DNA from: Candidatus Abyssobacteria bacterium SURF_5
GTDB lineage: Bacteria; Abyssobacteria; SURF-5
Direction of reading: 5' to 3'
Assembly: GCA_003598085.1 (NCBI GenBank)
Contig: QZKU01000026.1
Coordinates: 7,335-71,334 of the forward strand
DNA length: 64,000 nucleotides
Part shown: piece by piece, positions 1-64,000 of the stretch
How the letters are laid out: each line of letters opens with the position of its first letter
Numbering within the stretch: the stretch's first letter is position 1
Made by a program: the position numbers and the translations under genes
The notes under the pieces: generated by a model
What the model was told of the DNA's origin: nothing
What the model saw: the letters and a program-made list of their open reading frames with translations, nothing else
Databases searched by the model: none

Positions 1-948
1 ACGCCCGAAGACGCAGAGCTGACGCTGAACCTACGACAAACTCCGGAAACTCCTGCAGAAATCTCCAAGCGAACCGGGATTCCCGAAAAGAAACTCGCCG
101 AAAAGCTTGAGGATATGGCCCTCAGGGGGCTTATCTTCCGCGTACGCGAAGGCGACCAAAGGAAATATCAGGCCGTCCAGTTCATTGTCGGCATCTACGA
201 ATTTCAACTGGCCACGATCGACCGCGAGTTCTGCGAGTATGTCGAAGAATATTTCCCCTACCTCGGCATGTCCTTCATGCCGCTCGAAACAAAACAACTG
301 CGCGTGGCGCCGATCGACGCCGCAATCGACGCGATGCCTGAAGTCGCCACTTACAACAAGATTCGAGACCTGGTGAAACAGCAGAAACTGATTGCGATGG
401 TCCCATGCATCTGTCGCAAAGAGCAGGGAATCATGGGGAAACCATGTGACCGGCCGAAAGAACTCTGTTTTTCATTCGGGGAATTCGCGCAGTACACTCT
501 CGACAACAAGGTCGGCCGCCAGTTGACAGTGGAAGAGGCGTTGAAGATGCTTGATCTGGCCGAGGAATCCGCGCTTGTGCTGCAACCGAGCAACACACAG
601 GAGCTTTCCTGGATCTGCAGTTGCTGCGGGTGTTGCTGCGGAGGACTCCGACGGATGAAGATGATGGAGAATCCGGCCGATTACGTTCGCTCATATTATA
701 CGGCCACAATCGACGCCGATCTTTGTACTGCCTGCGGGACCTGTCTTGACCGCTGCCAGATCGATGCAATCAAGGAGAACGGAGAGGTCATGGAAGTGGA
801 TCCGGCCCGGTGCATCGGATGCGGGCTCTGCGTGCCCACCTGCCCCGTCGAAGCCGTTTCGCTATTCGAGAAAGCCGGCGTCGTGACTCCACCGAAAGAC
901 TTGAACGAAATGATGGACCGCTTATCAAAGGAACGCGGCCTGGCCTGA
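1..948 (+). CDS. Fe-S cluster-binding protein with an N-terminal winged-helix-like region and two C-terminal 4Fe-4S ferredoxin motifs (5' partial; the frame is open to the window start)
   Basis: Frame 1 is open from nt 1 and the track ORF 115..948 continues it. Motifs include CICRKEQGIMGKPCDRPKELC, an unusual Cys run WICSCCGCCCGG, and two canonical CxxCxxCxxxC(P) motifs (CTACGTCLDRC; CIGCGLCVPTCP). Confidence 0.7.
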   Translation, partial: TPEDAELTLNLRQTPETPAEISKRTGIPEKKLAEKLEDMALRGLIFRVREGDQRKYQAVQFIVGIYEFQLATIDREFCEYVEEYFPYLGMSFMPLETKQLRVAPIDAAIDAMPEVATYNKIRDLVKQQKLIAMVPCICRKEQGIMGKPCDRPKELCFSFGEFAQYTLDNKVGRQLTVEEALKMLDLAEESALVLQPSNTQELSWICSCCGCCCGGLRRMKMMENPADYVRSYYTATIDADLCTACGTCLDRCQIDAIKENGEVMEVDPARCIGCGLCVPTCPVEAVSLFEKAGVVTPPKDLNEMMDRLSKERGLA

Positions 949-965
949 CGAATCCGACCTGTTCA

Positions 966-999
966 GGGGACACACTGATCAGTGTGTCCCCCTTTTTTT
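966..999 (+). terminator. Rho-independent terminator (GC-rich hairpin plus T-tract) after the Fe-S protein gene
   Basis: Perfect inverted repeat ggggacacact-gatc-agtgtgtcccc followed by tttttttg, directly after the stop at 946-948. Confidence 0.8.
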
Positions 1000-3091
1000 G
1001 ATTTTTGCCAAACACGAATGCTATCATGAAAGAAATCTGAATGAGAAGGAAAATCTCTTGCCGCAGCTTGATCTCCATGAAACACATGCCGAATATTCCG
1101 CCGAACCTGAAGTAAGAGCCCCACTCTCGCGCCGGCTGATCATATCGTTTCTTTCGATAGCCGCTATCTCGATCCTCTCTTTCCTGTGGTGTCTTCATCT
1201 GGTTCAGCAGGCGCGAAGCCAGGGATTTGTCCTGCAAGAGATCAAGCCGCTGATGGACACGCTCATCGGCTGGGGAAAGTCTCTTTATTGGCTTGGGGGC
1301 CGGCCGCTTTTCGTTCCGGCGATATTAGGTGTTGCCGCGGCGCTCGCAGTGGCAGCATATGCGGCATTTCGGAAGGACTGCGCCGCTCTTGCCTCCAATC
1401 GGCGGCTGCTGATTCTGGCGCTCGCCTTTGCGCTTATGTACATTATCGGCGGCACGTCAAGCTTCGCACTTTATATTGCCGGCATTATCGCCGTCATCCT
1501 CTTGGGCTGGTTCAGCGAGTTTCGAAGGGAAAGCGTCGCTGAGCCGGCGCCCATCGAAAGAAAAGAAAAGGCTCTTCTCGGTATGATTCTTCTGCTGGGT
1601 CTGCTGCTGCGCATGTATCAGGTGGATGTTTTTCCAAGACTCTACACGGCGGATGAGCAACTGCTCGCGCAGGTGGTGCTTGAACTGGGTGAGCGGCCCT
1701 TCGAGTTCTTTTCCGAGCCCCACATCATGAAGCCTCACCTGCTCAGAATTGCAGGGATTCGGCTGGCTTTTATGACACTGGGCACAGGCTTGTTTCAGCA
1801 GCGAGCCGTATCAGTTTTCGAGGGGACCACCACAATTCTGCTTGTGTACCTGTTGGGCCGAAGCCTCTGGGGGAACCGGGCCGGCATGTTCTCGGCGTTC
1901 CTGCTGGCGATTGATCCCTGGCATATCGGCCACAGCAAAGCCGGTGTGCACAATATCGAGGGCCCTCTGTTTCTTGCGCTGTTGCTGCTGTTGATCATGA
2001 GAACCGTACGGCAAGGCAGCATTCGGAATCTCATCTTTCTTGGGGCCGTCGCCGGCGCAACGGTTTACCTCTACCTGTCCTGTGTGATCCTGGCGCCATT
2101 CGCTGTAATTGCCGCCATTGCAGGGCGGTATCGCCAGAACAAACTGAAATCGGTCCTCTTGAAAGAAGCCGTCATCATGGTCGCTGCCGCAGTAGTCGTT
2201 GCCCTGCCATACTTCACAGTCGGCCGCGAAAATATCCGGGAACTGGAATCGTTCTACACAGCGGGCGGAAATTTTCTGACCGCGGCGAAAGAACACGGGT
2301 GGAACCCCCTCTTCGTCCTCTTTGTCAACTCGTGGAATGGCATCGAGCACATAATCAACTGGACGGATCGAAGCATTCACCCTGCGAAAACATTCTATCC
2401 GAATCCGGTGGCGGTCGGCCTGGCTCTTTTAGGTGTAGGTACGCTGATTGGCCTGCGAAAGAAGTTTGAACATGTCCTCGTGCTCCTCGTGATTCCAATT
2501 GCCTGGCTCCCAATGAGCCTGTCATACGGGTTTGCCGAGCGCCGGCTTTTTTCGGGACTGCTGCCTGTTCCAGCGTTGCTGGGGGGCCTTATCCTGGCGA
2601 GGCTGTGGGAGCAGAAGTTCTCAGGATATGCAGCCCGTCGCCTGAGTCGCGCGCTGTTCGTTTCGATTCTCATTGCCGCTGTCCCGCTGACTGCGTTTAT
2701 TGTGTATTCGGATGCCGATCCGATGTCGGGCGGCCGAGTTCACCCGCGGAAGACGGCAGAGTATATCGGCTCGCTCCCGCCGGAATATTCTGTCTTCGTT
2801 TCCAACCCGGTCAAAGACATCCCTTTCCTGGTCTGTCTTGCCAGCTACGATAGATTGAAAGGAAAGGCCGATAATAATGCCTTCAGCTTCGTCTCATTCG
2901 AGATGCTCGATGCGATGGCGGAAAAAATAGCGCTGACGCCCAATGTGGCGGTTGTTATGGGTGTCGGCGCGGGAGAGAGAGAATTTCTGCGGAAGGTAAA
3001 AGCCCTCAATCCCGATTCGGAGATTGTCGAGGCAGACGAGTTCCTTGCTTGTCTGATTCACAAAAACACACCGGACAGGCGAGAGGATTAG
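998..3091 (+). CDS. Polytopic membrane glycosyltransferase, GT-C fold (PMT/ArnT-like). The true start is probably downstream of 998, e.g. TTG 1058 after gagaaggaaaa
   Basis: 697 aa track ORF with more than 10 hydrophobic helices. The first periplasmic loop carries an acidic DE-type motif (FPRLYTADEQ) typical of PMT/ArnT GT-C enzymes. The start overlaps the upstream terminator, so 998 is unlikely to be the real start. Confidence 0.6.
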   Translation: MIFAKHECYHERNLNEKENLLPQLDLHETHAEYSAEPEVRAPLSRRLIISFLSIAAISILSFLWCLHLVQQARSQGFVLQEIKPLMDTLIGWGKSLYWLGGRPLFVPAILGVAAALAVAAYAAFRKDCAALASNRRLLILALAFALMYIIGGTSSFALYIAGIIAVILLGWFSEFRRESVAEPAPIERKEKALLGMILLLGLLLRMYQVDVFPRLYTADEQLLAQVVLELGERPFEFFSEPHIMKPHLLRIAGIRLAFMTLGTGLFQQRAVSVFEGTTTILLVYLLGRSLWGNRAGMFSAFLLAIDPWHIGHSKAGVHNIEGPLFLALLLLLIMRTVRQGSIRNLIFLGAVAGATVYLYLSCVILAPFAVIAAIAGRYRQNKLKSVLLKEAVIMVAAAVVVALPYFTVGRENIRELESFYTAGGNFLTAAKEHGWNPLFVLFVNSWNGIEHIINWTDRSIHPAKTFYPNPVAVGLALLGVGTLIGLRKKFEHVLVLLVIPIAWLPMSLSYGFAERRLFSGLLPVPALLGGLILARLWEQKFSGYAARRLSRALFVSILIAAVPLTAFIVYSDADPMSGGRVHPRKTAEYIGSLPPEYSVFVSNPVKDIPFLVCLASYDRLKGKADNNAFSFVSFEMLDAMAEKIALTPNVAVVMGVGAGEREFLRKVKALNPDSEIVEADEFLACLIHKNTPDRRED

Positions 3092-4797
3092 TACAGCTTC
3101 AGTACCGCCAGGATATTATCGGCGGACTGATCGATGTCATGGTAGATGACATACCTGAACCCCAACGCCCTCAGCCGCTCCCCCTCCTCAAGTGAAAGCT
3201 TTCCCGCTTTCGAGCTCTTGGGAATCAGCTCCCGCCCGTATTCAACCACCTGCGGATCGGTTCGGGAAAGCAGCCCCGCCGGTATCGGCTTCTCATGCAG
3301 TGTCTGATAGTACATATACTTCGCCAGCGCCGGATAGCTATCTGAAGGCAAATCCATCACCGCGAATTCCTGTTCGTCTCGTCCAATGTCCATATAAATC
3401 TTCGGAACCGCCGGCATCTCCTGCATGAATGGAATATTCCACAACTCGATCAGCAGAAGGACGCTGAAAGCCGCTGCAACCATCGTCCCGGAACGAGCAT
3501 TGCGTGAACACGCTTGAATTTTGTCAATGAAATGCTTCAGCCCATAGCATGCTAAAACGAATATCCCGATTTGCGCCGGAACAACGAACCGGTAAGGCGT
3601 CCTCATCACTCCAAAAAACGGCAAGTACTTGTACAGCGCAAGGTACGGCATCGGGATAGCGAATGACCATTTCCCGAAATGCAGGCGCGTCCCGAGCGAA
3701 AGCACCAGGAAGACCAGCAGCATCGCCAGCCAGAATCCGTTTCTGCGCATTGGAGCCTTGACCAGCGCGACAACAGCAAGACCGATAATCGTGAACGTCA
3801 GAAATGTGGCATGGCCGGGAACACCGGAAAGATAATAAATGGACTGCGGCATCAGCCGGAAGAGGAACCGGTAGAAAACGTGCTTGTCCGCCGGCAGAAT
3901 ATATCCGAGTGCGTTCGCGGAAAACAGATCGAGCATCTGCTCCGGCTGTGGTTCAGCCGCGCCTGACCTCATCACCGCGATCAAGAACGGCAGGAGCAAG
4001 AGCCCGCTTCCGGCAAAAAGAATCGAGAACCTGATGAGACTCTCCCGCCCGAACAACTCGTCCCTCCAGAACAGCGCCGAATAAACGAGGAAAAGCGCAG
4101 TCAACAGAGCGAGAAAGTAAACGTACATGTTACAGGTTAGAAAGGTGGCGCCTGCCAGCATCGCGCCGATCAGCGGGTTTCTCCATCTCTTCTCGCGCAA
4201 CGTCTTGAGCAGAAACATCACGTACAAGGGGATAAACCCGGTGCTTAACAGTGCGATGTGCACGATGTGCATGCTGCGGTAGGGAGCGAACGCGAAGGCC
4301 GCTCCCCCGAAAAAAGCAACCAGATTATCCTTTATCAGATATTTCACCAGCGCGAACATCCCCAATCCCGCAATAACAAACGAGAGAAGCGATGCAATAT
4401 TACATCCCAGAATGATTCCGTGTGGCTTGCTCATGAGGAGTTGGAACGGAATGGTCAACAGGCTGTTCAACAGAGTCAATTCGTGCAGGACCAGACTCGC
4501 GCCGTTGGGATAAAAGAGATAGGTTGTACGGAATGGATTCGTCCTCAGGTCGATAAGCGCCTTCTTAACCCACCACGCATCCCACATGACGATGTTATAA
4601 TCGGAGCTGCTCCCGATAGGACTTACAATGACGCCTGCACTGAGATCGGTAACCTGGGGATAAGTGTAAAGAAGCGTGATCGCCGCATAGAGAAGAGCCG
4701 CCGTAAGGTGCGGCGTCCAGCGAAAAGGAGCTCCGGATCGCGAATCTTCCAAAACCTTATCCTGCACTTCTAAACTTGGCTCTTGAGCGCTCTGCAC
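3088..4797 (-). CDS. Large polytopic integral membrane protein, possibly a GT-C-type glycosyltransferase (family uncertain)
   Basis: 569 aa with many TM helices; ends 4 nt inside the upstream GT-C gene; no recognisable soluble catalytic domain. Confidence 0.5.
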   Translation of the reverse strand: MQSAQEPSLEVQDKVLEDSRSGAPFRWTPHLTAALLYAAITLLYTYPQVTDLSAGVIVSPIGSSSDYNIVMWDAWWVKKALIDLRTNPFRTTYLFYPNGASLVLHELTLLNSLLTIPFQLLMSKPHGIILGCNIASLLSFVIAGLGMFALVKYLIKDNLVAFFGGAAFAFAPYRSMHIVHIALLSTGFIPLYVMFLLKTLREKRWRNPLIGAMLAGATFLTCNMYVYFLALLTALFLVYSALFWRDELFGRESLIRFSILFAGSGLLLLPFLIAVMRSGAAEPQPEQMLDLFSANALGYILPADKHVFYRFLFRLMPQSIYYLSGVPGHATFLTFTIIGLAVVALVKAPMRRNGFWLAMLLVFLVLSLGTRLHFGKWSFAIPMPYLALYKYLPFFGVMRTPYRFVVPAQIGIFVLACYGLKHFIDKIQACSRNARSGTMVAAAFSVLLLIELWNIPFMQEMPAVPKIYMDIGRDEQEFAVMDLPSDSYPALAKYMYYQTLHEKPIPAGLLSRTDPQVVEYGRELIPKSSKAGKLSLEEGERLRALGFRYVIYHDIDQSADNILAVLKLY

Positions 4798-4828
4798 AAT
4801 CCGGTTTTTCCTCAGATATCCTCAAATC

Positions 4829-4856
4829 TTGACAGGAAACGCAAGGCTATTATACC
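4829..4856 (+). promoter_or_regulatory. Possible sigma-70-like promoter for the GNAT gene in the divergent intergenic region
   Basis: cTTGACAggaaacgcaaggctaTTATACc: a perfect -35 with an imperfect -10 at 16-17 nt spacing. Confidence 0.3.
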
Positions 4857-5009
4857 ATTTTCGTAACATTTGATTGCCATGTTCAGACCGGGCTCCGACG
4901 TACGCCTTCGGTCCGTCATATTTCAATAGAACCACCGTCAGCGATTCCCGTCTCTAGCGCAGAACCCGCGTTTGCCAATGGTGAAAGAGAAGCGGCAGGG
5001 TCAGGATCA

Positions 5010-5636
5010 ATGGAATTTGTCCCGATAACAGAAAAAGATTACGGCCGGATAGCAGATCTGCACCAAACCTGTTATCCCGGCGACTTTCTGCCCAGCTTCG
5101 GGTATCGTTTCCTTGTCGCGCTATACGATGCAATGTTCAAAGCAGACGCTGTCTTCGGATTCGTCGGCAAAGAGGACGGCGAGATAGTAGGCTTCAGCCT
5201 GTGTACGGCCGATGCGGATCGATTGTTTCCCGCCACCTTGCGAAAAGGGCTCCTCAAGCTCGCATGGCTTGCCGGACTGAGACTGCTGCAAAAGCCCTCA
5301 ATCCTGAAAAAACTTTTCGAAACGTTCCTCTACAAGTCGCGCGCAAGCCTTGAAGAGGTAAACGCAGAGATGATGCTCTGGGCGATTGATCCGAAGTGCC
5401 GCGGGCGCGGCCTCGGGACGGAACTGTGGGAGGCATGCGAGAGGGAATTATTGAAGAAACGCATAGAACGGTACAAAGTTACCGTCTACGCCGATAACAA
5501 ACCTGCAAACAGCTTCTATAGAAAAAAGGGCTTCAGGCTGGTGCGCGAATTTGTACTTTACGGCAAGAAGTGGAACCTGTACGTGGGCAGGATTGCGCCC
5601 GATAGCTTTCTTCGTCTCACCAAACAAACCAGCTAG
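5010..5636 (+). CDS. GNAT family N-acetyltransferase
   Basis: Acetyl-CoA binding motif RGRGLGTELWEACE...YRKKGFR, GNAT motif A; 208 aa. Confidence 0.8.
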   Translation: MEFVPITEKDYGRIADLHQTCYPGDFLPSFGYRFLVALYDAMFKADAVFGFVGKEDGEIVGFSLCTADADRLFPATLRKGLLKLAWLAGLRLLQKPSILKKLFETFLYKSRASLEEVNAEMMLWAIDPKCRGRGLGTELWEACERELLKKRIERYKVTVYADNKPANSFYRKKGFRLVREFVLYGKKWNLYVGRIAPDSFLRLTKQTS

Positions 5637-5674
5637 TCGAGCCGCCTGCACGAGCTTTCCTGCGGCGCCCTGAT

Positions 5675-6778
5675 TTATCTCCTCGATCTGCGAATCATTT
5701 CACAGATGTAATCGATATCGTCTTCAATCAGCGTCGGCGACGACGGCAGGCTGAGTCCGCTCGAAGAAAGCATGTCGGAGACGGGGAACTTTCTGCGCGT
5801 GCCGTACATCGGCAGCAAATGCATGGGAATGAAAACCGGCCTCGTATCGATGCCGCCTGCTCTCAGATGCGCCGCGAGGTCGCCAGGGCCGGGCCCGAAC
5901 GTCTTCTCGATCAGGATCGTGTATAACCAGAATATGCTGCGAGCCCACGGCCGCTCCGGAGGAAGAACGATCCCCTCGATGCCGCCCAGACGCTCCGAAT
6001 ACAGCTTTGCCACGCGCCGCTTCGCCGCCAGAATACCGCCGATCCTCTTCATCTGCGCGCGGCCGACGGCAGCTTGCATGTTTGTCATTCGATAATTATA
6101 GCCGATCTCCGGATGAAAATATCTTCTCTTGCCATCCATCGAATGGTCGCGCAGGAAACGAATGCGAGCATCCACTTCCGGATCATTGGTTACAACCATT
6201 CCGCCTTCGCCCGTCGTAATAACCTTGTTCCCATAAAAGCTGAAACAACCGATATCGGCAAGCGGGCCGACGCGCTTTCCCTTATACAGCGAGCCGTGCG
6301 CCTCGGCGGCGTCCTCGATTACTTTCAGGTCGTGTTCGCGCGCAATCTCCACCACCCGCTCGATATCGAACGGGTGGCCGTACAGATGAACGCCGACGAT
6401 CGCCTTCGTTCGCCGCGTAATAGCCTTCTTTATCAGTTCCGGATCAATCGTCCAGGTTTCCTTCTCGACATCCACCAGAATCACTTTCGCGCCGGTGTAG
6501 GCCACGCTGTTTGCCGTGGCGACAAAGGTGAGATCGGGGACGATTACTTCATCGCCTCTTCCAATTCCCAACGCAACCAGCGCAAGGTGCAGCGCCGCGG
6601 TCCCACTCGATGTCGCCGCCGCACATTGACAGCGGCAGAACTTTGCAAACGTACGCTCAAACAGGTCGATGTGTCTTCCCAGCGATGAAATCCAGCACGT
6701 GCGGATGCATTCCTCCAGCAGGTCCAGTTCTTCCTGCCCCAGCAATGGCTCATAAACCGGATAATGCTTTTTCTTCAT
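5675..6778 (-). CDS. DegT/DnrJ/EryC1/StrS family PLP-dependent sugar aminotransferase (ArnB-like)
   Basis: N-terminal GxEExxxxxExI region, AATSSGTAALHLAL, DEVIVPDLTFVATAN, IEDAAEAHGS and SFYGNKVITTGEGGMV (PLP lysine region); 367 aa. Confidence 0.85.
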   Translation of the reverse strand: MKKKHYPVYEPLLGQEELDLLEECIRTCWISSLGRHIDLFERTFAKFCRCQCAAATSSGTAALHLALVALGIGRGDEVIVPDLTFVATANSVAYTGAKVILVDVEKETWTIDPELIKKAITRRTKAIVGVHLYGHPFDIERVVEIAREHDLKVIEDAAEAHGSLYKGKRVGPLADIGCFSFYGNKVITTGEGGMVVTNDPEVDARIRFLRDHSMDGKRRYFHPEIGYNYRMTNMQAAVGRAQMKRIGGILAAKRRVAKLYSERLGGIEGIVLPPERPWARSIFWLYTILIEKTFGPGPGDLAAHLRAGGIDTRPVFIPMHLLPMYGTRRKFPVSDMLSSSGLSLPSSPTLIEDDIDYICEMIRRSRR

Positions 6779-8418
6779 AGCGGTTTCTGCAGTTCTCCCG
6801 GCGCGATGGGATCAAGGATGCGTGTACGATAGATACTGACGGAATCGTTCTTGTATATCGACTCCAGGTACGGCGCTTGGTCGGGATCGAAATCGCCCAT
6901 GGCGCGTTCTTCGCGGCCGTAAAAGATAAAGCCGATGCCGCCGGCCCGGAGGAAATTCTCTCTGTCGCTGTCCGACGTGGTTCCAGTAAAGACCCGATGC
7001 GCCGAACGGTACCGCGCATCATGGGTGGGATGGTCATACTGCCCCAGCCACGCAGGTTTTCCGGTCATGCCGGGGATATAGTTGCCAACGACGTCCCCCG
7101 AAAGAACCACCCCTTCCCCCGTCTCGCCCTTCAAAAAACGGAGCGCCTCATACTCATCCTCGGTCAGCGAAAATGCTTCCGGATGCGTCTTCAGGCGTGA
7201 TATCCGATCAATTATATTACAGAACGTACTGGGGAAAGTAAAGGTAACCAACAGCCCGGCCAAAAGAAACGCGGCCGCTTTCCTCTTCTTCTCCGAATCC
7301 GTCCACTCGAACCCGAGCGCCGGCAAAACAGCCTGAAAAATGCCGCGTGTCGCCAGAACCGCCAGCGGCAGTTGCAGCCCAAGAACCGCCCGCGCCTCCT
7401 GCTGCAGGAGGGGATACGAGTAAAGCAGAACAAAATTTGTCGCCGTCCAGCAAATAAGCATCAGGTCTCCGCTTCTCAGGAGCCGACTCTTCAGGAGGAA
7501 GATTATGTAAGCCAAACTCAAAATCAGGAGCGGCGCAAATCCAACAAGATACGTCGCCACACCGGGAGAGCGGACAGGCACTTGCGGCAAGAGAGCCGGA
7601 TAAAGCAGCGAAAGGCGAAGATAGTATATGACCGGCCATATGGCGACCGCGCCGAAAACGATGGAAACCCGCAGCGGCCGGCTATGCTTCCCCCCAACAA
7701 ACGAAATTCCCGCATACACCGCAAGCGCCGCCATCACCACAACCAGGTTCACGACGTGAATGAAACCGAGCACCAGTCCGCAGACACCCGCGCCGAAGGC
7801 CGGCGCCAGCTTATCGCCTGAGACAGCCTTCTCAATAAGAGCGAAGCATGCCGCGATCAGGATAAGCGCAAGCGCGAGGTGCGGAAACGACATGTGGGTA
7901 AAGAACGAGGTCGCTTCGGGCGTCGCGATGTCCGCCGGAGCGAATGGCATGCTTCCGGTGCGGTAGTACGTAATCATCTGGATCCAGCCGGCCCCCGCCC
8001 CGAAACAAATCATAAGCAGACCCGCGATTCGCTCGCGCGTCGATTCGACAAAACGGCCAATAAAATACCACGCAACCGGCACGAAAAGAAAAATCGCGGC
8101 CGCCCTGGCCGCATGAAAAGCCGCCACATGGCTGAGCCCGAAAACATGTGCAGCTCGTCCGAGCAGCGCCCAGAAGAAACCGTGGTAAATCCTGTCAAGC
8201 TCTCCGCCGGCGAATTTATTCTGCAGCAGCAGCTTCCAATCATCGGCCTGCTCCATCATCATGAAATAGAAATTCGAGTCGCGGACGCCGGCCGCGATGC
8301 CCATGAACCTGCGGCCGGGCACGTGGTGGAGCCAGCCGTACAGCAGGGGGACGTTGGACAGCGCCAGGAGTGCGGCGGCTACGGCCACGAGCAGGATTGC
8401 TTGTTTTCTGGAAGACAC
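6775..8418 (-). CDS. Polytopic integral membrane protein, candidate GT-C-type glycosyl/aminosugar transferase (family uncertain). Its stop overlaps the DegT start by 4 nt
   Basis: 547 aa with more than 12 TM helices and a 4-nt overlap with the DegT gene, suggesting translational coupling of an aminosugar pathway. Confidence 0.5.
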   Translation of the reverse strand: MSSRKQAILLVAVAAALLALSNVPLLYGWLHHVPGRRFMGIAAGVRDSNFYFMMMEQADDWKLLLQNKFAGGELDRIYHGFFWALLGRAAHVFGLSHVAAFHAARAAAIFLFVPVAWYFIGRFVESTRERIAGLLMICFGAGAGWIQMITYYRTGSMPFAPADIATPEATSFFTHMSFPHLALALILIAACFALIEKAVSGDKLAPAFGAGVCGLVLGFIHVVNLVVVMAALAVYAGISFVGGKHSRPLRVSIVFGAVAIWPVIYYLRLSLLYPALLPQVPVRSPGVATYLVGFAPLLILSLAYIIFLLKSRLLRSGDLMLICWTATNFVLLYSYPLLQQEARAVLGLQLPLAVLATRGIFQAVLPALGFEWTDSEKKRKAAAFLLAGLLVTFTFPSTFCNIIDRISRLKTHPEAFSLTEDEYEALRFLKGETGEGVVLSGDVVGNYIPGMTGKPAWLGQYDHPTHDARYRSAHRVFTGTTSDSDRENFLRAGGIGFIFYGREERAMGDFDPDQAPYLESIYKNDSVSIYRTRILDPIAPGELQKPL

Positions 8419-8468
8419 GAGGGTTACGTCAGTTTCTCTTTAATAGACACTTTTCTCATTCGGAAAGT

Positions 8469-9815
8469 TCATTTCCCGCTGACGACTACATCGGTGACGA
8501 GAAACGAGGGCGAGCCGTATCGGCTGTAGAATTTCAGGTTTCGCGCGACCGCCTCGATATTCATCAGGACATCCCTTACGTTGCCCGCAATGGTCGTCTC
8601 TCGCACGGGGAATGCAGGTTTTCCGTTCTCGATCCACAGCCCGCTTGCGCCGACTGAGAAATCGCCTGAGACCATGTCTATCGTGTGCATGCCCATCGCA
8701 TCGGTCACTAAAAAACCGCGCGAGCAGTTATCGCACAGATTGTCAGGATCGGTGTCGCCCGGAACAAGATAAAAATTCGTCGCGCCGACTTCGGGCGTCG
8801 ATGCATATGAGGAGCGGACGCCGTTGCCGGTTGATTCGGTGCCGCCTTTTGCCGCCGTATACGTGTCGTAGAGGAAGCCCTGCAGGACACCCGCCTCAAC
8901 CAGAACCGTCCGCTTCGAAGCTACTCCCTCTCCATCGGCCGGCGCGGGATACAGCCCGCGTTCAAACATGCCGTCATCTATAATCGTGACGTTCCGGTTT
9001 GCCATTTGCCTGCCGACTTTATCGGCGAACAGCGACTTGCCTTTCTGCACCTGGTCCGCCATGAGCGCGTGCCCGATTGCCGCAACGAACTCGGCCGCGA
9101 CCGGAGCATCAAGGATAATCGGAACCTTCGCCGTCTCGATTTGCCGCGCCCCGAGCAGACTGAGCGCGCGCCTGCTTGCATTCCTGCCGACAGGCGCGAC
9201 ATCGAGCGCGCTGAAATAGAAGGAGTGATCGAAATCCCACCCCATTTGGGCGTCTCCTCCTTCTTCAGCGACCACCATCACGCTCGCGGCGCATGAGGTG
9301 CCCCGACTCCACAGCGATATCCCCTTGCTGTTCGCCAGGTGCGCCTCATAGCTTGCATCTGAAGCGGTCGCCTGCCGGACCTTCGTTATCCGCTTGTCGA
9401 CTGCCCGCGCGGCGCCTTCGAGATTGAGCGCGCGCTCGATCCGGTCATCAAGTCCCACGTCTTTAAGCTGCTCGTCAAACTTCTCTATTTCTATATACCG
9501 CGGAGATGGCCTCGGAAGCACGTTGAATTCATCCGGAGAACTCGATTCCGCATTCGCCAGGGCTTGCCTGGCCGCCGATTCTATAGCGGAATTACCCAGA
9601 TCGGACGTATACGCAAACCCCAGCCGATTCGCGACAAGCACGCGCACTCCAATGCCCGAGCCTTCGCGCACCTTCTGGCTTTCAACCTTGCCGCCGCTCA
9701 CTTCGACCGAGACCGAGCTTGTCCGGTTGAAGAATCCTTCGGCCTCCGTGGCGCCGGCCGAAAGCGCCGCTTCAATGGCCAGCTTTACCTTTCGCTCATC
9801 CGATTTTCTCGTCAT
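8469..9815 (-). CDS. TldD/PmbA family metalloprotease
   Basis: 448 aa with typical PmbA/TldD N-terminal (KLAIEAALSAGATEAEGFF...SVSVEVSGGKVESQ) and C-terminal (GDFSVGASGLWIENGK) signatures. Confidence 0.8.
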   Translation of the reverse strand: MTRKSDERKVKLAIEAALSAGATEAEGFFNRTSSVSVEVSGGKVESQKVREGSGIGVRVLVANRLGFAYTSDLGNSAIESAARQALANAESSSPDEFNVLPRPSPRYIEIEKFDEQLKDVGLDDRIERALNLEGAARAVDKRITKVRQATASDASYEAHLANSKGISLWSRGTSCAASVMVVAEEGGDAQMGWDFDHSFYFSALDVAPVGRNASRRALSLLGARQIETAKVPIILDAPVAAEFVAAIGHALMADQVQKGKSLFADKVGRQMANRNVTIIDDGMFERGLYPAPADGEGVASKRTVLVEAGVLQGFLYDTYTAAKGGTESTGNGVRSSYASTPEVGATNFYLVPGDTDPDNLCDNCSRGFLVTDAMGMHTIDMVSGDFSVGASGLWIENGKPAFPVRETTIAGNVRDVLMNIEAVARNLKFYSRYGSPSFLVTDVVVSGK

Positions 9816-10612
9816 TGTTTCACCGCCTTCACGAGCTGCGAAACGAAGTGGGAAACCCGCTCGATAAGATCAGGGGCGGCCGCGTTCTCTTCGATTTTCT
9901 TCACTATCGCAGAGCCGACGACAACCGCATCGGCATACCCGGCAACCTCCGCCGCCAGCGCCGGATTCGAAATGCCGAACCCGACGGCGACGGGCATTCC
10001 CGAGCGGGTGCGAATTCTTTCGACCATCGAGGAAATGCCGCCGGCCATTTTCTCTTGAAAGCCGGTGACGCCCTCGCGCGAAACGTAATAGATGAATCCG
10101 CTGCTGAAGCGCGAGATCAGATCGATTCGCTCATCGGTGCTGGTCGGCGCGAGCAGATACACGGTGCTCAAGTCCTTCATATCCATGAGCGCCTTGTAAT
10201 CCTTCGATTCCTCCGGCGGCAGGTCAAGCACCAGCGCGCCGTCAACTCCCGCATCCGCCGCCTGCGCCACAAATGTCTCGATCCCGAGATGGTGAATCGG
10301 ATTGAAGTAGCTGAAGAAGATGATCGGTATCTGCGACTCCGCGCGGATCTGCTTGACCGTCTCCAGCACCTTTTTCAGCGTTGTCCCGCGATGGAGCGCT
10401 CGCTCGGCCGCCCGCTGATTAACCGCTCCATCGGCGAGCGGATCGGAAAACGGTATCCCCAACTCGACCAAATCCACTCCGATACGATCGAACTCGATAA
10501 CCAGCCTGCGCGTCGCCTCGAGCGTCGGGTCACCCGCAGTAATATACGCGATAAAGCCGCTCCGCCCGCTTCGCTTCAAAGCTTCAAATGTTTGCGCAAC
10601 GCGATTCTGCAT
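9812..10612 (-). CDS. trpA: Tryptophan synthase alpha chain
   Basis: FIAYITAGDP, VDLVELGIPFSDPLADG and GFGISNP motifs; 266 aa. Confidence 0.9.
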   Translation of the reverse strand: MQNRVAQTFEALKRSGRSGFIAYITAGDPTLEATRRLVIEFDRIGVDLVELGIPFSDPLADGAVNQRAAERALHRGTTLKKVLETVKQIRAESQIPIIFFSYFNPIHHLGIETFVAQAADAGVDGALVLDLPPEESKDYKALMDMKDLSTVYLLAPTSTDERIDLISRFSSGFIYYVSREGVTGFQEKMAGGISSMVERIRTRSGMPVAVGFGISNPALAAEVAGYADAVVVGSAIVKKIEENAAAPDLIERVSHFVSQLVKAVKQ

Positions 10613-11829
10613 TACCTGTCCTTGTTCGCGAGGATTTCAGAAACCACCTGCACGTCCTTATCGCCGCGGCCGCTGAGGTTTATGATGACGCTGTCCGCAC
10701 GGTTCATTTGCTGCGCGATTTTAACGGCATGTGCGACTGCATGCGAGCTTTCGAGCGCAGGAATAATGCCCTCGACCCTGCCCAGCAACTGAAAGGCGGC
10801 AAGCGCCTCTTCATCCGTGACCGCCGTATAGTCGATCCGTTTCCGGTCGCGCAGATAACTGTGTTCGGGTCCGACACTGGCATAGTCCAGGCCCGCAGAG
10901 ACTGAATGTGTCAACCCGATCTGGCCGTCGGCGGTCTGCAAAACGTAGCTCATGCAGCCTTGCAGAACCCCCAACTCGCCGCTCGCAAAACGAGCGGCAT
11001 GCTTTCCCGTGTCGATGCCGAGGCCGCCCGCCTCGACGCCGATCATCTTTACCTGTTCATCCTGCAGGAAATCGTAAAACAGACCGATCGAGTTGCTGCC
11101 ACCCCCAACGCACGCGATCAGCAGGGCCGGCAGCCTTCCTTCTTTCTCGAGAATCTGCCGGCGCGCCTCTTGCCCGATTACGCGCTGAAAATCGCGCACC
11201 ATCATCGGATACGGGTGCGCACCGAGAACTGAGCCGAGTATGTAATGAGTGGTGCGTACGTTCGTCACCCAGTCGCGCATGGCCTCGTTGATGGCATCCT
11301 TCAACGTCTTGCTGCCCGAATCGACCGGTGTCACTTTCGATCCGAGAAGACGCATGCGAAATACATTGAGCGCCTGGCGGCGCATATCTTCTTCGCCCAT
11401 GTAGATCTCGCATTCGAATCCGAAGAGGGCGGCAACCGTCGCCGTCGCGACTCCGTGCTGCCCGGCCCCCGTCTCCGCAATAATACGCGTCTTACCCATG
11501 CGCTTCGCCAGGAGCGCCTGCCCTACGGTGTTGTTGATCTTGTGAGCCCCCGTGTGACACAGGTCTTCGCGCTTCAAATATATTTTTGCGCCGCCGAGCC
11601 GTTCCGTCAAGCGGCGGGCGAAAAACAGAGGAGTGGGCCGACCGGCATACTCCGTTAGGTAGTACGAAAGTTCGCGCTGAAAATCCGGGTCTTCCTTGTG
11701 CGCTCGATACGCGTCTTCCAGTTCTTTGAGCGGCGACATCAGGGTCTCCGGAACATATTTGCCGCCATAGGGACCGAAGTGACCGCCGCTGTCAGGCAAC
11801 ATAGGATTTTGCCCTCCGAATGAAATCAT
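10612..11829 (-). CDS. trpB: Tryptophan synthase beta chain
   Basis: [25 protein letters not shown] (PLP lysine) and [10 protein letters not shown] motifs; 405 aa. Confidence 0.92.
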
Positions 11830-12418
11830 GCACTTTCTGGGGATCTTTCCAACCGGGTGAAGCCTCGATGCCGCTGGAGACGTCGACGGCGTCCGGCGAA
11901 GCGACTTTAATGGCTTCGGCCACGTTTTCCGGAGTCAGACCCCCCGAAAGAATGATCGGGCGCCCAAGCGTCTTCGCTTTCGTTGCGAGGGTCCAGTCAA
12001 AAACTTTCCCGGTGCCACCCGCCATTCCCGGCACTTTCGTATCAAGCAAAATATAAGCTGCCGAGGAGCGCTCAATGAGCTCCAAGTCCGCCTCCTTCGC
12101 CACCGAAACAACCCGGATGAATTGCGCCGGATGGAATCCGGCATACCAGATGCGCTCTTCGTCATCTCCATGATACTGAATGTAGTCGAGGCCGACCAGG
12201 TCGAATATGTCGCGGGCATAAGAAGGATCGGGCTCGACAAATACCCCCACCACCGATACGAACGGCGGCAGACGCCGCCGAATGGCTACTGCAGTCTCCG
12301 GCGCTACCTGTCGCGGGCTTGGGGCGAAGATAAGACCAACGGCGTCCGCTCCGTTTGCAGCGGCCCACAGAGCGTCCTCAAGATGGGTAACGCCGCAAAT
12401 CTTTACCCTAACCATCAA
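11792..12418 (-). CDS. trpF: Phosphoribosylanthranilate isomerase
   Basis: VKICGVT...GADAVGLIF (PRAI TIM-barrel signature); 208 aa; overlaps trpB and trpC. Confidence 0.85.
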
Positions 12419-13181
12419 GCAGCTCCCGCATTTTTCGCTGAATATCCGGACTGGTCACCAGCGCCTCTCCCACGAGAATGGCGTCGACGCCGGCGTCCCG
12501 CAACATCCTCACGTCGCCTGCCGTACTTATCCCGCTTTCACTCACTAAAATTATGCCGTCGGGAACTCGCGGCGCGAGTTCGAGCGTTGTGGCAAGCCTT
12601 GTTTCGAAGGTGCGAAGATCCCTGTTGTTGATTCCGATAATGCCGGCCTTCGCTTCGAGCGCCGCATCGAGTTGCTCCGCGTCGTGAGCTTCAACCAGCG
12701 CGTCCAGTCCCAACTCCGAAGAGAGCGCCACAAAGTTGCGCAACGACTTCCGGTCAAGGGCCGCGACAATCAGCAAAACCGCGTCGCCCCCAATCACCAG
12801 GCTCTCCCACAACTGGTATTCATCGATCACAAAATCTTTTCTAAGCACCGGCAGCCGGGATACCCGCTTTGCAATGCGCAAATAGGAGGGATCGCCCTGG
12901 AAATATTTCCGATCGGTCAGAACCGATAACGCGGACGCTCCCCCGCAGGCATAGACATCTGCAAGACGCGCCGGATCGAAATCCGCGCTCAACAGCCCTT
13001 TCGAAGGCGACGCCTTCTTTATCTCCGCGATCAGCTTGATGCCGTCTACGGAACGAATCGCGCCGGCAAAAAAACCGCCTGGCCCTCTCTCGGCTTTTTT
13101 CTTCAGTTCAGGCAGGGGCGTCCGCTCTTTGGCCTCGGCGACTTCTCGGCGTTTATGCGCAAGGATGTCATCGAGTATCAC
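12408..13181 (-). CDS. trpC: Indole-3-glycerol phosphate synthase
   Basis: ILDDILAHKRREV...IAEIKKASPSKG...LSVLTD...IGINNRDL signature; 257 aa. Confidence 0.9.
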   Translation of the reverse strand: MILDDILAHKRREVAEAKERTPLPELKKKAERGPGGFFAGAIRSVDGIKLIAEIKKASPSKGLLSADFDPARLADVYACGGASALSVLTDRKYFQGDPSYLRIAKRVSRLPVLRKDFVIDEYQLWESLVIGGDAVLLIVAALDRKSLRNFVALSSELGLDALVEAHDAEQLDAALEAKAGIIGINNRDLRTFETRLATTLELAPRVPDGIILVSESGISTAGDVRMLRDAGVDAILVGEALVTSPDIQRKMRELLDG

Positions 13182-14197
13182 CGCGCCGATACCTCGCGCA
13201 GCCGCCGCAGTTTTTCCAATGCGGCGCCGGAATCAATTGAGCTTGCGGCCGCTTCGATACCGTCGGCCACAGATTCGACTTTCCCGGCGGCAATAAGAGC
13301 GAAGGCAACGTTCAGGAGGACGATGTCGCGGCGGGCGCCTTCTTCGCCTTTCAATATAGCTTCGATGATTCTCGCGTTGGCGGCCGGATCTCCTCCGGAC
13401 AGCGCCTCCCTCCGCGATCGCTTGATTCCCAATTCGGCGGGATCGAATTCATAGGTCGTCACCTTTCCATCTCTGACTTCCGCTATGAACGAGGTGGAAG
13501 TGACGGTTATCTCATCAAGCCCGTCGGCCCCGCAAACCACAAACGCATGACGGGTGCCCAGATTTCTGAGTACATGAGCCAACGGCTCAAGAAAGCTGCG
13601 ATCGCACACCCCGATTACCTGCGCATCGGCAAACGCGGGATTGGAGATGGGTCCGAGAATGTTGAAAACGGTTCGAATGCCGATCTCGCGCCTCGGCCCG
13701 ACGGCATATTTCATGGCGCCGTGGTATAGAGGTGCAAACATGAACCCAAAACCCACTTCGTCAATCGACTGCTCGACTGCAGAGGGTTCGGCCTCGATTC
13801 GGATGCCCAGTTGCTCAAGGACGTCGGCGCTCCCGCAGAGGCTGGACATGCCGCGATTGCCATGCTTCGCAACCGCCACCCCCGCTCCCGCCGCAACAAA
13901 TGCGGCAGCTGTCGAAACATTGAAGGTGCCCGCCCCGTCTCCGCCGGTACCGCAAGTATCCACCAGCGGTCGGCGCTTCGGGTTCAAGCGGATGACTTTG
14001 TCGCGCATCACCTGCGCGCAGCCGGTGATTTCCTCAACCGTCTCGCCCTTCATCCGCAGCGACACGAGAAAAGCCGCGATTTGTGCGGGAGTCGCTCTGC
14101 CACTCATGATTTCGTCCATTGCAGCGGCAGCCTCGCCGGTTGATAGATTCTTCCTGTCGCACGTTTTCTTGAGGAATTCCTTGAACATGACGATCAC
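13178..14197 (-). CDS. trpD: Anthranilate phosphoribosyltransferase
   Basis: DTCGTGGDGAGTFNVSTAAAFVAAGAGVAVAKHGNR signature; 339 aa; its start overlaps the purE stop by 4 nt. Confidence 0.9.
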   Translation of the reverse strand: MIVMFKEFLKKTCDRKNLSTGEAAAAMDEIMSGRATPAQIAAFLVSLRMKGETVEEITGCAQVMRDKVIRLNPKRRPLVDTCGTGGDGAGTFNVSTAAAFVAAGAGVAVAKHGNRGMSSLCGSADVLEQLGIRIEAEPSAVEQSIDEVGFGFMFAPLYHGAMKYAVGPRREIGIRTVFNILGPISNPAFADAQVIGVCDRSFLEPLAHVLRNLGTRHAFVVCGADGLDEITVTSTSFIAEVRDGKVTTYEFDPAELGIKRSRREALSGGDPAANARIIEAILKGEEGARRDIVLLNVAFALIAAGKVESVADGIEAAASSIDSGAALEKLRRLREVSAR

Positions 14198-14718
14198 CCG
14201 GCGTGTTTGGAAATTTCCCGCTGCAGCGCTTTCTCTTTCTGTTCGACGGATCCAGCGAGATGAGCTTTATAAGCGGTGAGTTTCTTGCGGAGACGACCAT
14301 CGCCAAGCGCCAGTATCTGGACAGCCAACAATCCTGCGTTGCGCGCACCGGCCTTGCCAACCGCCATAGTCGCTACCGGCACTCCGGCAGGCATTTGTAT
14401 TGTTGAGAGGAGAGCGTCGAGCCCTTTCAATGGGGAAGAATCTATCGGCACCCCGATAACGGGAAGCGTCGTATGAGCGGCTATCATGCCGGCAAGATGC
14501 GCAGCGGCGCCCGCCCCGGCAATTATCACCTTTATCCCGTTTTCGGCCGCGCCTTCAGTGAGCGCAATGGTTCGTTTCGGCGAACGGTGCGCCGAAGACA
14601 CCTTCATGTCGTAGCCGACACCGAATTCATCAAGTATGTCGGCCGTTTCGCGCATGATCGCATGGTCGCTTTCGCTTCCCATGAAGATGTAAACCATCTT
14701 TTTTACCGCCTTCGGCAT
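14194..14718 (-). CDS. purE: N5-carboxyaminoimidazole ribonucleotide mutase
   Basis: VYIFMGSESD...SAHRSP...IIAGAGAAAHLAGM (PurE class I); 174 aa. Confidence 0.9.
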   Translation of the reverse strand: MPKAVKKMVYIFMGSESDHAIMRETADILDEFGVGYDMKVSSAHRSPKRTIALTEGAAENGIKVIIAGAGAAAHLAGMIAAHTTLPVIGVPIDSSPLKGLDALLSTIQMPAGVPVATMAVGKAGARNAGLLAVQILALGDGRLRKKLTAYKAHLAGSVEQKEKALQREISKHAG

Positions 14719-16005
14719 TTATGAATCCCTTTCGAGACGCGCCAGAGCTTTCTTGCCGATGTCGGAGCGGAAATATCTGCCCTCGAATCGGATTGTTTCG
14801 GCGCACTGGTATGCGCGCTCGATGGCGGAGGGGATGTCCTCGCCAAGGGCCGTAGCTCCGATCACGCGCCCACCGTCGGTGACAACCTGGCCGTCTTTCA
14901 ATTCCGTGCCGGCATGAAAAACAATGGCGCCGGCCACTTTTCGCGCGTTTTCCAATCCTGTGATTCGCATCCCCTTCTTGTATTTTCCCGGATATCCGCC
15001 GGATGCCAGGACAACACAAACTGCGGCATCGTCTGTCCATTCGGCCTGCATGTCGCTCAGCGTGCCGTCCGCACATGCGAGCATGAGAGGAACGAGATCG
15101 CTCTTGAGACGCGGAATGACGACCTGCGCTTCAGGATCGCCGAAGCGAACGTTATATTCAAGCACTTTCGGACCGGCTTCGGTCATCATGATTCCACAAT
15201 AAATCACGCCACGATATTCGCAACCCTCGTGCCGGAGAGCATCGATGGTAGGTCGAATTATCTGATTCTCAATATGTTCGAGAAGCGTCGGACTGACGAC
15301 GGGGGCCGGCGAATACGCGCCCATTCCGCCCGTGTTCGGCCCTTTGTCGCCGTCGTAGATGGCCTTGTGGTCCTGCGACGCGGGCATTGTCAGAATGTTC
15401 CTGCCGTCGGTAAAAGCGAGCACCGACGCCTCTTCGCCCTGCAGAAACTCCTCGATCACGATCCTGCTGCCGGCGCGCCCGAAAGCCCCCTCAACCAGGC
15501 ACTGATTGACCGCCGAAAGGGCGACTTTCTCATCAAAGGCAACAATGACTCCTTTTCCGGCGGCCAAACCGTCTGCCTTTATCACAACCGGCGTTCCGAT
15601 CTCATGCACGAATTCGGCCGCCTCTTCGGCCTCGCAGAACGTGTGAAAAGTCCCGGTGGGGATGTTGTATTTCGCCATCAGCTTCTTCGCGAAAATCTTG
15701 CTCCCCTCCAGCAGCGCAGCCTCTGCCCGCGGCCCAAAAGCCCTTAGGCCGCGCTCGCTCAGCTTATCAACCACTCCCTCGACAAGCGGCGCCTCGGGAC
15801 CAACCACCGTGAGGTCTATCTTCTCCTTTTCCGCAAAGGCGACGAGCTTCTCCGTATCGGTCGCCTTGACATTCACGCATTCCCCAAGCTCGGCTATTCC
15901 TGCATTTCCGGGAGCACAAAATATCTTTTTCACAAGAGGGCTCTGGCTTATCTTCCAGACGAGGGCGTGCTCTCTTCCGCCCCCTCCGATAACCAATATT
16001 TTCAT
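14719..16005 (-). CDS. purD: Phosphoribosylamine--glycine ligase
   Basis: MKILVIGGGGREHAL..., ATP-grasp core; 428 aa. Confidence 0.92.
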   Translation of the reverse strand: MKILVIGGGGREHALVWKISQSPLVKKIFCAPGNAGIAELGECVNVKATDTEKLVAFAEKEKIDLTVVGPEAPLVEGVVDKLSERGLRAFGPRAEAALLEGSKIFAKKLMAKYNIPTGTFHTFCEAEEAAEFVHEIGTPVVIKADGLAAGKGVIVAFDEKVALSAVNQCLVEGAFGRAGSRIVIEEFLQGEEASVLAFTDGRNILTMPASQDHKAIYDGDKGPNTGGMGAYSPAPVVSPTLLEHIENQIIRPTIDALRHEGCEYRGVIYCGIMMTEAGPKVLEYNVRFGDPEAQVVIPRLKSDLVPLMLACADGTLSDMQAEWTDDAAVCVVLASGGYPGKYKKGMRITGLENARKVAGAIVFHAGTELKDGQVVTDGGRVIGATALGEDIPSAIERAYQCAETIRFEGRYFRSDIGKKALARLERDS

Positions 16006-16025
16006 GGCGAGCCTCCTTGCTATTC

Positions 16026-17603
16026 CTAATGCTTGAAATGCCGCATGCCGGTGATGATCATCGCAATATCATGTTCATTGGCGGCGGCAATGACCTCATC
16101 GTCTTTTTTTGAGCCGCCGGTCTGGATGATCGCCCTGATGCCGGCCTCGGCGGCCGCATCAACGCCGTCACGGAACGGGAAGAACGCATCGGAAGCAAGC
16201 ACTCCGCCCTTGGCGCGCCCGGCGGACTTGTGAGCGGCAATCATACTGGAATCAACGCGGCTCATCTGGCCGGCGCCGACCCCGAAGACCGTGAAATCCT
16301 TTGCATACACAATCGCGTTCGATTTCACGTGCTTGCAAATGACCCACGCGAAAAGCAGGTCCTTCATTTCCTTTTCCGTCGGCTTGCGCTTCGTGACGAG
16401 CTTGAACTGCGACTGGTCGTACGTCGCCCGATCGAAATCCTGCAGCAGCATACCGCCGACTACGCGCCGCATGTTCGGCGCGCTGTCACGAGCGCCGCCC
16501 AACTCGCCGACGGCAAGAACCCTGAGGCTCTCGCCCCACCATTGCCGCGTTTTCAGCACCTCGAGCGCCTCCTTGGCAAACGAGGGAGCGATGATCGCTT
16601 CAATAAACGTGTTCGGCTTCGCCATCAACTCCGCCGCCTTGAGATCGATGTGGCGGTTCGCGCCGACGATGCTGCCGAACGCTGACACCGGATCCCCAAG
16701 CAGCGCGCGCGAATACGCCTCATGGATGTCATTGCCGACGCCGGCGCCGCATGGATTCGTATGCTTGATAATCACCGCAGTCGGCTCCTGGAAATCCTTA
16801 ACGATTTCCAGAGCGGCGTCCAGATCAAGAATATTATTGTAGGAGAGCGTCTTGCCATGCAGCATCTCGGCCGTGGACACGCTCGGCTCCTTCGCATTCG
16901 GATCGACATAGAAAGCGGCCGACTGGTGCGGGTTCTCACCATACCGCAGGTCCGCCTGTTTCCGGAATTGGATGTTGAGCATTGCAGGATATTTGCCGCC
17001 CTTCTTGTCCACAGCGGCAAGATAATCGGCAATCGCGCGATCATATGTGGCCGTATGTTCGAAGACCTCGCACGCCAGATCAAATTTCAGCTTCTCCGGA
17101 ACTTTGCCGCCTCCCCTTTTCATCTCCTCGATGATCTGCCCATATCGCGCCGGATTCACCACCACCACCACATCGCGATAATTTTTTGCCGCCGCTCGCA
17201 GCATCGTGGGCCCGCCGATGTCAATCTGCTCGATCGCGTCTTCCAGTTCGACGTTCGGCTTCGAAATCGTCTCCTGGAATGGATACAGGTTGACGACTAC
17301 CATGTCGATCAGCTCGATACCGTGCCGGTCAACCTGCTGCATGTGCTCGAGGTTGTCCCTGAGCGCAAGCAGCCCGGCGTGAATCTTGGGGTGCAGCGTT
17401 TTCACGCGCCCATCCATCATCTCGGGGAATCCCGTGTAATCGGAAACCGAACGAACCGGCACTCCGGCCTGGTCAAGAGTCCGCTGAGTACCGCCGGTTG
17501 AAAGAATTTCAACCCCCACTCCGGCCAGGAATCTGGCAAACTCGACAATCCCGGCTTTGTTGGAAACGCTCAAAAGCGCGCGTTGTATCTTATTGGCAGG
17601 CAT
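16026..17603 (-). CDS. purH: Bifunctional AICAR transformylase / IMP cyclohydrolase
   Basis: [15 protein letters not shown]...STGGT (MGS-like IMPCH domain) plus the AICARFT domain; 525 aa. Confidence 0.92.
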
Positions 17604-17621
17604 ATATTCACCTCGCTGAGA

Positions 17622-18443
17622 TCAGCTTGAACGAGAAAAATCCGGTAACGAGCATCCGTTCTTGATGTAATTCACCGCATTCCGAAATACCGCCACGCCC
17701 ATTCCCTCGCGCGGGGTTTTTTCGCGGGTCCAGCGTGGATGATTGGTCTGAAAAAGGTACGCCTCCGGATGAGGCATCAGGCCGAAAATCCGGCCCGTCA
17801 AATCGCAGATGCCCGCAATGCCGTCTTGCGAGCCGTTGGGATTGTACGGGTATCCGTCTGCTTTCCCCTCTTCATCCACATATTGAAGCACGACGTGTCC
17901 GCCCGCGTGCAGCCGTTCGAGCACGGTTTCACTCGAAGTAACGAGCTTGCCCTCGCCATGACGGACGGGCAGGTACATTCTATCAATCCCTTTTGTGAAA
18001 ATGCAACGCGAATTCGGGTTCGCCGCCAGATAGACCCAGCGGTCTTCAAACTTGCTCGAATCGTTAAACGTCAGCGTCACCTGCTGATCGCCGTATTTCC
18101 GGTCGAGCGCCGGCAAGAATCCCATCTTGACAAGAACCTGGAAACCGTTGCAGATGCCGATGATCAATTTTCCGTCTTCAATAAAACGGAGCAACTGATC
18201 CCGCAGATGCTGTATCAGCTTGTTGGCGAGCACCTTGCCCGCGGCGATATCATCTCCGTATGAGAATCCGCCGGGAATCGCGAGAATGTCATAATCGCTT
18301 AATGATTTCCCGCCCGGCTCGATCAGGTCGTTCACGTGCACCCGCTCGGCGCGACCGCCGACCCGACGCATGTTAAAGGCATACTCGGTCTCATAATCGC
18401 AGTTGATGCCGTAGCCGGTAAGCACTAATACGCTTGGTTTCAT
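17622..18443 (-). CDS. purQ: Phosphoribosylformylglycinamidine synthase, glutaminase subunit
   Basis: Class-I glutamine amidotransferase with GICNGFQ (catalytic Cys) and HPE near the C-terminus; 273 aa. Confidence 0.85.
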   Translation of the reverse strand: MKPSVLVLTGYGINCDYETEYAFNMRRVGGRAERVHVNDLIEPGGKSLSDYDILAIPGGFSYGDDIAAGKVLANKLIQHLRDQLLRFIEDGKLIIGICNGFQVLVKMGFLPALDRKYGDQQVTLTFNDSSKFEDRWVYLAANPNSRCIFTKGIDRMYLPVRHGEGKLVTSSETVLERLHAGGHVVLQYVDEEGKADGYPYNPNGSQDGIAGICDLTGRIFGLMPHPEAYLFQTNHPRWTREKTPREGMGVAVFRNAVNYIKNGCSLPDFSRSS

Positions 18444-18478
18444 AATTCTAATTCAAAGATTTGATATAACCTTGAAAG

Positions 18479-20215
18479 CTAACTCTTAATAAATCTTTTG
18501 TAAAAGACCCAAGTGTTGTGAAAACCTCTCCGTTTATTACGATTTGCGCCTCTGAAAATGACAACATTGATTCCAATTTTTCGGCAGATAGGGCAATTAC
18601 ATCTTTCCCAAGGCTTCTCAGATAGAAGTTTTTCATATTTTTCAGCAAAATGATTGTCTTCACTTTGACGTTCTAACAAAGGTCCGTATCTATTTAATGC
18701 AATAAGAGTTTCTTCTGCTCCTTTTGGATTGTCTCCAAAAACACCCAAGGAGCGAAGACAATTTTCTTCAAGTATACGAGCTTTCTCTTTGGAAAGTTTC
18801 TTATCTGCTACGGCTTCCTGTATCGCTTTGGAATCACTAAACGGTACCCGAACGGCCGCATACCATGTTCCGTCAACCGCCAAATAATTTTGATCCGATC
18901 TTAGCCAAGCCTTCCGAAAATATGAGGCAGAATCAAAGCTAGATACTCCCAATGTGCGAAAAAATGGTTGTAGCTTGGGCCGAAGGATCCCAAATAGATG
19001 CAGCCATAAGTTTTCTTCGTGCCCTCTTGTTCGCTCTTGCAGAGCTTTCCTGACTGCGCCCACAATCTCGATTATTTCTGAATCAGAGCGTGGTACTAAT
19101 CCACCCAAAGCTATATGCCGATATCCCATATCTATGTACTGATGCAAGCAGGATATATAGGAGCGGACACCAACGCCCTGAATGACGCCCATAGGTATAA
19201 AAGAATAGTTCTTTTTCTTCCATAGTCCAATGAATTCAGCAGCGTTTTCTGTTGTCAGTTTTACTCTTTCGTACCTGGCAGATAGACTCAATATGCGCTT
19301 ACGTGAACTTCCATCTTTATGTTTTTTTACTATTTCTTGCAATGGTATATGGTCTACTGACGCGCCTATATCAAAGCCGTATTTGTGGTACATATCTAAA
19401 GCTTCCATTGTGGAAAAAGGAGGTTTACTCTCCGCTGTATATGAAAATGCCCCACAATCTCCAAACAGAAGCATGTTATCCGGGAGTTGTAGCACCTCTC
19501 TGAGGTTTCCAGATGAGCACCTCCCCTTGGCCATTCTATAAATTGCACCTTTACCCATATTCATGTGAGATAAACTTAAAAGCACGCCATCATAAGGGGC
19601 ATCTTTGCCGTATATTTCATGGGCGTATGCTTTACGAGACTCACCAGCCTTTATGGGTTCTTTGCCTTCGTCTGGAATAAATGGCTCATCAACGTAATCG
19701 TCCCAATCAGGAAAAAAATAAATATATGAGCGGATGCTTTTACCTTTTTTTTCGATAGATGCTGTCTTAGATGGCAGTTTTTCAAGCCATGATTTCATGG
19801 CTTTCATTTTCATGCCGATGGGTCCTTTTGCGTAAGTAAACTTCGCTTTTGGGAAGATTTTCTCAATCCCCCTGACCGCATTAAGATAATCTGCACCTAA
19901 ATTCAGGAATATACCCTCCGGCTGTGATAGCTTTTGAAGCGCTGATAGGACCCTTTTGTTAAATGATGTGGCAGAATGCGAGTCAAAACGCTGGTCGTAT
20001 TGACTTATTATAGTTGTAGCATCGATCAATCCATATTTGGCTGAGAGAATCTTAATCTGTAATCCCGGAGGCCAGCCTTTAACGAGAAGCATTTTTCTTA
20101 GAACTCGAAAGTTAACTCCATCATACAAGCACATGGCCGGAGCTTTTATTACCTGCGGTAATTTAGTTTTTGAACAGGCCACTATCAATAAGTGACCTTC
20201 GAGGTGAGTTGTCAT
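18479..20215 (-). CDS. TGT-family (queuine/archaeosine tRNA-ribosyltransferase-like, DpdA-like) base-exchange enzyme with a roughly 230 aa N-terminal domain of unknown function
   Basis: The C-terminal approx. 350 aa carry the TGT hallmarks. LFGDCGAFSY aligns to the TGT Asp-nucleophile loop (DSGGFQ). GVSSFDSASYF aligns to the second catalytic Asp loop (GxDMFDCV). The C-terminal zinc site CNCPICx22H matches TGT CxCxxC...H. The protein is Lys-rich, AT-rich codon usage; 578 aa. Confidence 0.72.
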   Translation of the reverse strand: MTTHLEGHLLIVACSKTKLPQVIKAPAMCLYDGVNFRVLRKMLLVKGWPPGLQIKILSAKYGLIDATTIISQYDQRFDSHSATSFNKRVLSALQKLSQPEGIFLNLGADYLNAVRGIEKIFPKAKFTYAKGPIGMKMKAMKSWLEKLPSKTASIEKKGKSIRSYIYFFPDWDDYVDEPFIPDEGKEPIKAGESRKAYAHEIYGKDAPYDGVLLSLSHMNMGKGAIYRMAKGRCSSGNLREVLQLPDNMLLFGDCGAFSYTAESKPPFSTMEALDMYHKYGFDIGASVDHIPLQEIVKKHKDGSSRKRILSLSARYERVKLTTENAAEFIGLWKKKNYSFIPMGVIQGVGVRSYISCLHQYIDMGYRHIALGGLVPRSDSEIIEIVGAVRKALQERTRGHEENLWLHLFGILRPKLQPFFRTLGVSSFDSASYFRKAWLRSDQNYLAVDGTWYAAVRVPFSDSKAIQEAVADKKLSKEKARILEENCLRSLGVFGDNPKGAEETLIALNRYGPLLERQSEDNHFAEKYEKLLSEKPWERCNCPICRKIGINVVIFRGANRNKRRGFHNTWVFYKRFIKS

Positions 20216-21033
20216 TTTTTGTAAATGAATTTGCGCTTGTAATTGTTGGTTAAGTTAAATTGATTATTCGCTAAAATTAAATGTGGAAGTTCCTCAAAGG
20301 ATGATATTGTAAAATGTGGACAAATATCCCTTACCGCCGGCATCCAAAATGGCTGAAAGCCACCAGCGAAATAGATAGTGTAGAATCCAGCTTCCTTAGC
20401 AGGCGCTATATCTCGATCAAGCTGGTCTCCGACCATGTAATTTGACTGAGATGCAACATCAAATTCTGCAAGGATCTCTTGATATATCCTCACTTCTTTC
20501 CTTGCAACTAGGATTTTGTGGATGTAATTAGAAAGCTCATACTTATTCAGTAATAATTTGCACTTATCCCGGTTACCTTCCGTTAGGATAACCAGAAGCC
20601 CACCTCGCTGGTGTAATTTCTTTACGCCCTGACGCACCCCAATCCGTAATGGCGGAATTTCCGATTTCAGTTTTTTAATGAACAGCATCTCCATTTCGTT
20701 AATAAAATCTCGGCCCAGCACATCTGTTCCTGTTCTTACTGCTTCTCTCACCGACACGAGGGGAGAATGTCCCGTCAGAGCTAGGGCTAGGGCATTTATT
20801 AGCAATCGCGCAGGATATTCCAAATTATAATTATGCAGTCGCGCTAAATTTTGATCCATCCTTCTCAGAAACGAAAGCTTATCATCCGAGGGAGCAGTAA
20901 CCTTCAAATGCTTTTCGATCTCGGAAAGCAAAATCAATTGGCTTTTCGCATACACCAAATCAGTATCCCATAATGTATTATCTGCATCCAAGACCACTAG
21001 CACTTCTCGGTTCCTTTTAGATTTTGCCTTCAT
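20212..21033 (-). CDS. HAD-superfamily hydrolase/phosphatase. The track ORF extends to 21129; the start is placed at Met MKAKSKRN to avoid overlap with the upstream gene
   Basis: HAD motif I VVLDADNTLWDTD (DxDxT), motif II ILTEGN, conserved Lys, and motif IV GDQLDRD; 4-nt overlap with the TGT-like gene. Confidence 0.72.
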   Translation of the reverse strand: MKAKSKRNREVLVVLDADNTLWDTDLVYAKSQLILLSEIEKHLKVTAPSDDKLSFLRRMDQNLARLHNYNLEYPARLLINALALALTGHSPLVSVREAVRTGTDVLGRDFINEMEMLFIKKLKSEIPPLRIGVRQGVKKLHQRGGLLVILTEGNRDKCKLLLNKYELSNYIHKILVARKEVRIYQEILAEFDVASQSNYMVGDQLDRDIAPAKEAGFYTIYFAGGFQPFWMPAVRDICPHFTISSFEELPHLILANNQFNLTNNYKRKFIYKK

Positions 21034-21053
21034 ATGAACCCTACTTGAAAAAG

Positions 21054-21746
21054 CTACAATGTCTCTGGGAAAACAAACATCAATCCACAAATGACTATCC
21101 ACAAAACAAAAACGATTGTACTTAGCCACAACATAAAAACCCCCAGTTGAAGGGTTTGCAGCTTAATTCGAATTTTATAAGCTATTAAATAAGCCTCATG
21201 AATGTAATGCTTTATATACAGCAATTGAAGTTGATTACTGCAATTGTCGCAAAATGCTGCTGCCCAACCTCTGGGGGTAGCCTCAATTATCTTTGGAAAG
21301 AACAGGAAGGAGGCTGGATTTTTCAAGTCTGCACTTTTCGGAGGTGAACCTTTCGACCAATCATGAGGTACGTTAAATCGTGGTCTAACTGACCAAATTA
21401 TGAAAGAAGCTCCTGAAACTACCAACAGACAGAAGAGACCGAATACGGAATAGAAAAGCCACAATGTCCAACTCCACATTTGATAATTCATCAATGACCC
21501 ATTGTCGTCTTTGGGAAGAAGAGCCACAAAAATTGCTCCTGCGAGAGCGCTTAAGAACGCGGTTGCTGTCAATATCCGGTTGGCCTTTTCGTCTTCATAT
21601 TCCGTAAGGTGCTTTACCTCCTCGAAAGAGGTTTTCGCAAAACTTAGCAGAGCACCAAGGTCTTCTCTTGCAGGATCAAGATTCTTCAGTTCTGAAAATA
21701 TGGGCTCTGAAATCTTCCGGCTTTCAGAAGGGCTAGCCTTAGCCAT
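21054..21746 (-). CDS. Small integral membrane protein (about 60 aa cytoplasmic N-terminus plus 3 predicted TM helices), a candidate membrane effector of the island
   Basis: Hydrophobic segments ILTATAFLSALAGAIFVALL, WTLWLFYSVFGLFCLLVVSGASFIIW and LGVFMLWLSTIVFVLWIVICGLMFVF; no enzymatic motif; AT-rich. Confidence 0.5.
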   Translation of the reverse strand: MAKASPSESRKISEPIFSELKNLDPAREDLGALLSFAKTSFEEVKHLTEYEDEKANRILTATAFLSALAGAIFVALLPKDDNGSLMNYQMWSWTLWLFYSVFGLFCLLVVSGASFIIWSVRPRFNVPHDWSKGSPPKSADLKNPASFLFFPKIIEATPRGWAAAFCDNCSNQLQLLYIKHYIHEAYLIAYKIRIKLQTLQLGVFMLWLSTIVFVLWIVICGLMFVFPETL

Positions 21747-21791
21747 TGATCTCTTTGTCCCTCCCTTGTCTTCCGTTATTCCTTCTCATTA

Positions 21792-22976
21792 TTATGGGAC
21801 TGTTGGCTTGGATTGCTTTTGAGCAGGACAAAAATTCTTGAAATCACATGCTGTGCAGGTTCTAATATTCTGATTAGTCTTCCAGCATTTTCTGATAGCT
21901 ACTCCAGCAATTTCTGCAAGCACGGAAGCCTCAATTTCTTCAACAGTTTGATCAAATCTGGATAAACTAGCTCCTATCGCACTTTTATTCACGGGAATAA
22001 TTCTTATTGAGCGATTTTCTTTGAACGTCCTAGAAAGACTAGGTAAATTGCTGCGTCGGTTCCAGCGTTGGATATTTTCTAGGTCCTTGCCTGTTGCCAT
22101 TATATCAGTTTGGCCTTGGTTGATATCGTTCTTAAGTGCTAGCATATCTTCAATTGATAAAGCTAATTCATTTATATATATGAGTATACCCGCTATTATT
22201 TGCTTTGCGCCCACCTGTTGTGATCGTAGCCAGGAATAGGTGAGAATCTGCCATTCGTGATGTTTCCACGTTTCGTCAACAAAAGAAGGGCGGCGCATGC
22301 CTTTGTAATCGACAATGATTTCATATTCATCAAGGGAAGAAACTTTGAAGTAATGCTGAACATCTGAATGCTGATTCAAATAATGCAGAAGCAGACTTCC
22401 AGATGGAGCATTTACAATGCTAACAGAGCTTATGACATCAATAACGCCCTTCATTCCATAATAATTTGATCTGCTAAGATTGGGATGATAACTTGGCATG
22501 TCTCGACTGCACTTCAATTTCACTTCTGCCTCGGCAATTATTGGAAACAGATGCATTCCCCATGTGTTTATGGCCATTTCTGCTCGCTGGCTAGCAATAA
22601 GTTTATGTGGATGATTGGCGTCGGGACAAAACCCTGGTGTCGTTGCAGAAGAATCAAATGGACAAAAAAGATTTGGCGGAGGTGGAAGACCTCTCGCGAT
22701 CAATCTATCATTAATTTGCGCTTCGACATTACGGATGTCTGATTCCCATAGCCACGGAAATCTTCTCTTTTTTGGCTCGTCACGCCATTCACGATACGCC
22801 TCTTCCATCAATCCATGGATAAATTCACCAAACCACAACTGAACCGGAGTCGATGGTGGGAGGGACCCTTTATTGTAATATCTATACTGAAGGCCGCATG
22901 TTAAGAATGCCAACAAGTCACCCGTCAAGCTGTATTCAGGAATACTATACGGTTTTGGTCGTACAGAAAGAAACAT
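21792..22976 (-). CDS. Cas4/RecB-like PD-(D/E)xK nuclease with a 4Fe-4S cluster cysteine set
   Basis: N-terminal C...YRYY motif (LTCGLQYRYY) typical of the Cas4/AddB nuclease domain. Core MKGVIDVI (Asp) plus IVDYKG (D-x-K). C-terminal Cys triad CTACDFKNFC. 394 aa. Confidence 0.68.
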   Translation of the reverse strand: MFLSVRPKPYSIPEYSLTGDLLAFLTCGLQYRYYNKGSLPPSTPVQLWFGEFIHGLMEEAYREWRDEPKKRRFPWLWESDIRNVEAQINDRLIARGLPPPPNLFCPFDSSATTPGFCPDANHPHKLIASQRAEMAINTWGMHLFPIIAEAEVKLKCSRDMPSYHPNLSRSNYYGMKGVIDVISSVSIVNAPSGSLLLHYLNQHSDVQHYFKVSSLDEYEIIVDYKGMRRPSFVDETWKHHEWQILTYSWLRSQQVGAKQIIAGILIYINELALSIEDMLALKNDINQGQTDIMATGKDLENIQRWNRRSNLPSLSRTFKENRSIRIIPVNKSAIGASLSRFDQTVEEIEASVLAEIAGVAIRKCWKTNQNIRTCTACDFKNFCPAQKQSKPTVP

Positions 22977-22982
22977 TTGCTC

Positions 22983-25331
22983 CTACCTCAAATGTGTCAG
23001 GTTTTGTAGTCCCCTGCCCCAATGCCAGGTATTACCTCTATCCCATCCGGTGCCGATATTGCGGATTCTATTTTTGACGGCATTCAGCCCAACTAGCAAG
23101 AGGACATCCTGAGCTCTACTGAAGGCAACAAAGTAATGTCTAATAAGATCGTCAAATGCTCTATCAAGGGATGAACGTGTTGACGTTCCCAAGGGAGAAA
23201 ACTGCCTCAATTCATCTTCAATCTTACATGTTTTGCCGCCATCTCTTGGGAATCTCTTAAAAGCCTGTCGCCAGTGATTTATCCTAAAATCACTTCCTAC
23301 ATCTACAATTACAAATGGGAATTCCAGTCCTTTTGCCTGATGAATTGACATGATATTAACTCTGTCGCTAGGAAGCGTATCAAGTAGGTCCTCATTGACT
23401 TCTATGGCTCCGCTGGCTAATGGAACAAAGATGTTCCAAAGCGCCTCTTTAACAAAAGCGTGCTCTAGACGGATATCGGCCTTATTTGGGTCGAATAGGA
23501 TTTCTGCTCCGAAGCTTCCAAACAAACCACTCTGATTGATGGATCTAGTTATAGCTTCAAGATAAACCAATCCTTCTATGTCGTCTTGCATGCTAGGTAT
23601 CCAAGTCACAAGCTTATAAACTAGATCATTCAGTGGGACTCTCTCCTTTTTCTGAATTCTTCTCCCCAGAGGAATTCGAGATTGCCAAGATTGAACGAAC
23701 TGTTGAAGATGTTCCTTGTTTGCGAGGTGGTTATTATTGACATAACCCATGGCATGGTCACGCCACGAGTTGAATGTGTTGGCCGCTGTCGTCGGCAGAT
23801 TTGTTAAACTCTTTTGAACGGAACTCCATGGATCAACACATTCCAGAATTAGACCACAAAGCACTTGCACTTCTGGAATTTGTTGAAGGGGACATCCGCG
23901 TGGATTAAAAACTTCAATTCGGGGCGATGCTTCATGTAGTTCAGTTCGTAGGAGAAAGGGAAGTCGCGGTCTATCAGAGTAATCAAATTCTTGCGGAGAA
24001 GAACATAACAAGGCAATATCACCGAGAGAGCCATCTTTGTTCAGCTTAATCGTAGCTGCCTGTCCTTTTTGGGGGATCCGCAGACCTTGTCCTCTCGACA
24101 CTTCTTCAATGAGTACAGCCAAATCATGAGCTAACGATCCGACGTCGTCTCTAAACATACCTAGAATTGGACATTCTTGTGGTTCTGGAATTTGCCGTAC
24201 GTGTTTAATTTTAGGTTTAGAGTTTACGCGAGCTTTCTGAAATTGCTGATCCAAGCCAATGAAGTTATTTATAAATTCTACGATAGTCGGAGTCGACCGA
24301 TAATTTAAAGAAAGATATTTTGGAACTGGTTTGAGATTTAAACATTTGGCCATTCTCTTTTCGAACGACCGAAATAATTCTACTGTTGCACCGCGAAAGC
24401 GGTAAAGCGATTGATCGTCATCTCCGACAACAGTAATGCTTCCCTTGTTAATTAAGGCAGCACGTGTCAATTCAAAGTATATCTTCTCTTGAAGTAGGTT
24501 TGTGTCCTGATATTCATCTATTAGGACGAACTTTATATTTTGAAGAAAGGAGTTTAACTTTTGGGAAAGAATTTGTTGAAAAAACTCTGCTTCTAATTTT
24601 GCAAAATCGTACAAAAGCTTCTTCTGTAATTCTTGATTATATGCAGTGATGGCATCACACGCAATTTGTGCTCCCAAATGCTGAGCCTTCCGTTGGAATG
24701 CAGAAATATCTATTTGGTCATGAAAGAAACGGTCTTTAATTTCTCTTAAAGTAGAACTTAACTCAGGAACATTTAACCCGAAGGTTCCACCTCTTAAAGA
24801 AGCAACATAATTCAGCAGATTTGGGTCCTTGTATCTGCCATTGGAAAAAAGGCCAGTCCGCATCATCAAGGCATTTGAAACAAAATCTTGGACTACGATT
24901 GGCGCAGGAGCACCAGGAGCGCGATAATTTCCTAAAGTCTCTTCAGCTATGCTGTCCAGAGTTCCTGTAATAATCCTGTTGAAATCTAGTGACTTCAACC
25001 TTGATCTTAACTTCTCGTATGATGAATCCTTTAGGAAAGCAGCACGAAGTTGGTCTCCCCATCCTAGAATCCTTGACCTAAGTTCAGCGGCAGCTTTACG
25101 GGTAAAGGTGGTAACCAATACATTCGAGGGGTCCATTTCATCAAGATATATTAACTTCAGCACTCTAAGTGTAATGACAGTTGTCTTACCACTGCCCGGT
25201 CCCGCGATAAGATAAAGCGAGGAACCTTGAGCAGCCTTAATCGCTTCATATTGGCTAAGATTTTTTTCTTTTCGTATGTCTCTCTGAATGAAGGTCAATA
25301 CGGCTTTTTCAAAATCGGGCCAACTAATCAT
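22983..25331 (-). CDS. UvrD/Rep/PcrA-like superfamily-1 DNA helicase
   Basis: Walker A AGPGSGKT, Ia VTTFTRKAAAEL, motif II VLIDEYQDTN, III VVGDDDQSLYRFRGA, IV LSLNYRSTPTIVEF and VI IHQAKGLEFPFVIV; 782 aa; 6-nt gap to the nuclease gene. Confidence 0.88.
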   Translation of the reverse strand: MISWPDFEKAVLTFIQRDIRKEKNLSQYEAIKAAQGSSLYLIAGPGSGKTTVITLRVLKLIYLDEMDPSNVLVTTFTRKAAAELRSRILGWGDQLRAAFLKDSSYEKLRSRLKSLDFNRIITGTLDSIAEETLGNYRAPGAPAPIVVQDFVSNALMMRTGLFSNGRYKDPNLLNYVASLRGGTFGLNVPELSSTLREIKDRFFHDQIDISAFQRKAQHLGAQIACDAITAYNQELQKKLLYDFAKLEAEFFQQILSQKLNSFLQNIKFVLIDEYQDTNLLQEKIYFELTRAALINKGSITVVGDDDQSLYRFRGATVELFRSFEKRMAKCLNLKPVPKYLSLNYRSTPTIVEFINNFIGLDQQFQKARVNSKPKIKHVRQIPEPQECPILGMFRDDVGSLAHDLAVLIEEVSRGQGLRIPQKGQAATIKLNKDGSLGDIALLCSSPQEFDYSDRPRLPFLLRTELHEASPRIEVFNPRGCPLQQIPEVQVLCGLILECVDPWSSVQKSLTNLPTTAANTFNSWRDHAMGYVNNNHLANKEHLQQFVQSWQSRIPLGRRIQKKERVPLNDLVYKLVTWIPSMQDDIEGLVYLEAITRSINQSGLFGSFGAEILFDPNKADIRLEHAFVKEALWNIFVPLASGAIEVNEDLLDTLPSDRVNIMSIHQAKGLEFPFVIVDVGSDFRINHWRQAFKRFPRDGGKTCKIEDELRQFSPLGTSTRSSLDRAFDDLIRHYFVAFSRAQDVLLLVGLNAVKNRIRNIGTGWDRGNTWHWGRGLQNLTHLR

Positions 25332-25350
25332 AGATGCACTTTTTACAACC

Positions 25351-28300
25351 TCACCAGTTCAGCGGCTGCTGCCATGCCCGCTTCAATTGGAATATATCGG
25401 CTGAAAGGATCTTTTGTCTGCCATTTTTCAAGACCAGGAGTGGAGATCGTGTTACTTTTCCCGCTCTGGCAAATGGGACTCCATCCATCATTTGTTCAAA
25501 CTCTTTCGCTTTTCGAGGAGGAACAGTTATCACGAACCGGCTCTGGGACTCGGAGAATAGCAGGTAATCGGCGCGCAGAGGTTCAGGCTGCGGAACGGCG
25601 GACAGATCGGCCGTGATGCCGAATCCGCCGGCAAAGGCGCTTTCCGCAAGCGCGACTCCGAGACCGCCGTCGGAGCAGTCGTGGCACGAGGCGATCAGGC
25701 GGCGATCGATCGCATCCGATACTCTTGAATAAATCTGTCTTGCAAGCTGAGAATTCACCCGCGGTACTGAATTCCCGATGAACCCGTGGTGCGCGAAGTA
25801 TTCGCTGCCGCCCAGTTCATTCTTCGTCACGCCGACCACGTATACGAGGTGGCTTGGCCGCTTCACGTCCATCGAAACGACTTTGCGCACGTCCTCGATC
25901 CGCCCGAGCACCGAGAACAGGAGCGTGGGCGGCACCGATATCTTGATGTCGCCGATCATGTAATCGTTCTTCATGCTGTCCTTGCCCGAGATGCAGGGAA
26001 CATCGTACGCCGTACAATAGTCGTAAAGCGCCATGTTCGAACGGACAAGCTGCGCGAGTTTGTAGTACCCGTCGGGCGTCTTCTCCGATTGCACAGGATC
26101 GGGCCAGCAGAAGTTGTCGAGTCCGGCCAGATACCCAAGCCGGCCGCCGACAGAAATCGCATTTCTCACCGCCTCGTCGATAGCGCAGGCGGTCATGTGA
26201 TATGTGTCGAGGTCGCTGTAGCGCGGGCAGATGCCGCTCGCAACGACCACGCCTTCATATGAATCATACAGAGGCTTCAGGACGGCTGCATCGCCGGGCC
26301 CGTCATTGGAGCTGCCGATAAACGGCTTGAGCGCGCTCAAGCCCTGGACCTCATGATCGTATTGCCGTACAAACGACTCTTTGCTGCACACGTTCAGCCG
26401 CGCCAGCATCTGCTCCAGCAAACGGTTGTAGTCCTGCGGCTCGGGAAGGTCCGGCTCTTCGTGCTTCGGCGCCTTCCAGCGCGCCTGCAAATTCATTCTC
26501 GGCACGCCCTCATGCAGGAAATCCATGTCGAGGTGAGCAACCACCTTACTTTCGTACAGAACCTCAAATTTGCCGGAATCGGCAAATGTTCCAAGCACCG
26601 TCGCTTCGACGTCGCGCCTCCTGGCCAGTTCGAGAAAGCGATCGATCTTTTCGGGATCAACCGCGAGCGTCATTCGCTCCTGCGCTTCCGATAGCAGGAT
26701 TTCCCACGGCTGCAGGCCCTTATATTTCAAGGGCGCCTTCTCAAGTTCGATCCGGCATCCGTTGGAGAAGCGCGCCATTTCGCCGACCGACGACGAAAGG
26801 CCGCCGGCGCCGTTGTCCGTGATCGCGCGGTACAATCCCAGATCGCGGGCCTCAAGCAGGAAATCGGTCATCTTCTTCTGCGTGATCGCGTCGCCGATCT
26901 GAACCGCCGACGTCGGCGACTCGCTGTGAAGTTCTTCGGATGAAAAGGTGGCGCCGTGAATGCCGTCCTTGCCGATCCGACCGCCGGTCATCACGATCAG
27001 GTCGCCCGGCAAAGCGGTCTTTTCATGCGCCGGCTCGCCGAGTATCTCCTTCGGCATGAGCCCGCCTGTCCCGCAGAACACGAGCGGCTTGCCCGCGTAA
27101 CGGTCGTCAAAGAGGATGCTGCCGTTGACATCCGGAATCCCGCTCTGGTTTGCGCCGTCGCGCACGCCACGGTGCACGCCCTTGAAGATGCGCTTCGGAT
27201 GGAGCAGGCGGGGCGGGAGAGGCTTGTCATAATCCGGTGGAGCGAAACAGAACGTGTCCACATTGAAAATCAGACGACACCCCTTGCCGGTGCCGAAAGG
27301 ATCACGGTTGACGCCGACGATGCCGGTTACCGCGCCGCCGTATGGATCGAGAGCTGACGGGCTGTTGTGCGTTTCCACCTTCATGACCAGGTTCCACCTG
27401 TCATTGAAGCGGATGACTCCGGCATTGTCGTGGAAAACCGATACCAGCCACGGAACCCGCTTGGAAATCTCGTCGGTCGAACGTCTGATATACGTCTTGA
27501 ACAGGCCGTTGATTTGGCGCCGGCCCTGTTCGTCCTCATAATCGATGAAGGCGTTGAATATCTTGTGCTTGCAATGTTCCGACCACGTCTGCGCAATGCA
27601 TTCCAGTTCGACGTCTGTCGGCTGATTCGAAAGTCCGTACCTGCTGCGATCGCGAATCGCGTTTTCGCTGCGAAAATAATTGCGGATCACCCGCATCTCA
27701 TCGAGACTGAGCGAAAGGATCCCCTCGCGGCTGATGCGTATCAGCTCCTGGTCGGACACAGCAAGATCGAAAGCCTTGACATGGACTGGCTGCGGTGTCC
27801 CTGCCAACGGAAGCGGGAGTGAGATGCCGCCGGAACGGCGGAATTCATCGGCGTCGGCGATGCGCCACTGTTCGATCAGGCCGTTGGCCAGCAGCCCGCC
27901 GGCGATTCTCTCAACCTGAGCCCGCTCCAGGCGGCCCCGCAAAACATATTGTTTGGCGGTGAAGACGGTGCTCCCGTCCGCGCGCTCTCCAAAGATATCG
28001 ATCATCGCCTCGCGCGAAGTCTTGCCTACATTATCGGTGACTCCGGGTTTGAAGCCGATTTCGATGACCCACGAGAAATCAGAGGCCAGAGGCTGGTCGA
28101 GCGTGGACACATCGATGACGGGATCGGCGAACAGGTGCGTGCGAAGCATGTCGGCGTCGTCGCATCTCAGGCTGGTCAACAGCGTGTATACCCGTATTAG
28201 CCGCGCGTCGTCGACGGCGATATGCAGGTCTTCCACGATATTTTTTCGAATGGCGTCGCCCGCGGCATCGAATTGATCGCGCCGCAGCCCGACTTCTATT

Positions 28301-28380
28301 CTGTAGGTATTAAGATCAATCACGGTTACCGCCGGTACTTTACCTTCCCTGTCCCCGAAACTATTCGCCCGATAGTCCAA
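25351..28380 (-). CDS. purL: Phosphoribosylformylglycinamidine synthase subunit PurL with N-terminal PurS-like domain(s) fused. The annotated start is TTG; an alternative GTG at 28323 sits 2 nt after the purM stop
   Basis: AIR-synthase-related domains (SFGDREG..., PurM-like repeats) with an N-terminus resembling PurS (KPGVTDNVGKTSREAMIDI); 1009 aa. Confidence 0.85.
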   Translation of the reverse strand: MDYRANSFGDREGKVPAVTVIDLNTYRIEVGLRRDQFDAAGDAIRKNIVEDLHIAVDDARLIRVYTLLTSLRCDDADMLRTHLFADPVIDVSTLDQPLASDFSWVIEIGFKPGVTDNVGKTSREAMIDIFGERADGSTVFTAKQYVLRGRLERAQVERIAGGLLANGLIEQWRIADADEFRRSGGISLPLPLAGTPQPVHVKAFDLAVSDQELIRISREGILSLSLDEMRVIRNYFRSENAIRDRSRYGLSNQPTDVELECIAQTWSEHCKHKIFNAFIDYEDEQGRRQINGLFKTYIRRSTDEISKRVPWLVSVFHDNAGVIRFNDRWNLVMKVETHNSPSALDPYGGAVTGIVGVNRDPFGTGKGCRLIFNVDTFCFAPPDYDKPLPPRLLHPKRIFKGVHRGVRDGANQSGIPDVNGSILFDDRYAGKPLVFCGTGGLMPKEILGEPAHEKTALPGDLIVMTGGRIGKDGIHGATFSSEELHSESPTSAVQIGDAITQKKMTDFLLEARDLGLYRAITDNGAGGLSSSVGEMARFSNGCRIELEKAPLKYKGLQPWEILLSEAQERMTLAVDPEKIDRFLELARRRDVEATVLGTFADSGKFEVLYESKVVAHLDMDFLHEGVPRMNLQARWKAPKHEEPDLPEPQDYNRLLEQMLARLNVCSKESFVRQYDHEVQGLSALKPFIGSSNDGPGDAAVLKPLYDSYEGVVVASGICPRYSDLDTYHMTACAIDEAVRNAISVGGRLGYLAGLDNFCWPDPVQSEKTPDGYYKLAQLVRSNMALYDYCTAYDVPCISGKDSMKNDYMIGDIKISVPPTLLFSVLGRIEDVRKVVSMDVKRPSHLVYVVGVTKNELGGSEYFAHHGFIGNSVPRVNSQLARQIYSRVSDAIDRRLIASCHDCSDGGLGVALAESAFAGGFGITADLSAVPQPEPLRADYLLFSESQSRFVITVPPRKAKEFEQMMDGVPFARAGKVTRSPLLVLKNGRQKILSADIFQLKRAWQQPLNW

Positions 28381-29366
28381 ACGGTCTCGCCTTGTGCGTC
28401 CAGATATGAAAGCGTTTCTTCCTCGTCGGCGGGCGATACAATAACGACCATGCCGACGCCCATGTTGAACGTGCGCAGCATTTCGCCCTCATCGATATCG
28501 CCTTCCTGCTGGATGAATTGAAATATCGAGAGCGGCCTCAACGATGCCATATTTATTTCCGCATCGACCGCCTTCGGCAGCACCCGAGGCACATTATCGG
28601 TCAATCCGCCGCCGGTGATATGCGCCATCCCTCGAATCAGATTCTTATCGAGAAGCCCGCGCACCGCCCGCGCATAACAGCGGTGGGGCTCGAGCAACTC
28701 GTCCGCCAGCGTCTTCCCGAGCGCATCCACTCTTTGATCCAGTCGATACCTTCCCGAATCCACCAGCAGCTTGCGCACCAGCGAATATCCGTTGGTATGG
28801 AGGCCCGAAGACTGCACTGCAACTATCACGTCGTCCTTTCGGATGGCTGAGCCGTCAATGATCTTATGCTTATCGACAACCCCAATGATCGTTCCGGCCA
28901 GGTCATACTCGCCCGGCTGGTAAAAATCGGGCATCTCGGCTGTCTCGCCGCCGATCAGCGAACATCCCGCCGCCCGGCAGCCTTCCGCCAACCCTGAGAT
29001 CACCTGCTCGGCAATATCGACATCGAGCTTGCCCATCGCGAGGTAATCCAGGAAAAATAAGGCCTCCGCCCCCTGCATCAAAATGTCGTTCACGCAATGA
29101 GAAACCAGATCGATTCCGACAGTATTATGCCGGCCGGTCACAAATGCGATCTTCAGCTTTGTGCCGACTCCGTCAACACTCGAAACAAGAATGGGCTCCC
29201 GATAGCGCGCGCTGTCAAACCGGAACAGGCCGCCGAACAATCCGATATCCTGCACCACGTTCGCGGAAAACGTCGAGCGCGCAAGCGGAACGATACGCCG
29301 CTTCAGCGAGCTTGCGGCTTCGATGTCGACTCCGGCTTGCTTATAGGTGAACGGTTCTTGTGTCAT
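28326..29366 (-). CDS. purM: Phosphoribosylformylglycinamidine cyclo-ligase (AIR synthetase)
   Basis: YKQAGVDIEA...VSSVDGVGTKLKIA...AHITGGGL signature; 346 aa. Confidence 0.92.
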   Translation of the reverse strand: MTQEPFTYKQAGVDIEAASSLKRRIVPLARSTFSANVVQDIGLFGGLFRFDSARYREPILVSSVDGVGTKLKIAFVTGRHNTVGIDLVSHCVNDILMQGAEALFFLDYLAMGKLDVDIAEQVISGLAEGCRAAGCSLIGGETAEMPDFYQPGEYDLAGTIIGVVDKHKIIDGSAIRKDDVIVAVQSSGLHTNGYSLVRKLLVDSGRYRLDQRVDALGKTLADELLEPHRCYARAVRGLLDKNLIRGMAHITGGGLTDNVPRVLPKAVDAEINMASLRPLSIFQFIQQEGDIDEGEMLRTFNMGVGMVVIVSPADEEETLSYLDAQGETVWTIGRIVSGTGKVKYRR

Positions 29367-30832
29367 GTCAGGTTGATGGTTACCGGATTCCGCTTGCGGT
29401 CGAGATAATATTTGTCAAAGTCCACCTTCAGGCTGATCGGATATCGGCCGGAAAAGCAGGCGATGCAGTATTTGTTCCAGTCGCCGCCCGCAGCCTCTAT
29501 CAGGCCTTCCTTGCTGAGGTAGTGAAGCGAGTCCACACGGAGATACTTCCGAATTTCTTCAAGGTTGTGGCTGGAAGCTATCAGTTCCTTCCGGGTAGGC
29601 GTATCGATCCCGTAAAAGCAGGGATGCGTAATCGGGGGCGAGCTGATACGCATATGAATCTCTTTTGCGCCCGCATTGCGGATCATCTTGACGATCTTTC
29701 GACTGGTGGTCCCGCGCACGATGGAATCGTCCACGACGACCACGCGCTTTCCTCTCAGCGCCCCTTTGAGCGCATTATATTTGATCTTGGCGCCGAAATC
29801 GCGGATCGTCTGCGACGGCTCGATAAAGGTGCGCCCGATATAATGATTCCGTATCAAACCCATGACAAACGGGATACCCGATTCATGCGAGTAGCCGATG
29901 GCGGCGGCATTGGAAGAGTCAGGCACCGGCAGAACCAGGTCGGCCTCGATCGGGTTTTCCCGATACAATGTTGCGCCAAGAGCGTGGCGTACGCGTTCAA
30001 CGTCGTATCCGAATATGACGCTGTCGGGACGAGAAAAATAAATCAGCTCAAAGATGCATAGACCGGTCCGAGCGGGTTTCGTTCCACCGATACTCATCGA
30101 ATGAACACCCGAACGATTGATCAGAAGCATCTCTCCCGGCTCGATATCGCGGATATATTTGGCGTCGACAATATCGAATGCGCAGCTCTCCGAGGCAACC
30201 ACATGGGCGCCCTTTAGAATGCCGAGACACAGAGGCCTGAACCCATAGGCATCGCGCGCAGCTATCAGGTTTTCCGTGTCCATCGCAAGAATCGAATAGG
30301 CCCCTTTGACCCGCCGCAATGCCTCCGCAAAAGCCGATGGTAAATCATGCTTTCTCGAGCGCGCCACCAGATGTACAATCACTTCACTGTCGCTCGTGGA
30401 TTGAAAGATCGAGCCCTTCCCTTCAAGTTCCGAACGCAAAACGCGCGCATTCACAAGATTGCCATTATGCGCAACCGCTAGCGGGCCTTTCGCGTAATCC
30501 ACCAGTATCGGTTGCGCATTTTTCAGAAGGCTTGAGCCGGCAGTGGAATAACGTACGTGGCCGATGGCTGTGTCGCCGGGAAGGCTGTCCAGGGTGTCTT
30601 TCTTGAAAACATCATAAACCATTCCCATTGCGCGGTGACTGTGGAGGCGATGTTCATGCGCCGAAACGATGCCGGCGCTTTCCTGACCGCGATGCTGCAG
30701 CGCGTACAGCCCGAGATAAGCAATTCTCGCGGCTTCCGGATGGCCGAAAACGCCGAAGATGCCGCACTCATGCTTCAAAAACTCGGCTTCCGACGCCGCA
30801 TCAAAGTCACGGGAATCGCGAGAATGTTTCAT
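29363..30832 (-). CDS. purF: Amidophosphoribosyltransferase
   Basis: N-terminal nucleophile CGIFGVFGH, PRTase motif VVVDDSIVRGTT, C-terminal Fe-S cysteines; 489 aa. Confidence 0.92.
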   Translation of the reverse strand: MKHSRDSRDFDAASEAEFLKHECGIFGVFGHPEAARIAYLGLYALQHRGQESAGIVSAHEHRLHSHRAMGMVYDVFKKDTLDSLPGDTAIGHVRYSTAGSSLLKNAQPILVDYAKGPLAVAHNGNLVNARVLRSELEGKGSIFQSTSDSEVIVHLVARSRKHDLPSAFAEALRRVKGAYSILAMDTENLIAARDAYGFRPLCLGILKGAHVVASESCAFDIVDAKYIRDIEPGEMLLINRSGVHSMSIGGTKPARTGLCIFELIYFSRPDSVIFGYDVERVRHALGATLYRENPIEADLVLPVPDSSNAAAIGYSHESGIPFVMGLIRNHYIGRTFIEPSQTIRDFGAKIKYNALKGALRGKRVVVVDDSIVRGTTSRKIVKMIRNAGAKEIHMRISSPPITHPCFYGIDTPTRKELIASSHNLEEIRKYLRVDSLHYLSKEGLIEAAGGDWNKYCIACFSGRYPISLKVDFDKYYLDRKRNPVTINLT

Positions 30833-30835
30833 GTG

Positions 30836-31738
30836 CTACACGTTCCTTCCCGTCAGCAGCTTAAATGCCTGTTTGTATTTTTCTTCCGTTCGCGCCACAA
30901 CGTCCGGCGGCAACTCCGGCGCCGGCGGAGTCTTGTCCCAATCGAGTGTCTCAAGATAATCACGCACGTATTGCTTGTCGAAATTCATCTGCGGTTTCCC
31001 CACCTCGTAGCTCTCCGCGAGCCAATACCGGGAGGAATCCGGCGTCAGCAGCTCATCGATCAGCAAAACGGCGCCGTCATACTCGCCGAACTCGAATTTT
31101 GTGTCCGACAGGATTAATCCTCGAGACGCGGCGAACTCGCTTGCCTTCTTGTAAATCAGCACGCTCTTCTCAGCAAGCAAATTTGCCTTTTCCGGCCCGA
31201 TTATCTTCTTGGTCTCCGCAAATGAAATGTTGACATCATGACCGCTTTCCGCTTTCGTTGCGGGCGTGAAAATCGGCTCGGGCAGCTTCTCCGATTCCCG
31301 CAATCCGGCGGGGAGCGTGATGCCGCACACGCACTTGCTTTGCTGGTACTCTTTCACCGCCGAACCCGCCAAATAGCCCCGCACCACGCATTCTATGGGA
31401 AAAGGTTTGCTCTTCTTGACGAGCATCGATCGGCCCCGAAGAACATCTGCGTATGGCCGCGTGGCACGCGGATATTCATCCACATCGACTGAAAGAACCT
31501 GGTTCGGAATGATGTCCTGCACAAAGTCAAACCAGAACTTGGATAACGCGGTCAGCACCTTCCCTTTATTTGGAATCCCATTGGGAAGAATACAGTCAAA
31601 CGCCGAAATGCGGTCGGTTGCAACCAGCAGCAGGTGGCCGTCCACCTCGTAGACGTCGCGCACCTTCCCGCGCCGGTGCAGTTTAAGACCGCTGAAGTCC
31701 GTCCGAAGCACAACGGATGAATTCGATTTCTTACGCAC
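30836..31738 (-). CDS. purC: Phosphoribosylaminoimidazole-succinocarboxamide synthase
   Basis: GKVRDVYEVD...LLVATDRISAFD signature; 300 aa. Confidence 0.9.
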   Translation of the reverse strand: MRKKSNSSVVLRTDFSGLKLHRRGKVRDVYEVDGHLLLVATDRISAFDCILPNGIPNKGKVLTALSKFWFDFVQDIIPNQVLSVDVDEYPRATRPYADVLRGRSMLVKKSKPFPIECVVRGYLAGSAVKEYQQSKCVCGITLPAGLRESEKLPEPIFTPATKAESGHDVNISFAETKKIIGPEKANLLAEKSVLIYKKASEFAASRGLILSDTKFEFGEYDGAVLLIDELLTPDSSRYWLAESYEVGKPQMNFDKQYVRDYLETLDWDKTPPAPELPPDVVARTEEKYKQAFKLLTGRNV

Positions 31739-33032
31739 TGTTCAAGCCCGCCCTTTGAAAGATTTGATCAACGAACCGAAGGTGATGCTGCAAATCAAAG
31801 CACTCGTCCAATTCTTGCTCCGAAAGGCGCGACATGATATCGCGGTCCGCAAGGAGCGCCCGGCGGAAATCCATGCCCTCCGCCCATACCTTCATCGCGT
31901 TCCGCTGGACCAATCCGTACGCCTCTTCCCGCGTCAGCCCCTTCCCCACCAGTTCCAGAAGGATGCGTTCGGAAAAAAACATTCCCTTGGTCTTCTCAAG
32001 ATTCGCGCGCATGTTGTCGGGATAAACCAGCAGCTTTTTTATGATGCCTGTGAACCGCGCAAGCAGATAGTCAATCAGGATGCAGCTGTCCGGAATGATG
32101 ACGCGCTCGACCGAAGAATGCGAGATGTCGCGCTCGTGCCAGAGCGCTATGTTTTCAAGCGCCGCCATCGCATTGGCGCGGACGACGCGAGCCAGCCCCG
32201 AAATCTGCTCGCACCGGATCGGGTTGCGCTTGTGCGGCATCGCAGATGACCCTTTCTGGCCCTTCTCGAAATACTCTTCCGCCTCCAGAATCTCCGTACG
32301 CTGAAGACTCCTGACCTCGGTGGCGAATTTATCGAGAGAACTTGCAATCAAAGCGAGAGCCGTCATGAAGTCCGCATGCCGGTCGCGTTGAATGATCTGC
32401 GTGCTCACCTGCGCCGCTTTCAATCCCAGCTTGTCGCAGACATATTGCTCGACGCGCGGGTCCGAATGAGCGAACGTGCCGACCGCGCCGGATACCTTCC
32501 CGACGCTAATGACCTGCTTCGCCCGCTCCATCCGCTCGAGATTCCGCTGAGTCTCGGTGTACCAGAGCGCCATCTTGAGGCCGAACGTGATCGGCTCCGC
32601 GTGCACGCCATGCGATCGCCCGATCATAACCGTATTCTTGTGCTCGAGCGCTCGTTCCTTCAGTACGCCGAGCAGATCGTTCAAATCGCGGATGACGAGG
32701 TCGCTCGCCTCGCGCAGGTTCACCGCGAGCGCCGTATCCAGCATGTCGGAGGACGTGAGCCCGAAGTGCATGAACCTTGAATCCGGCCCGACATGCTCTC
32801 CAACAGCGGTGAGAAACGCAATGACGTCATGCTTCGTTACATCCTCAATCTCGGCCACTCGCTCAGCCGAAAAATTCGCTTTCTCTTTTATGGTCGCCAG
32901 CGCCTGGGCCGGTATCTTGCCAAGCTGCGCCCACGCCTCGCACGCCAGAAGCTCCACCCGGAGCCACGTGCGCAGCTTGTGCTCTTCAGTCCAAATGCCG
33001 GCCATCTCCGGCCGGGAATACCGTGGTATCAT
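31731..33032 (-). CDS. purB: Adenylosuccinate lyase
   Basis: RYSRPEM..IW and the fumarate-lyase signature GSSAMPHKRNP; 433 aa. Confidence 0.92.
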   Translation of the reverse strand: MIPRYSRPEMAGIWTEEHKLRTWLRVELLACEAWAQLGKIPAQALATIKEKANFSAERVAEIEDVTKHDVIAFLTAVGEHVGPDSRFMHFGLTSSDMLDTALAVNLREASDLVIRDLNDLLGVLKERALEHKNTVMIGRSHGVHAEPITFGLKMALWYTETQRNLERMERAKQVISVGKVSGAVGTFAHSDPRVEQYVCDKLGLKAAQVSTQIIQRDRHADFMTALALIASSLDKFATEVRSLQRTEILEAEEYFEKGQKGSSAMPHKRNPIRCEQISGLARVVRANAMAALENIALWHERDISHSSVERVIIPDSCILIDYLLARFTGIIKKLLVYPDNMRANLEKTKGMFFSERILLELVGKGLTREEAYGLVQRNAMKVWAEGMDFRRALLADRDIMSRLSEQELDECFDLQHHLRFVDQIFQRAGLNSA

Positions 33033-33143
33033 CGGTTCAAAAACCTCATCCGTTCACGGATTGCAACTTGCTGGGATTGGTAGGTTTGCATACGGCCTGA
33101 ACGGGAATGACATCTGTATGATAACAGGTTCGTTCTTCCTGAG

Positions 33144-33947
33144 TCAAGCTTCTTTCAGGGGCGGGTTCCCCTTGGCTTCCTTCATCTCCAGCATCGCGCG
33201 GCGAACCCGTTCCATCAATTCATTTCTGCTCTCATACGTGTATTGTGACGCGTCAATCGGTTCGCCAAAGATCACCCTCACGCGCCCCGGACGAATGCGC
33301 CACGTCGTCTTCGGCAGTACATGGTACGTCCCCTCGATGACAACCGGAATCACCGAGACCCCCGCTTTCACTGCAAGCACGAACCCGCCTTTCTTGTATG
33401 AACCGAGGCTGCCGTCTGGGCTGCGGGTGCCTTCCGGAAAAATGAGGAGCGGCATTCCCGCCCGTACCATTTCTGCTGCGCGATCAAGGCTGCTGAACGC
33501 CTGGGCCCGGTCGCCGCGGTCAATGCTGACATACCCGGCCGCACTCATAATCCAGCCGAAGATCGGGATTTTAAACAGGCTTTTTTTGGCGACGATCCGG
33601 AATTGCTGCCGGACTTCCTTTATCAGGACGGGAATATCAAAGTGGCTGTTATGGGTGGACATGATGATAAAGGAGCCGCCGGGCGGGATGTTCTCGCCCC
33701 CCCTTGTGTCTACTTTGACGCCGCATGTCCATAACAATAGCCGCGCCCACGTCGCGATGAACCAGTAGCTGGCGTTGCCTTTCGGGTTGATTAGAGCGAA
33801 AAGCAGGCAAGGAATTCCGAGTATTGTTGTATACAGGCCGATGAGGAAGACATACATCGCGGCCTGCGCGATTCCGGTGCGCATACCCCGATCCACATCT
33901 GCGGCAGCGCCTGCGGAATGACTCAATAGACCTCCTTCTTCCTCCAT
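33144..33947 (-). CDS. plsC: 1-acyl-sn-glycerol-3-phosphate acyltransferase (lysophospholipid acyltransferase)
   Basis: Acyltransferase motifs HNSHFD (HxxxxD) and FPEGTRS; N-terminal TM helix. Confidence 0.8.
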   Translation of the reverse strand: MEEEGGLLSHSAGAAADVDRGMRTGIAQAAMYVFLIGLYTTILGIPCLLFALINPKGNASYWFIATWARLLLWTCGVKVDTRGGENIPPGGSFIIMSTHNSHFDIPVLIKEVRQQFRIVAKKSLFKIPIFGWIMSAAGYVSIDRGDRAQAFSSLDRAAEMVRAGMPLLIFPEGTRSPDGSLGSYKKGGFVLAVKAGVSVIPVVIEGTYHVLPKTTWRIRPGRVRVIFGEPIDASQYTYESRNELMERVRRAMLEMKEAKGNPPLKEA

Positions 33948-34408
33948 GATCCTCCGGCGAAAGCGTAAACGATCTCGCGTTTTGATGAATCCGAGAGAAG
34001 GAAATGGCTGTCCTTCCTGCAGTCTTCCCTCGTCGCGCTCTTTCGGGTCAGGTAAATGTTCTCTTTGAAACTGACGGTCGCAATATACGGCGTATCGACC
34101 GAGTTCGTCCGGCGCATGTTGACCGTCGGCTCCTCGCGCTCATGATACACCCGATAATATCTGCCGCCGCTCTCATACACTTTTACTTTGATCTCGCGCT
34201 GATGATACTTGTTGAATTGATTGATTTCCTCGCGGAGCACCTGATCCAATGCTCGTTTGGCGCGGTCCTCCTCGCTGCACGCGGAAAAGGAAAGCAGGAA
34301 ATGAATCGCAAGAAGCGAAGGAACAACGACAAAAAACCGTCTTCGCAATTTTTGAAGGGCGTGCTCCAGCATGCCTGCTTTAACTTCGCTACTGTCTTTC
34401 CGCCTCAT
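33923..34408 (-). CDS. Hypothetical lipoprotein
   Basis: Signal peptide with a lipobox-like LSFSAC; no other motif. Confidence 0.4.
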   Translation of the reverse strand: MRRKDSSEVKAGMLEHALQKLRRRFFVVVPSLLAIHFLLSFSACSEEDRAKRALDQVLREEINQFNKYHQREIKVKVYESGGRYYRVYHEREEPTVNMRRTNSVDTPYIATVSFKENIYLTRKSATREDCRKDSHFLLSDSSKREIVYAFAGGSWRKKEVY

Positions 34409-35106
34409 TTCCCCTCGTCTCCACTCACCAGAATTTCAATCCGCTCATAGAACCGGGTCTTCTTCAATTGGAAAGTGCTGGTCTTCTGGGGGTCCGCGCC
34501 ATAATGTTCCCCGAGATATCCGAGCCGCGCCGTGCCAAAATCTATCTGCTCATCAAACGGGTCCCATGCCTTGAAATCCACCCGCACGTTTCCATTCCAA
34601 TCACGGGAAAATACCGTGAAAAAGAGCTGGTCGTCTTTGACATACACATCTTTAAAAGTGAGCATCTGGCTCGAACTGCGCATGATGATCTTCGGCTGGG
34701 GAGCGGTTATCGCAGTGGCCTTGTCATACACGTAATACAACACGATGATTGCGAGAACGGCGATAATTATTCCAAACCCGATGTTTTCCCGGCGCCTCCG
34801 CTTCTTTACCTTCGCGATAACATCCGCCCGCCGCCACTCGTCCTCCTCCGCCGCCTCCTCAGTCGCCGGCTCGGATACCTCGATGAGGCCGTCAACCATC
34901 TTCTGGACGTAGTCGTCTCCCAGCTTGCCCGGCGAAGATCCCGAGCTTTCCGCGGAAACAGGTTCCGTACCGCCTTCGCGAATGTTGATCTTGCTGAATC
35001 CGAATTTCTGCAGTTGCGCCTTTACTTCCGCTGCGCTTTCAGCCGACGTCGTCCCGCTTACAGATCGGCCTTTCCGGTCGACTCCCTCATAAGAAAACTC
35101 TTTCAC
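34405..35106 (-). CDS. Hypothetical single-pass membrane protein
   Basis: Soluble N-terminus, one TM helix (IGFGIIIAVLAIIVLYYVY), C-terminal beta-rich domain. Confidence 0.4.
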   Translation of the reverse strand: MKEFSYEGVDRKGRSVSGTTSAESAAEVKAQLQKFGFSKINIREGGTEPVSAESSGSSPGKLGDDYVQKMVDGLIEVSEPATEEAAEEDEWRRADVIAKVKKRRRRENIGFGIIIAVLAIIVLYYVYDKATAITAPQPKIIMRSSSQMLTFKDVYVKDDQLFFTVFSRDWNGNVRVDFKAWDPFDEQIDFGTARLGYLGEHYGADPQKTSTFQLKKTRFYERIEILVSGDEGK

Positions 35107-35249
35107 AATCGCACTCCGGGACTGCTGGCACGGTCATCATTCGGGCTGGCTTGCTGGATGATACCACAACGCTGGAAGGCTGTCAACGAAAGGACGATTT
35201 GCCGCGAGATCATGTGCAATTGATTGATATCGCCCGCATTACGGCTCGG

Positions 35250-36197
35250 TCACTGCGTCGTAGAAACGGCGAGCATCGGAACAATCCGCGCCTCGTCTAC
35301 CGGCTTGCCATCCGCAGTATAAGCCAGGGAGCGGCACGAGTTGGCCGAGAATTCCAACACGAGAACGACATTGTCCTGATCGTTTCCTCCGGCTAGCATA
35401 GGATCGTTCTTCTTCAGATCGCCTTTGTTCAGTTTTCCGCCGCTGCCAGCGGTGAGATAGGTAATGCCTTTAACCGGATGAAGCCGCTCGTAGATATGAT
35501 TATGCCCGGATATGACCATGGTTACACCCTGTTCGAGCAGGATGGGTTCGAGCAACGCGGTCAACACGGGATCGGCCGGATGGTGCTTCGCGGCCGTGTA
35601 AAGTGGATGATGCATCGCAACGACTTTCCACCGCGCGTTGCTTTGGCCGAGCGCCTGCTCGAGCCACTGGATCTGTGGGGCATCGTTTTCAATTCCATTG
35701 GAATTCAGGAAGAATACTTCTACAAGATTCTCGCCGAACACCTTCGAGTAATACGGGCGGCCGTTCATATTGTACTGAGGAAAATACAGCTGATGCTCCT
35801 TCATCCCGCGACGCAGGTCATGGTTCCCGAGAATTGCGAAAAATTGCGCGCCTCGCCCGATCAGGGAAGCGTACGGTATGGTGAATGTCTTCCGGAGGGA
35901 GCGGGAAGGCGACCCCCACAGTGGAGTGTTGTCGCCAAGCAAAATGATTCCCTCAAGCGATACCGCCTGATGTACGCGGTCGAGAAGATGCGCGATTTTC
36001 GCCTGGCGCCCGACGCCCGAGCGTACATCTCCCAGCGCCGCTAAATGGATTACTGATTCTCCGGCCGGCGCCAATTCTTCAATCTCAAATTCTGCAACCG
36101 ATGACTCCGCGGAGAATCGATCCGATTCGATGACCCCAAAAACAAAGCCAACAACTATCATGAAAAACACGAGACACCTCAGAAAACGCTTTTTCAT
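35250..36197 (-). CDS. Secreted calcineurin-like metallophosphoesterase. The start is placed at MKKRF, whereas the track ORF extends to 36353
   Basis: Signal peptide plus the metallophosphoesterase motifs GD...GDN...GNHD...GHNH (LGDNTPL, AILGNHD, VISGHNHIYE). Confidence 0.75.
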   Translation of the reverse strand: MKKRFLRCLVFFMIVVGFVFGVIESDRFSAESSVAEFEIEELAPAGESVIHLAALGDVRSGVGRQAKIAHLLDRVHQAVSLEGIILLGDNTPLWGSPSRSLRKTFTIPYASLIGRGAQFFAILGNHDLRRGMKEHQLYFPQYNMNGRPYYSKVFGENLVEVFFLNSNGIENDAPQIQWLEQALGQSNARWKVVAMHHPLYTAAKHHPADPVLTALLEPILLEQGVTMVISGHNHIYERLHPVKGITYLTAGSGGKLNKGDLKKNDPMLAGGNDQDNVVLVLEFSANSCRSLAYTADGKPVDEARIVPMLAVSTTQ

Positions 36198-36389
36198 CAG
36201 AAACTCTTTTCCTTCTGGCGCTGTAAGTGCTTGAACGCGAGAATGAGCGACGGGGAATCTGGATGCGCCGGATAACCTTTGCGAATGGCTTCGCACCTGA
36301 CATATGCTGAATGGCGTGCAGCAGATATGGCTACATAGTCTCCATGTTATCACAGTTCACGGAATGATGACAATGGGGTGTCGCCGAAT

Positions 36390-38093
36390 TCATCCGGCGT
36401 GGTGGACGAGAACACAAACCAGGTCGCGGCTGCCGACCTGCCCGCGCGCGATCTGGTCGAGGATGAGAAAATCACCGGCCTCAAGCAACTGCAGGCGCTT
36501 GTGTTCGAGCACCACGTAAATATTCTCGTCCTTCCCGAGCGCCTGCATGACTTCCTCATTCGAATTGAGCCTCGTCATATTTCGGCCCATGTAATAATTG
36601 ATGTTCGGCCGATACGTCTGATAGAAGTAAAGAGAATCCCCTTCCTCTATTGCGCCCCTGACAGCGGTGCAAAATGAACGGGCCGAAAGATATTTATCGG
36701 CGGCCGGAGCTACATACCCGAAAAGGGCCGCCGATATCAGGATGGTCGCCACAGCGACGCCCAGCAAAGCGGATAGAGGGGGGATATTCATCAGGCGGCG
36801 CGCTACAAGAAACAGACCCGTTTCTCCCACAATCGCCGCTGCCAGCGCAAACCAGAAAATCTCGCGCAGGTAGACGTACGAGATTATCGTAAACACCGGC
36901 AACGCGACCGCAGAGGCGAGCGCGAGACCTGCGCATGGAACCCAATATTCGTTGCGCTCTCTGAGCCGACCTTCGAAAGGATTCCGCTTGATCAAGGCCC
37001 AGCTCATAAGCAGGCTCGCCGCCGGGAATAGCGGCAAAATGTATTGGCTGCGCTTGCCGGAGATCAAAGTGAAAAAGACGATGATAGCGGCGAACCAGAC
37101 GAACAGAAAACGAAGCCCCTGATGCGCTCGCAGGTTGGCTTCTCTTTTCAGCGTTCGCACGGTCAGCGGAATAAAAAACGTCCAGGGCAACAACTGCCAC
37201 GGGATGTTGTACAAATAGTAGAAAAACGGCCGTCGATGCGAATACGAGTCAAACATACGCCCGCCGGTTTGCTTCGCCAAAACCGAAATCGAGCCGTATA
37301 CCCCCTCGCTTTGCACATAGGCCGCCCGCCACCACGGCGCTACAACAAGAGCAACCAACGCAAGCCCCGCGACAAGGCAGAGCGTAAAGCGCAGAGATTC
37401 CCGCCAGGCCCCCTCCCGCCGCAAGACAATCTCCGAGCCGATAAAAACGAACATTACAGCCACCGGCACGACCAACCCCACCGGCCCCTTCGCCAGCGCT
37501 GCCGGCGCCAGACTCGCAAACCCCGCAAGATAGAAGGCGACAGCGCGCCGTGCATAAGCAGCGCAAAACAGACAGAGGGCCGCGCTGATGCTGAGCGCAA
37601 GCAGCATGTCGATGACGCCGATACGCCCGATCCCTACGAATTGTGCGCTCGTCGCCATGATCAATGTCCCCAAGAGCGCCTCGCGCCGCCCAAGAAGCCA
37701 ACTACCGAAGAAATACGTCAAGAGCATCAGGAGCAATGAGGCCGTCGCCGACGGAAATCGCGCGGTCAGTTCGTTTACGTCACCGAGAGGCTTTGAGAGA
37801 GCGGCCACAAGCCAAAAATACAAGGGGGGCTTCTCTGTATAAATTTGGCCGTTCAGATGCGGGACGATCCAATCGCCCGAGCGAAGCATTTCACGCGCCA
37901 CCTGCGCGTAGCGAGGCTCGTCAGGGCTCCACAAGTCATACGAACTCATCCGAAAGAAAAACAGGAAGTATGCGCTCAATAAAATTATGAGCAGGTGCTT
38001 CAGCGGAATGCGCCACCAAGGTCCGCCCTCTTCCACCGTTGCAGAAAACCCGTTGACAGGCCAATTGGCTCGCCATTTTGATTCAGTTGTCAC
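36390..38093 (-). CDS. ArnT/PMT-like GT-C glycosyltransferase (GT83/GT39-like; 4-amino-4-deoxy-L-arabinose transferase family)
   Basis: Classic first-loop motif SPDEPRYAQVAREMLRSGDWIVP...YTEKPPLYFW followed by more than 10 TM helices; 567 aa. Confidence 0.8.
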   Translation of the reverse strand: MTTESKWRANWPVNGFSATVEEGGPWWRIPLKHLLIILLSAYFLFFFRMSSYDLWSPDEPRYAQVAREMLRSGDWIVPHLNGQIYTEKPPLYFWLVAALSKPLGDVNELTARFPSATASLLLMLLTYFFGSWLLGRREALLGTLIMATSAQFVGIGRIGVIDMLLALSISAALCLFCAAYARRAVAFYLAGFASLAPAALAKGPVGLVVPVAVMFVFIGSEIVLRREGAWRESLRFTLCLVAGLALVALVVAPWWRAAYVQSEGVYGSISVLAKQTGGRMFDSYSHRRPFFYYLYNIPWQLLPWTFFIPLTVRTLKREANLRAHQGLRFLFVWFAAIIVFFTLISGKRSQYILPLFPAASLLMSWALIKRNPFEGRLRERNEYWVPCAGLALASAVALPVFTIISYVYLREIFWFALAAAIVGETGLFLVARRLMNIPPLSALLGVAVATILISAALFGYVAPAADKYLSARSFCTAVRGAIEEGDSLYFYQTYRPNINYYMGRNMTRLNSNEEVMQALGKDENIYVVLEHKRLQLLEAGDFLILDQIARGQVGSRDLVCVLVHHAG

Positions 38094-38191
38094 CCTTTAT
38101 CTCACCCAGGCGAGCCCCTTCGCACGATCATTCCGCACCGTGAGAACGACCCGGTGGGTCGCCCGCTTATAAATTCTTCGCAGATTTGGCC

Positions 38192-38656
38192 TCATTTGAT
38201 CTTGTATATGCTGTACTTGACTTTGTTTTCTCCTGAAGAGCCCACCCCCACCGCAAATGTTCCATTGAGCCATGAATACTTCGGAGAAGAGGTGCGGAAG
38301 GTGGGATTCGTGAGGATTCTGAACTCACCGCCTTGCGGTAGACCACCCTGCGCCAGCTCCTTCTTCACGTCTTCCGGAAAATCGATCAGGCCCTTGTAAT
38401 AGACATAAATAGCTGCGCCGTCGTCCGTTTCCAGCGTCGCCCGCACATCGAGCTGGCCGATGCCATCCGGCCGGATAACAAACCAATCCGCTCCCACAGG
38501 TTTCAGGGTCCCCCTCAGCTTCGGCCCCTCAAATTTGCCTCCCTGGATGTAGAAATGAATCCGCAGGCCCTCCGGCACCTGCCCTATCAATTCGGGCAAG
38601 CTCAACTCCGCTTCAATGTCAAATAAGTATTCGGTATCAAATTGGTACGCAGGCAT
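38192..38656 (-). CDS. Hypothetical soluble protein (beta-rich; the start is set at the internal Met MPAYQFD)
   Basis: The ORF is AT-poor and the same strand as the ArnT-like gene; no motif recognised. Confidence 0.35.
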   Translation of the reverse strand: MPAYQFDTEYLFDIEAELSLPELIGQVPEGLRIHFYIQGGKFEGPKLRGTLKPVGADWFVIRPDGIGQLDVRATLETDDGAAIYVYYKGLIDFPEDVKKELAQGGLPQGGEFRILTNPTFRTSSPKYSWLNGTFAVGVGSSGENKVKYSIYKIK

Positions 38657-38880
38657 GTGTTTCCTCCCTGTTTCGAGGCGCTCCCTTCGATTCGTTTCCT
38701 GCGAGGCAGGCGTTACCTGAGCCAAGTATATAGCACTGTCCAAACCATTATCAACGGCAAATCCCGACGGTAAAGGCAAAATTCCAGACTTGCGCTCGCT
38801 ATCGGCTAGTCGCAGTTGAATTTTGGGACTATAATTTGATCTAATATAAGTGGAGAAAGTGTCAATCAAGGAGGAAGCGC

Positions 38881-40995
38881 ATGCGAACAAAATATATTCT
38901 TATCGCCGCAGGAGCGCTGATCTTGATTGTGGCGATTGTGATCAGCGTGGTCCTGATCCGGTTTGACTACAATACGCTCAAGCCCAGAGCGGAGCGCGCG
39001 GTTTATCAGGCGACCGGCCGCGAACTGAATCTTGAGGGCGATGTCAAACTCCATCTGGGTCTTTCGCCCATACTTGCCGTTGAAAGTGTCACCTTCGAGA
39101 ACGCCGAGTGGGGTTCTCAACCCAATATGGCGACGATGGAACGCCTCGAAGTGCAGGTCGCCCTTATCCCGCTCCTTCGCAGAGACATCCAGGTCAAGAA
39201 TCTGGTGCTCGTCGGGCCCGATATCCTTGTCGAAACCAGCAAAACCGGCGAATCAAATATATCCTTTGGTCAAAAACCGAAAAAGGAGGAGCAGCCTCCT
39301 GAGCCCAAACCCGGCGAGGATGGGGATGGACTGAAGTCATTCACTTTCGAGGAGGTACGAATAGAAAACGGGCGGCTGACTTACAAGGATCAGAGAAAGG
39401 ATACTACCCACACTGCCACTCTCCTGAGCTTTCAAGCCACTGAAAAAAGCGGTGGTTTAATTCAAATGGAGGCCGAAGGCGCTTATAACGAGAATCCGTT
39501 TGAAATGGAAGGTACAGTGGGCTCCCTTGCGGCAATCACCGATCCGCAGGATCCGTGGCCGGTGAAATTGAGGGCCAAGACGCTGGGAACCGATGTACAT
39601 TTGAATGGAGCCGTTCAGGATGTGCTTGGGGCAAAGGGTATTGATTTGAATCTTATAGCAGAAGGGCAGTCCCTGACTGAAGTTGCGACATTGGCGGGTG
39701 TGAAAGAGGTTCCGGATCTTGGGAAGTTTGACTTGTCAGCCAGATTGACCGATCCCGCAGAAAACACCTATAAGTTGTCTGATATCAAAGCGCACCTGTC
39801 TAATAGCGATATCTCCGGTACAGCGGAGTTTTCAATGGAGGGTGAACGACCTCGGTTTTCAGCGGCTTTTGAGTCGCAAGTCCTTGACCTTCGCTCAATC
39901 ATGGCGGAGGAGAAGAACAATTCAAAGAAAACCGAGCCCGCCGGTCAGACCCAATCCACGAAACAGAAGGTTTTCTCAGAAAATGAATTGCCCCTGGATA
40001 TCGTTAAAAAGGTGGATGGAGAGGCCAACCTGCAGGCTAAACACATCCTCTTGCCACGGCTCGCACTCACCGATTTGGCAACCAAGATCACCCTGAACAA
40101 TGGAACACTTGCGATACAGCCGATACAGGCTTCAGCCGGCGGCGGGTCCTTCGCCGGCCAATTGAATCTGTCAGCAAAAGCCGAGACAGCCGATCTGAAT
40201 GTTAATCTGAAAATCGATCAACTCGACCTCGAGCGCATGCTGAGCGAGTTGGGAATTGTGGACCGCATCTACGGTAAGCTCGATGCCGATATCGAATTGA
40301 CGGGAAACGGTGATTCAGTTGCCGAATTGATGGCCGGGTTGGACGGGAAGACCGTGATGAGCATGGGCGGCGGGCGAATCAATAACAAATATCTATCACT
40401 GCTTGAAGGAGATTTTGGATCGGGACTCTTCCGCCTGCTGTACTCGCCGTCGGAAGGAATGGATTATACCGAACTGCAGTGCTTTGTCAGCCGGTTCGAC
40501 ATCAAGAACGGGCTCGCAAAGAGCACCGTCCTCCTCATCGCCACCGAAAGCATAACCGTGGCCGGCGAGGGAATCATTGATTTGCGAACCGAGGAACTCG
40601 ATCTCGCAATTGTGCCTGCCGCTAAAGAAGGAGTGCTCGCCGAAGCCGGCGCCAGGACGGGAGTTGATATCGGCGAATTGAGCAAATCCTTCAGACTCGG
40701 AGGCACTCTGGCGAATCCAAGGCTGGCGATCGATCCCCGGCAACCGGTGACGATCATCAGTCAGCTTTTGGGCGGTAAACAGGAGCCTTCCGGCATCGCC
40801 GCAGTTCTCGCCGGCGAATCGGAGGGCGACGATCCCTGCTCAATTGCTATGAACATTGCAGAAACAGGTGAGGTGCCACAGGCAGCCCCCAAAAAAGAAG
40901 AAGGGACAATCACGGAGCAACTGCCTGCCGATATGCCGGGCAAAGATGTTCTGGGCGAGGCGGAACAGCAGTTGAGGAAACTATTCGGGAAATGA
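38881..40995 (+). CDS. AsmA-family outer-membrane/lipid-transport protein
   Basis: N-terminal TM anchor, then a long AsmA-like beta-rich region; preceded by the RBS aaggagg; 704 aa. Confidence 0.7.
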   Translation: MRTKYILIAAGALILIVAIVISVVLIRFDYNTLKPRAERAVYQATGRELNLEGDVKLHLGLSPILAVESVTFENAEWGSQPNMATMERLEVQVALIPLLRRDIQVKNLVLVGPDILVETSKTGESNISFGQKPKKEEQPPEPKPGEDGDGLKSFTFEEVRIENGRLTYKDQRKDTTHTATLLSFQATEKSGGLIQMEAEGAYNENPFEMEGTVGSLAAITDPQDPWPVKLRAKTLGTDVHLNGAVQDVLGAKGIDLNLIAEGQSLTEVATLAGVKEVPDLGKFDLSARLTDPAENTYKLSDIKAHLSNSDISGTAEFSMEGERPRFSAAFESQVLDLRSIMAEEKNNSKKTEPAGQTQSTKQKVFSENELPLDIVKKVDGEANLQAKHILLPRLALTDLATKITLNNGTLAIQPIQASAGGGSFAGQLNLSAKAETADLNVNLKIDQLDLERMLSELGIVDRIYGKLDADIELTGNGDSVAELMAGLDGKTVMSMGGGRINNKYLSLLEGDFGSGLFRLLYSPSEGMDYTELQCFVSRFDIKNGLAKSTVLLIATESITVAGEGIIDLRTEELDLAIVPAAKEGVLAEAGARTGVDIGELSKSFRLGGTLANPRLAIDPRQPVTIISQLLGGKQEPSGIAAVLAGESEGDDPCSIAMNIAETGEVPQAAPKKEEGTITEQLPADMPGKDVLGEAEQQLRKLFGK

Positions 40996-42186
40996 TAACG
41001 CTGAGGTCGGCGCGAGAAGGCTTTGTTCTGCAGGCAAACTTATCCTGACAGTCGTCCCTCTATTCTTCTTGCTTCTGATGATCATGCTTCCCTTGTGCGC
41101 CCGCACAATCTTTCTCGAAATACTGAGCCCAAGCCCTACGCCACCCGGTTTCGTACTGAAAAAGGGCTCGATGACGCGTGGAAGGTTCTCCGGAGAAATT
41201 CCGCATCCGCGGTCGGCGATTCTCAGTATCACCCGCTTCGGGTTTTGATATGGAAAATTTCGCGACCGGATCGCGAGTAAGCCACCACGGGGCATTGCTT
41301 CAATAGAGTTGGTGATGATATTGGAAAGACCTTGCGCAAGTTTTTCCTTGTCTCCCATCACTCTTACCGAATCGACATCCAGCTCTTTTCTCACTTTGGT
41401 ATTCTTGAGCTTGTAGCTTACCTTGTCCAGGGCCTCGTCTACCACCTCGCTGACGGTTAACGATGAAATCTGTAGATGCAAAGGAAGTGCATAATCCACC
41501 AGATAATTGATGACTTCGGCCAGAGCATTGACTCCGTAATGAAGCTCCCCCAGTATTTCGATCGTATTCCGCTGCCCTTTCACTTCCTTTGCCAACATCT
41601 CGATTCCCATTTCAATCACCTGCAGCGGATTTCGCACTTCATGAGCCACAAAAGCCACTGCACGCTCCAGGGCCGCCAGCCTCTCCGCGCGACTGAACAA
41701 TTCATGTTTACTTCTTAACAAAGTGATGTCACTGGCAACCCCCGCAAATTTCACCACCTTCCCGTCCTTGTCGGTAATGGGAAAACCCCGGTCTCGAATC
41801 CAGCGGATGGAAGCATCCGGCCGCACAATCCTGTATTCCATTTCTTCCTGATATCCACCCTTCATCCAATTAAAAACCCGCGGACGGTCGCGCGGATGAA
41901 TGGCTTCCAGGAAAGAATAAGGCTCCTTGTGCAGGCTTTCGCGGGAGCGCCCCCAGATCGTCTCATACGCCGGACTCACATAAATCATCTTCTTCGGATA
42001 TGGCGTGCTCATCCAGAAAACATCCTGAATCGTCTCCGTCACCAATCGAAACTTCTCCTCGCTCTCTTTCAACTCCTTGACGGCTAGCTCGCATTTGGTT
42101 GAGATTTTTTGCAGTTTATCCAGTTCCGCTTCGAGGTGAGCAACACTTTCCAGCAGTTGCTCCTTTGTTTTCGCCGTGCGCACCAT
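40981..42186 (-). CDS. PAS-domain sensor histidine kinase
   Basis: H-box FVAHEVRNPL; N, G1, F and G2 boxes (NSIEA, DRGCGI, FFSTK, GVGLGLS); PAS region N-terminal; 401 aa. Confidence 0.85.
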   Translation of the reverse strand: MVRTAKTKEQLLESVAHLEAELDKLQKISTKCELAVKELKESEEKFRLVTETIQDVFWMSTPYPKKMIYVSPAYETIWGRSRESLHKEPYSFLEAIHPRDRPRVFNWMKGGYQEEMEYRIVRPDASIRWIRDRGFPITDKDGKVVKFAGVASDITLLRSKHELFSRAERLAALERAVAFVAHEVRNPLQVIEMGIEMLAKEVKGQRNTIEILGELHYGVNALAEVINYLVDYALPLHLQISSLTVSEVVDEALDKVSYKLKNTKVRKELDVDSVRVMGDKEKLAQGLSNIITNSIEAMPRGGLLAIRSRNFPYQNPKRVILRIADRGCGISPENLPRVIEPFFSTKPGGVGLGLSISRKIVRAHKGSMIIRSKKNRGTTVRISLPAEQSLLAPTSALSFPE

Positions 42187-42337
42187 CGCGTTCTCAACAA
42201 ATGCGTCTCTCGCTGGGAGAGCACGCAGGTCGTTACGTAAAATATCCTGTCCCTATTTTTGCACGAATGAGCCATTATTGCCACCGAAGCAAAGATCAAT
42301 ATGCCGATTTACTGAACCGCCCGCATTGCTTCTCGTA

Positions 42338-42346
42338 TGCTATAAT
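42338..42346 (+). promoter_or_regulatory. Extended -10 element (TGcTATAAT) upstream of the MFS transporter gene
   Basis: Sequence tgctataat lies 33 nt upstream of ATG 42379; no good -35. Confidence 0.35.
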
Positions 42347-42378
42347 GACAAAAATCTCACGGTCCCGGCCCGGCAGAT

Positions 42379-43647
42379 ATGAAAAATTCTTCGAGAGCAC
42401 CTCAAAACTGGCTGTATCTCGCTCAACTCAGCGTCAATTACCTCGGCTGGGTGTTCTGCTGGAACGTCGCCACTACCTACATGTCCCCAAACATCTTGCT
42501 CGGACTCGTAGACGATTCAGTAAAAAACACCCGTCTCGGACTGATGAGCGGCGCAGGGAATATCATGGTGATCATCCTGATTCCGCTCATTGGCGCCCTC
42601 AGCGACCGAACAACCAGCGAGATGGGCCGCAGAAGACCCTATTACATCGCTGCCGCATCCATGATGGCCGTCTTCATCATGCTGATGGTCTACTCGGGAA
42701 ACTATCTGTTCCTGCTCGCCCTGATAGTGCTCATGCATGCCGCGGCCGCGCTGTGGTTTCCCAACCGCGCGCTCGTCCGCGACATCGTCCCCATCGAGCG
42801 CCGCGGCCGTGTCTCCGGCTTGATCCAGATAGCCAATCTGATCGGGATGATGTCTGCCCATGTTCTCGCACCACGGCTGGTGGAGGCCGGACGGCTGCTG
42901 CTTCTTGCCATTATCGCGGGCGCTGTCAACGTTGTCTCCAATCTCTGGGTCGCACTCGCCATAAGAGAGCCTGCTCCGGCCTTTCGGTCGGCGCGGCCGG
43001 CGGATTCATGGAAGGAAATCTATTTCCCGAAACTCGAAAGCGGCGACGGCCTGAAGAGACTGGCCGCCTTTAACCTCCTGACGCAGATGGGAATGGTGGC
43101 TATGGTATGTTTCCTGCTCTACTTCATCAAGGACCAGGTCGACCCGGTCCACTTCAACAAGACTTTCGGTACCGTCGTCCTCATCGCGATGACTGCGGCC
43201 ATCCCGTCTTCGTTTGGCTCGGGTGTCATCGCCGACCGATTGGGACGCAAACGAGTGTTGCTTATCGGTTGCTTGCTCCAACTGGCTTGTATCCTCAACT
43301 TCCTCATTTCTCCGCGTCTGCACTCCACACTCTATATCAGCGGACTCCTTTACGGCCTGGGCAATGGCGCATACCTGAGCATGTATTGGACGCTTGTTTC
43401 AGATCTGGTTCCCGAGGCCGATGCGGGAAAGTATATGGGATTGATGCAGTACACGTTCCTCATTCCGTGGGCCATTGTTCCCCCTGCTCTGGGTCCGATG
43501 GTCGACAGATTCGGCGCCTCGTCAGGACCTGGATACAACATTCTGTTCGTCGTGATCGTTTTCTTGCTGGCAGGAGGACTGATCATGATCCGAAAAATCC
43601 CGGAAACATTTAAAACCGCACCAGCCCCTGTCGCTGATTTTTCTTGA
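42379..43647 (+). CDS. MFS transporter
   Basis: 12 predicted TM helices; MFS loop motif LSDRTTSEMGRRRP between TM2 and TM3; 422 aa. Confidence 0.8.
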   Translation: MKNSSRAPQNWLYLAQLSVNYLGWVFCWNVATTYMSPNILLGLVDDSVKNTRLGLMSGAGNIMVIILIPLIGALSDRTTSEMGRRRPYYIAAASMMAVFIMLMVYSGNYLFLLALIVLMHAAAALWFPNRALVRDIVPIERRGRVSGLIQIANLIGMMSAHVLAPRLVEAGRLLLLAIIAGAVNVVSNLWVALAIREPAPAFRSARPADSWKEIYFPKLESGDGLKRLAAFNLLTQMGMVAMVCFLLYFIKDQVDPVHFNKTFGTVVLIAMTAAIPSSFGSGVIADRLGRKRVLLIGCLLQLACILNFLISPRLHSTLYISGLLYGLGNGAYLSMYWTLVSDLVPEADAGKYMGLMQYTFLIPWAIVPPALGPMVDRFGASSGPGYNILFVVIVFLLAGGLIMIRKIPETFKTAPAPVADFS

Positions 43648-43679
43648 TTCCCGCCGATCTTCTGTGAAAGTTTGACTTC

Positions 43680-44447
43680 TTACCGCGAGCGGCTTCTACC
43701 CAGCTCAAAAGACATCCCGTCTTCAGCTACGACCACTTCACCGTGATACGCCCTTCGGCACTGGCCGGCCAAATCGTAACCGGCGGCAACCGGATATATA
43801 TGCGTCAGCGCCAATTTCCTGCAAGCTGCGCGCTCCGCCATCTCGCCCGCTTTCTCCGGAGTTAAATGGCCGGGAACCGCTATCTCATTTGGATAAGAGC
43901 ATTCCAGTATGAGCAAATCGCTTCCGTCCGCCAATCGAATTATGTTTTCACTGTAATCAGTGTCTCCTGAATACACCAGAGCGGCGCCGTCAGCCTCAAG
44001 ACGATACGAATATGCCGGCTGCGTATGCTCGGCCTTTGTCAGATCCAGCCGCCATGTCGCCCCCTCGAGCGGCTCTCCATGCAGCTCCTCGATGAAGAGT
44101 TCGTATCGTTTCGGAGTAAGCCAGTCTCCGTAAGCTGTCACAAGATTCTCATAAAGCCTCTGAATGCCGGGCGGCCCAAAGAGCGCCAATGAATTCGTGC
44201 GGTTGACATCCGGAATGTTCAGCGCAAACAGAAGCGCCGCCAGATCGCCCACGTGGTCGGTGTGAAAATGGGTGAAAAACAGCATGTCCAATGCCGCCCA
44301 ATGAATCCCGGCATGCGCCATTGCCCTTACGGCGCCAGGACCGCAGTCGAAAACCAGCAATTCTTTCCCCACATTCACCGCAATACAGGGCGAACCGCGG
44401 TCTGGATTCGGTATCCCGCAGCCTGACCCCACGATGGTTACTTTCAC
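43680..44447 (-). CDS. MBL-fold metallo-hydrolase (RNase Z / beta-lactamase-like)
   Basis: HFHTDHVGD motif (HxHxDH); 255 aa. Confidence 0.75.
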   Translation of the reverse strand: MKVTIVGSGCGIPNPDRGSPCIAVNVGKELLVFDCGPGAVRAMAHAGIHWAALDMLFFTHFHTDHVGDLAALLFALNIPDVNRTNSLALFGPPGIQRLYENLVTAYGDWLTPKRYELFIEELHGEPLEGATWRLDLTKAEHTQPAYSYRLEADGAALVYSGDTDYSENIIRLADGSDLLILECSYPNEIAVPGHLTPEKAGEMAERAACRKLALTHIYPVAAGYDLAGQCRRAYHGEVVVAEDGMSFELGRSRSR

Positions 44448-44681
44448 AATGGCTCCTCCATCTCTCCTTCTATCACCCTATTCAGAATTTATCAAGATAT
44501 TATAGCTCTCCCAGCCTCTTGCGATTCCGATTTCCTGCCATTAATTTGTCATTTTCCCACATTTATCATGTTTCAATACGAAACAACAAGCGGCCTCACT
44601 CTCGACGATCTTACCATTCAGCGCCCCCATGAACAGATATAACCACCTGACAAGCAAAGAGTTACAAATAAATAATATAGT

Positions 44682-44697
44682 TGGCACACCGGTTGCA
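44682..44697 (+). promoter_or_regulatory. Sigma-54 (RpoN) -24/-12 promoter element upstream of dnaK
   Basis: tTGGCACaccggTTGCAat matches the consensus TGGCAC-N5-TTGCW exactly. It lies about 60 nt upstream of the dnaK ATG in a 300-nt AT-rich intergenic region. Confidence 0.6.
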
Positions 44698-44757
44698 ATC
44701 AATACAGTCGAGAAAATAACTCTGAACATGGACTCTTAAACTAAGGAGATGATTTTA

Positions 44758-46686
44758 ATGGCAAAAGTTATCGGCATAGATTTGGGTACCACGAACTCGT
44801 GTGTTGCAGTGCTCGAAGGCGGGGAATCCGTGGTCATCCCGAACAGTGAGGGCGGCAGGACAACGCCGTCTGTAGTCGCTTTCACAAAGACCGGCGAACG
44901 ACTGGTCGGCACAGTGGCAAAGCGACAGGCAATCACCAATCCCGAAAACACGGTTTTCTCGATAAAACGCTTCATGGGCCGCAAATACGGGGAAGTAAGC
45001 AGCGAGATCAAGCTGGTGCCTTATAAAGTGAGCGCCGCGCCAAATGGCGATTGTCAGGTGGCGGCAGGCGGAAAGACTTACCGGCCGCCGGAGATCTCGG
45101 CGATGATTCTGCAGAAAATGAAACAGAGCGCCGAGGATTATCTCGGGCAGAAAGTGACTCAGGCTGTCATTACCGTTCCGGCCTATTTCAACGACTCTCA
45201 GCGCCAGGCCACAAAGGATGCGGGAAGGATTGCCGGTCTGGAGGTTCTTCGGATCATCAATGAACCCACGGCGGCATCGCTGGCGTATGGTTTGGACAAA
45301 AAGAAGGACGAGAAAATCGCCGTTTATGACCTTGGCGGCGGCACATTCGATATCTCCATCCTCCAATTGGGTGAGGGCGTTTTCGAAGTGCTTTCGACCA
45401 ACGGTGACACTCATCTAGGCGGCGACGATTTCGACCAAAGGGTCATCGACTGGCTGGCCGACGAGTTCAAGAAGGAACAGGGAATCGACCTGCGGAAAGA
45501 CCGGATGGCCCTGCAACGGCTGAAGGAAGCTGCGGAGAAGGCAAAGATCGAGCTTTCGAGCTCGCAGACAACCGATATCAATCTCCCATTCATTACAGCC
45601 GATGCGGCAGGCCCGAAGCACCTGAATATCACGCTGACTCGTTCGAAACTCGAGCAACTCGTTGACGATCTGGTCGAGCGAACGCGCGGACCTGTCATGC
45701 GGGCCCTCCAGGACGCCGGATTGAACCCCGAACAGGTCGATGAGGTTGTCCTTGTCGGCGGGCAAACCCGCATGCCGAAGGTGCAGGACCTGGTAAAGGG
45801 CATCTTCAAGAAGGACCCGCACAAGGGAGTGAACCCCGACGAGGTTGTCGCCATAGGGGCGGCGATCCAGGCGGGTGTTCTCGCCGGCGAGGTCAAGGAC
45901 GTGTTGCTGCTCGACGTGACTCCGCTCTCGCTCGGCATCGAGACCAAAGGCGGCGTCTTCACGAAACTGATCGAGCGCAATACTACCATCCCGACCCGCA
46001 AGAGCGAGATATTCACCACCGCGGAAGACAACCAGACCAGTGTCGAGATTCACGTGCTGCAGGGTGAGCGCGAAATGGCCTCCAACAACAAGACCATCGG
46101 CCGGTTCCACCTGACAGGACTGCCGCCGGCGCCGCGCGGCCTGCCGCAGATCGAGGTGACCTTCGATATCGACGCAAACGGGATCTTGCACGTGTCTGCG
46201 AAGGACCTTGCGACCAGCCGCGAGCAGAAAATCCGCATCGAGGCGTCCAGCGGCTTGAACGAACAGGAGATAGACCGCATGGTAAAAGACGCTCAGGTGC
46301 ATGCGGGCGAAGACCGTCAGCGTCGCGAAAAAGCCGATGCCACCAACCGGGCGGAATCGTTGGTCTACGAGACCGAGAAAAACCTCAGGGAGCTCGGAGA
46401 CAAGTTGTCTCCTGATGCCAGAAGCAGCATCGAGACTGCCGTCGGGCGCGTTAACGAGGCAATCAAGTCCGGCGAAGTCGGCGAGATTAAATCTTCGACC
46501 GATGCCCTGCAACAAACCTGGCAACAGGTGTCGAGTGAAATCTATCAGAAAGCCGGCGCACAGGCCGGGCCTCAGTCCGGCGCGGCGGGCGGACCGAGCG
46601 GAAACGGCTCGCGCAAGGAGGAAAGAGGCGGCGGCGAAGACGTAATCGACGCCGATTATGAAGTGGTAGATGAGGACAAAAAGTAG
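44758..46686 (+). CDS. dnaK: Molecular chaperone DnaK (Hsp70)
   Basis: [18 protein letters not shown]..., DLGGGTFD and [10 protein letters not shown] signatures; RBS aaggag 9 nt upstream; 643 aa. Confidence 0.95.
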
Positions 46687-46708
46687 AAAATGAAAGGAGG
46701 AAACGAAT

Positions 46709-47176
46709 ATGGCCATCATGAGATGGAGACCAAGAGCTGAAATGGATCCCTTCAGAGACCTGATGGGGATCCAGGATGAAATTAACCGCCTGTTCGACTG
46801 GACTCTGAGCAGACGGCCGTCCGAGGGCGCCGGCCTGCTCCAGGGCGAATGGGCGCCGGCTATCGATGTGGCCGAAAATGAGAACTCGGTCTTTGTGAAG
46901 GCGGAACTTCCGGGAATGAGCGAGAAGGACATTGACGTCAACATTTTGGGCAACACCTTGACGATCAAAGGCGAGAAAAAGAAGGAAGAGGAGAAAAAGG
47001 AACACAGCTACTACCGGCTCGAACGCTCGTACGGCTCATTCCAGCGCTCAATCACGCTCCCGACCGTGGTGGATTCCGCCAAATGCAAGGCCTCTTTCAA
47101 GAATGGCGTTCTCGAAATCGAGATGCCCAAGAAAGAAGAGGCCAAGCCGAAACAGATCAAGGTGAACATCGACTGA
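46709..47176 (+). CDS. Hsp20/alpha-crystallin family small heat-shock protein
   Basis: Alpha-crystallin domain (AIDVAENENSVFVKAELPGM...GVLEIEMPK); RBS aaaggagg; 155 aa. Confidence 0.85.
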   Translation: MAIMRWRPRAEMDPFRDLMGIQDEINRLFDWTLSRRPSEGAGLLQGEWAPAIDVAENENSVFVKAELPGMSEKDIDVNILGNTLTIKGEKKKEEEKKEHSYYRLERSYGSFQRSITLPTVVDSAKCKASFKNGVLEIEMPKKEEAKPKQIKVNID

Positions 47177-47374
47177 TTTCCGAATGGCCACGGAGACTGT
47201 CCGACAAGGTGCGACGGAGAATGTCCAGGCGAAGGGGACGGGCTCCATGTAGGGAAATGGCGCCTGTCCCCGAAGCAAGAATCAATCGATCATCGAACTG
47301 TCTCATAGATCCAGTGCAAAAAACCGGCGTAAACAAAGCCGCGATAACCATACCTGATAAAGGAGGAAAAATAG

Positions 47375-47728
47375 ATGAATATCCCGAGGCCGGAAAAACA
47401 ACGCTTTCGCATCCCTGCCGTCGAAATACGGGAGACGCCGACAGCCGTTATTCTCCAGGCCGAGATGCCGGGAGTCGACAAGGAAGATTTCGACATCCAA
47501 ATCGACGGCGATGAATTGACCGTAAAGGGAAAACGCAAGCAACTGAAATCCGATCTGAGAGTGATCCACCAGGAAAGCGATTCCGCCGAATACCTGCGAA
47601 GCTTTATCCTGGGCGATGAACTCGATACCTCAGCGGTCGACGCAAAGACGGAAAACGGTATCCTCACGCTGACACTCCATAAGAAGAAAGAAGCGGCGCC
47701 CCAAAAAATCGCCATAAAAAGTGCATGA
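47375..47728 (+). CDS. Hsp20/alpha-crystallin family small heat-shock protein (second paralog)
   Basis: Alpha-crystallin domain (VEIRETPTAVILQAEMPGV...GILTLTLHK); RBS aaaggagg; 117 aa. Confidence 0.8.
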   Translation: MNIPRPEKQRFRIPAVEIRETPTAVILQAEMPGVDKEDFDIQIDGDELTVKGKRKQLKSDLRVIHQESDSAEYLRSFILGDELDTSAVDAKTENGILTLTLHKKKEAAPQKIAIKSA

Positions 47729-47804
47729 GAGGACAGATACCCCGCCGGCATCGCGCCCACACCTGTTCGCGAGTGTCTGCGGGGTTTGCTCTGTGTCAAA
47801 CCGT

Positions 47805-47833
47805 TTGATGTGAATGAAGATATGTGGTAAAAT
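47805..47833 (+). promoter_or_regulatory. Sigma-70-like promoter upstream of htpX
   Basis: TTGATG-17 nt-TAAAAT, about 56 nt upstream of the htpX start. Confidence 0.4.
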
Positions 47834-47889
47834 ATTGATGAGTCTGATGATAAAGCCGGGCTTCCCCAAAGGCCCAAGGAGGAATATTA

Positions 47890-48738
47890 TTGATGAATAC
47901 TCTTCGGACAGCGTTCCTGCTGACAGCGCTCACGCTCCTGCTCATATTCGTCGGGCAGGCCGTCGGCGGCAGGGACGGCGCAATGATCGCGTTCTTTTTC
48001 GCGCTGATCATGAATGTCGGCTCTTACTGGTTCAGCGATAAACTCGTTTTGAAAATGTACCGCGCGCAGCCGGTCTCGCCGAACGAGGCGCCAAGACTCT
48101 ATTCGATGGTGCAGGAGTTGGCGCTCAGTGCGGGATTGCCGATGCCGCGCGTGTATATTATCCCGAGCCAATCGCCGAATGCCTTCGCGACCGGCAGAAA
48201 CAAGAACCACGCCGTCGTGGCCGTGACACAGGGCATACTGAGTCTGCTTGACGAAAACGAGCTTCGCGGTGTGCTCGCTCACGAACTCGCGCATGTGCGA
48301 AACCGCGACATGCTGGTCGGCTCGATAGCGGCCACGCTCGCCGGCGCCATCTCGATGCTGGGAATCATGATCCGCTGGGGCGCGATGTTCGGCGGCTTCG
48401 GCGGCAGAGACGACCGAGACAACGGCGGCGTATTCGGCCTGCTCGCCGCTGCAATATTGGCCCCAATCGCGGCAACGATCATCCAACTCGCCGTTTCGCG
48501 CTCGCGCGAATATGGCGCTGATGATTCAGGCGCTCGAATCGCCGGAAGCCCGTACGGACTCGCCGATGCATTGGCAAAGCTCGAGCGCGGCGCGCAGGCA
48601 AGACCGCTTCAGGCCAACCCGGCCTCGGCTCACCTGTTCATCGTCAATCCGCTGCGCGGTAAAAGCATCTGGAACCTGTTGAGCACGCACCCGCCAATCG
48701 AGGAACGCATCCGCCGATTGCGCGCGATGAGGCCGTAA
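47890..48738 (+). CDS. htpX: Zinc metalloprotease HtpX (M48 family)
   Basis: [10 protein letters not shown] (HExxH), N-terminal TM helices; 282 aa. Confidence 0.88.
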
Positions 48739-48756
48739 CGTAAAGGAGAAATTCTT

Positions 48757-48797
48757 ACGGGGTCGTGTCATCACATGACCCCGTTTCTTGTGTTTTC
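48757..48797 (+). terminator. Rho-independent terminator after htpX
   Basis: Hairpin acggggtcgtg-tcatca-catgaccccgt followed by ttcttgtgttttctt. Confidence 0.65.
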
Positions 48798-48838
48798 TTG
48801 CCACGACTCGATATTGGAGCGGCTGTTTCTTCTTGTTC

Positions 48839-48867
48839 TTGACAAAGTTCCGAGTGGTCCATATAAT
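48839..48867 (+). promoter_or_regulatory. Consensus sigma-70 promoter (TTGACA-17-TATAAT) for the dGTPase-like gene
   Basis: cTTGACAaagttccgagtggtccaTATAATacc: both hexamers perfect, with a 17-nt spacer. Confidence 0.6.
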
Positions 48868-48872
48868 ACCGC

Positions 48873-50000
48873 GTGAAACCTCCATCTTTGCCGCGAACTA
48901 TCGAGAAATCAAACATTAACCCGCGACGGGTGAAATCTTTTTCCATGAAATCAGAAAACGACTTCTGCGTACGAGGAATGATTATCCGCAAGATGCTTGA
49001 GAAGCGCGAGCACGAATATCTCTCGCAGCGGGCTTCGTTCAGCGACGAGAGCAGAGGGAGAGCCAGGCCGATCGACGAGTGCCCGTACCGGACCAGCTAT
49101 CAGCGCGACCGGGACCGCATTATCCACTCAAAATCGTTCCGCCGCTTGAAGCATAAAACGCAGGTTTTCCTCTCGCCGACCGGCGACCATTTTCGCACGC
49201 GCCTCACTCATACCCTCGAGGTCGCCCAGATAGCCCGCACAATCTCGCGCGCCCTCTGCCTCAATGAAGACCTGACCGAGGCAATCGCCCTCGGGCACGA
49301 CCTCGGACATACTCCGTTCGGACATGCGGGTGAAACGGTCCTCAATGAGCTTCATAGCGGCGGGTTCTCTCACAACGAGCAGAGCCTGAGGATCGTGGAG
49401 AAACTGGAGAACGGCAAGGGCTTGAACCTCACCTTCGAGGTGCGCGACGGAATTCTCAACCATTCAAAGGGGCCGATTGACATATTTGAGGGCGCCAACG
49501 GCGAAGGCCCAACAACGCTTGAAGGGCAGGTCGTGCGAATTTCGGACGGGATCGCCTATATTAACCACGACATAGACGACGCCATCCGGAGCGGATTGAT
49601 CGGCAACCACGATCTTCCCCCGGAATGTGTGAGAGTCCTCGGAAACACTTCTTCTTCCCGGATCGACCGAATGGTGGCCGACGTTATTCTCAACAGCCAG
49701 GAGGCCTGCATCCAGATGAGCCCGGACATATTGCGGGCGACAAATCGCTTGCGTGCTTATCTGTTCCAAAACTTGTATCCGCGCCCGGAAATCCAGGACC
49801 CAATCAACAGGACCAAGAGAATTTTGAAAGAGATCTTCTACCTGCTCATCGAAAATCCGAATATCTTTCTGAATGAAATAAAAATCGCCGAGCCCGAAGA
49901 GCCGCTCGAGCGCCTGGCAGTGGATTTCATAGCGGGCATGACCGACCGCTACGCTCTCGATTTCTATAGGTCTCATTTCCTGCCTCAATTTGGAGTCTGA
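48873..50000 (+). CDS. dGTP triphosphohydrolase-like HD-domain phosphohydrolase. The start is uncertain because the promoter -10 ends at 48867; an internal Met at 48945 or 48978 is more likely
   Basis: HD-domain motifs RTRLTHTLEVAQIAR...LGHDLGHTPFGHAGE...DID; 375 aa in the track. Confidence 0.8.
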   Translation: MKPPSLPRTIEKSNINPRRVKSFSMKSENDFCVRGMIIRKMLEKREHEYLSQRASFSDESRGRARPIDECPYRTSYQRDRDRIIHSKSFRRLKHKTQVFLSPTGDHFRTRLTHTLEVAQIARTISRALCLNEDLTEAIALGHDLGHTPFGHAGETVLNELHSGGFSHNEQSLRIVEKLENGKGLNLTFEVRDGILNHSKGPIDIFEGANGEGPTTLEGQVVRISDGIAYINHDIDDAIRSGLIGNHDLPPECVRVLGNTSSSRIDRMVADVILNSQEACIQMSPDILRATNRLRAYLFQNLYPRPEIQDPINRTKRILKEIFYLLIENPNIFLNEIKIAEPEEPLERLAVDFIAGMTDRYALDFYRSHFLPQFGV

Positions 50001-50053
50001 AAATTTTTTCTTGAATTGCGTCTGACTTCAACAAGTGGGGATCACATCGAGCC

Positions 50054-51364
50054 ATGGGCCTTTTAGAAGAAAAAAACGCCGCTGCTGCTCACGCTCCCGC
50101 CGACCGCGAAAAAACCTCGCATCGAGGAACGCTCAAAATAACCGCTGTAAAAGGAATGACCATAGGCAAGCCCGCTGTCAAAATTGCGGCCATTATTTTT
50201 CTCCTTTACCTGTTTCTGGTGAGTATCGGCCTGATGGAAAGCGCGTTCAGGTTCTTTGGGCAGGACTCGGCCGAAAAGCTGTTCGCTCTGGCGAGCAACC
50301 GGTTTGTCGGCCTCTTCATCGGGATACTGACGACCGCGCTTGTTCAAAGTTCTTCGTTCACCACCTCGCTCACCGTCGGCCTCGTCGGCAGCGGAGTCCT
50401 CACGATCAATGTCGCGATTCCCATTATTATGGGGGCCAATATCGGCACCAGCGTCACCAATACGCTGGTGGCCCACGGCCACGTCGGACGCCGCGACGAG
50501 TTCAAACGCGCCATACAGGCGGGGATCGTTCATGATTTCTTCAATCTGATCGCGGTCGTCATCCTGTTTCCGCTCGAAATGATGTTCGGTCTGCTGGAAA
50601 GAGCGGCTCTATTTGCGACAAGTCTGTTCGGAAGCGCCAGCGGGGCAACATTTGACAGCCCGGTAAAAGAGGCCATTAAGCCGGTAGTGGGCGCGATTAC
50701 CGATTCCATTGCAACCTTTCAGCTTTCCCAGATTGTCATGGGCATCGGCTTGCTCGTTATCTCGCTGCTCCTCTTGTTCTTCTCGCTCTTTCTTATTGTG
50801 AAAGTACTCAAGAGCCTCGTCCTCTCTCGAATCGAATCCTTCTTCAGCACGTACATGTTCCGAAATGCGGCGCTCGGCTTTCTCATGGGCCTCATCTTTA
50901 CGGCGGTAGTGCAGAGCAGTTCCGTCACCACATCCTTGATCGTCCCGATGGCCGCAGCCGGAATCCTTACGCTCGAACAGATATTTCCATACACTCTCGG
51001 AGCAAACATGGGGACTACGGTCACTGCTCTTTTGGCGTCGCTGGCCACTATTTCGGCGGGCAATCTGGGAGGCGTAACCGTGGCCTTCACGCATTTGCTG
51101 TTCAACGCTTTCGGCATTCTGATCATTTACCCGCTTCGTTTCATTCCCATTGGACTGGCGCGGGAAATGGGCAACAGATCAGCCGAAAACCGTCTGGTCC
51201 CGTTTCTGTATGTCATTGTCGTGTTTTTCTACGTACCCGGCTTGTGTATTTATCTGAGCGAGTATGGCTTGACAGTTGTTGGAATGCTGCTCCTGGCCGC
51301 GCTTCCAAGTTTGATACTTCTCTTTTCGATGCTTTCAAAGAGGATTCAAAAACGCGCGCGGTAA
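50054..51364 (+). CDS. Na/Pi-cotransporter family protein (NptA/YjbB-like)
   Basis: Duplicated Na/Pi-cotransporter repeats (QSSSFTTSL...GANIGTSVTNTLVA and QSSSVTTSLIVPM...GANMGTTVTALLAS); 436 aa. Confidence 0.8.
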   Translation: MGLLEEKNAAAAHAPADREKTSHRGTLKITAVKGMTIGKPAVKIAAIIFLLYLFLVSIGLMESAFRFFGQDSAEKLFALASNRFVGLFIGILTTALVQSSSFTTSLTVGLVGSGVLTINVAIPIIMGANIGTSVTNTLVAHGHVGRRDEFKRAIQAGIVHDFFNLIAVVILFPLEMMFGLLERAALFATSLFGSASGATFDSPVKEAIKPVVGAITDSIATFQLSQIVMGIGLLVISLLLLFFSLFLIVKVLKSLVLSRIESFFSTYMFRNAALGFLMGLIFTAVVQSSSVTTSLIVPMAAAGILTLEQIFPYTLGANMGTTVTALLASLATISAGNLGGVTVAFTHLLFNAFGILIIYPLRFIPIGLAREMGNRSAENRLVPFLYVIVVFFYVPGLCIYLSEYGLTVVGMLLLAALPSLILLFSMLSKRIQKRAR

Positions 51365-51443
51365 AGTTGCCGAATTGGAGAAATCGGGCGGGTCGGATAT
51401 AATAATACTGGAGCCAGGCGGACCAGCCGCAAGGAGATGCTTC

Positions 51444-52106
51444 ATGCTCAAAGAGCTCTTGGACATGTTGCGGGCGAAATCGCCCCTGAACGACATGCTC
51501 AATGAATTCACGCAAATGATTGAAAAGACCGAATGGATGTTCGATACTGCCGTTCAGGTGCTCATGGCAAAAAAGGGAAGCGCCGAAGTCGCCAAAGACC
51601 TCTACGCAAAAGATAAGGAGGTAAATGAGCATCAAAGGAGCATCCGGCGAAAGATCATCAGCCACCTTACACTCCACCCGCACGCCGACGTGCCCGCCTG
51701 CCTGGTGCTCATGAGCGTCGTCAAGGACGCCGAGCGAGTCGGCGACTATTGCAAGAATATCTACGAACTCTCAACCATGTTCGATGTCGCCTTCGATAAG
51801 GGCCGCTACAAGACCCCCCTGAAGGAACTGGCGGAGCAGTTGGAGAATCTGTTCGGAAAAACGCGCAAAGCGTTCATGTGGTCGGATGAGGAGGCGGCTC
51901 ATGCCATCATCGCAAAGGGCGACATGATCACCGCACAATGCGACATGCTCATCAAGCAGCTCATTGTCGATAATCTTCCCACCAACAAAGCGGTTGCGTA
52001 TACGCTCCTTGCACGCTACTTCAAGCGCGTCTCCAGCCATCTGGTGAATATCGCCACCAGCGTTGTGACCTCGGTTGATAATCTGGACCATTTTGATGAG
52101 GCTTAG
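51444..52106 (+). CDS. PhoU-domain protein, probably a regulator partner of the Na/Pi cotransporter. The start is set at MLKELLD, which has the RBS aaggag
   Basis: Two PhoU-like helical repeats; adjacent to the Na/Pi transporter as in NptA-PhoU pairs. Confidence 0.6.
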   Translation: MLKELLDMLRAKSPLNDMLNEFTQMIEKTEWMFDTAVQVLMAKKGSAEVAKDLYAKDKEVNEHQRSIRRKIISHLTLHPHADVPACLVLMSVVKDAERVGDYCKNIYELSTMFDVAFDKGRYKTPLKELAEQLENLFGKTRKAFMWSDEEAAHAIIAKGDMITAQCDMLIKQLIVDNLPTNKAVAYTLLARYFKRVSSHLVNIATSVVTSVDNLDHFDEA

Positions 52107-52115
52107 TGCTCGATC

Positions 52116-52724
52116 ATGTCCACTCAGCAGGAACAGTCGCACGACGCCCTCGGCCGCGTCCACATCTTGACAGGAGAAGGCAAGGGCAAGACAACCGCCG
52201 CGCTCGGTCTGGCGATGCGCGCCGCCGGTGGAGGCTTGAAAGTCATCATGATCCAGTTCTTGAAAAGATCGAACAGATATGGCGAGTTGAAAGCGGCTCT
52301 AAAGCTGGCGCCGGAGTTCGAGATCGTGCAGATGGGACCCGAATGCGTCCGCCTGCTTGAGGATCCTTCCGCTGATGCAACGTGCACGGGCTGTATGAAG
52401 TGTCACGTCGACCCGCAGAATCTCCGGATCGCGGACCTGGACGCCGCGCGAAAGGGGATGGATTTGGCTGAACGCGCGCTTACCGAAGATGAATACGACC
52501 TCGTCATTCTCGATGAAATTAACTACGCAATCGGATTTAATCTGGTTGCGCCCGAGGAAGTACAAGCGCTGCTGAAGCGCAAGCGGCGGGATGTCGAAGT
52601 TGTGCTTACGGGCAGAAATGCGCATCCACTCCTGCTCGAGGCTGCCGATTACGTGACCGAGATGCATGAAGTCAAGCATCCGTGGCGCCGGGGGGAGCAA
52701 GCCCGGAGGGGAATCGAATATTAG
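52116..52724 (+). CDS. cobO: Cob(I)yrinic acid a,c-diamide (corrinoid) adenosyltransferase, CobA/CobO/BtuR family
   Basis: P-loop GEGKGKTTAALG and the family signature ...IMIQFLK...DEINYA; 202 aa. Confidence 0.8.
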   Translation: MSTQQEQSHDALGRVHILTGEGKGKTTAALGLAMRAAGGGLKVIMIQFLKRSNRYGELKAALKLAPEFEIVQMGPECVRLLEDPSADATCTGCMKCHVDPQNLRIADLDAARKGMDLAERALTEDEYDLVILDEINYAIGFNLVAPEEVQALLKRKRRDVEVVLTGRNAHPLLLEAADYVTEMHEVKHPWRRGEQARRGIEY

Positions 52725-52737
52725 TTAGAACGACAGC

Positions 52738-53298
52738 ATGCCCAGCACGCGCGATCAGATAAAAAACTTCTTCCGTAATTTTTCACTCAAGCAAGTCTTC
52801 GTGCTTTTCCTCGAGGAATATGTCGCGTGGATTTTCCGCTACATCCCCGGGTTCGAGGGCTTCTTGCTCCGTTATCTTTTCCTCAAGGTGATCTGCAAGA
52901 AAATGGATGCGCTCCCGTTCATTTTTCCGGGCGCCTTTTTTCAACATAGCTATGGAATTGAGGTGGGCAAAAACCTGAACGTCAACAGGGGCGTCCATAT
53001 TTACGGCCGGGGTGGAATTACTTTCGGCGATTATGTCCTCATCGGGCCAAACGTAGTGATCACCTCCTCCCAGCATCGCTATAACGTCAAGGGGATACCC
53101 ATCCTCTTCCAAGGACACGAGCGAAAGCGGATTATTGTCGGCAGCGACGTGTGGATCGGCGCAAACGCGGTCATCCTTCCGGGTGTCACAATCGGCGACG
53201 GCGCGATCATCGGCGCGGGCGCGGTCGTCACTTCCGATGTCGGACCATATTCCATCGTCGGCGGCGTTCCCGCCAGGAAGATCGGCCAGCGCGATTGA
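52738..53298 (+). CDS. Hexapeptide-repeat (LbH) sugar O-acetyltransferase
   Basis: Hexapeptide repeats [31 protein letters not shown]...GGVPARKIG; 186 aa. Confidence 0.8.
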
Positions 53299-53308
53299 CT
53301 TCACAAAA

Positions 53309-54871
53309 ATGCATCAACAAACTTATGAACATCCGCCCGTGCGTTCAGGAACTCAACTTCGTTTTGCTGAACGCTCCTCGCTTCTCTCTCGCATCTGGCT
53401 CGGCGGCATTATCATTATCTGGGTCCTCTTCGTCGGCCTGAACCTGAGACACCTCTTCGAGCCGTTCCGAGATTACGGAAAACCGCTGGCGGGAGAACCG
53501 TTTTATGCGATTCGCTCGCTGAATTACCTGCGGCATGGGTATGCCACCCACTGGTTCGGGGTCTGCGACAACCTCAATCCGAACCCTGATGACCTCCGGT
53601 TCAAGTTCACCGAAATGCCGGCTTTTTTTGTAATCAATTCGATTGTGTTCCGGCTGAGCGGCGTCAGCTCTTCTCATTTCCGGCTGGTCGAGCTGGCGTA
53701 TGCGCTCGCGCTCTTTATCACATTTTCTCTGGCATTGCGAAAATTGTACGGGCCGACAACCGCCCTGCTCGCGAGCCTGATTTTCCTCGCGCTCCCCGTA
53801 AATATGTTTTTGCTTTACATCTCGTGGACGTTCCTTTTCTCGCTTGGCGCTCTAATATCCTACGGCTTGTGGACGCGCACACCTTCCAAAATGCTTCTCT
53901 TCCTCACCGTCGTCAGCACAGTCGTTGCATGCCTGCATCATGTCTCCGGCTTTTTTGTCGCACCCTCAGTTATTCTCGCCAATCTGCTTCTGCGCTCATC
54001 CAAAAAGAATTCGGCGGCTATTACCGGGGTACTGAGCGCTTCCCTGCTTGTGGGCCTGGTTTACCTCGGACAACTTCTTCTGCTGAGGCACGACATGGAG
54101 ATGGTGACGGCAAAAGCGATGAACGAAAGCGTGCTCAGCCTAAAATATCTCCTGAACTTTTTTGGGATCAATGCAGGCAAGTATGCGCGCAACGTTTATG
54201 AATTAGTCACCCTTCCAATGATAGCGCTGGGGGTGTGGCGGCTGCGAAAGGCCCTTCTTCTCAAGCGGGAACCGACGCCCGACAACCATCTGATGATCTC
54301 ACTCCTCCTCTTTCCCGTCTTGTTTCACGTGGCGTTCCTCTCGATGGTGGTCAGTCACCTGCACTTTCTTACCATGGCGGCTCCTTACCTCTCGTTGGCC
54401 GCTTCACAAATCATCCTGGATGTCAGGAGAAAGAAGATTGCCGGCGCAGGAGCAATTCTGCTGATCCTGTACCTGGTTGTTATGTCCTATCACGTGCAGG
54501 TGAAATACGACAAGATGATTTGGAATGAAGAGAACCAAAGGGGATATGCGCTGGCTCAGACGCTGCACGAAGTAACAAAGCCGTCGGACCTGATCGCCGG
54601 AGCCCCCGGCTTCGGGTACAATTTTGACGCGCTTTCGCCGGCCTTCTTCTTCTACCTCGACCGCAATTACATCGGGCAAATTGATACTCTGAAAGAATTT
54701 GTCAATCTGAGGGAGTCAGAAGAGCCCGCACTCTTCCTTTTCTCCACCCTGGAGGAAGAACAGCCTGCCGATTCGAGACTGGGCGAATATCTCTTCCGCC
54801 AGTACCCATATATTGTCGAGCCGGGCAGGCGCGATATAATCATTTTCCAACTGCGCTCCCTTCAAAAGTAG
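53309..54871 (+). CDS. Polytopic integral membrane protein, candidate GT-C-type glycosyltransferase. The start is set at MHQQTYE, whereas the track ORF begins at 53135 inside the acetyltransferase gene
   Basis: More than 10 TM helices with a soluble C-terminal domain; it sits between acetyltransferase and sulfatase-like genes. Confidence 0.5.
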   Translation: MHQQTYEHPPVRSGTQLRFAERSSLLSRIWLGGIIIIWVLFVGLNLRHLFEPFRDYGKPLAGEPFYAIRSLNYLRHGYATHWFGVCDNLNPNPDDLRFKFTEMPAFFVINSIVFRLSGVSSSHFRLVELAYALALFITFSLALRKLYGPTTALLASLIFLALPVNMFLLYISWTFLFSLGALISYGLWTRTPSKMLLFLTVVSTVVACLHHVSGFFVAPSVILANLLLRSSKKNSAAITGVLSASLLVGLVYLGQLLLLRHDMEMVTAKAMNESVLSLKYLLNFFGINAGKYARNVYELVTLPMIALGVWRLRKALLLKREPTPDNHLMISLLLFPVLFHVAFLSMVVSHLHFLTMAAPYLSLAASQIILDVRRKKIAGAGAILLILYLVVMSYHVQVKYDKMIWNEENQRGYALAQTLHEVTKPSDLIAGAPGFGYNFDALSPAFFFYLDRNYIGQIDTLKEFVNLRESEEPALFLFSTLEEEQPADSRLGEYLFRQYPYIVEPGRRDIIIFQLRSLQK

Positions 54872-54918
54872 AATCAACGGCGACGGCGTCGAAGCATCAA
54901 TCGATGTCGGAGAGCGCA

Positions 54919-56331
54919 TCACTTCAAATAGCCGAGACTCTTCAGCTTCTCCTCCGTATCTGAATCCATCTCTTGTACGGTCTGCTTTGGAGCGCCTGTC
55001 GGACCATACTTTCTCGTCAGATTGATCATCTGGTCCATTAAAAGATTGTACGTCTCCCGATTGTCGCCCATTACATCGAACAGTTCCAGCGGGTCCCTGC
55101 CAACGTGATAAAGTTGCCCCACGTATTCCTTGCCCGTCTCCTTCTCCATCATGACATATACCAACTTCCATTCGCGCGTTCGCAGTCCGCTGAGTTTGAC
55201 CGGGATATCGTTCAGATCGTCGCTCTCATAATACGGCAGCAAGGTTTCCAGCAGGATCGGCTCCTCAATTTCCGCCCCCTTGAGCAGCGGCAACAGGCTG
55301 ACCCCCTGCATCTCGGAAGAGCCTTCAGTGATACGAAGGATAGAGAGGATCGTGGGCATGATATCGAGTGTCTTCGCCATTTCGCCGATCCGCCGCCCCT
55401 TCGGCAGACTTTCATGAGACAGAATGAGAGGAACCAGCATGGTCGTATCGAAAAGGAATTGGCCGTGCGTGAGCTCCTTATGGGCGCCCAATCCCTCACC
55501 ATGATCGCCCGCCAGCACTACGAGCGTTTTCTCCTTCAGCCCCAACGATTCAAGTTTCTTAAGTAACCTGCCTACCTGTTCATCCGTATAAGCCACTTCC
55601 CCATTGTAAGGACTATCGAAGAGCGCGTCGTACGGCGGCGGCGGCTCGTACGGCCAGTGTGGATCGAAGTAATGCACCATCAGGAAGAACTTCTCGTTCT
55701 TCTTCTCTTCCAGCCAGCGGAATACCCGCTCATTTACCTCGGCCGCCGTCCTCTCAAATCCCTCGACCTCGTGTCCGATCCATGACCTTTCCTTTTTCTT
55801 GACGGAAACAGAAAAATCATCATCGAACAGCTCGAACCCCTGATCTGTCTTGAACCGCGAGTCCAGCGGAAATCCGCCGATAAAAGCGGCGGTCGCATAC
55901 CCCTTCTCCTGTAATACCTCCGCCAGAGTTATGCTGGAATCGTGTAGAAAAAACTTGCCGTTGTATCTGACATTATGATAATGGGGATACGTAGACGTTA
56001 GAATCGTGGAAACCGAAGGCAAGGTGACCGGAGCACACGTGACTGCCTTTTCAAACAGCACCCCCTCGCGGGCGAGCTTGTCGATGTGCGGGCTTGTCCC
56101 CAGAGAGAATCCATAACAGCCAAGCCGATCCGGCCGGATCGTATCGATGACGATCAAAACCACATTATCCTGCCGCTCTCTGTGAACAAGCGAACATGCC
56201 GTCGCAATGGCAATGAACAGCAGGACCCCCGCTCGGGCAATATTCCGCTTCAGCGGCATCTTCATCTTAATTTCATCTCCAGCGCCGACAGTTTCTGCGT
56301 CACCGATGCACCTCATAGAGAATTGTTCCAT
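54919..56331 (-). CDS. Sulfatase-like hydrolase/transferase of the alkaline-phosphatase superfamily
   Basis: N-terminal TM anchor; VVLIVIDTIRPDRLGCYG metal-binding start; GDHGE motif; no canonical CxPxR, so a transferase role (LtaS/EptA-like) is possible. Confidence 0.7.
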   Translation of the reverse strand: MEQFSMRCIGDAETVGAGDEIKMKMPLKRNIARAGVLLFIAIATACSLVHRERQDNVVLIVIDTIRPDRLGCYGFSLGTSPHIDKLAREGVLFEKAVTCAPVTLPSVSTILTSTYPHYHNVRYNGKFFLHDSSITLAEVLQEKGYATAAFIGGFPLDSRFKTDQGFELFDDDFSVSVKKKERSWIGHEVEGFERTAAEVNERVFRWLEEKKNEKFFLMVHYFDPHWPYEPPPPYDALFDSPYNGEVAYTDEQVGRLLKKLESLGLKEKTLVVLAGDHGEGLGAHKELTHGQFLFDTTMLVPLILSHESLPKGRRIGEMAKTLDIMPTILSILRITEGSSEMQGVSLLPLLKGAEIEEPILLETLLPYYESDDLNDIPVKLSGLRTREWKLVYVMMEKETGKEYVGQLYHVGRDPLELFDVMGDNRETYNLLMDQMINLTRKYGPTGAPKQTVQEMDSDTEEKLKSLGYLK

Positions 56332-58504
56332 CGGATGTGTAAAATGGCAGACAGTATCCCTTCAGGAACTCCCTGAACACCATGCAGTCCTCATCCAGCC
56401 GCGACTTGTCCTCCGCCGAAAGAGCGAACGGCGGAAACTTCGTGAAATAGAACTCATTAAAGAGAACAAAACCAATCCCCATTGACTTCAGTTTCTGATA
56501 AAAAGCTTCGGCAGTCCCAGCCTCGCTCACCAGCTCCAGCATGCTCGGAGCCTCAAAAACACTGTCTCCAATCTGCTCTCTCTCACAGAAAAAGCCCCGG
56601 TTGTCCCAGAAAAACGCGATCCGGGCGTCGAGAGGCAGGTTCTTGTTTATGTACTGGAAAGTCTCATACCCGGGAACTGTCTCCTTGAGAAACTCGTCGC
56701 CCGTCTGTTCACCCCAGACAACCGGCCCGAATTGCGCCGGAACCCTCAGCGGATAGGTGAAGGAAAAAGAAAACCAGACTATCCCGCATGCGGCCGCAAT
56801 TACCGCAAAACTGATCCTTCCGAATAATGGAGAAACGGCAGCGCCCTTCTCTTTTAGAACCACAATCACATACGCGGCTAACAGACTGAGAAGAGGAAAG
56901 ATGGGCATGAGATATCGCGTGATGTGTGTGGAGAGCAACCAGCTCGCGAAGTAAACCGTGCAAACAAAAAGCAGCCATTTCACAACAGGCGCAGTCCGCC
57001 GGATCACAAACAAAACCGGCAGAAAAATCAACCACAGCGGCGTAATGACCGCGTCGAAATATTCATACCCGGGCTTTCCCCATATCGTCAGGTTCCATGG
57101 AAGCAGCACCAGATGCTTCCAATCATGCCCCATCCCGTGCGAATCGACGTACGCCAGCATCCGCTCTACTTGCAACGGCGTTAGCCATTTCCCGCCAAAT
57201 ATCCCGTACATCAGAGGATATACCGGATTCCCGCTTATCAGATAATTCTTGACAAGGTACGGCAGCACCGCCGCGAGCACGATGCCCGCAAATATAAAGA
57301 ACCTTTTCGAGAGCCGACGGAAATCTCTCTTTGCCGCGACGGTTTCAGCGGCTAAAACCGCCGCGCCGGCAGCTATCAGCCCGTGGAGCGAGGTGTATTT
57401 GATGCCCGCAAAAATACCGGAATACATACAGAACAAAAAGAACCAGCGGTTGTCCCCCTCCGTTTTCCATTTCCACAGCGCCGCCATCATGAGCAGGAAA
57501 TAGAACATCATCCCCAAATCCACGTACGCGATCGAGACCTCGTTCAGCACCAGCGGATTGAAAAAAAGAATGAGGACCGCCGCGCGCGCAACGGCGGCTC
57601 CGAATAGAGGACGAGCCCACGCATACAGAGTTGCCAGTGCGGCCAATCCTAAACCAAAATGCAAAAGGTTCGCCAGAACAAAATCATCGATCAACAACGC
57701 CAGCGCATACAGCATCTCCATATTGAGGACGGTATTAGAAAACAGGTTGTATGGGATCGGGACTATCTTATGCTCGGTCGCGTAATTGTGCGGCACGTTG
57801 AGATGATATACCATCGCATCATGCGTTATGCTCGGGGCAAGAGCGATGATCAGAAGCGAAATAGTAATGATCCAAAGCCCTGCAATAGCGAGGCCGGACA
57901 AACTGAACGTCGCAGGTTTCGAGCGATCCTTTTTAAAAAGTTCTCGTATCTCATTTGACAGCCTTCGCAAATCTGGAAAAGCTGCAACGAGAATCACCAG
58001 CATCAACAGCCATATCGCTTGCGCATACAACAATCCCAGCACCCCAAATGCGAGAGCGGTGTACATCAGGAAGCCCAGCCCCAGCCCAAGCGCAAGCATG
58101 AGGCGTTGAACGATCTCCCACTTGTCAAGCGAGCCTGCCGGCGGTTGAATACCCATAAACTTCAGCAGTTGTCGTCCGGCAAGAACGGCAGTGCTCAATA
58201 CCAGAATTGCAAGCGCCAGATGCCGAGCGGCCAGGAGAAGCTTTGCAAGATCAAATTCGAAAGGAATGCGAAAATTGATGAGCAGGCGCAGCACCAATGG
58301 AAGACTCAAAGGGTGCTCCTCGAAAAATCGAAACAGCACGACGCCGCCCCATAGGCCCAAAAGAACAAATCCAAATATAACCGGGCCCCGCGCGCCCCTT
58401 TCCGGCGGCTGCTCCAGTTCAACGACGGCGCTCTTTCCCTCAGAATACATCAACCCGTCATCCTGTCGCCGAAGCCCGGAGAGGTTCGGCCGGCGGCAAA
58501 ACAA
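56300..58504 (-). CDS. Very large polytopic membrane protein (about 16 or more TM helices), candidate GT-C glycosyltransferase; the true start is probably an internal Met
   Basis: 734 aa in the track and almost entirely hydrophobic; overlaps both flanking genes. Confidence 0.45.
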   Translation of the reverse strand: MFCRRPNLSGLRRQDDGLMYSEGKSAVVELEQPPERGARGPVIFGFVLLGLWGGVVLFRFFEEHPLSLPLVLRLLINFRIPFEFDLAKLLLAARHLALAILVLSTAVLAGRQLLKFMGIQPPAGSLDKWEIVQRLMLALGLGLGFLMYTALAFGVLGLLYAQAIWLLMLVILVAAFPDLRRLSNEIRELFKKDRSKPATFSLSGLAIAGLWIITISLLIIALAPSITHDAMVYHLNVPHNYATEHKIVPIPYNLFSNTVLNMEMLYALALLIDDFVLANLLHFGLGLAALATLYAWARPLFGAAVARAAVLILFFNPLVLNEVSIAYVDLGMMFYFLLMMAALWKWKTEGDNRWFFLFCMYSGIFAGIKYTSLHGLIAAGAAVLAAETVAAKRDFRRLSKRFFIFAGIVLAAVLPYLVKNYLISGNPVYPLMYGIFGGKWLTPLQVERMLAYVDSHGMGHDWKHLVLLPWNLTIWGKPGYEYFDAVITPLWLIFLPVLFVIRRTAPVVKWLLFVCTVYFASWLLSTHITRYLMPIFPLLSLLAAYVIVVLKEKGAAVSPLFGRISFAVIAAACGIVWFSFSFTYPLRVPAQFGPVVWGEQTGDEFLKETVPGYETFQYINKNLPLDARIAFFWDNRGFFCEREQIGDSVFEAPSMLELVSEAGTAEAFYQKLKSMGIGFVLFNEFYFTKFPPFALSAEDKSRLDEDCMVFREFLKGYCLPFYTSDGTILYEVHR

Positions 58505-64000: not shown

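Follow-up and report, generated by a model that had tools for sequence, protein, structure and literature searches.

A candidate extracytoplasmic glycosylation cluster combining GT-C-fold membrane proteins with aminosugar enzymes in Candidatus Abyssubacteria

Gene content and borders of the cluster

We identified three polytopic membrane proteins (A, B and C), a DegT-family sugar aminotransferase and a GNAT acetyltransferase at positions 998 to 8418 of a 64,000-nucleotide stretch of DNA (the window) from Candidatus Abyssubacteria, an uncultured subsurface bacterium. All five genes of a module proposed in a preliminary description are present, and the features of the region are as follows.

966 to 991, plus strand: hairpin terminator of a ferredoxin-like gene (115 to 948), an 11-bp stem (7 of its pairs GC) and a T-run after it
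998 to 3091 (likely start 1058), plus strand: A, GT-C protein matching Pfam PMT_2 (PF13231)
3088 to 4797, minus strand: B, GT-C-fold membrane protein of 569 aa, whose family has no Pfam model of its own
4798 to 5009: intergenic region separating the divergent B and GNAT genes, with a consensus promoter match
5010 to 5636, plus strand: GNAT acetyltransferase of 208 aa, with a PF00583 match and an acetyl-CoA motif
5675 to 6778, minus strand: DegT/DnrJ/EryC1-family PLP sugar aminotransferase of 367 aa, with a PF01041 match and K185
6775 to 6778, minus strand: ATGA overlap of the C stop and DegT start codons, read directly in the sequence
6775 to 8418, minus strand: C, GT-C-fold membrane protein of 547 aa, from a family without a database model
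8469 to 9815, minus strand: PmbA/TldD-family metalloprotease with Pfam PmbA_TldD domains

The strong terminator hairpin forms the left border of the cluster. A and B are convergent and overlap by 4 nt at their stop codons, and GNAT, described earlier as divergently transcribed, is divergent from B. The 4-nt overlap reported between DegT and its neighboring membrane protein corresponds to the ATGA shared with C, and this arrangement points to translational coupling of the two genes. A putative sigma-70-like site for GNAT (TTGACA-18-TACCAT, 4829-4858, plus strand) is a consensus match only. Because the inverted GNAT gene breaks an ancestral C-DegT-acetyltransferase-B operon, B would need a promoter of its own within 4798 to 5009. 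Scans of the window for Rfam families and tRNA genes found none.

Membrane proteins with a GT-C architecture

GT-C enzymes decorate lipid A, O-antigens, teichoic acids, arabinogalactan and glycoproteins, and affect antibiotic and phage resistance. A, B and C had been proposed to be unfamiliar GT-C transferases, a proposal that their classification as transporters would have overturned. Their polytopic cores resemble those of solved GT-C enzymes, and each has an acidic residue in the predicted first extracytoplasmic loop (the conserved D47 in C and D66 in B, and the Asp-Glu pair D219-E220 in A); we rejected a transporter reading on the fold evidence. D47 and D66 each start the first-loop helix of their respective structural models, with the membrane side inferred from topology. 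Assignment to HMM families succeeded for A, which falls in PMT_2, and failed for B and C, which match no Pfam family, including PMT_2 itself, and come from families that no protein-family database recognizes. None of the three matches the ArnT model (GT83; NCBIfam NF009784).

The maximal open reading frame of A is 697 aa, with TTG 1058 as the likely start codon, and its hydropathy profile contains about 13 hydrophobic segments. It passes the PMT_2 model at 44.6 bits (cutoff 26.1, E 2.3e-11), and it also matches weakly both the STT3 model (PF02516; 23.2 bits, below the cutoff of 24.5) and STT3B in the PDB. The presence of A beside the cluster in 2 of 12 related loci, with orthologs in L003 and L004 only, where they adjoin a divergent GT2, suggests that it may be a loosely linked, separate unit. 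A may work independently of C and B, and its donor is probably a polyprenyl-phosphate hexose.

B carries an RTPxRF motif near residues 399-404, and its D66 is invariant across the B family. Pairwise BLASTP among A, B and C returned nothing significant, but profile comparison connects B with A and C with B, and nothing was obtained for C against A. B is a remote paralog of C across the C-terminal half. Searches of PDB sequences with phmmer and hmmsearch using B, C, A1 and A2 gave noise or no match, and one diacylglycerol kinase match (E 0.087) was discarded as hydrophobic noise.

C resembles STT3/AglB both in its membrane core and in its C-terminal globular domain, which has the CC domain fold of STT3/AglB/PglB. 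WWDYG is the sequon-reading motif of oligosaccharyltransferases; at this position C has SGDVVGN, and the alignment of the family profile to 3vu0 pairs SWWDYGN with a family consensus of aSpetGn. D47, D163, W324 and R343 are invariant in the C family, D47 in both sets that we compiled (26 and 44 sequences). The STT3 model PF02516 found no match in C or in 69 other family members, and Pfam scans of 26 + 26 + 44 family members yielded for the C family only scattered sub-threshold matches (DUF6798, Dpy19 and DUF2206). These features are consistent with C being an enzyme of STT3/AglB type in which the sequon-reading WWDYG has been lost. The family comprises at least 7398 clusters at 50% identity without a Pfam or NCBIfam model, has very many members in Chloroflexota, Dormibacterota and candidate phyla, and was not described in any publication found by our literature searches. 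A metagenome scan with a single-protein query recovered one 82-residue fragment only (L090). Two of the three GT-C proteins at this locus, B and C, thus belong to families missed by current HMM libraries.

Aminosugar-modifying enzymes

The aminotransferase matches PF01041 strongly (412 bits, E 3e-123) and contains the PLP lysine K185 within SFYGNK, a residue that separates DegT-family aminotransferases from dehydratases. It scores below the cutoffs of LegC (TIGR04181; 358.7 bits, cutoff 420) and PseC (TIGR03588; 283.7 bits, cutoff 423.5), and far below that of ArnB (NF008658; 222.7 bits, cutoff 631). Its best PDB match is the GDP-perosamine synthase of Caulobacter (3bn1, E 6e-102), with ArnB at E ~1e-53. 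By these scores its nearest relatives appear to be enzymes that act on GDP-linked 4-keto sugars and add the amino group at C4; orthology to ArnB is ruled out, with GDP-perosamine synthase and LegC the closest.

GNAT matches PF00583 (60.7 bits, E 2e-16) and has an acetyl-CoA motif, RGRGLG, at residues 131-136 (pattern R/Q-x-x-G-x-G/A). It matches the WecD and PseH equivalogs, both sugar N-acetyltransferases, only weakly and far under their cutoffs. Among related loci, a 45%-identical GNAT has the same position and orientation in L009. The acetyltransferase in this slot is a GNAT in 2 loci and a hexapeptide-repeat enzyme in 6, and the replacement of GNAT at the same position by an unrelated acetyltransferase in six relatives suggests that N-acylation would be a required step. 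The hexapeptide enzymes match PerB weakly (E 4e-6). PDB entries 3vbi-3vbp, which may be the anthrose N-acyltransferase AntD, carry no weight in this comparison.

Gene order in related loci

The 12 distinct close-clade loci, all from one lineage with conserved trp-PmbA synteny, share a core of PmbA-C-[DegT-acetyltransferase-(GT2)]-B. In 8 of them C is followed by a ~70%-identical DegT ortholog and an acetyltransferase. The ATGA shared by C and DegT is found in 4 loci, namely the window and its relatives L009, L011 and L093. In L011 and L091 the entire DegT-acetyltransferase-GT2 block sits between C and B; L008 and L092 lack it, and C and B are nevertheless adjacent there; in L013, C stands alone. 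The adjacency of C and B in L008 and L092 without these genes indicates that the amino-sugar genes form an accessory cassette, and, together with the solitary C, that the amino sugar cannot be the sole donor for C and B.

Four loci carry, within the cluster or close to it, a GT2 similar to dolichol-phosphate-mannose synthase and ArnC: in L011 and L091 it separates the acetyltransferase gene from B, and in L003 and L093 it is a few kb distant. In the PDB it is most similar to the Dol-P-Man synthase of Pyrococcus furiosus (E 9e-34) and next to ArnC (8e-17), and its best NCBIfam match is PgfS (E 8e-21), far below the PgfS cutoff. Among distant C homologs, two tandem GT2 genes precede C (GT2-GT2-C) in about 35 loci, and DegT occurs in L026 only.

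In all close-clade loci PmbA is the gene immediately upstream of C, and the two share a strand. We set it aside as a functional partner, its adjacency being indistinguishable from trp-operon synteny, and the PmbA-C arrangement may be inherited with the trp operon. Part of the gene-order conservation could likewise reflect phylogenetic inertia, given that the close-clade loci form a single lineage.

Proposed pathway

The probable product of the cluster is an N-acetylated amino sugar, which its GT-C enzymes would attach outside the cytoplasmic membrane. With moderate confidence, we interpret it as an extracytoplasmic glycosylation module of the 'three-component' or Arn type. By homology, DegT would aminate an NDP-4-keto-6-deoxyhexose in the cytoplasm, most likely a GDP-linked, perosamine-like sugar whose precursor would be supplied by a 4,6-dehydratase encoded elsewhere. 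GNAT, or a hexapeptide enzyme in relatives, would then N-acetylate the amino sugar, a role in keeping with the non-orthologous replacement described above. A Dol-P-Man-synthase/ArnC-like GT2, seen in orthologous clusters only, would charge polyprenyl phosphate with the sugar, and the resulting lipid-linked form would be flipped across the membrane. At the outer face of the cytoplasmic membrane, C and its remote paralog B, whose fold is evident and whose activity is predicted, would transfer the sugar via D47 and D66 to an acceptor, perhaps a lipid, a protein or a glycan of the envelope. The conserved DegT-acetyltransferase-GT2 cassette provides a concrete donor prediction for an orphan GT-C pair.

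Several expected genes are missing, which counts against this module. No polyprenyl-phosphate GT2 was found in the 64-kb window by tblastn and Pfam scans, nor was a 4,6-dehydratase/dehydrogenase. A GtrA-, SMR- or MATE-type flippase was absent from the window and from annotated orthologous clusters, and could be encoded elsewhere. The window ORFs scanned had no Epimerase, Formyl_trans or Polysacc_deac domain, and a polysaccharide deacetylase turned up only in L034, a distant locus; the search for homologs of arnA, arnC and arnD that the preliminary description had suggested thus found no equivalent of these genes in the window. The ArnB/ArnT-like logic proposed there is supported: the GT2 genes of orthologous clusters, the distant GT2-GT2-C loci and the replacement of the acetyltransferase argue for it, with the relationships of DegT and the missing Arn genes as caveats. 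Separate from the cluster, an ArnT-like ORF (36390-38093) scores 144 bits against a cutoff of 567, and GT-C-like genes are generally abundant across the window.

Alternative interpretations

It is unlikely, though worth weighing, that the genes are unlinked neighbors, with DegT and the acetyltransferase feeding a cytoplasmic glycan (O-antigen, capsule or S-layer glycan), A, B and C acting independently on ordinary polyprenyl-phosphate-hexose donors, and the gene order inherited as synteny. The C-B pairs without DegT and acetyltransferase, the solitary C, the distant C-family loci without DegT (L026 being the sole exception), the single lineage of the DegT-containing loci with its retained trp-PmbA synteny and the richness of the window in GT-C-like genes would all fit such an arrangement. 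It accounts less readily for the recurrence of the C/DegT overlap in lineages where C is ~50% identical, for the gain or loss of DegT, acetyltransferase and GT2 as a block exactly between C and B, and for an acetyltransferase slot that was refilled by an unrelated fold rather than lost. Still less probable, in our estimation, is that A, B and C are non-catalytic, serving as transporters, flippase-associated (Agl23-like) proteins or polymerases/ligases. We regard this as very improbable given the fold of these putative glycosyltransferases. In its favor, an ortholog of A scores 43 bits, under the cutoff of 126, with the model for 'flippase activity-associated protein Agl23'.

In structural comparisons C is closest to oligosaccharyltransferases, enzymes whose donors are pyrophosphate-linked oligosaccharides and not monophosphate-linked monosaccharides, and this also counts against the module interpretation. 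In a pgl-like en bloc system, C would be a divergent oligosaccharyltransferase moving a polyprenyl-pyrophosphate-linked oligosaccharide to protein, and DegT (like PglE) and the acetyltransferase (like PglD) would produce a di-N-acetylbacillosamine-like sugar at its reducing end. Such a system is distinctly unlikely in view of SGDVVGN at the position of WWDYG, the failure of the STT3 Pfam model to match, and a consistent genomic partner that is a monophosphate-type (DPMS/ArnC-like) GT2; moreover, no cluster contains a PglC-type phosphoglycosyltransferase, a cytoplasmic GT-A/GT-B assembly enzyme or a Wzx/PglK flippase.

Within the favored module interpretation, we tentatively hypothesize, as a possibility more doubtful than the module itself, that the C family is an unrecognized bacterial branch of STT3/AglB, which kept the oligosaccharyltransferase core and globular domain, lost WWDYG, and switched to polyprenyl-monophosphate monosaccharide donors made by DPMS-like GT2 enzymes. 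In Abyssubacteria, C would act with B, perhaps as a heteromer of the Pmt1-Pmt2 or EmbA-EmbB kind, to decorate a protein or glycan of the envelope with an N-acetylperosamine-like sugar (an N-acetyl-4-amino-4,6-dideoxyhexose). If true, this would add a family to CAZy and might connect en bloc oligosaccharyltransferases with single-sugar GT-C enzymes in evolution, a relationship on which the STT3-like, WWDYG-less architecture bears.

Comparison with known systems

The proposed scheme follows the Arn and Gtr systems and introduces no new principle. Like the Arn (Pmr) system of lipid A modification (ArnB, ArnA, ArnC, ArnD, ArnE/F and ArnT), the cluster combines a DegT-family aminotransferase with amino-sugar N-acylation, a GT2 that loads polyprenyl phosphate (here in orthologous clusters) and a final, here predicted, GT-C transfer at the outer face of the inner membrane. 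It differs in a DegT nearer to GDP-perosamine synthase and LegC (223 vs 631 bits on the ArnB model), in acetylation by GNAT or hexapeptide enzymes rather than formylation by ArnA, in lacking ArnA, ArnD and ArnE/F, and in GT-C proteins outside GT83/ArnT. Compared with STT3/AglB/PglB (GT66), C lacks WWDYG and an STT3 HMM match, is ~150-300 residues shorter, and is partnered by a monophosphate-type GT2 rather than a pyrophosphate-oligosaccharide assembly line. The GDP-perosamine/N-acetylperosamine pathway of Caulobacter and Vibrio O-antigens (GMD, Per and PerB) includes Per of Caulobacter, the nearest solved relative of DegT, and the DegT and hexapeptide N-acetyltransferase of relatives parallel Per and PerB. 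No GDP-mannose 4,6-dehydratase was found near the cluster, however, and the product here would be handed to a lipid carrier and a GT-C, not to a glycosyltransferase of the cytoplasm.

The Pgf system of Streptococcus mutans consists of the GT2 PgfS, the GT-C-like membrane proteins PgfM1 and PgfM2, and the epimerase PgfE, and so resembles the cluster in having two GT-C-like membrane proteins together with a GT2 (here in orthologous clusters) and a sugar-tailoring enzyme at a single locus. An aminotransferase/acetyltransferase pair here takes the place of PgfE, and the comparison with PgfM1/M2 concerns gene layout.

Three-component periplasmic systems comprise a polyprenyl-phosphate sugar synthase, a flippase and a GT-C (e.g. 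GtrA/GtrB/Gtr*, CsbB/GtcA/YfhO, GacI-L, and Citrobacter ORF12-15/GT136) (PMC11127046). The cluster has in common with them a DPMS-like GT2 (here in orthologous clusters) and one or more GT-C proteins predicted to act on a polyprenyl-monophosphate sugar, a scheme that the distant GT2-GT2-C operons fit. It departs from them in having no recognizable flippase gene, in pairing two remotely paralogous GT-C proteins, both from families without a database model, with a third alongside, and in carrying an aminotransferase and acetyltransferase tailoring cassette inside the operon.

Gene organization of the cluster

The cluster spans 998-8418 of the window and, together with its upstream neighbors, comprises the following features, with its open reading frames taken from the ORF map.

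966-991, hairpin terminator closing the upstream ferredoxin-like gene
998-3091, +, polytopic membrane protein A
3088-4797, -, polytopic membrane protein B
5010-5636, +, GNAT acetyltransferase
5675-6778, -, DegT, a PLP sugar aminotransferase
6775-8418, -, polytopic membrane protein C
8469-9815, -, PmbA/TldD protease gene (PmbA), 5' of C in the same orientation

The likelier start of A is TTG 1058, which is preceded by GAAGGA. A and B are convergent, their stop codons sharing 4 nt, and the overlap of C stop codon and DegT start reads ctATGAag, confirming the 4-nt overlap between aminotransferase and membrane protein genes reported in the preliminary description. GNAT, which had been described as divergently transcribed, is so with respect to B (212-bp spacer), while it converges with DegT across 38 nt. 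The trp operon likewise precedes C in the same orientation, and Rfam and tRNA scans of the whole window returned no match.

A, B and C as membrane glycosyltransferases

Only A could be assigned by profile, scoring 44.6 bits against Pfam PMT_2 (threshold 26.1) with weak STT3 matches; B and C matched nothing in Pfam, NCBIfam or PDB sequences, and in pairwise comparison resembled neither each other nor A. Structures were predicted from alignments with 26 homologues each, giving pLDDT 87.4 and pTM 0.89 for C, and 87.9 and 0.89 for B. Known membrane glycosyltransferases of the GT-C fold are tabulated beside these models.

Known GT-C enzymes beside the C/B models (two figures per enzyme; columns unlabelled)
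STT3B 22.9 21.5
AfAglB 22.5 19.3
AftA 21.8 17.5
AftD 15.8 19.9
ALG12 20.4 16.9
Pmt2 20.0 17.1
Pmt4 19.4 18.5
ArnT 18.5 16.5
PglB 17.7 17.5

Profile comparison related the B family to A across the membrane core (88% probability, E 3e-6), and the C superfamily to the B family over the last helices and C-terminal domain (97%, E 9e-11). An invariant aspartate opens the first outside-loop helix in both families (D47 in C, D66 in B), A has D219-E220, and D163, W324 and R343 of C are likewise invariant among members only 20-29% identical. We are highly confident that A, B and C are all GT-C enzymes, as initially proposed, given the PMT_2 score of A, the predicted folds of B and C and the invariant aspartate. 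That they are instead non-catalytic proteins or transporters, the latter of which would have undone the original description, is very improbable, being contradicted by the fold and by invariant residues at the catalytic position.

By sequence, a profile of 44 diverse C-family members reaches the AglB structure 3vu0 marginally (E 0.0098), consistent with the fold match. In the same alignment SWWDYGN of AglB faces the consensus aSpetGn, and C of the window has SGDVVGN. In GT66 enzymes the WWDYG motif recognises Ser/Thr at position +2 of the N-glycosylation sequon. By this alignment and the fold match, C shares oligosaccharyltransferase (OST) architecture without the sequon-reading motif. The C family is large, with 7398 clusters at 50% identity at E <=1e-3 and 2885 at E <=1e-30; its members carry the name "hypothetical protein" in their source records, and a Pfam scan of 70 of them reached no model convincingly. 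A literature search found no description of the B and C families, which is absence of evidence only. We tentatively raise the possibility, itself doubtful, that C stands for a large branch within the OST lineage whose members lack WWDYG and transfer single sugars.

The soluble enzymes

The aminotransferase and acetyltransferase assignments were both upheld. DegT matches PF01041 (E 3e-123) with the PLP lysine intact (K185 within SFYGNK), so it is an aminotransferase; the retained lysine rules out a ColD-type dehydratase. Its scores fall below cutoff in every equivalog model compared, namely LegC (358.7 bits, cutoff 420), PseC (283.7, cutoff 423.5) and ArnB (222.7, cutoff 631). Among solved structures Caulobacter GDP-perosamine synthase is the nearest (3bn1, E 6e-102), ArnB reaching only ~1e-53. 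Since the two best characterised relatives both use GDP-linked 4-keto sugars, homology points weakly to a GDP-4-amino-4,6-dideoxyhexose as product. GNAT matches PF00583 (E 2e-16) and contains the acetyl-CoA motif RGRGLG; none of the characterised sugar N-acetyltransferases is closely related to it.

Related loci and the GT2 partner

The close clade comprises 12 distinct loci, with C proteins 44-71% identical, in MAGs labelled Abyssubacteria, Lindowbacteria, Poribacteria, Hydrogenedentota or unclassified. PmbA lies immediately 5' of C wherever upstream sequence is available, as a single gene on the same strand, with zero intergenic gap in two loci (L091, L092); this adjacency may be functional or may reflect only trp-operon synteny. 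C is followed by DegT and an acetyltransferase in eight of the 12. Six of these use a 250-aa hexapeptide-repeat protein as acetyltransferase (L001/L012, L003/L004, L010, L011, L091 and L093), and the window and L009 an opposite-strand GNAT, the two GNATs being 45% identical. The occupation of one slot by two unrelated folds argues for selection on amino-group acylation. In the hexapeptide enzyme of L003 (12737-13495) an N-terminal stretch, residues 30-48, is strongly hydrophobic, and in these orthologous clusters the enzyme may be membrane-anchored, acting at the membrane surface.

Two of the loci with a cassette (L011, L091) have a 255-264-aa glycosyltransferase (GT2) between acetyltransferase and B, giving the single-strand order C-DegT-acetyltransferase-GT2-B. 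Orthologous GT2 genes lie a few kb downstream in L003/L004 and L093, adjoining a prepilin peptidase gene, and in L003/L004 divergent from an A orthologue. The best PDB match of the cluster GT2 is Pyrococcus furiosus Dol-P-Man synthase (DPMS; E 9e-34), with ArnC next (E 8e-17); its top NCBIfam models, each below cutoff, are PgfS, ArnC, AglJ and dolichyl-phosphate hexose transferase. In two other loci (L008, L092) DegT, acetyltransferase and GT2 are jointly absent and C adjoins B directly, from which we conclude that the three genes behave as a donor-synthesis cassette inserted within a core GT-C pair.

ADP-ribosylglycohydrolase and GH2 glycosidase genes occur downstream of B in L008, L011, L091 and L092, with or without the cassette. 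In a Hydrogenedentota MAG (CP070779; L007, 10001-13404), a truncated C homologue is followed by a Y1 transposase gene, with no DegT, acetyltransferase or B; the cluster there seems to be in decay. The B orthologue of L093 (9442-10966) is split into two ORFs by a frameshift or assembly error.

A more distant C clade (23-29% identity) extends to Dormibacterota, Chloroflexota, Eisenbacteria and others, where, in about 35 loci, the C homologue directly follows a tandem pair of DPMS-like GT2 genes on its own strand. Such a family-wide partnership with a monophosphate-type polyprenyl glycosyltransferase is what marks out three-component extracytoplasmic glycosylation (PMC11127046). This GT2-GT2-C operon is uncharacterised and kept across several bacterial phyla; in one example (L034, 8405-11503, within L032-L087) it is itself directly preceded by genes for a polysaccharide deacetylase and a WecG/TagA transferase.

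Proposed mechanism

Beyond the folds, motifs, gene coupling and co-occurrence patterns shown above, we propose that an NDP-4-keto-6-deoxyhexose, probably GDP-linked and made elsewhere, would be aminated by DegT and N-acetylated by GNAT. A DPMS/ArnC-like GT2 would then transfer the sugar to polyprenyl phosphate, and after flipping, C and/or B would pass it to an extracytoplasmic acceptor. We hold this whole scheme to be somewhat more probable than its negation. As co-conserved remote paralogues, C and B may act one after the other or as a heteromer. A occurs with the cluster in the window and L003/L004 alone, lying beside GT2 in the latter, and may be a separate polyprenyl-P-hexose-dependent enzyme. 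Among the window ORFs scanned we found no dehydratase, epimerase, formyltransferase, deacetylase or recognisable flippase, and tblastn of the window found no GT2 orthologue; counterparts of arnA, arnC and arnD were not seen there.

It is unlikely that cassette and GT-C genes are merely syntenic neighbors. The C-B pair does persist without the cassette and the lineage sampled is narrow, but the stop/start overlap is conserved, the cassette is gained or lost as a block precisely between C and B, and the acetyltransferase slot has been refilled. Less likely still is a pgl-like OST system transferring glycans en bloc: its appeal lies in the STT3-like structure and an enzyme pair resembling PglE/PglD, against which stand the lost WWDYG, the absence of genes for pyrophosphate-oligosaccharide assembly and the GT2 partnership. 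Under the monosaccharide scheme the cluster would operate in the manner of the Arn and Gtr/three-component systems, yet belongs to none, its proteins falling outside ArnB, ArnT, LegC, PseC and STT3. The ArnB/ArnT-like logic of the preliminary description is supported by the DPMS/ArnC-like GT2 in orthologous clusters; nothing links the cluster to lipid A, one of the targets that description suggested. The logic is a known one; the GT-C families that would execute it have no models, and an amino-sugar cassette is embedded among their genes.

Other features of the window

A low-GC island at 18450-25350 (GC 0.41-0.46, flanks 0.55-0.59) sits between purQ-like (17622-18443) and purL-like (25351-28380) genes. 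Its products are a fusion of a DUF6884 domain with a DpdA-like DNA transglycosylase (PADLOC DpdA E 2e-102), a HAD hydrolase, a membrane protein resembling PycTM, a Cas4-like PD-(D/E)XK nuclease and a helicase of the UvrD/GajB kind. The island was probably acquired and probably serves defence or DNA modification.

A fourth GT-C gene (36390-38093, -) of the PMT/PMT_2 family is partially ArnT-like (NF009784, 144 bits, cutoff 567), which shows further lipid A-type machinery in the organism. Around it are envelope genes for an acyltransferase (33144-33947), a metallophosphoesterase (35250-36353) and AsmA (38881-40995). Possibly, a second envelope-modification cluster occupies 52738-60056:

52738-53298, hexapeptide acetyltransferase, 30% identical to that of the L003 cluster
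53135-54871, 9-TM ORF, no Pfam match
54919-56331, sulfatase-fold protein
56300-58504, ORF of 14 or more TM segments, no Pfam match
58458-60056, 532-aa membrane ORF, no Pfam match, weakly like the ArnT-like protein (E 2e-4)

Follow-up and report, generated by a model that had tools for sequence, protein, structure and literature searches.

A purine-tryptophan gene chain common to the class Candidatus Abyssobacteria, probably a mixed-function operon, with a foreign cassette in the SURF_5 genome

Mixed operons that include trp genes are known, as in Sinorhizobium meliloti, where trpDC lies in ppiD-trpDC-moaC-moeA (PMC6614838). In the same organism, with its split trp genes, the attenuator is found on trpE(G) only (PMC6614838). 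Directly upstream of trpD, outgroup loci carry trpG (66 of 71) or, once, trpE, the count being limited to the 71 loci with at least 2.5 kb of sequence 5′ of trpD. We compared with these a 64-kb stretch (the window) from Candidatus Abyssobacteria SURF_5, a deep-subsurface bacterium. An earlier note on this DNA had described a head-to-tail fusion of pur and trp genes, and such a fusion was found: an unbroken minus-strand chain of purB-C-F-M-L, five low-GC genes and purQ-H-D-E-trpD-C-F-B-A-pmbA, with all pur and trp genes between 9812 and 33032 (Table 1). The 9 pur and 5 trp genes match NCBIfam equivalog models above the curated cut-offs save trpF, which is fractionally under; its identity is also backed by 12 more PRAI models, and its orthologues in relatives carry Pfam PRAI. 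The earlier count of 15 biosynthetic genes is thereby lowered to 14 ORFs; to arrive at 15 functions, the PurS-like domain of the PurL fusion would have to be counted as well (Pfam domains of PurL: PurS, FGAR-AT_linker, AIRS, AIRS_C). A reading of TrpD as YbiB is rejected, since the YbiB model gives 62 bits where its cut-off is 185. It may be noted that trpE and trpG are absent from the cluster as claimed, since tblastn with TrpE and TrpG gave a best E of 0.9 within the window, and no further pur or trp genes emerged when the window's other large ORFs were annotated with Pfam. The gene order is real and unusual, without amounting to a new kind of system.

Table 1. Features of the pur-trp region in chain order. 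Scores are given as bits/curated cut-off; the last column gives the junction with the next gene of the chain.
Feature	Position	Strand	Basis or detail	Junction with next gene
Predicted sigma-70-type promoter	33118..33147	-	TTGACT-18 nt-TATCAT, TG before -10; 10/12 match	
Presumed 5′ untranslated leader of purB	33033..33117	-	no recognisable riboswitch or attenuator	
purB, adenylosuccinate lyase	31731..33032	-	TIGR00928, 561.7/326	8-nt overlap
purC, SAICAR synthase, GTG start	30836..31738	-	NF010568, 406.7/251	3-nt gap
purF, amidophosphoribosyltransferase, PRPP-using	29363..30832	-	TIGR01134, 527/350	4-nt overlap
purM, AIR synthase	28326..29366	-	TIGR00878, 423/236	2-nt gap (GTG at 28323); 55-nt overlap for the longest ORF (TTG at 28380)
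purL, FGAM synthase large subunit, N-terminal PurS-like domain fused	25351..28323	-	TIGR01736, 529.7/525.75	19-nt gap
Cassette gene 1, UvrD-like SF1 helicase, GC 0.42	22983..25331	-	Pfam UvrD-helicase, 2e-45	6-nt gap
Cassette gene 2, PD-(D/E)XK (Cas4-like) nuclease	21792..22976	-	Pfam PDDEXK_1, 5e-10	45-nt gap
Cassette gene 3, multi-pass membrane (TM) protein, weakly PycTM-like	21054..21746	-	PADLOC PycTM, 7e-10	20-nt gap (ATG at 21033)
Cassette gene 4, HAD-family hydrolase	20212..21033	-	Pfam HAD_2 and Hydrolase	4-nt overlap
Cassette gene 5, DUF6884-DpdA fusion	18479..20215	-	NCBIfam NF041059, 362.6/200	35-nt gap
purQ, FGAM synthase glutaminase subunit	17622..18443	-	TIGR01737, 184.5/177.8	18-nt gap
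purH, AICAR formyltransferase / IMP cyclohydrolase	16026..17603	-	NF002049, 734/402	20-nt gap
purD, GAR synthetase	14719..16005	-	TIGR00877, 566/288	0
purE, N5-CAIR mutase, SAHR motif	14194..14718	-	TIGR01162, 197/150	see next row
purE-trpD junction, G-GTG-A-TCGTC-ATG	14186..14197	-		5-nt spacer (ATG at 14188) or 4-nt overlap (GTG at 14197)
trpD, anthranilate phosphoribosyltransferase, PRPP-using	13178..14188	-	TIGR01245, 432/199	4-nt overlap
trpC, indole-3-glycerol-phosphate synthase	12408..13181	-	NF001377, 322/260	8-nt overlap
trpF, phosphoribosylanthranilate isomerase	11792..12415	-	NF002298, 214.3/215	11-nt overlap
trpB, tryptophan synthase beta	10612..11802	-	TIGR00263, 639/392	1-nt overlap
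trpA, tryptophan synthase alpha	9812..10612	-	TIGR00262, 259/102	4-nt overlap
pmbA, PmbA/TldD-family metallopeptidase	8469..9815	-	Pfam PmbA_TldD domains 1-3	
Co-directional continuation: membrane protein and DegT/LegC-type aminotransferase	5675..8418	-	ORFs, spacing	

The arrangement is common to the whole class Candidatus Abyssobacteria and was not seen outside it. Six relatives (L081, L082, L084/85, L086 (SURF_17), L087 and L088-90), with TrpD 71-77% identical to that of SURF_5, show the order purF-M-L-Q-H-D-E-trpD-C-F-B-A-pmbA, and L173 and L174-176 show purB-C-F-M-L-Q-H-D. Among the outgroups, purE adjoins trpD in 0 of 80 GTDB loci and in neither of two further loci with TrpD 60% identical (0 of 82 in total), while in L121, a PurQ outgroup, purQ-H-D-E is followed by unrelated ORFs. 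Conserved order at such distance cannot alone delimit an operon, as the shared block in relatives reaches past the predicted promoter (a T2SSF_N-like gene, a small ORF and an acyltransferase upstream of purB) and also past pmbA, to the membrane protein and aminotransferase.

Spacings were computed with start codons refined against homologues, by which purL likely begins at the GTG in Table 1 though its ORF is open further back, and trpB likely at the ATG at 11802, with GGAGGG in front. The claim that all junctions are overlaps or gaps of at most 20 nt holds for most of the chain and fails at two spacers, of 45 and 35 nt, both touching cassette genes. Several overlaps are kept in relatives: purB/purC in L173 and L174; trpD/trpC in L081, L084, L086, L087 and L088 (the gene call of L082 has an earlier trpC start); and both trpF/trpB and trpA/pmbA in L082, L084, L086 and L087, which for trpA/pmbA are all the relatives examined. 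At purE-trpD a 4-nt overlap had been described earlier, but the TrpD homologues all begin M-[F/L]-K-E and the NCBI annotation is the 336-aa form, so that the junction is more likely TGA-TCGTC-ATG than GTGA, with a 5-nt gap before the conserved ATG at 14188. The purE-trpD spacer measures about 108 nt in L084, 127 nt in L087 and 403 nt in L082, and tight coupling is therefore not a conserved feature. These wide spacers have no conserved sequence in common, and that of L082 is an inserted repeat with a 9/12 promoter-like site inside. The purE-trpD range (5 to 403 nt) does not exceed the variability seen at junctions within the pur pathway; across relatives, purM-purL goes from a 1-nt overlap up to 235 nt, and purH-purD spans 11 to 163 nt.

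A 111-nt spacer separates purB from the acyltransferase gene before it and holds the predicted promoter, whose -35 hexamer overlaps that gene's stop codon. From 39000 to 3000 the minus strand has just three sites of at least 10/12, this promoter among them. At the same distance from purB, L173 has TTGACG-18-TATCAT and L174 TTGACG-17-TATGAT, so that three lineages keep a motif TTGAC[T/G]-17/18-TAT[C/G]AT that includes an upstream TG. Inside the chain the minus-strand consensus scan found no site of at least 10/12, and within 600 nt upstream of trpD no sigma-70-like site of at least 9/12 in the window and in 5 of 6 relatives; the scan recognises sigma-70-type sites only, and other sigma factors and weak intragenic promoters would escape it. 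The terminator search likewise gave no intergenic terminator within the chain, terminator-like matches there being all weak and intragenic. Promoter and terminator prediction, which the earlier note had proposed as a check, thus leaves the chain with no promoter comparable to that of purB and no terminator. Canonical intrinsic terminators are, however, scarce throughout the window, which leaves little weight to the lack of them inside the chain. The purB leader has no Rfam match at E <= 1 and is no more stable when folded than its shuffled versions (z = -0.5). The window and L173 share it only in part, and the similarity is absent in L174. The reported lack of a trp leader or attenuator agrees with Rfam, which matched nothing in the whole window when gathering thresholds were applied, and nothing in 5000-36500 with matches up to E <= 1 allowed. 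As in S. meliloti, where trpE(G) alone is attenuated, the SURF_5 trpDCFBA genes are without a leader, and this is ordinary for trp genes split from trpE(G).

The five genes between purL and purQ, which the earlier note had taken as chain members, do lie in line on the same strand, but they form a foreign, strain-specific insertion present in the SURF_5 genome alone and outside the ancestral operon. The cassette spans 6.9 kb at 41% GC and is sharply bounded, its genes having a GC of 0.40-0.42 and the flanks 0.54-0.59, and the relatives' loci contain no homologues of it. Their purL-purQ spacer, the most variable of the operon, is 24, 61, 116, 232 or 273 nt, or 500-568 nt with a GxxExxY gene. From domain matches and likeness to known clusters, the five genes form a reduced DpdA-type (7-deazaguanine DNA modification) cluster. 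Gene 5 joins DUF6884 (YaaA-like DNA-binding; Pfam 3.5e-10) to DpdA (DNA guanine transglycosylase; PADLOC 2e-102), and the Pfam PycTM match of gene 3 is under its cut-off. The helicase is 43% and 39% identical to dpdA-neighbouring helicases on Picosynechococcus and Bradyrhizobium plasmids respectively, and the nuclease is 37% identical to the pB41S5 nuclease adjoining the helicase there. Within the pB41S5 dpd cluster, a hypothetical protein is 38% identical to the product of gene 3 and a HAD hydrolase 36% identical to that of gene 4. The 35 nt upstream of purQ are AT-rich, cassette-side sequence without a Shine-Dalgarno motif, so that purQ has lost this signal.

We consider the chain to be, probably, a mixed-function operon specific to one lineage, the class Candidatus Abyssobacteria, in which only SURF_5 acquired the cassette. 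On this reading a de novo purine operon, purB-C-F-M-L-Q-H-D-E including the PurS-PurL fusion, carries trpD-C-F-B-A and pmbA at its 3′ end, the trp block being attached at what in other bacteria is the place of trpE/trpG before trpD. One long polycistronic RNA would start at the conserved sigma-70-type promoter, with ribosomes handed from gene to gene at overlapping or near-abutting stop and start codons; tryptophan flux control, for want of a tryptophan-sensing leader, may be left to an anthranilate synthase encoded elsewhere. The DpdA-type DNA-modification/defence cassette was acquired horizontally and inserted into the purL-purQ spacer. It is oriented like the operon, and no terminator is recognisable in it, so that read-through from the purB promoter could still reach purQHDE-trpDCFBA and would express the cassette in passing. 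Co-transcription of the pur and trp genes is likely in view of spacing, consensus scans and synteny. Against a single transcript stands a strong demand: transcription would have to cover about 27 kb, of which 6.9 kb are AT-rich foreign DNA, without premature (e.g. Rho-dependent) termination. The lost Shine-Dalgarno signal of purQ and the wide purE-trpD spacers of L084, L087 and L082 also weigh against the operon reading. A merely physical clustering, with several transcription units driven from within upstream coding sequence or by sigma factors invisible to the scan, is rather unlikely but is the chief competitor, and "super-operon" would then overstate a compact, strongly strand-biased region. 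Such clustering would suit a co-directional stretch from about 38.9 kb to 5.7 kb that mixes unrelated functions, the relatives' wide spacers at purE-trpD and purL-purQ (24-568 nt at the latter), the scarcity of terminators, and the purB -35 hexamer itself, whose overlap with a stop codon means that promoters in this lineage can sit within very short spacers. It fits poorly with purE-trpD in the window and L081, where a 5-nt spacer or 4-nt overlap leaves no room for a promoter, and with a scan that recovered the purB promoter in 3 of 3 cases and found nothing of at least 9/12 ahead of trpD in 6 of 7 genomes. The wide spacers share no conserved sequence, one being an inserted repeat, and stop/start overlaps run continuously from trpD to pmbA, which also argues against it.

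Still less probable is a selected metabolic coupling, in which PurF and TrpD share the PRPP pool and one PRPP- or purine-sensing regulator acts at the purB promoter. Both PRPP-consuming enzymes are in the chain, the fusion is kept class-wide down to TrpD identities of about 70%, and a short stretch just 3′ of the -10, similar in L173 and the window, might serve as an operator. Yet L174 lacks this leader similarity, Rfam shows no PRPP, purine, ZTP or T-box element, and the cluster has neither a regulator gene nor prs. The peptidase, membrane-protein and aminotransferase genes are equally tightly chained, which suggests that adjacency here needs no shared substrate, and trp-containing mixed operons without metabolic logic are known, as in the S. 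meliloti case (PMC6614838). An assembly artefact, i.e. a metagenomic chimera at the pur-trp junction or at the low-GC cassette, is very improbable. The SURF_5 genome was assembled from a metagenome, its contamination being estimated at 4% (PMC6121073), and the cassette lies 15 GC points under its flanks. Misassembly at purE-trpD, which the earlier note had named as grounds for refutation, is however ruled out by the comparison with related genomes, the same adjacency recurring in the 6 relatives, whose independent assemblies come from other samples and other pipelines. As for the cassette, its two edges lie exactly within the purL-purQ spacer, purL and purQ being adjacent in every relative and outgroup examined, and a chimera would have to enter and exit at one intergenic point, in the same orientation, with both flanking genes undamaged.

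At its downstream end the chain does continue from trpA into the TldD/PmbA family as described, through a 4-nt overlap, but only one gene of that family follows; its best NCBIfam match is PmbA, under the cut-off of that model. The co-directional chain ends at 5675, beyond pmbA. After a 50-nt gap comes an unclassified 547-aa membrane protein (6775-8418), which the DegT/LegC-type aminotransferase gene overlaps by 4 nt, the run then stopping at a convergent gene; both genes also lie 3′ of pmbA in L082, L083, L084 and L087. The functions mixed in the co-directional region are a lipid acyltransferase, purine and tryptophan synthesis, a peptidase, a glycosylation-type membrane protein and an aminotransferase.

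From 33032 to 8469 all substantial ORFs lie on the minus strand, and NCBIfam equivalog models give the transcription order purB, purC, purF, purM, purL, then purQ, purH, purD, purE, trpD, trpC, trpF, trpB and trpA. Each of the nine pur products (PurL, ~990-1009 aa, carries a PurS-like domain at its N-terminus) scores above the curated cut-off of at least one equivalog model, and the enzymes of IMP synthesis are encoded by consecutive genes, as in a pur operon. The trp genes also exceed their NCBIfam cut-offs, except trpF, whose best model gives 214.3 bits against a cut-off of 215 (0.7 bits short); trpDCFBA stand side by side in the order of the pathway, their stop and start codons coupled, as in a trp operon. 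These identities agree with the earlier note, which had a pur block joined head-to-tail to a trp block on one strand. Its fifteen biosynthetic genes come to 14 ORFs, and to 15 functions if the PurS-like domain of PurL is counted. An assignment of trpD as YbiB/TrpD2 or a purine-salvage nucleoside phosphorylase was rejected, the TrpD equivalog scoring 432 bits and YbiB 62 bits, with trpCFBA downstream. Neither purK nor a GAR transformylase gene (purN/purT) is found in the cluster or the 64-kb window. The chain runs on into pmbA with the trpA overlap that had been claimed, but as one PmbA/TldD-family gene only, with no second TldD/PmbA partner nearby. Beyond it, after a gap of 50 nt, come genes for an unclassified membrane protein and a DegT/LegC-type aminotransferase, and a convergent gene terminates the chain.

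Features of the chain, its surroundings and related loci, with coordinates and junction spacings
Feature	Sequence	Position	Strand	Description
Best sigma-70-like site of the region	window	35158-35186	minus	TTGACA-17-TATCAT with upstream TG, 11/12
Predicted purB promoter	window	33147-33118	minus	TTGACT-18-TATCAT, TG before the -10
purB/purC	window		minus	8-nt overlap
purC/purF	window		minus	3-nt gap
purF/purM	window		minus	4-nt overlap
purM/purL	window		minus	2-nt gap
DpdA cassette	window	18479-25331	minus	five genes, GC 40-42% (41% overall)
Cassette gene	window		minus	UvrD-like helicase
Cassette gene	window		minus	PD-(D/E)XK (Cas4-like) nuclease
Cassette gene	window		minus	membrane protein, weakly PycTM-like
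Cassette gene	window		minus	HAD hydrolase
Cassette gene	window		minus	DUF6884-DpdA fusion; NCBIfam DpdA equivalog NF041059, 362.6 bits against a cut-off of 200; PADLOC DpdA 2.3e-102
purQ/purH	window		minus	18-nt gap
purH/purD	window		minus	20-nt gap
purD/purE	window		minus	0
purE	window	14194-14718	minus	SAHR motif, typical of class I N5-CAIR mutases
purE/trpD	window		minus	5-nt gap or 4-nt overlap
trpD/trpC	window		minus	4-nt overlap
trpC/trpF	window		minus	8-nt overlap
trpF/trpB	window		minus	11-nt overlap
trpB/trpA	window		minus	1-nt overlap
trpA/pmbA	window		minus	4-nt overlap
pmbA	window	8469-9815	minus	PmbA/TldD-family peptidase, single copy
Membrane protein gene	window	6775-8418		unclassified
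Aminotransferase gene	window	5675-6778		DegT/LegC type
purL-purQ spacer	L081	5180-5747		with GxxExxY gene; equals 17693-18260 of L173, same contig
purL-purQ spacer	L086	6075-6578		with GxxExxY gene
purE-trpD spacer	L082	9598-10000		403 nt
purL-purQ spacer	L082	4892-5164		273 nt
Split purH	L088, L089	6259-8039		202-aa IMP-cyclohydrolase and 391-aa AICAR-formyltransferase genes
purH	L086	7404-8169		200-aa N-terminal part alone, before purD
guaB, guaA	L174	1046-4198		same strand as purB, ~6-9 kb upstream of it

Junction spacings were calculated after refining the start codons against homologues. No native pur-pur junction overlaps by more than 8 nt or leaves a gap above 20 nt, except purL-purQ with its 6.9-kb insertion. 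For purE/trpD the form TGA-TCGTC-ATG appears likelier than an overlap from GTG-14197, since all TrpD homologues start M-[F/L]-K-E where the window has ATG 14188, and NCBI annotates a protein of 336 aa. The near-abutting genes of the earlier note stand, while its 4-nt overlap gives way to a probable 5-nt gap; under either start codon there is no room for a regulatory element.

SURF_5 is a deep-subsurface MAG, and Abyssobacteria is a class within Ca. Hydrogenedentota (PMC6121073). In a homology search its TrpD falls in a clade of ~50 sequence clusters at 67-85% identity, followed by a gap down to 60% or less. The gene context was taken from six clade members of different assemblies (loci L081, L082, L084/85, L086 from SURF_17, L087 and L088-90). 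The order purF-M-L-Q-H-D-E-trpD-C-F-B-A is found in all six, which span the junction, and the pmbA, membrane protein and aminotransferase genes follow downstream as far as the contigs extend. Two further relatives' loci, reached through PurB (L173 and L174-176), have an acyltransferase gene followed by purB-C-F-M-L-Q-H-D. The overlaps recur as well: 4 nt for trpD/trpC in five of the six (in L082 the gene caller took an earlier trpC start), 11 nt for trpF/trpB in 4 of 4 and 8 nt for purB/purC in 2 of 2 relatives reaching these junctions. The trpA/pmbA overlap of 4 nt is present in all four relatives that reach it (L082, L084, L086 and L087) as in the window, a stricter conservation than that of the purE-trpD junction, and we know of no link between this peptidase family and tryptophan synthesis. 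Between purE and trpD lie 5 nt in both the window and L081 and 15-17 nt in L086 and L088. This spacer is long in L084 (~108 nt), L087 (~127 nt) and L082 (~403 nt), and the long ones have no sequence in common. Junctions within pur vary as much across relatives (purM-purL: 1-nt overlap up to 235 nt; purH-purD: 11-163 nt), so that purE-trpD is not singled out as a unit boundary. The earlier note had proposed to look for the purE-trpD adjacency in related genomes, where we find it in 6 of 6, and misassembly at this point, which it had raised as an objection, is excluded because six independent assemblies reproduce the junction.

The GTDB outgroup sample consists of 80 loci among the matches listed, with TrpD 47-56% identical, from diverse genomes that are distant relatives only. 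In none of these 80 listed loci does purE adjoin trpD, nor does it in two loci with TrpD 60% identical (0 of 82 outgroup loci in total). Directly upstream of trpD we found trpG in 66 and trpE in 1 of the 71 listed outgroup loci with enough upstream sequence (67 together). Outgroup loci reached through PurQ have purL-purQ alone or other arrangements, and in one of them (L121) purQ-H-D-E is followed by unrelated ORFs. A metagenome scan with a PurQ alignment returned mainly outgroups and short contigs, and two short Abyssobacteria fragments were gained. With the order present in six of six relatives and absent from the 82 sampled outgroup loci, we read the fusion as a derived character common to the Abyssobacteria clade, in which the trpDCFBA-pmbA block shed trpEG at its 5′ end and ended up behind purE.

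A sigma-70-type promoter is predicted in the 111 nt that separate the acyltransferase gene from purB, and L173 (TTGACG-18-TATCAT) and L174 (TTGACG-17-TATGAT) keep its sequence and its position. The promoter scan, which detects sigma-70-type sites alone, gave three minus-strand sites of at least 10/12 from 39000 to 3000 (at 38754, 35186 and 33147). Promoter and terminator prediction across the chain, as the earlier note had suggested, returned no site of at least 10/12 and no intergenic terminator inside it, the terminator matches being weak and intragenic. Also, the 600 nt before trpD contain no site of at least 9/12 either in the window or in five of the six relatives, and where the purE-trpD spacer is wide (L082, L084 and L087) it has no sense-strand terminator. 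The L082 spacer is an inserted palindromic repeat that bears the sole promoter-like site (9/12); apart from it, the consensus scans of the window and of these three wide spacers yielded chance-level intragenic matches only. Thus the blocks of the two pathways follow each other directly on one strand, no promoter or terminator being predicted between them, and the arrangement is conserved in related genomes, as is the case in supraoperons or mixed-function operons. From these predictions, the junction spacings and the overlaps kept in the relatives, we consider co-transcription of the chain in SURF_5 fairly probable. Conserved order alone marks no operon boundaries, because synteny in the relatives reaches past the predicted purB promoter and past pmbA. 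The best sigma-70-like site of the region precedes a trio of T2SSF_N-like gene, small ORF and acyltransferase gene upstream of purB. As no terminator is found between this trio and purB, read-through from the T2SSF_N-like/acyltransferase unit into the pur genes is possible.

Searched at gathering thresholds, the whole window gives no Rfam match to a riboswitch, T-box or leader, and there is no match at E <= 1 over 5000-36500; the purB leader thus has no purine, ZTP or PRPP riboswitch at either threshold. Its folding z-score of -0.5 is no better than that of shuffled sequence, the leader beyond the promoter is conserved in part only, and protein operators (e.g. PurR boxes) were judged by eye only. 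Before trpD, at the 5-nt spacer or 4-nt overlap, there is no trp attenuator peptide, TRAP site or T-box, and Rfam gives no match. Neither the window nor any of the Abyssobacteria loci fetched has a match to TrpE or TrpG, whose position is taken by purE. Both statements of the earlier note on this point are borne out, namely that trpE/trpG lie outside the cluster and that no trp leader or attenuator exists, for which the purE-trpD spacing is too small. In S. meliloti the attenuator is found on trpE(G) only, with trpDC and trpFBA in mixed operons with unrelated genes (PMC6614838), and by this analogy the absence of a trp attenuator would be expected once trpE(G) is separated. PRPP as the shared substrate of PurF and TrpD is a plausible but conjectural explanation of the fusion. 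The peptidase, membrane protein and aminotransferase genes are linked equally tightly, which suggests that adjacency in the chain need not reflect shared metabolism. The SURF_5 paper and its supplements make no mention of tryptophan, anthranilate or purine (PMC6121073).

The five-gene cassette between purL and purQ is set off by its GC content from neighbours at 54-59%, and the transitions, at the stop of purL and the start of purQ, are sharp. The DpdA protein is fused to DUF6884, described as a DNA-binding domain of YaaA type that has the motifs CxxxK and LSAxxG (PMC11701544); the cassette protein has the two of them. None of the five genes has a homologue in the relatives' loci, and there are no close relatives in IMG/VR. 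All five proteins have homologues of 30-39% identity within one cluster of the Bradyrhizobium plasmid pB41S5, arranged as helicase and nuclease, dpdB-dpdA-dpdB-queE-queD-queC, and hypothetical protein-HAD. Homologues of the helicase-nuclease pair neighbour dpdA on three plasmids (pB41S5 and two others); the helicase matches GajB and UvrD-type models, with no Dpd model in the best 25 of 49 PADLOC families. DpdB, DpdC and queC/D/E have no significant match in the cassette, the lone trace being a DpdC match of the DpdA fusion protein (E = 0.005). From these matches the cassette looks like a DpdA-type 7-deazaguanine DNA-modification/defence cluster in reduced form, without DpdB and the preQ0 synthesis genes. 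A chimeric assembly is unlikely, because the foreign DNA enters and exits at one intergenic point, purL and purQ being adjacent in all other genomes examined. The cassette has no direct or inverted terminal repeats at its ends and no integrase or transposase. It is oriented as the operon, starting 19 nt past the purL stop and ending 35 nt before the purQ ATG, and purQ has no Shine-Dalgarno motif in the window, in which the relatives' purQ differs. It has no strong predicted promoter or terminator of its own. In the simplest reading the cassette would be transcribed by read-through and would let transcription proceed into purQHDE-trp.

The spacer that varies most in the operon is purL-purQ, which insertions have struck repeatedly: in relatives it measures 24, 61, 116, 232 or 273 nt, and in L081 and L086 500-568 nt. 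The long spacers of L081 and L086 hold a GxxExxY (TIGR04256/PDDEXK_3) gene bracketed by inverted repeats of ~30 nt with CGCAAAG units, which suggests a small mobile element; this inverted repeat is absent from the window. The purE-trpD and purL-purQ spacers of L082 consist of palindromic and duplicated repeat units (e.g. GGGGCGAACCTTGTGTTCGCCC...GGGCGAACACAAGGTTCGCCCC) that resemble MITE- or REP-like insertions. We regard as doubtful a joint reading whereby a 14-gene housekeeping operon hosts and transcriptionally drives an acquired defence/DNA-modification module. The purL-purQ spacer would then be a recurrent landing site, for the GxxExxY gene in two relatives, for repeats in another and for the DpdA cassette in SURF_5. 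The cassette, without preQ0-synthesis genes or a recognisable promoter, would owe its expression to read-through from the purine promoter, and a guanine-replacing DNA modification would be tied to the pathway that makes its GTP-derived precursor. Taken with the class-wide pur-trp fusion, this would show that very long mixed operons of slow-growing subsurface bacteria tolerate such mid-operon insertions and also exploit them.

The B. subtilis pur operon (purEKBCSQLFMNHD) has a guanine riboswitch leader and a single promoter before its first gene. Like it, the SURF_5 cluster has most de novo purine genes, co-directional, tightly spaced and near-complete as a pathway, makes FGAM synthase from PurS, PurQ and PurL parts and not from one large PurL, and has one (here predicted) promoter ahead of the first gene. 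It differs in its order B-C-F-M-L-Q-H-D-E, in lacking purK and purN, in the fusion of PurS to PurL, in a leader with no guanine riboswitch or other Rfam element, and in the five trp genes and the peptidase gene appended. The B. subtilis aromatic supraoperon (aroFBH-trpEDCFBA-hisC-tyrA-aroE) likewise has overlapping-codon trp genes inside a longer multi-pathway unit with read-through from an upstream promoter, as we infer here, but there the partner belongs to the same aromatic super-pathway whereas here it is purine synthesis, and its trpE and TRAP-controlled leader have no counterpart in the SURF_5 cluster, from which trpE/G and leader are missing. As in the S. meliloti trp operons (PMC6614838), trpE(G) is apart from the other trp genes, and these stand with unrelated genes, probably co-transcribed, and have no attenuator of their own; in the SURF_5 cluster, however, trpD-C-F-B-A is one intact block, and its partner is a complete nine-gene purine operon upstream instead of single unrelated genes. 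The cassette shares with Dpd clusters (Salmonella Montevideo dpdA-K, PMC10164549, and the pB41S5 variant) a DpdA that passes the equivalog cut-off. Unlike them it has no DpdB, DpdC or queC/D/E (present in the pB41S5 cluster), its DpdA has an N-terminal DUF6884 instead, and it lies inside a housekeeping operon and not in a genomic island or plasmid. The searchable literature holds no description of a pur-trp fusion or purE-trpD operon, a search in which text matching of purE is confounded by the English word 'pure'.

The pur-trp fusion is real. One class conserves it and none of the 82 sampled outgroup loci has it, with nothing mechanistically unexpected; it opens no long-standing question and requires no new mechanism, and most of the remaining curiosity lies in the mid-operon DpdA cassette. 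If it is one transcript, it would be an unusually long operon (~27 kb, 23 genes) that unites two biosynthetic pathways unrelated to each other and is fixed throughout a candidate class. For operon evolution it would give a dated example of a trp operon that lost trpEG and was captured by another operon, and also a natural case of an essential operon that took up a 6.9-kb foreign cassette and was not split. Annotators of Abyssobacteria and Hydrogenedentota genomes gain a conserved promoter motif and corrected start codons.

Some purine genes of the relatives depart from the window. L174 also has guaB and guaA, which the window lacks, with glycosyltransferase-type genes between them and purB, and purH is split in L088 and L089, where the separate AICAR-formyltransferase is just 27% identical to the window's domain.

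Follow-up and report, generated by a model that had tools for sequence, protein, structure and literature searches.

Known systems related to the locus analyzed here include the Dpd systems, which are encoded in genomic islands by about eleven genes (dpdA-K in Salmonella Montevideo). They contain a DpdA-type transglycosylase, a DpdC-type (DUF328/DUF6884) module with CxxxK and LSAxxG motifs, and a separate restriction arm of SNF2/DEAD helicases and a PLD nuclease. Among bacterial DpdA proteins, only the S. Montevideo enzyme has been studied in vitro, and DpdB is essential for its insertion of preQ0, which requires ATP hydrolysis by DpdB (PMC10164549). The DpdA1-4 proteins of phages (preQ0/G+ pathways) are described as operating without DpdB and as linked to preQ0 synthesis genes (PMC6884629, PMC10516641); they provide protective modification only and have neither a helicase-nuclease partner nor a DUF6884 fusion.

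We analyzed a 64 kb window from the metagenome-assembled genome of the deep-subsurface bacterium 'Candidatus Abyssubacteria' SURF_5. A 6.9 kb block within this window encodes five proteins and resembles Dpd in several respects: a DpdA-type transglycosylase that shares the catalytic aspartates and Zn site, a DpdC-type module with both motifs, and a separate helicase and nuclease arm in a genomic-island location, with queD/E/C linked in relatives. The cassette differs from Dpd in lacking DpdB and DpdD-K, in having a half-length DpdC-like part fused to the DpdA N-terminus, in using a UvrD-like SF1 helicase with a Cas4-like Fe-S nuclease (or HerA-NurA in relatives) as its candidate restriction arm, and in having a core of only three genes. 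The five-gene combination was not found in PADLOC-DB v2 or the searchable literature, in line with a preliminary description that did not recognize it as a known system. The block and its flanks comprise the following features:

17622-18443, minus strand: flanking purQ, host composition (Pfam GATase_5, 1.7e-84)
18444-18478, unstranded: downstream junction, 35-bp spacer from the fusion stop to the purQ ATG
18479-20215, minus strand: DUF6884 (DpdC-like)::DpdA fusion, 578 aa (NF041059, PADLOC DpdA, PDB 7UI4, Foldseek)
18491-19720, minus strand: DpdA (DNA-guanine transglycosylase) domain of the fusion, residues 166-575 (alignment to 7UI4)
19793-20188, minus strand: DUF6884 domain of the fusion, residues 10-141 (Pfam PF21818, 40.6 bits, cut-off 30)
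20212-21033, minus strand: HAD-superfamily phosphatase, 273 aa from the ATG at 21033 (Pfam HAD_2, 4e-10; Hydrolase, 6.5e-9)
21054-21746, minus strand: PycTM/DUF5706-like membrane protein, 230 aa (PADLOC PycTM, 7e-10)
21792-22976, minus strand: Cas4/AddB-type PD-(D/E)xK nuclease with a predicted 4Fe-4S cluster, 394 aa (Pfam PDDEXK_1, 5e-10; PADLOC Cas4, 7e-7)
22983-25331, minus strand: UvrD/PcrA/AddA-like SF1 helicase, 782 aa (Pfam UvrD-helicase, 2e-45; AAA_19; UvrD_C)
25332-25350, unstranded: upstream junction, 19-bp spacer from the purL stop to the helicase ATG
25351-28380, minus strand: flanking purS-purL fusion (FGAM synthase), host composition (Pfam AIRS, AIRS_C, FGAR-AT_linker, PurS)

The block (18444-25350) fills the purL-purQ spacer exactly, between the purQ start at 18443 and the purL stop at 25351, where the preliminary description had placed it. 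Its GC content is 41.4%, compared with 55.4% for the remaining window; the earlier estimates were roughly 40% for the block and about 60% for the flanks, the latter slightly high (55-59%). GC remains at 0.40-0.44 in every 1-kb window of the block, against a mean of 0.553 (sd 0.024, minimum 0.508) in the 55 1-kb windows outside it, and no other low-GC island occurs in the 64 kb. GC3 is 0.36-0.41 in the five cassette genes and 0.66-0.72 in purQ/L/H/M.

We compared the insertion site with two sister genomes, L125 and L126. L126 has the same synteny as SURF_5 (purF-purM-purL-purQ-purH-purD-purE-trpD-trpC) with only 131 bp between purL and purQ, and the L125 spacer contains nothing but a 125-aa PDDEXK_3 ORF. 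Both genomes carry the purS-purL fusion gene, and purQ orthologues in related genomes are 78-87% identical. These comparisons confirm an insertion in the pur operon that both sister genomes lack at this site. The shifted GC and GC3 and the empty sister sites argue for a foreign origin, and we think it reasonably probable that the cassette was acquired horizontally. All five ORFs are intact, lie on the minus strand, and are co-directional with the pur genes. The junctions, as assembled, are so short that the pur operon transcript probably includes the cassette; the upstream junction contains no repeats or terminator-like sites.

Pfam, PADLOC, and NCBIfam searches agreed with the five gene identities first assigned by eye (TGT/DpdA-like, HAD, membrane protein, Cas4-like, and UvrD-like). 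The fusion protein scores 362.6 bits against the NCBIfam DpdA equivalog NF041059 (cut-off 200) and matches PADLOC DpdA (2e-102) and the sequence of DpdA in PDB 7UI4 (1.5e-68). The structural comparison proposed in the preliminary description gave a concordant result, with 7ui4 as the top Foldseek match (2.6e-23). Residue-by-residue alignment to 7UI4, based on the published active-site description (PMC10164549), pairs D253, D288, and D428 with Asp95, Asp130, and Asp256 of S. Montevideo DpdA. These aspartates and the residues of the Zn site (C539, C541, C544, and H566) are invariant among 16 homologues. Full-length homologues of the fusion form at least 120 clusters at 53-61% identity, and the family was not found among 2.9 million viral contigs.

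The fusion shows weak, sub-cut-off similarity to Pfam TGT, and NCBI names its family 'tRNA-guanine transglycosylase DpdA'. Both features would fit a housekeeping tRNA-guanine transglycosylase operon that lies in the pur operon by chance. This explanation is scarcely credible given the far stronger matches to the DpdA equivalog and to the 7UI4 DNA preQ0 insertase, the absence of the cassette from sister genomes, and the linkage of nearly all fused loci to DNA motor-nuclease pairs.

The preliminary description correctly reported an extra N-terminal domain on the TGT-like protein and missed its identity as a DpdC-type DUF6884 domain. This domain contains invariant CxxxK (C14-K18) and LSAxxG (L57-G62) motifs, as defined previously (PMC11701544), and a canonical DpdC (PADLOC 1.5e-39) contains both. 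The overall likeness to DpdC is marginal: the domain is about half the length of DpdC, matches three PADLOC DpdC models weakly (7e-4 to 3e-3), and aligns to canonical DpdC by hhalign with an E-value of 2.9e-4 and a probability of 41%. It also matches PDC-M57A (1e-7). The gene is thus a DpdC-like::DpdA fusion, and the cassette has a putative DpdC equivalent in the form of a fused domain.

The two genes nearest purL encode a helicase and a nuclease with intact catalytic motifs. The helicase contains a GPGSGKT Walker A motif (K49) and a DEYQD motif II, and its PDB matches are UvrD1, PcrA, UvrD, and AddA. In a 19-sequence alignment, conservation is 95% or higher at nuclease residues C27, C374, C377, C383, D180, D223-Y-K225, and Q243...Y247, and a sequence search for a solved relative found none. 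The pair resembles AddAB/AdnAB in combining an SF1A UvrD-like motor with a RecB-family nuclease that has a four-cysteine Fe-S cluster, as in AddB and Cas4. AddAB/AdnAB belong to the core genome, repair double-strand breaks, and carry their nuclease domains on helicase-like subunits as fusions, whereas the cassette encodes a small stand-alone nuclease, is horizontally mobile, and is tied to a DNA-modifying enzyme. The helicase also matches PADLOC GajB and RTasHel models (about 3e-34). The cassette differs from Gabija (GajA-GajB), with which the preliminary description compared it, in lacking an OLD/TOPRIM GajA; its nuclease is of the PD-(D/E)xK Cas4-like type, and a modification enzyme is added.

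We compared some 60 related loci, which span seven or more phyla, and identified 37 fused loci with enough flanking sequence to score co-inheritance. The helicase and nuclease accompany the fusion in 28 of these, immediately downstream in 25, upstream as in SURF_5 in 2, and convergent in 1. In another eight, NurA and HerA take their place. Among 33 unfused DpdA loci, a single one contains the helicase or nuclease. Helicase orthologues (41-43% identity) adjoin the DpdCA fusion in most loci. DpdB and standalone DpdC are confined to loci with unfused DpdA; the single exception, L021, also carries a second, unfused DpdA. Six further lineages (L005/L117, L119, L122, L124, L127, and L128) carry all five cassette genes. 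The conserved core consists of three genes (fusion, helicase, and nuclease), and the membrane protein and HAD are accessory.

Genes for preQ0 synthesis (queC/D/E/folE2) are absent from the SURF_5 window, consistent with the earlier remark that the cassette lacks queCDE/folE and DpdB. In relatives, queD lies directly upstream of the fusion at 11 of 49 loci, at least one preQ0 gene is present at 16 of 51, and L005/L117 combine queD-queE-queC with all five cassette genes. This linkage ties the system to 7-deazaguanine chemistry. Genes nearby are of defence-island types (SNF2/DUF1156/DUF499-HEPN, TIR, TIR-SIR2, HepT, RES-Xre, and PIN) and mobile-element types (integrase and transposase).

UvrD-like helicases and RecB-like nucleases belong to families that classically serve DNA repair. 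A DNA-repair module could accordingly be imagined, in which YaaA-like lesion recognition by DUF6884 would direct a TGT-fold glycosylase or base exchange to damaged guanines, UvrD and the nuclease would excise, and HAD would trim phosphates. Binding to lesion-containing DNA is documented for YfjM, a DUF6884 member, and YaaA is a DNA-binding protein of the peroxide-stress response (PMC11701544). Such a role is nonetheless highly unlikely. The cassette is patchily distributed, foreign in composition, and absent from sister genomes; its neighbors include toxin-antitoxin, TIR, and BREX-like genes. The queD/E/C linkage points to a preQ0 substrate, the DpdA equivalog match scores high, and an active site of the preQ0 type is conserved.

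We instead favor, with moderate confidence, the reading that the cassette is a compact Dpd-type restriction-modification system that does not depend on DpdB. Homology at the equivalog level and the intact catalytic aspartates suggest that the DpdA domain would exchange guanine in double-stranded DNA for preQ0, a queuosine precursor that would have to come from host genes outside the window. The shared DpdC motifs hint that the DUF6884 domain may act like DpdC on the base once inserted, turning preQ0 into a 7-amido form; alternatively, it may aid DNA binding and base flipping. The helicase and nuclease would form an AddAB-like unit that degrades unmarked DNA, as suggested by their co-inheritance with the fusion and by their interchange with HerA-NurA elsewhere. 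If so, self DNA is marked with a 7-deazaguanine base and unmarked DNA is destroyed by the helicase-nuclease pair. The comparative genomics (28/37 loci) favors this logic of self-marking coupled to restriction, and the original interpretation is supported overall, as a prediction.

The DpdB requirement of S. Montevideo DpdA counts against a Dpd-type reading of a cassette without DpdB, as do the lack of preQ0 genes in the window, the marginal likeness of the DUF6884 domain to DpdC, and the repair members of the helicase and nuclease families. The writer may need no ATPase, as is assumed for phage DpdAs, or the neighboring motor may supply unwinding. The latter idea can be extended to modification without restriction, in which the helicase or HerA opens DNA for DpdA in place of DpdB, the nuclease is auxiliary or has a processing role, and the modification shields the host or a mobile element from other restriction systems. 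In favor of this alternative, fused loci almost always encode a motor ATPase and, L021 aside, no DpdB; 7-deazaguanines shield phage DNA from restriction (PMC6884629). We consider modification alone unlikely, however. An intact Fe-S RecB-type nuclease or NurA travels with the motor at essentially every locus, and this co-inheritance is easier to explain for a restriction arm than for a loader. The absence of the system from the viral contigs and its defence-island neighbors point the same way. Loader and restriction roles of the motor-nuclease pair are compatible with each other.

A related arrangement occurs in the BREX-related capture system (BRC; HerA/FtsK, GNAT, and TGT), in which a TGT/DpdA homologue, with neither DpdB nor DpdC, and a HerA-type translocase form a proposed self-marking arm (PMC12839542). 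Poribacteria variants of the fusion are likewise paired with HerA-NurA. The SURF_5 cassette differs from BRC in lacking PglZ, BrxC-like, STAND, and GNAT proteins, in the DUF6884 domain of its writer, and in the usual UvrD and Cas4-like partners of its family.

The membrane protein and the HAD phosphatase are accessory and less common: only about 3% of fused loci have the pair, which is also found with canonical Dpd systems (beside DpdABC at L120). The membrane protein contains a conserved HLTEYEDEKANRILTA motif and matches PADLOC PycTM (7e-10) over its whole length. Its 85 homologues mostly belong to Pfam PF18967, against which it scores 19.1 bits, under the 27.2 cut-off. An AlphaFold model (pLDDT 86.6) has three long helices and no fold match in the PDB. 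The membrane-protein stop overlaps the HAD start, and the HAD ORF is open to 21129. HAD contains DADNT and GDQLDRD motifs; its best NCBIfam matches, TIGR02253 and the YjjG-type non-canonical nucleotidase, are all under cut-off.

PycTM-type proteins are membrane-disrupting effectors rather than metabolic partners. The pair could be an independent abortive-infection effector, gated by a nucleotide and carried along with 7-deazaguanine systems, in which HAD or Qng1 would set how much of a 7-deazapurine nucleotide signal is present. The full-length likeness to PycTM and to CBASS 2TM effectors, a fold that is not transporter-like, the rarity of the pair (which implies that it is dispensable for the core system), and its presence beside canonical Dpd are consistent with this possibility, which we find doubtful. 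Pfam and PADLOC identified no cyclase or other signal-producing enzyme in the cassette, which, unlike Pycsar, lacks a pyrimidine cyclase and pairs its sub-cut-off PycTM-like protein with a HAD or Qng1 hydrolase.

Our preferred, speculative reading is that the two proteins are coupled in translation, are specific as a pair to 7-deazaguanine DNA systems, and most likely handle 7-deazapurine nucleoside monophosphates, in base salvage or nucleotide-pool cleaning; the effector role of PycTM-type proteins means that this reading may be wrong. Several observations are consistent with it or speak against the effector alternative. First, the membrane-protein family lies beside DpdA-based systems in all eight genomic contexts examined, followed by HAD in seven. 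Second, the partners are of salvage or house-cleaning types: HAD is nucleotidase-like, and at L123, next to DpdD/DpdG, it is replaced by Q_salvage, a Qng1-type hydrolase whose substrate is queuosine-5'-monophosphate (PMC9881137). Finally, a YhhQ-type preQ0 transporter adjoins the L122 locus.

Five minus-strand genes occupy the space between purL and purQ in this genome, which belongs to a lineage described as 'Candidatus Abyssobacteria/Abyssubacteria' (PMC6121073). The cassette and its flanks are arranged as follows.

25351-28380, minus strand, purS-purL (upstream flank, preceded by purM)
22983-25331, minus strand, helicase
21792-22976, minus strand, nuclease
21054-21746, minus strand, membrane protein
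20212-21033, minus strand, HAD-superfamily phosphatase
18479-20215, minus strand, DUF6884::DpdA fusion
17622-18443, minus strand, purQ (downstream flank, followed by purH and purD)

The block (18444-25350) has a GC content of 41.4%, versus 55.4% elsewhere in the window. An earlier estimate of about 40% for the block thus holds, while the 60% proposed for its flanks was slightly too high. In 1-kb windows the GC fraction is 0.40-0.44 inside the block; outside it, the lowest value is 0.508 (mean 0.553, sd 0.024). GC3 is 0.36-0.41 in the five cassette genes versus 0.66-0.72 in the pur genes. Because all five genes have the same composition, they probably arrived together.

Two related genomes retain the gene order purF-purM-purSL-purQ-purH-purD-purE-trpD-trpC. 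The purL-purQ spacer is empty and 131 bp long in one of them (L126, Abyssubacteria GCA_054680575.1) and contains a single 125-aa PDDEXK_3 open reading frame (L125:5495-5872) in the other (GCA_975965555.1; PurQ 83% identical). As neither of these syntenic relatives has the cassette in this spacer, it lies outside the core genome, and the proposed insertion between purL and purQ is borne out. The spacer seems to be a recurrent insertion site. The source is a metagenome-assembled genome. A chimeric assembly is unlikely, as the junctions fall in short spacers (19 bp, 25332-25350, and 35 bp, 18444-18478) with an intact gene on each side, and the flanking gene order is exactly that of the sister genomes.

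The cassette ends lack flanking direct or inverted repeats, a target-site duplication, a tRNA and an integrase, and the whole 64-kb window is free of tRNA genes. Rfam searches at gathering thresholds returned zero families in the 64 kb, including preQ1, ZTP and purine riboswitches near the pur operon. A promoter scan gave chance-level counts with no convincing promoter at the junctions, and neither junction has a terminator. It is plausible that the cassette is co-transcribed with the pur operon. A phage or prophage origin finds no support in the IMG/VR viral contigs scanned, from which the fusion is absent.

The fusion was initially described as a TGT-family, DpdA-like enzyme with an extra N-terminal domain, and profile and structure searches agree. 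Residues 166-575 match the NCBIfam DpdA equivalog NF041059 (362.6 bits, cut-off 200) and the PADLOC DpdA profile (2e-102), and their alignment with the crystal structure of DpdA, the DNA preQ0 insertase of Salmonella (7UI4, 1.5e-68), runs from end to end. A Foldseek search with the structure model of the fusion likewise places 7ui4 first (2.6e-23). The alignment to 7UI4 equates D253 with Asp95 (acid/base), D288 with Asp130 and D428 with Asp256 (nucleophile) of the described active site (PMC10164549). In the same alignment G371-G372 correspond to Gly206-207, and Gln346 stands in place of His181. C539, C541, C544 and H566 form the pattern that we take to be the zinc site of the TGT family. These four residues, the three aspartates and G371-G372 are invariant among 16 homologues. 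The fusion thus has the Asp95/Asp130/Asp256 set and predicted zinc site of a canonical DpdA, and assignment to the housekeeping tRNA-TGT family was rejected.

The N-terminal domain proved to be DUF6884 (residues 10-141, 40.6 bits, cut-off 30). Both signature motifs of that family, CxxxK and LSAxxG (PMC11701544), are present, as C14SKTK18 and L57SAKYG62. The deposited protein (P0001, 537 aa) starts 41 codons late and has lost the invariant CxxxK; the homologue alignment favours the ATG at 20215 as the start. DpdC, which converts preQ0-DNA to ADG-DNA (PMC10164549), has been placed in DUF328/YaaA or DUF6884 (including by PMC11888242 and PMC12839542), and a bona fide DpdC adjoining DpdA and DpdB equivalogs (locus L120) has the motifs CTKRK and LSAGLG. 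Direct similarity between the fused domain and DpdC is weak (7e-4 to 3e-3 with three DpdC HMMs; hhalign E 2.9e-4, 41% probability), and DpdC is about twice as long as the domain; we therefore call the domain DpdC-like, not DpdC. A separate DpdC is absent from the cassette.

In line with the UvrD-like SF1 assignment of the preliminary description, the helicase is of the SF1A UvrD/PcrA/AddA type; its Walker A and DEYQD motifs are intact. The nuclease is a stand-alone PDDEXK_1/Cas4-like protein of 394 aa. C27, C374, C377, C383, D180, D223-x-K225 and Q243...Y247 are conserved in 19 orthologues, a set that matches the Fe-S RecB-nuclease signature of Cas4 and AddB and agrees with the Cas4/RecB-like Fe-S assignment made at the outset. 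A PDB sequence search with the nuclease gave zero matches, and no PDC-M57 partner was found for the C-terminal half of the helicase.

The helicase fits the PADLOC GajB profiles of Gabija (3e-34), but the cassette encodes no GajA-like OLD/TOPRIM protein and its nuclease is Cas4-like, in keeping with the earlier view that this is not Gabija. AddAB and AdnAB share with the cassette an SF1A motor and an Fe-S RecB-type nuclease. However, they are core-genome repair systems built from two large subunits that both carry a nuclease domain; here the nuclease is small and stand-alone, the helicase scores 135 against the AddA equivalog cut-off of 708, and the cassette is missing in sister genomes. A CRISPR Cas4 is likewise rejected: TIGR00372 gives 23.4 bits versus a cut-off of 65, cas genes are missing among the five, and the stretch 18300-25500 has no CRISPR-like array of direct repeats.

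The fusion family comprises at least 120 clusters (90% identity) that show 53-61% identity over the full length and come from Planctomycetota, Acidobacteriota, Bacillota and other lineages. Loci were then collected for comparison, 42 of them in species genomes and 74 in metagenomes; these were seeded by two peptide patterns, so divergent members may be under-represented. A full-length fusion is present in 51 loci, 37 of which extend at least 4.2 kb downstream. Helicase and nuclease genes follow the fusion directly in 25 of the 37, lie upstream as in the window in two (L015 and L022) and are convergent in one (L076). NurA and HerA take their place in eight, seven from Poribacteria and the eighth being L045. 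The remaining locus, L092, was assigned to none of these arrangements. A motor-nuclease pair thus adjoins the fusion in nearly all informative loci. Where DpdA is unfused, by contrast, only 1 of 33 loci has the helicase or the nuclease.

The NurA-like nuclease and HerA ATPase flank the fusion in L009-L019, L022, L045, L067 and L068 (for example, L011:6280-9892), with or without the UvrD/Cas4-like pair; these loci come from Poribacteria and one metagenome contig. Both kinds of pair occur together in several Poribacteria loci (L009, L010, L019, L067 and L068) and also in L022. The helicases and nucleases form at least three diverged subfamilies. In one Planctomycetia locus (L020:11737-18513), two diverged helicase-nuclease pairs lie in tandem after a single fusion gene. 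An extra stand-alone DUF6884/YaaA-like open reading frame is present in L009:5821-6285 and L015:5947-6510.

DpdB and stand-alone DpdC accompany only unfused DpdA; the sole exception (L021) also has a second, unfused DpdA. The strongest case for the fused domain taking the place of DpdC, and for a system that does not use DpdB, comes from this complementarity. Genes for preQ0 synthesis point to the chemistry involved. In 11 of 49 loci queD sits immediately upstream of the fusion, and at least one of queD, queE and queC (Pfam-confirmed) adjoins it in 16 of 51, with all three present at L005/L117. This linkage ties the core system to 7-deazaguanine chemistry. The 64-kb window itself contains no folE, queD, queE or queC, consistent with the initial report that the cassette lacks these genes and DpdB.

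The remaining two cassette genes encode an accessory pair. The HAD protein scores above cut-off with HAD_2 (40.6 bits, cut-off 23.8) and Hydrolase (36.9 bits, cut-off 26.4), and its translation contains the catalytic motifs DADNT and GDQLDRD. A DxDxT motif I, a GDxxxD motif IV and a Rossmann-like core define HAD-superfamily phosphatases, and the protein is assigned to this superfamily, as previously suggested. No specific equivalog applies: the nearest family models, TIGR02253 and YjjG-type non-canonical nucleotidases, all score below cut-off, PADLOC gives no match and a PDB sequence search retrieves only generic HADs. The membrane protein, for which three transmembrane segments had been proposed, is modelled as three long helices (pLDDT 86.6). 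It resembles PycTM/2TM-effector profiles (PADLOC 7e-10; Pfam 19.1, below the cut-off of 27.2). A fold search returned chance long-helix matches only and no solved structural relative. Pycsar consists of a pyrimidine cyclase, PycC, and a cNMP-activated effector (PycTM or PycTIR); the cassette has only the PycTM likeness and no cyclase among its five genes, and Pycsar was rejected.

A search with the membrane protein returned 85 homologues. We inspected eight genomic contexts, picked for their long contigs, and DpdA-based systems adjoin the gene in all eight. Gene orders in these contexts are as follows (TM, membrane protein).

L117/L118 (L005 lineage): queD-queE-queC-TM-HAD-fusion-helicase-nuclease
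L119: queD-TM-HAD-fusion-helicase-nuclease
L127: fusion-queD-helicase-nuclease-TM-HAD
L128: fusion-helicase-nuclease-TM-HAD-queD
L122: gene for a YhhQ-type preQ0 transporter followed by TM-HAD, in convergent orientation to nuclease-helicase-fusion
L124: TM-HAD in divergent orientation to fusion-helicase-nuclease-queD
L120/L121: TM-HAD adjoining canonical DpdB-DpdA-DpdC
L123 (8001-9906): TM, then Q_salvage (Qng1/DUF2419, Pfam 7e-50) and not HAD, adjoining DpdD, a PLD protein and DpdG

Six other lineages also have the full five-gene set. The accessory pair is infrequent in the unbiased locus sample: L005 has both genes, and L082 has only the membrane-protein gene, at the end of a contig. The membrane-protein and hydrolase genes overlap, stop codon on start, in the window and in L119, L120, L123, L124, L127 and L128, which suggests translational coupling. 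A conserved membrane protein and nucleotide hydrolase pair thus appears to accompany 7-deazaguanine DNA systems.

Replacement of HAD by Q_salvage in L123 suggests 7-deazapurine nucleotides as substrates of the partner enzyme. Qng1 acts on queuosine-5'-monophosphate to release queuine (PMC9881137), and the HAD protein is similar to non-canonical nucleotidases; the simplest common denominator would be the processing of 7-deazapurine nucleoside monophosphates. Known and candidate queuosine-precursor transporters (PMC11130926) do not include the membrane-protein family, and the PycTM likeness of this family keeps an effector role in view.

Read around one ring (fusion, helicase, nuclease, membrane protein, HAD), the five-gene orders in window 18479-25331, L005:7916-15283, L127:2113-9604 and L128:2688-9490 differ by cyclic permutation. 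The pattern could stem from tandem duplication followed by partial loss, or from a circular intermediate. L117 and L118 are sister metagenome contigs; L118:2720-10558 contains the same eight-gene island as L117 with 100% protein identity, and its queE, HAD and helicase genes are interrupted, reflecting either decay or an assembly error.

Several differences separate the cassette from canonical Dpd. Canonical Dpd pairs DpdA with DpdB, a ParB/DndB-like DGQHR ATPase; the cassette lacks it, and a search of the window with a bona fide DpdB (NF041060, 410 bits) gave no match. The canonical restriction genes DpdD-K encode SNF2 and DEAD helicases, a PLD nuclease and others, while the cassette has a GajB/UvrD-type helicase and a Cas4-type nuclease. 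No DpdD-DpdK match appears among the PADLOC matches listed (for the helicase, the best 25 of 49 families). The predicted writer belongs to the DpdA family; as DpdB and DpdD-K are absent and DpdC is only partly matched, the system does not appear to be canonical Dpd. The only bacterial DpdA studied in vitro needs DpdB (PMC10164549).

We consider it fairly probable that the cassette is a compact restriction-modification system. The fusion would write preQ0, possibly matured to ADG, into host DNA, and the helicase-nuclease pair, or HerA-NurA, would degrade DNA without the mark. The motor-nuclease pair may also open DNA for the writer in place of DpdB, and the accessory pair may manage 7-deazapurine nucleotides or serve as a back-up effector. 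Support at the level of sequence includes an apparently complete DpdA-class active site, a DpdC-type domain with conserved Cys-Lys, active-looking SF1 helicase and HAD proteins, a predicted Fe-S RecB-type nuclease, co-inheritance, foreign origin and the linkage to preQ0 genes in relatives. A more elaborate and rather improbable version of the compact restriction-modification system holds that the core is self-sufficient and DpdB-independent, with the Cys-Lys of DUF6884 converting inserted preQ0 to dADG or a new derivative. The PycTM-like protein and HAD/Qng1 would then form a second immune layer, an effector gated by 7-deazapurine nucleotides from degraded marked DNA (self or phage). Were this so, a DNA-base modification system would for the first time be linked to a nucleotide-gated abortive-infection effector.

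The cassette is real, widespread, compact and experimentally tractable, and its logic resembles that of Dpd. To our knowledge, canonical Dpd, with about 11 genes, is the largest known restriction-modification system. The core consists of three genes, for a fused writer, an SF1 helicase and an Fe-S nuclease, and occurs widely in Planctomycetota, Poribacteria, Bacillota, Acidobacteriota, Deltaproteobacteria and Hydrogenedentota. Two questions raised for Dpd (PMC10164549), how the restriction arm reads the 7-deazaguanine mark and why DpdA needs DpdB, could be addressed in this far simpler model. The core also hints at a function for DUF6884, and its motor-nuclease pairs (UvrD with Cas4-like, or HerA with NurA) appear interchangeable.

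The gene combination had been thought undescribed, and it is absent from PADLOC-DB v2 and the literature searched. PADLOC-DB v2 recognises only individual domains (domain-level matches to GajB, Cas4 and PycTM), and current defence finders would call only an orphan 'DpdA' at the cassette. Literature searches on DUF6884, on DpdA with helicase, Cas4, UvrD or NurA, and on YaaA with transglycosylase, of incomplete coverage, returned no account of the gene set. The closest idea in print casts TGT homologues that lack DpdB and DpdC as the marking arms of HerA-centred BREX-related systems (PMC12839542). A genome survey of dpd islands demanded dpdA and dpdB (PMC11888242) and would thus have skipped the fusion family.

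Defence-island and mobile-element genes are found near the fusion in other genomes, including SNF2-NOV_C/DUF1156 methylase/HEPN-DUF499, TIR and TIR-SIR2 genes, the toxin genes HepT, RES-Xre and PIN, and integrase and transposase genes. In L001:200-9873 (Bacillota) and L020:357-9900 (Planctomycetia), a three-gene set directly upstream of the fusion encodes a DUF1156 methyltransferase, a HEPN-DUF499 protein and an SNF2 helicase with NOV_C; it is a BREX-related neighbour or else a partner in function. Three Sorangium loci (L024, L026 and L027, ~8769-12400) contain two or three tandem unfused DpdA genes with DpdB, DpdC-like, FolE2, QueC, QueE and QueD genes, and appear to represent an unusually expanded canonical dpd modification cluster.

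Follow-up and report, generated by a model that had tools for sequence, protein, structure and literature searches.

The 64,000-nt stretch of DNA analyzed here (the window) carries a five-gene cassette of 6.9 kb at positions 18444 to 25350, which occupies exactly the spacer between purL and purQ (Table 1) and confirms the preliminary description of this region. The cassette ORFs, in the order hel-nuc-TM-HAD-dpdA, are all located on the minus strand and, as described earlier, are co-directional with both flanking pur genes. The left host flank, purL, retains its native C terminus (...QQPLNW) and its TGA stop codon at 25353-25351; its 3' end aligns with that of related genomes as far as this stop codon, where the similarity ends. 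The right host flank, purQ, retains its native start (MKPS...) and aligns with relatives from its ATG (18443) onward. With two intact and co-directional flanking genes, the continuity of the pur genes is preserved, as had been suggested. The gap separating the stop codon of purL from the helicase ATG (25331-25329) is indeed short, although it measures 19 nt instead of the roughly 17 nt estimated, and the estimate of about 35 nt between the stop codon of the last, TGT-like cassette gene (TAG, 18481-18479) and purQ is exact.

Table 1 Features of the purL-purQ region, listed in the direction of transcription
Feature	Coordinates	Strand	Evidence
purL, PurS-fused FGAM synthase II, 1009 aa	25351..28380	-	Pfam AIRS, AIRS_C, FGAR-AT_linker, PurS
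Left junction, 19-nt spacer GGTTGTAAAAAGTGCATCT, purL stop to helicase ATG	25332..25350	-	Position readout
UvrD/AddA/PcrA-like SF1 helicase, 782 aa	22983..25331	-	Pfam UvrD-helicase 2e-45
Cas4/AddB-type PD-(D/E)XK nuclease, 394 aa	21792..22976	-	Pfam PDDEXK_1 5e-10; PADLOC Cas4 7e-07
PycTM-like membrane protein, 230 aa	21054..21746	-	PADLOC PycTM 7e-10
HAD-family hydrolase, 273 aa	20212..21033	-	Pfam HAD_2 and Hydrolase
DUF6884 (DpdC/YaaA-like) domain fused to DpdA DNA-guanine transglycosylase, 578 aa	18479..20215	-	NCBIfam, PADLOC, Pfam
Right junction, AT-rich 35-nt spacer, dpdA stop to purQ ATG	18444..18478	-	Position readout
purQ, FGAM synthase glutaminase subunit, 273 aa	17622..18443	-	Pfam GATase_5 1.7e-84

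The cassette has a GC content of 0.414, compared to 0.554 outside, with an abrupt change at both edges. The GC3 of its five genes ranges from 0.36 to 0.41, versus 0.62 to 0.72 for the pur genes. It is the sole compositional island in the 64 kb, with every other 1-kb block showing a GC content of at least 0.50. Overall, the analysis supports the view of 18444-25350 as a real, foreign and recently acquired insert of horizontal origin.

The last gene of the cassette encodes a fusion protein in which a DUF6884 domain (residues 1 to 150; Pfam, 3.5e-10) precedes a DpdA domain (residues 166 to 578). The DpdA part scores 362.6 bits against NCBIfam NF041059, passing the equivalog cut-off of 200, and matches the PADLOC DpdA profile at 2e-102. 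The DpdA profile matches PDB entry 7UI4 with an E value of 4e-84, as does the predicted fold (E value of 7e-24). In addition, the CSxxK, SA..G and CxCxxC...H motifs and three Asp positions are invariant across 26 homologues. Judged by the NCBIfam equivalog match and the homology to 7UI4, this domain is a bona fide DpdA. The protein is 100% identical to a deposited protein of Ca. Abyssobacteria bacterium SURF_5. According to the summary in PMC12839542 of work reported in PMC10164549, insertion by DpdA requires the ATPase DpdB. No gene for DpdB is present in the cassette, and no preQ0 synthesis genes were found within the 64-kb window.

The helicase has a complete motif set (GPGSGKT, DEYQD, GDDDQSLYRFRGA, YRS, HQAKGLEF and VAFSRAQ). 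It matches the GajB-like and RTasHel profiles of PADLOC near 1e-34 and the PcrA and AddA models of NCBIfam, the latter all under the equivalog cut-offs. The nuclease sequence reads as a predicted Cas4-like Fe-S nuclease, with a four-cysteine C...CxxCx5C pattern (C27, C375, C378 and C384) along with DYK and QxxxY motifs. A hydropathy scan predicts three hydrophobic segments in the PycTM-like protein. For the HAD hydrolase, the start was corrected from the GTG at 21129 in the ORF list to the ATG at 21033, yielding a product that, like the DpdA fusion, is 100% identical to a protein deposited for SURF_5 (P0241). Its stop codon overlaps the dpdA start (ATGA), and its NCBIfam matches are to nucleotidase-like HAD families, under the cut-off. 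Homologues of this hydrolase close Dpd-type clusters in two other loci (L172 and L127), and in L173 and L172 the gene immediately 5' of the HAD homologue matches the PycTM-like protein (phmmer E values of 3e-35 and 3e-31, respectively). The TM-HAD pair is also found at the end of the Dpd cluster of Dongia deserti (L172) and beside a solo DUF6884 gene (L173). Among the fused-DpdA loci searched, both genes are rare, HAD occurring in one locus and TM in none.

The reported lack of an integrase or tRNA is borne out. None of the five cassette proteins matches an integrase or transposase family, tblastn of two integrases and two transposases from related loci against the window gave no match, and neither tRNAs (ARAGORN) nor Rfam families were detected anywhere in the 64 kb. 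No direct or inverted repeats bracketing the insert were found, in line with the stated absence of att-type repeats; the sole string common to both junctions, GGTTGTA/GGTTATA, is at chance level. The spacers of the window do not resemble those of relatives (P ≥ 0.05 over 28 comparisons). The boundaries had also been described as free of terminator-like hairpins, which agrees with the absence of terminator-like sites at either junction and with folding no better than that of shuffled sequence (z scores of +1.0 on the left and -0.65 on the right).

The cassette site was compared with ten related loci that share the purB-C-F-M-L-Q-H-D-E-trp order and a PurQ 75 to 85% identical over the alignment. 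All ten lack the cassette, and purQ directly following purL is also the usual arrangement across 80 distant genomes. The empty-site comparison proposed at the outset is therefore positive, and the cassette is not a fixture of all relatives. In seven of the ten, the purL-purQ spacer is free of genes and measures 131 nt (L083), 114 nt (L166), 61 nt (L167, L168 and L169), 273 nt (L170) or 7 nt (L171). The remaining three (L165, L081 and L082) carry an orthologous small PDDEXK_3 ORF, with mutual identities of 72 to 82%, in step with host divergence. Inverted CGCAAAG-type repeats flank all three copies; neither the ORF nor these repeats are present in the window spacer. In NJ trees of PurQ, PurL and PurH, the window clusters with L165 and L081, with L082 as a neighbor. 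A further locus, L054, has a GIY-YIG ORF in its purL-purQ spacer. Since L165, L081 and L082 hold the PDDEXK_3 ORF in the same spacer, replacement is more parsimonious than simple insertion, and the cassette probably replaced this ORF rather than entering an empty site.

The DpdA profile retrieved 81 other loci, most of which share the dpdA-helicase-nuclease triad, often along with queD or queC. In 59 of the loci dpdA is followed by a helicase homologue, and in 44 the helicase is followed by a nuclease homologue. QueD is encoded in 20 loci and QueC in 13, and some loci also encode YhhQ and QueE. Where DpdA is unfused, the layout is that of a classical Dpd cluster: DndB/DpdB, QueD/C/E and a solo DUF6884/DpdC-like gene, then DpdA, with DpdE and DpdF nearby. 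Elsewhere, the triad usually has the order dpdA-hel-nuc and forms its own unit; in the window, this order is circularly permuted.

We assign a probability of roughly 60% to the overall reading that a horizontally acquired Dpd-like cassette was captured in the purL-purQ spacer, replaced a PDDEXK_3 ORF, and is carried on the pur mRNA. The capture would have taken place in the SURF_5 lineage of Candidatus Abyssubacteria, within a long pur-trp operon, and would likely have displaced the small ORF still held by the nearest relatives of the window. Because purL and purQ encode two subunits of one essential enzyme, only a non-polar insertion would be tolerated. The cassette probably represents a compact version, without DpdB, of the Dpd system for 7-deazaguanine DNA modification and restriction. 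Its DpdA domain would replace DNA guanines with preQ0 drawn from the queuosine pathway of the host, while the fused DUF6884/DpdC-like domain might bind DNA or turn preQ0 into a derivative such as ADG. Together, the UvrD-like helicase and the Cas4-like Fe-S nuclease could act as an AddAB-like motor-nuclease against unmarked DNA, with the PycTM-like protein and HAD hydrolase as a putative recurrent accessory pair.

In terms of expression, the geometry makes it most likely that the cassette is transcribed with the pur operon by read-through, as the 19-nt and 35-nt spacers are too short to hold a noncoding promoter or terminator. A scan limited to the sigma-70-type consensus found no such site in either spacer. 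The purQ-purH-purD-purE-trp genes lie downstream and must still be transcribed past the cassette, presumably by read-through across it. Alternatively, promoters within the AT-rich insert or the purL 3' end could drive the cassette, purQ and the downstream genes, uncoupling their expression from the purine operon promoter. AT-rich foreign DNA inside a GC-rich host often has fortuitous promoters. Consistent with this alternative, a weak sigma-70-like match lies inside purL on the minus strand (25420-25391), 60 nt 5' of the helicase ATG, and further weak matches occur at several minus-strand positions in the cassette. Moreover, in other genomes only 3 of 37 loci with neighbors on both sides are co-directional with, and within 60 nt of, both neighbors. 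However, the 17 promoter-like matches equal the number in shuffled sequence (15.1 ± 3.8), the match at 25420 overlaps conserved purL coding sequence (ADIF), and the final 250 nt before purQ contain no match. With no terminator between purL and the cassette, pur transcripts should enter it anyway, and we consider such autonomy unlikely.

As to the route of entry, capture by illegitimate recombination at a fluid spacer is favored. The preliminary description had instead named, as one example, homologous replacement through the pur genes on either side, which would require a related donor already bearing the cassette at this site. Both flanking genes are conserved, the junctions coincide precisely with the gene ends, as an exchange of whole spacers would produce, and at least three allelic spacer states exist among relatives. 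Nevertheless, the flanks are host-like as far as the stop and start codons, and no such donor turned up: none of the 81 DpdA loci, from genomes and metagenome contigs, has the cassette between pur genes. The purL, purQ and purH trees are concordant, without any sign of a mosaic flank, and the first entry of 41%-GC DNA into a 55 to 58%-GC operon would still require an illegitimate event. Homologous transfer is thus distinctly unlikely.

A role outside defense, as a module for DNA repair or epigenetic hypermodification whose pur-operon site is functional, was also weighed and appears improbable. Because preQ0 is made from GTP, guanine exchange in DNA could be coupled to de novo purine supply. 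DUF6884 has been tied to DNA-lesion binding (PMC11701544), and UvrD and Cas4-like pairs are found in non-defense contexts too (PMC5704561). On the other hand, the cassette is missing from the ten related loci and so does not belong to the conserved operon. No recurrent purine genes flank 28 other loci (148 Pfam families in 137 flanking ORFs, none in more than three), and none of ten candidate ORFs checked was purA. Genes near other loci are instead of BREX, toxin-antitoxin and mobile-element types (BrxC/D, MqsA, an IrrE-like protein, a transposase and a P4-type integrase), and the characterized Dpd system restricts unmodified DNA (PMC5699537).

An assembly artefact, in which a 6.9-kb foreign fragment was mis-joined into the contig, is highly improbable: although the source is one short-read MAG contig of 72,319 bp with an extreme composition contrast, and a second, independent assembly with these junctions was looked for and not found, it would need two independent mis-joins, right after the purL stop and at most 35 nt from the purQ start, between genes adjacent in relatives, with no repeat in the region able to bridge the assembly graph, around five intact, closely packed genes oriented with the operon, and in a spacer that is demonstrably variable among relatives.

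The cassette resembles the Dpd system (dpdA-K; Salmonella Montevideo type) in combining DpdA and a DpdC-superfamily domain with helicase and nuclease genes, and loci related to it carry queC, queD, queE and yhhQ, like classical dpd islands. It differs in lacking the DpdB ATPase and DpdD-K and in having a DpdC-like domain of the DUF6884 branch, fused to DpdA. Moreover, the restriction part of the Dpd system uses SNF2/DEAD helicases with a PLD nuclease, whereas the presumed counterpart here is a UvrD-type SF1 helicase with a Cas4-like Fe-S nuclease, and modules of the cassette type comprise three to five genes instead of approximately 11. Similar to AddAB and the UvrD-Cas4-like modules attached to R-M systems (Hudaiberdiev et al. 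2017, PMC5704561), the cassette pairs an SF1 UvrD-like helicase with a PD-(D/E)XK nuclease bearing the Cas4/AddB cysteine pattern, beside a DNA-modifying enzyme. However, helicase and nuclease are two separate genes rather than a fusion, and the partner is a transglycosylase instead of a Type III Mod/Res pair or Dcm methylase; PMC5704561 does not mention an association with TGT or DpdA.

Defense loci at core-gene hotspots without identifiable means of mobilization are already documented in the E. coli and P. aeruginosa pan-genomes (PMC10121019), which share variable cargo, conserved core bounds and the lack of integrase and att sites with the cassette. The arrangement had been called unusual for a defense or mobile cassette; this holds for its intra-operon, promoterless placement but not for the missing integrase. 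Unlike these hotspots, the site is a short intercistronic spacer of a biosynthetic operon (7 to 273 nt when insert-free in relatives), between two subunit genes of one enzyme, with cargo that is co-directional and seemingly promoterless. Integron gene cassettes likewise carry tight, co-directional cargo with no room for an own promoter and depend on an upstream one, as the cassette apparently does. However, there is no attC-like structure at the right junction, none of the five proteins is an integrase, the flanking pur genes are syntenic with those of relatives, and the unit comprises five genes instead of one. Small selfish spacer ORFs (PDDEXK_3/GxxExxY and GIY-YIG) occupy the same purL-purQ spacer, are co-directional and leave the operon undisrupted, but they are single ORFs of approximately 125 aa, in contrast to the 6.9-kb multi-gene system of the window.

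The extra genes interrupt a minus-strand operon at 13-33 kb of the window, in which purB, purC, purF, purM, and purL are followed by the five extra genes and then by purQ, purH, purD, purE, trpD, and more. Intergenic gaps across this operon range from -55 to +45 nt. The boundaries given in the preliminary description (18444-25350) are exact, and its structural account also holds: the five genes (the cassette) lie on the pur strand behind short spacers, with no integrase, att repeat, or tRNA and no hairpin at the junctions. Its estimate of about 35 nt before purQ equals the measured spacer, while the roughly 17 nt given after purL is really 19 nt. The cassette is of foreign origin. It is the sole compositional anomaly in the 64 kb, with a GC content of 0.414 compared to 0.554 in the rest of the window and a GC3 of 0.36-0.41 in its five genes compared to 0.62-0.72 in the pur genes. 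The composition switches at most a few tens of bases away from the purL stop at one end and from the purQ start at the other. A GC dip in the last 200 nt of purL was considered as a mosaic flank and rejected, since relatives share this K-rich, lower-GC tail.

At the other flank, the window PurQ measures 273 aa, and every homolog aligns over only ~96% of it; a C-terminal tail of ~10 residues (…GCSLPDFSRSS) is lineage-specific. The exact window PurQ protein is absent from a large protein collection in which other proteins of the same contig are present.

A site scan found no terminator-like hairpin at either junction, and neither spacer contains a sigma-70-like match. Folding of the junction RNA is no better than that of shuffled sequences (z, +1.0 and -0.65), and no purine riboswitch or other Rfam element was found upstream of the pur-trp block. 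In strand, spacer length, and the lack of a terminator or promoter at its junctions, the cassette looks like a set of genes cotranscribed with pur. From the 19-nt and 35-nt spacers and the absence of a terminator, read-through of the pur operon can soundly be inferred: pur transcripts should enter the cassette, and purQ and what lies beyond it could be transcribed only by passing through at least the cassette 3' end. Since purL and purQ encode subunits of the same enzyme, any tolerated insertion between them would have to be nonpolar, and this need would explain the lack of terminators. Alternatively, promoters inside the cassette may drive its genes; the overall count of promoter-like sites is the same as in shuffled sequence.

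Coordinates of the cassette, its junctions, and related features in other loci
Feature	Locus and position	Strand	Remarks
pur + trp block (purB-C-F-M-L-Q-H-D-E-trpD...)	window 13178-33032	-	tightly packed, co-directional; order kept in most related loci
Five cassette genes	window 18479-25331	-	between purL and purQ
purL stop TGA	window 25353-25351	-	then 19 nt to first cassette ATG at 25331
Last cassette stop TAG	window 18481-18479	-	then 35 nt to purQ ATG at 18443
Gene 1, UvrD/PcrA/AddA-like SF1 helicase	window 22983-25331	-	every motif intact
Gene 2, PD-(D/E)XK nuclease	window 21792-22976	-	Cas4-type matches; C...CxxCx5C pattern of Cas4/AddB
Gene 3, three-segment membrane protein	window 21054-21746	-	PycTM-like matches
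Gene 4, HAD hydrolase	window 20212-21033	-	nearest named families nucleotidases, all below cut-off
Gene 5, fusion	window 18479-20215	-	DUF6884, residues 1-150; DpdA DNA-guanine transglycosylase, residues 166-578
PurQ C-terminal tail	window 17622-17660		purQ 3' end
PycTM-like membrane protein, then HAD	L172 8998-10771; L173 2826-4696; window 20212-21746		conserved pair at DpdA/DUF6884 loci
PDDEXK_3 (PF13366) ORF, 125-141 aa	L165 220-597; L081 9495-9872; L082 9497-9922	co-directional	purL-purQ spacer
LOG-family gene	L024 9325-9999; also L018, L041, L047, L053, L066, L069, L072, L074, L079		purL-purQ spacer
L170 spacer	L170 9728-10000		purL-purQ spacer
Fused triad, examples	L088 4196-9477; L104 10001-15292		
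Fused triad, viral collection	L164 10001-15273		
Fused triad with integrase	L127 15250-19605		

The DpdA part of gene 5 scores 362.6 bits against the NCBIfam equivalog NF041059 (cut-off, 200) and reaches 2.3e-102 with the PADLOC DpdA model. A profile comparison also gives a match to the solved preQ0 insertase DpdA (PDB 7UI4; E, 4e-84) over residues 21-425, and 7UI4 is also the best match of the predicted structure (E, 7e-24; pLDDT of 73 overall and >85 for most of the N-terminal domain). The whole-model Foldseek search was discarded as fold evidence for the N-terminal domain, as the TGT domain dominated the matches and nothing independent was obtained. In 26 homologs, the zinc site CxCxxC...H (C539/C541/C544/H566), Asp253/288/428, and the DUF6884 motifs CSxxK and SA..G are invariant. 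The N-terminal 150 residues match Pfam DUF6884 with 40.6 bits (cut-off, 30) and PADLOC DpdC weakly (E, 6e-4 to 5e-3). DUF6884 has been reported as a distant relative of YaaA (PMC11701544), and the literature assigns the DpdC family to DUF6884 in one paper and to DUF328 in others. The retrieved classical Dpd loci carry DndB/DpdB, QueD/C/E, DpdE, and DpdF, and in them an unfused dpdA is directly preceded by a solo DUF6884 gene that matches DpdC weakly. DpdC-like::DpdA is therefore the best reading of the fusion. DpdC is a DUF328/YaaA-superfamily protein that converts dPreQ0 to dADG. Separately, the deposited protein for gene 5 (P0001) has 537 aa, 41 residues fewer than the 578-aa ORF. Its start codon was probably misassigned in the public record, as homologs align to 99% of the full ORF and the shortened version lacks the conserved CSxxK.

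The cassette fails all defining tests of a mobile island and of an integron cassette. It has no integrase or recombinase, no tRNA/tmRNA neighbor, and no att repeats, and its flanks are pur genes syntenic with those of relatives, which sets it apart from integrative islands and prophages. Likewise, its 35-nt 3' spacer shows no significant structure that could represent an attC site, and purL, not intI/attI, lies upstream. ARAGORN detected no tRNA or tmRNA in the 64-kb window, which also lacks Rfam families. The five cassette proteins match no recombinase or transposase family in Pfam, PADLOC, or NCBIfam, and tblastn with two integrases and two transposases from related loci returned nothing in the window. 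No direct or inverted repeats of 12 nt or more bracket the insert. A search of the boundaries for short direct repeats, as the preliminary description had proposed, yielded only the shared GGTTGTA/GGTTATA, which is at chance level for AT-rich strings of 19 and 35 nt.

The DpdA-like and HAD proteins of the cassette match, at 100% identity, proteins deposited for Candidatus Abyssobacteria bacterium SURF_5 on a contig of 72,319 bp. This lineage has been described previously (PMC6121073). PurQ was used to retrieve 80 distant genomes, and most of their loci with both genes have purQ immediately after purL. Among the GTDB species representatives, the best PurQ match is 63%, and none is a close relative; a search of the protein database led to closer ones, whose PurQ shows 75-85% identity over the alignment. 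Their gene order, purB-C-F-M-L-Q-H-D-E-trpDCFBA-pmbA, is that of the window. The suggested comparison with empty sites showed that no closer relative with this pur-trp order carries the cassette, and the same cassette throughout the relatives, named beforehand as evidence of vertical inheritance, does not occur. The cassette is a recent, lineage-specific arrival.

In seven related loci, the purL-purQ spacer is gene-free (131 nt in L083, 114 nt in L166, 61 nt in L167, L168, and L169, 273 nt in L170, and 7 nt in L171). The L170 spacer contains a 37-nt direct repeat and a GC-rich hairpin (GGGGACACCTTGCCGCAAGGTGTCCCC), further evidence of a structurally fluid spacer. In L165, L081, and L082, the spacer holds a PDDEXK_3 ORF bounded by inverted CCGCAAAGGCGCAAAG / CTTTGCGCCTTTGCGG repeats, which has the look of a selfish ORF bounded by palindromes and may point to a recombination-prone spacer. 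The three ORFs are 72-82% identical to each other, and because this divergence is about that of the host genes, they are orthologous. In neighbor-joining trees of PurQ, PurL, and PurH, the window groups with L165 and L081. Parsimony most favors an ancestor that had the PDDEXK_3 ORF and later lost it to the incoming cassette; before that, a small selfish ORF probably sat at the site. The window contains no detectable PDDEXK_3 remnant or CGCAAAG inverted repeats.

In nucleotide alignments, similarity to the relatives stops at the purL stop codon and restarts at the purQ ATG, and the two window spacers show no significant similarity to the spacer of any relative. The 35-nt spacer at first seemed to resemble the purQ-proximal spacer in L165/L167, and the 19-nt spacer to resemble L081, but both likenesses were lost under shuffling (p >= 0.05, 28 tests), so the exact breakpoints cannot be placed inside the spacers. 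Homologous replacement via the pur flanks, the route of arrival first suggested, gained no support.

In distant phyla, the same spacer holds other cargo, including a GIY-YIG ORF (L054), a Fic protein with a membrane protein (L007), and large secreted proteins (L039 and L049). A LOG-family gene of ~225 aa lies between purL and purQ in MAGs labeled Omnitrophota and Planctomycetota and in some unclassified bacteria; Pfam PF03641 was confirmed for L024, and the other loci were assigned by sequence similarity. Rather than being selfish cargo, this gene may be functionally paired with purine nucleotide metabolism. Given the varied spacer states and cargo across relatives and phyla, the purL-purQ junction is a fluid site.

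The fusion protein has >1,700 homologs, and those with a named organism span several phyla, including Bacillota, Acidobacteriota, and Planctomycetota. Retrieval with the DpdA profile gave 80 metagenome loci and one viral-contig locus. A helicase homolog was found in 59 of these 81 loci and a nuclease homolog in 44, nearly always arranged as dpdA-hel-nuc with tens of bases between the genes. QueD (20 loci), QueC (13 loci), and an unrelated small membrane protein (11 loci) accompany them, as do YhhQ and QueE in some; the recurrence of QueD/QueC/YhhQ/QueE ties the triad of dpdA, helicase, and nuclease to preQ0 metabolism. In dozens of metagenome contigs (L084-L147 and L164), genes for the fused DUF6884::DpdA, a UvrD-like helicase, and a Cas4-like nuclease occur in that order as a conserved triad, often with queD, queC, or yhhQ beside it and never with dpdB.

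In the window, the genes run hel-nuc-TM-HAD-dpdA, which is the usual family order circularly permuted, with the break at the spacer that normally separates dpdA and hel. Because the HAD stop and the dpdA start overlap, the HAD-dpdA adjacency is not new. The permuted order may stem from a circular intermediate or simply from a donor that already had it.

The membrane protein (TM) and HAD genes are rare beside fused DpdA, with HAD in one locus (L127) and TM in none. This pair ends the classical Dpd cluster of Dongia deserti (L172; DndB-TGT-DndB-QueE-QueD-QueC-YhhQ-TM-HAD) and lies beside a solo DUF6884 gene in L173, with phmmer E values of 3e-31 and 3e-35, respectively, between the membrane proteins and that of the window. 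Two neighboring families were rejected as its homologs: c6 (~340 aa, soluble) shows no relationship with a clean HMM, and the c5 membrane family, which follows the nuclease in 11 loci, has no detectable homology. The GC-rich contig L127 shows the classical island layout, which the window cassette lacks: the triad, queD, queC, an uncharacterized 353-aa c6 protein, the HAD gene, and a P4-type integrase, in this order. The c6 protein is also found beside dpdA in five further loci.

The contexts of the triad are heterogeneous. The 137 flanking ORFs comprise 148 Pfam families, none recurring more than three times, and the neighbors include BrxC/D, MqsA, an IrrE-like protein, a transposase (L174), and the P4-type integrase of L127. 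In a rough census, only 3 of the 37 loci with neighbors on both sides were co-directional with and <=60 nt from both, which makes the intra-operon placement atypical for this module. A link between the triad and purine genes elsewhere was considered, based on purD at a distance of ~8 kb in L092 and two matches to adenylosuccinate synthetase among the flanking ORFs, and ruled out as unsupported: ten candidate ORFs checked are not purA, and no family recurs. Annotated collections contain no record of fused DpdA on plasmids or phages; the 43 plasmid records and one phage record that matched did so solely in the unfused DpdA part and at <80% query coverage. Of the viral-collection contigs, L164 (IMG/VR, 142,954 bp) alone carries the fused triad. 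Exact-sequence look-ups of the window DpdA and PurQ proteins returned no contig, and hence no independent assembly of the junctions; that the arrangement is an assembly artifact is very unlikely.

In the proposed mechanism, DpdA would exchange guanine in DNA for host-made preQ0, and the DUF6884 domain would bind DNA or process the inserted base. The helicase and nuclease would act on unmarked DNA; the analogies here are the restriction of unmodified DNA by the characterized Dpd system (PMC5699537) and the UvrD-Cas4 modules linked to R-M systems (PMC5704561). No preQ0 synthesis genes were found in the 64-kb window. As known DpdA requires its ATPase DpdB for insertion (PMC10164549, as cited in PMC12839542), the missing DpdB is the main biochemical gap; the helicase ATPase may stand in for it. 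The full reading combines several proposals. A promoterless, integrase-less Dpd-like immunity cassette would have been captured in an intercistronic spacer and be expressed purely by read-through of the essential pur operon, with self-marking and restriction co-regulated with purine supply. In this lineage, the spacer would be a recombination hotspot seeded by the palindrome-flanked PDDEXK_3 selfish ORF and overwritable by multigene cargo, and DpdC-like::DpdA, UvrD helicase, and Cas4-like nuclease would form a widespread, undescribed, minimal DpdB-less 7-deazaguanine R-M system. We give this reading, with all its parts, a chance of about one in five. No description of a DpdA-UvrD-Cas4-like system was found in the searchable literature, which is absence of evidence only.

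The finding is real and moderately interesting, with two testable aspects: hitchhiking in an operon and a minimal Dpd triad without DpdB. The former is a clean natural case of multigene, defense-type cargo in an essential biosynthetic operon, with no mobility genes and the operon unbroken, for which both alternative site states (a gene-free spacer and a small selfish ORF) are visible in relatives. It poses a concrete question of horizontal transfer, namely, how integrase-less islands land and are expressed. Regarding the latter, the cargo points to a compact DpdA-based system without DpdB, consisting of the DpdC-like::DpdA fusion, the UvrD helicase, and the Cas4-like nuclease. If DNA is indeed modified without DpdB, the view of the minimal machinery for 7-deazaguanine insertion would change, and a three-gene module readily tested in E. 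coli would become available.

Compared to the known Dpd system, gene 5 of the cassette corresponds to DpdA, the TGT-fold DNA-guanine transglycosylase and preQ0 insertase. In contrast, the ParB/DndB-like ATPase DpdB is missing, with no DndB, ParB, or DpdB match among the five cassette proteins, whereas classical loci from the same search do contain a DpdB-type gene (L158, DndB, 1.6e-60; L172). DpdD-K (SNF2/DEAD helicases, PLD nuclease, and others) are missing as well; PADLOC gave GajB-like/UvrD and Cas4 matches and none to DpdE, F, J, or K. In its predicted function, the cassette thus resembles a compact Dpd variant and not a classical Dpd island. Integrase-less defense hotspots between core genes have already been documented (PMC10121019), and the present case, a promoterless five-gene system in an intercistronic spacer within a biosynthetic operon, is unusual among them.
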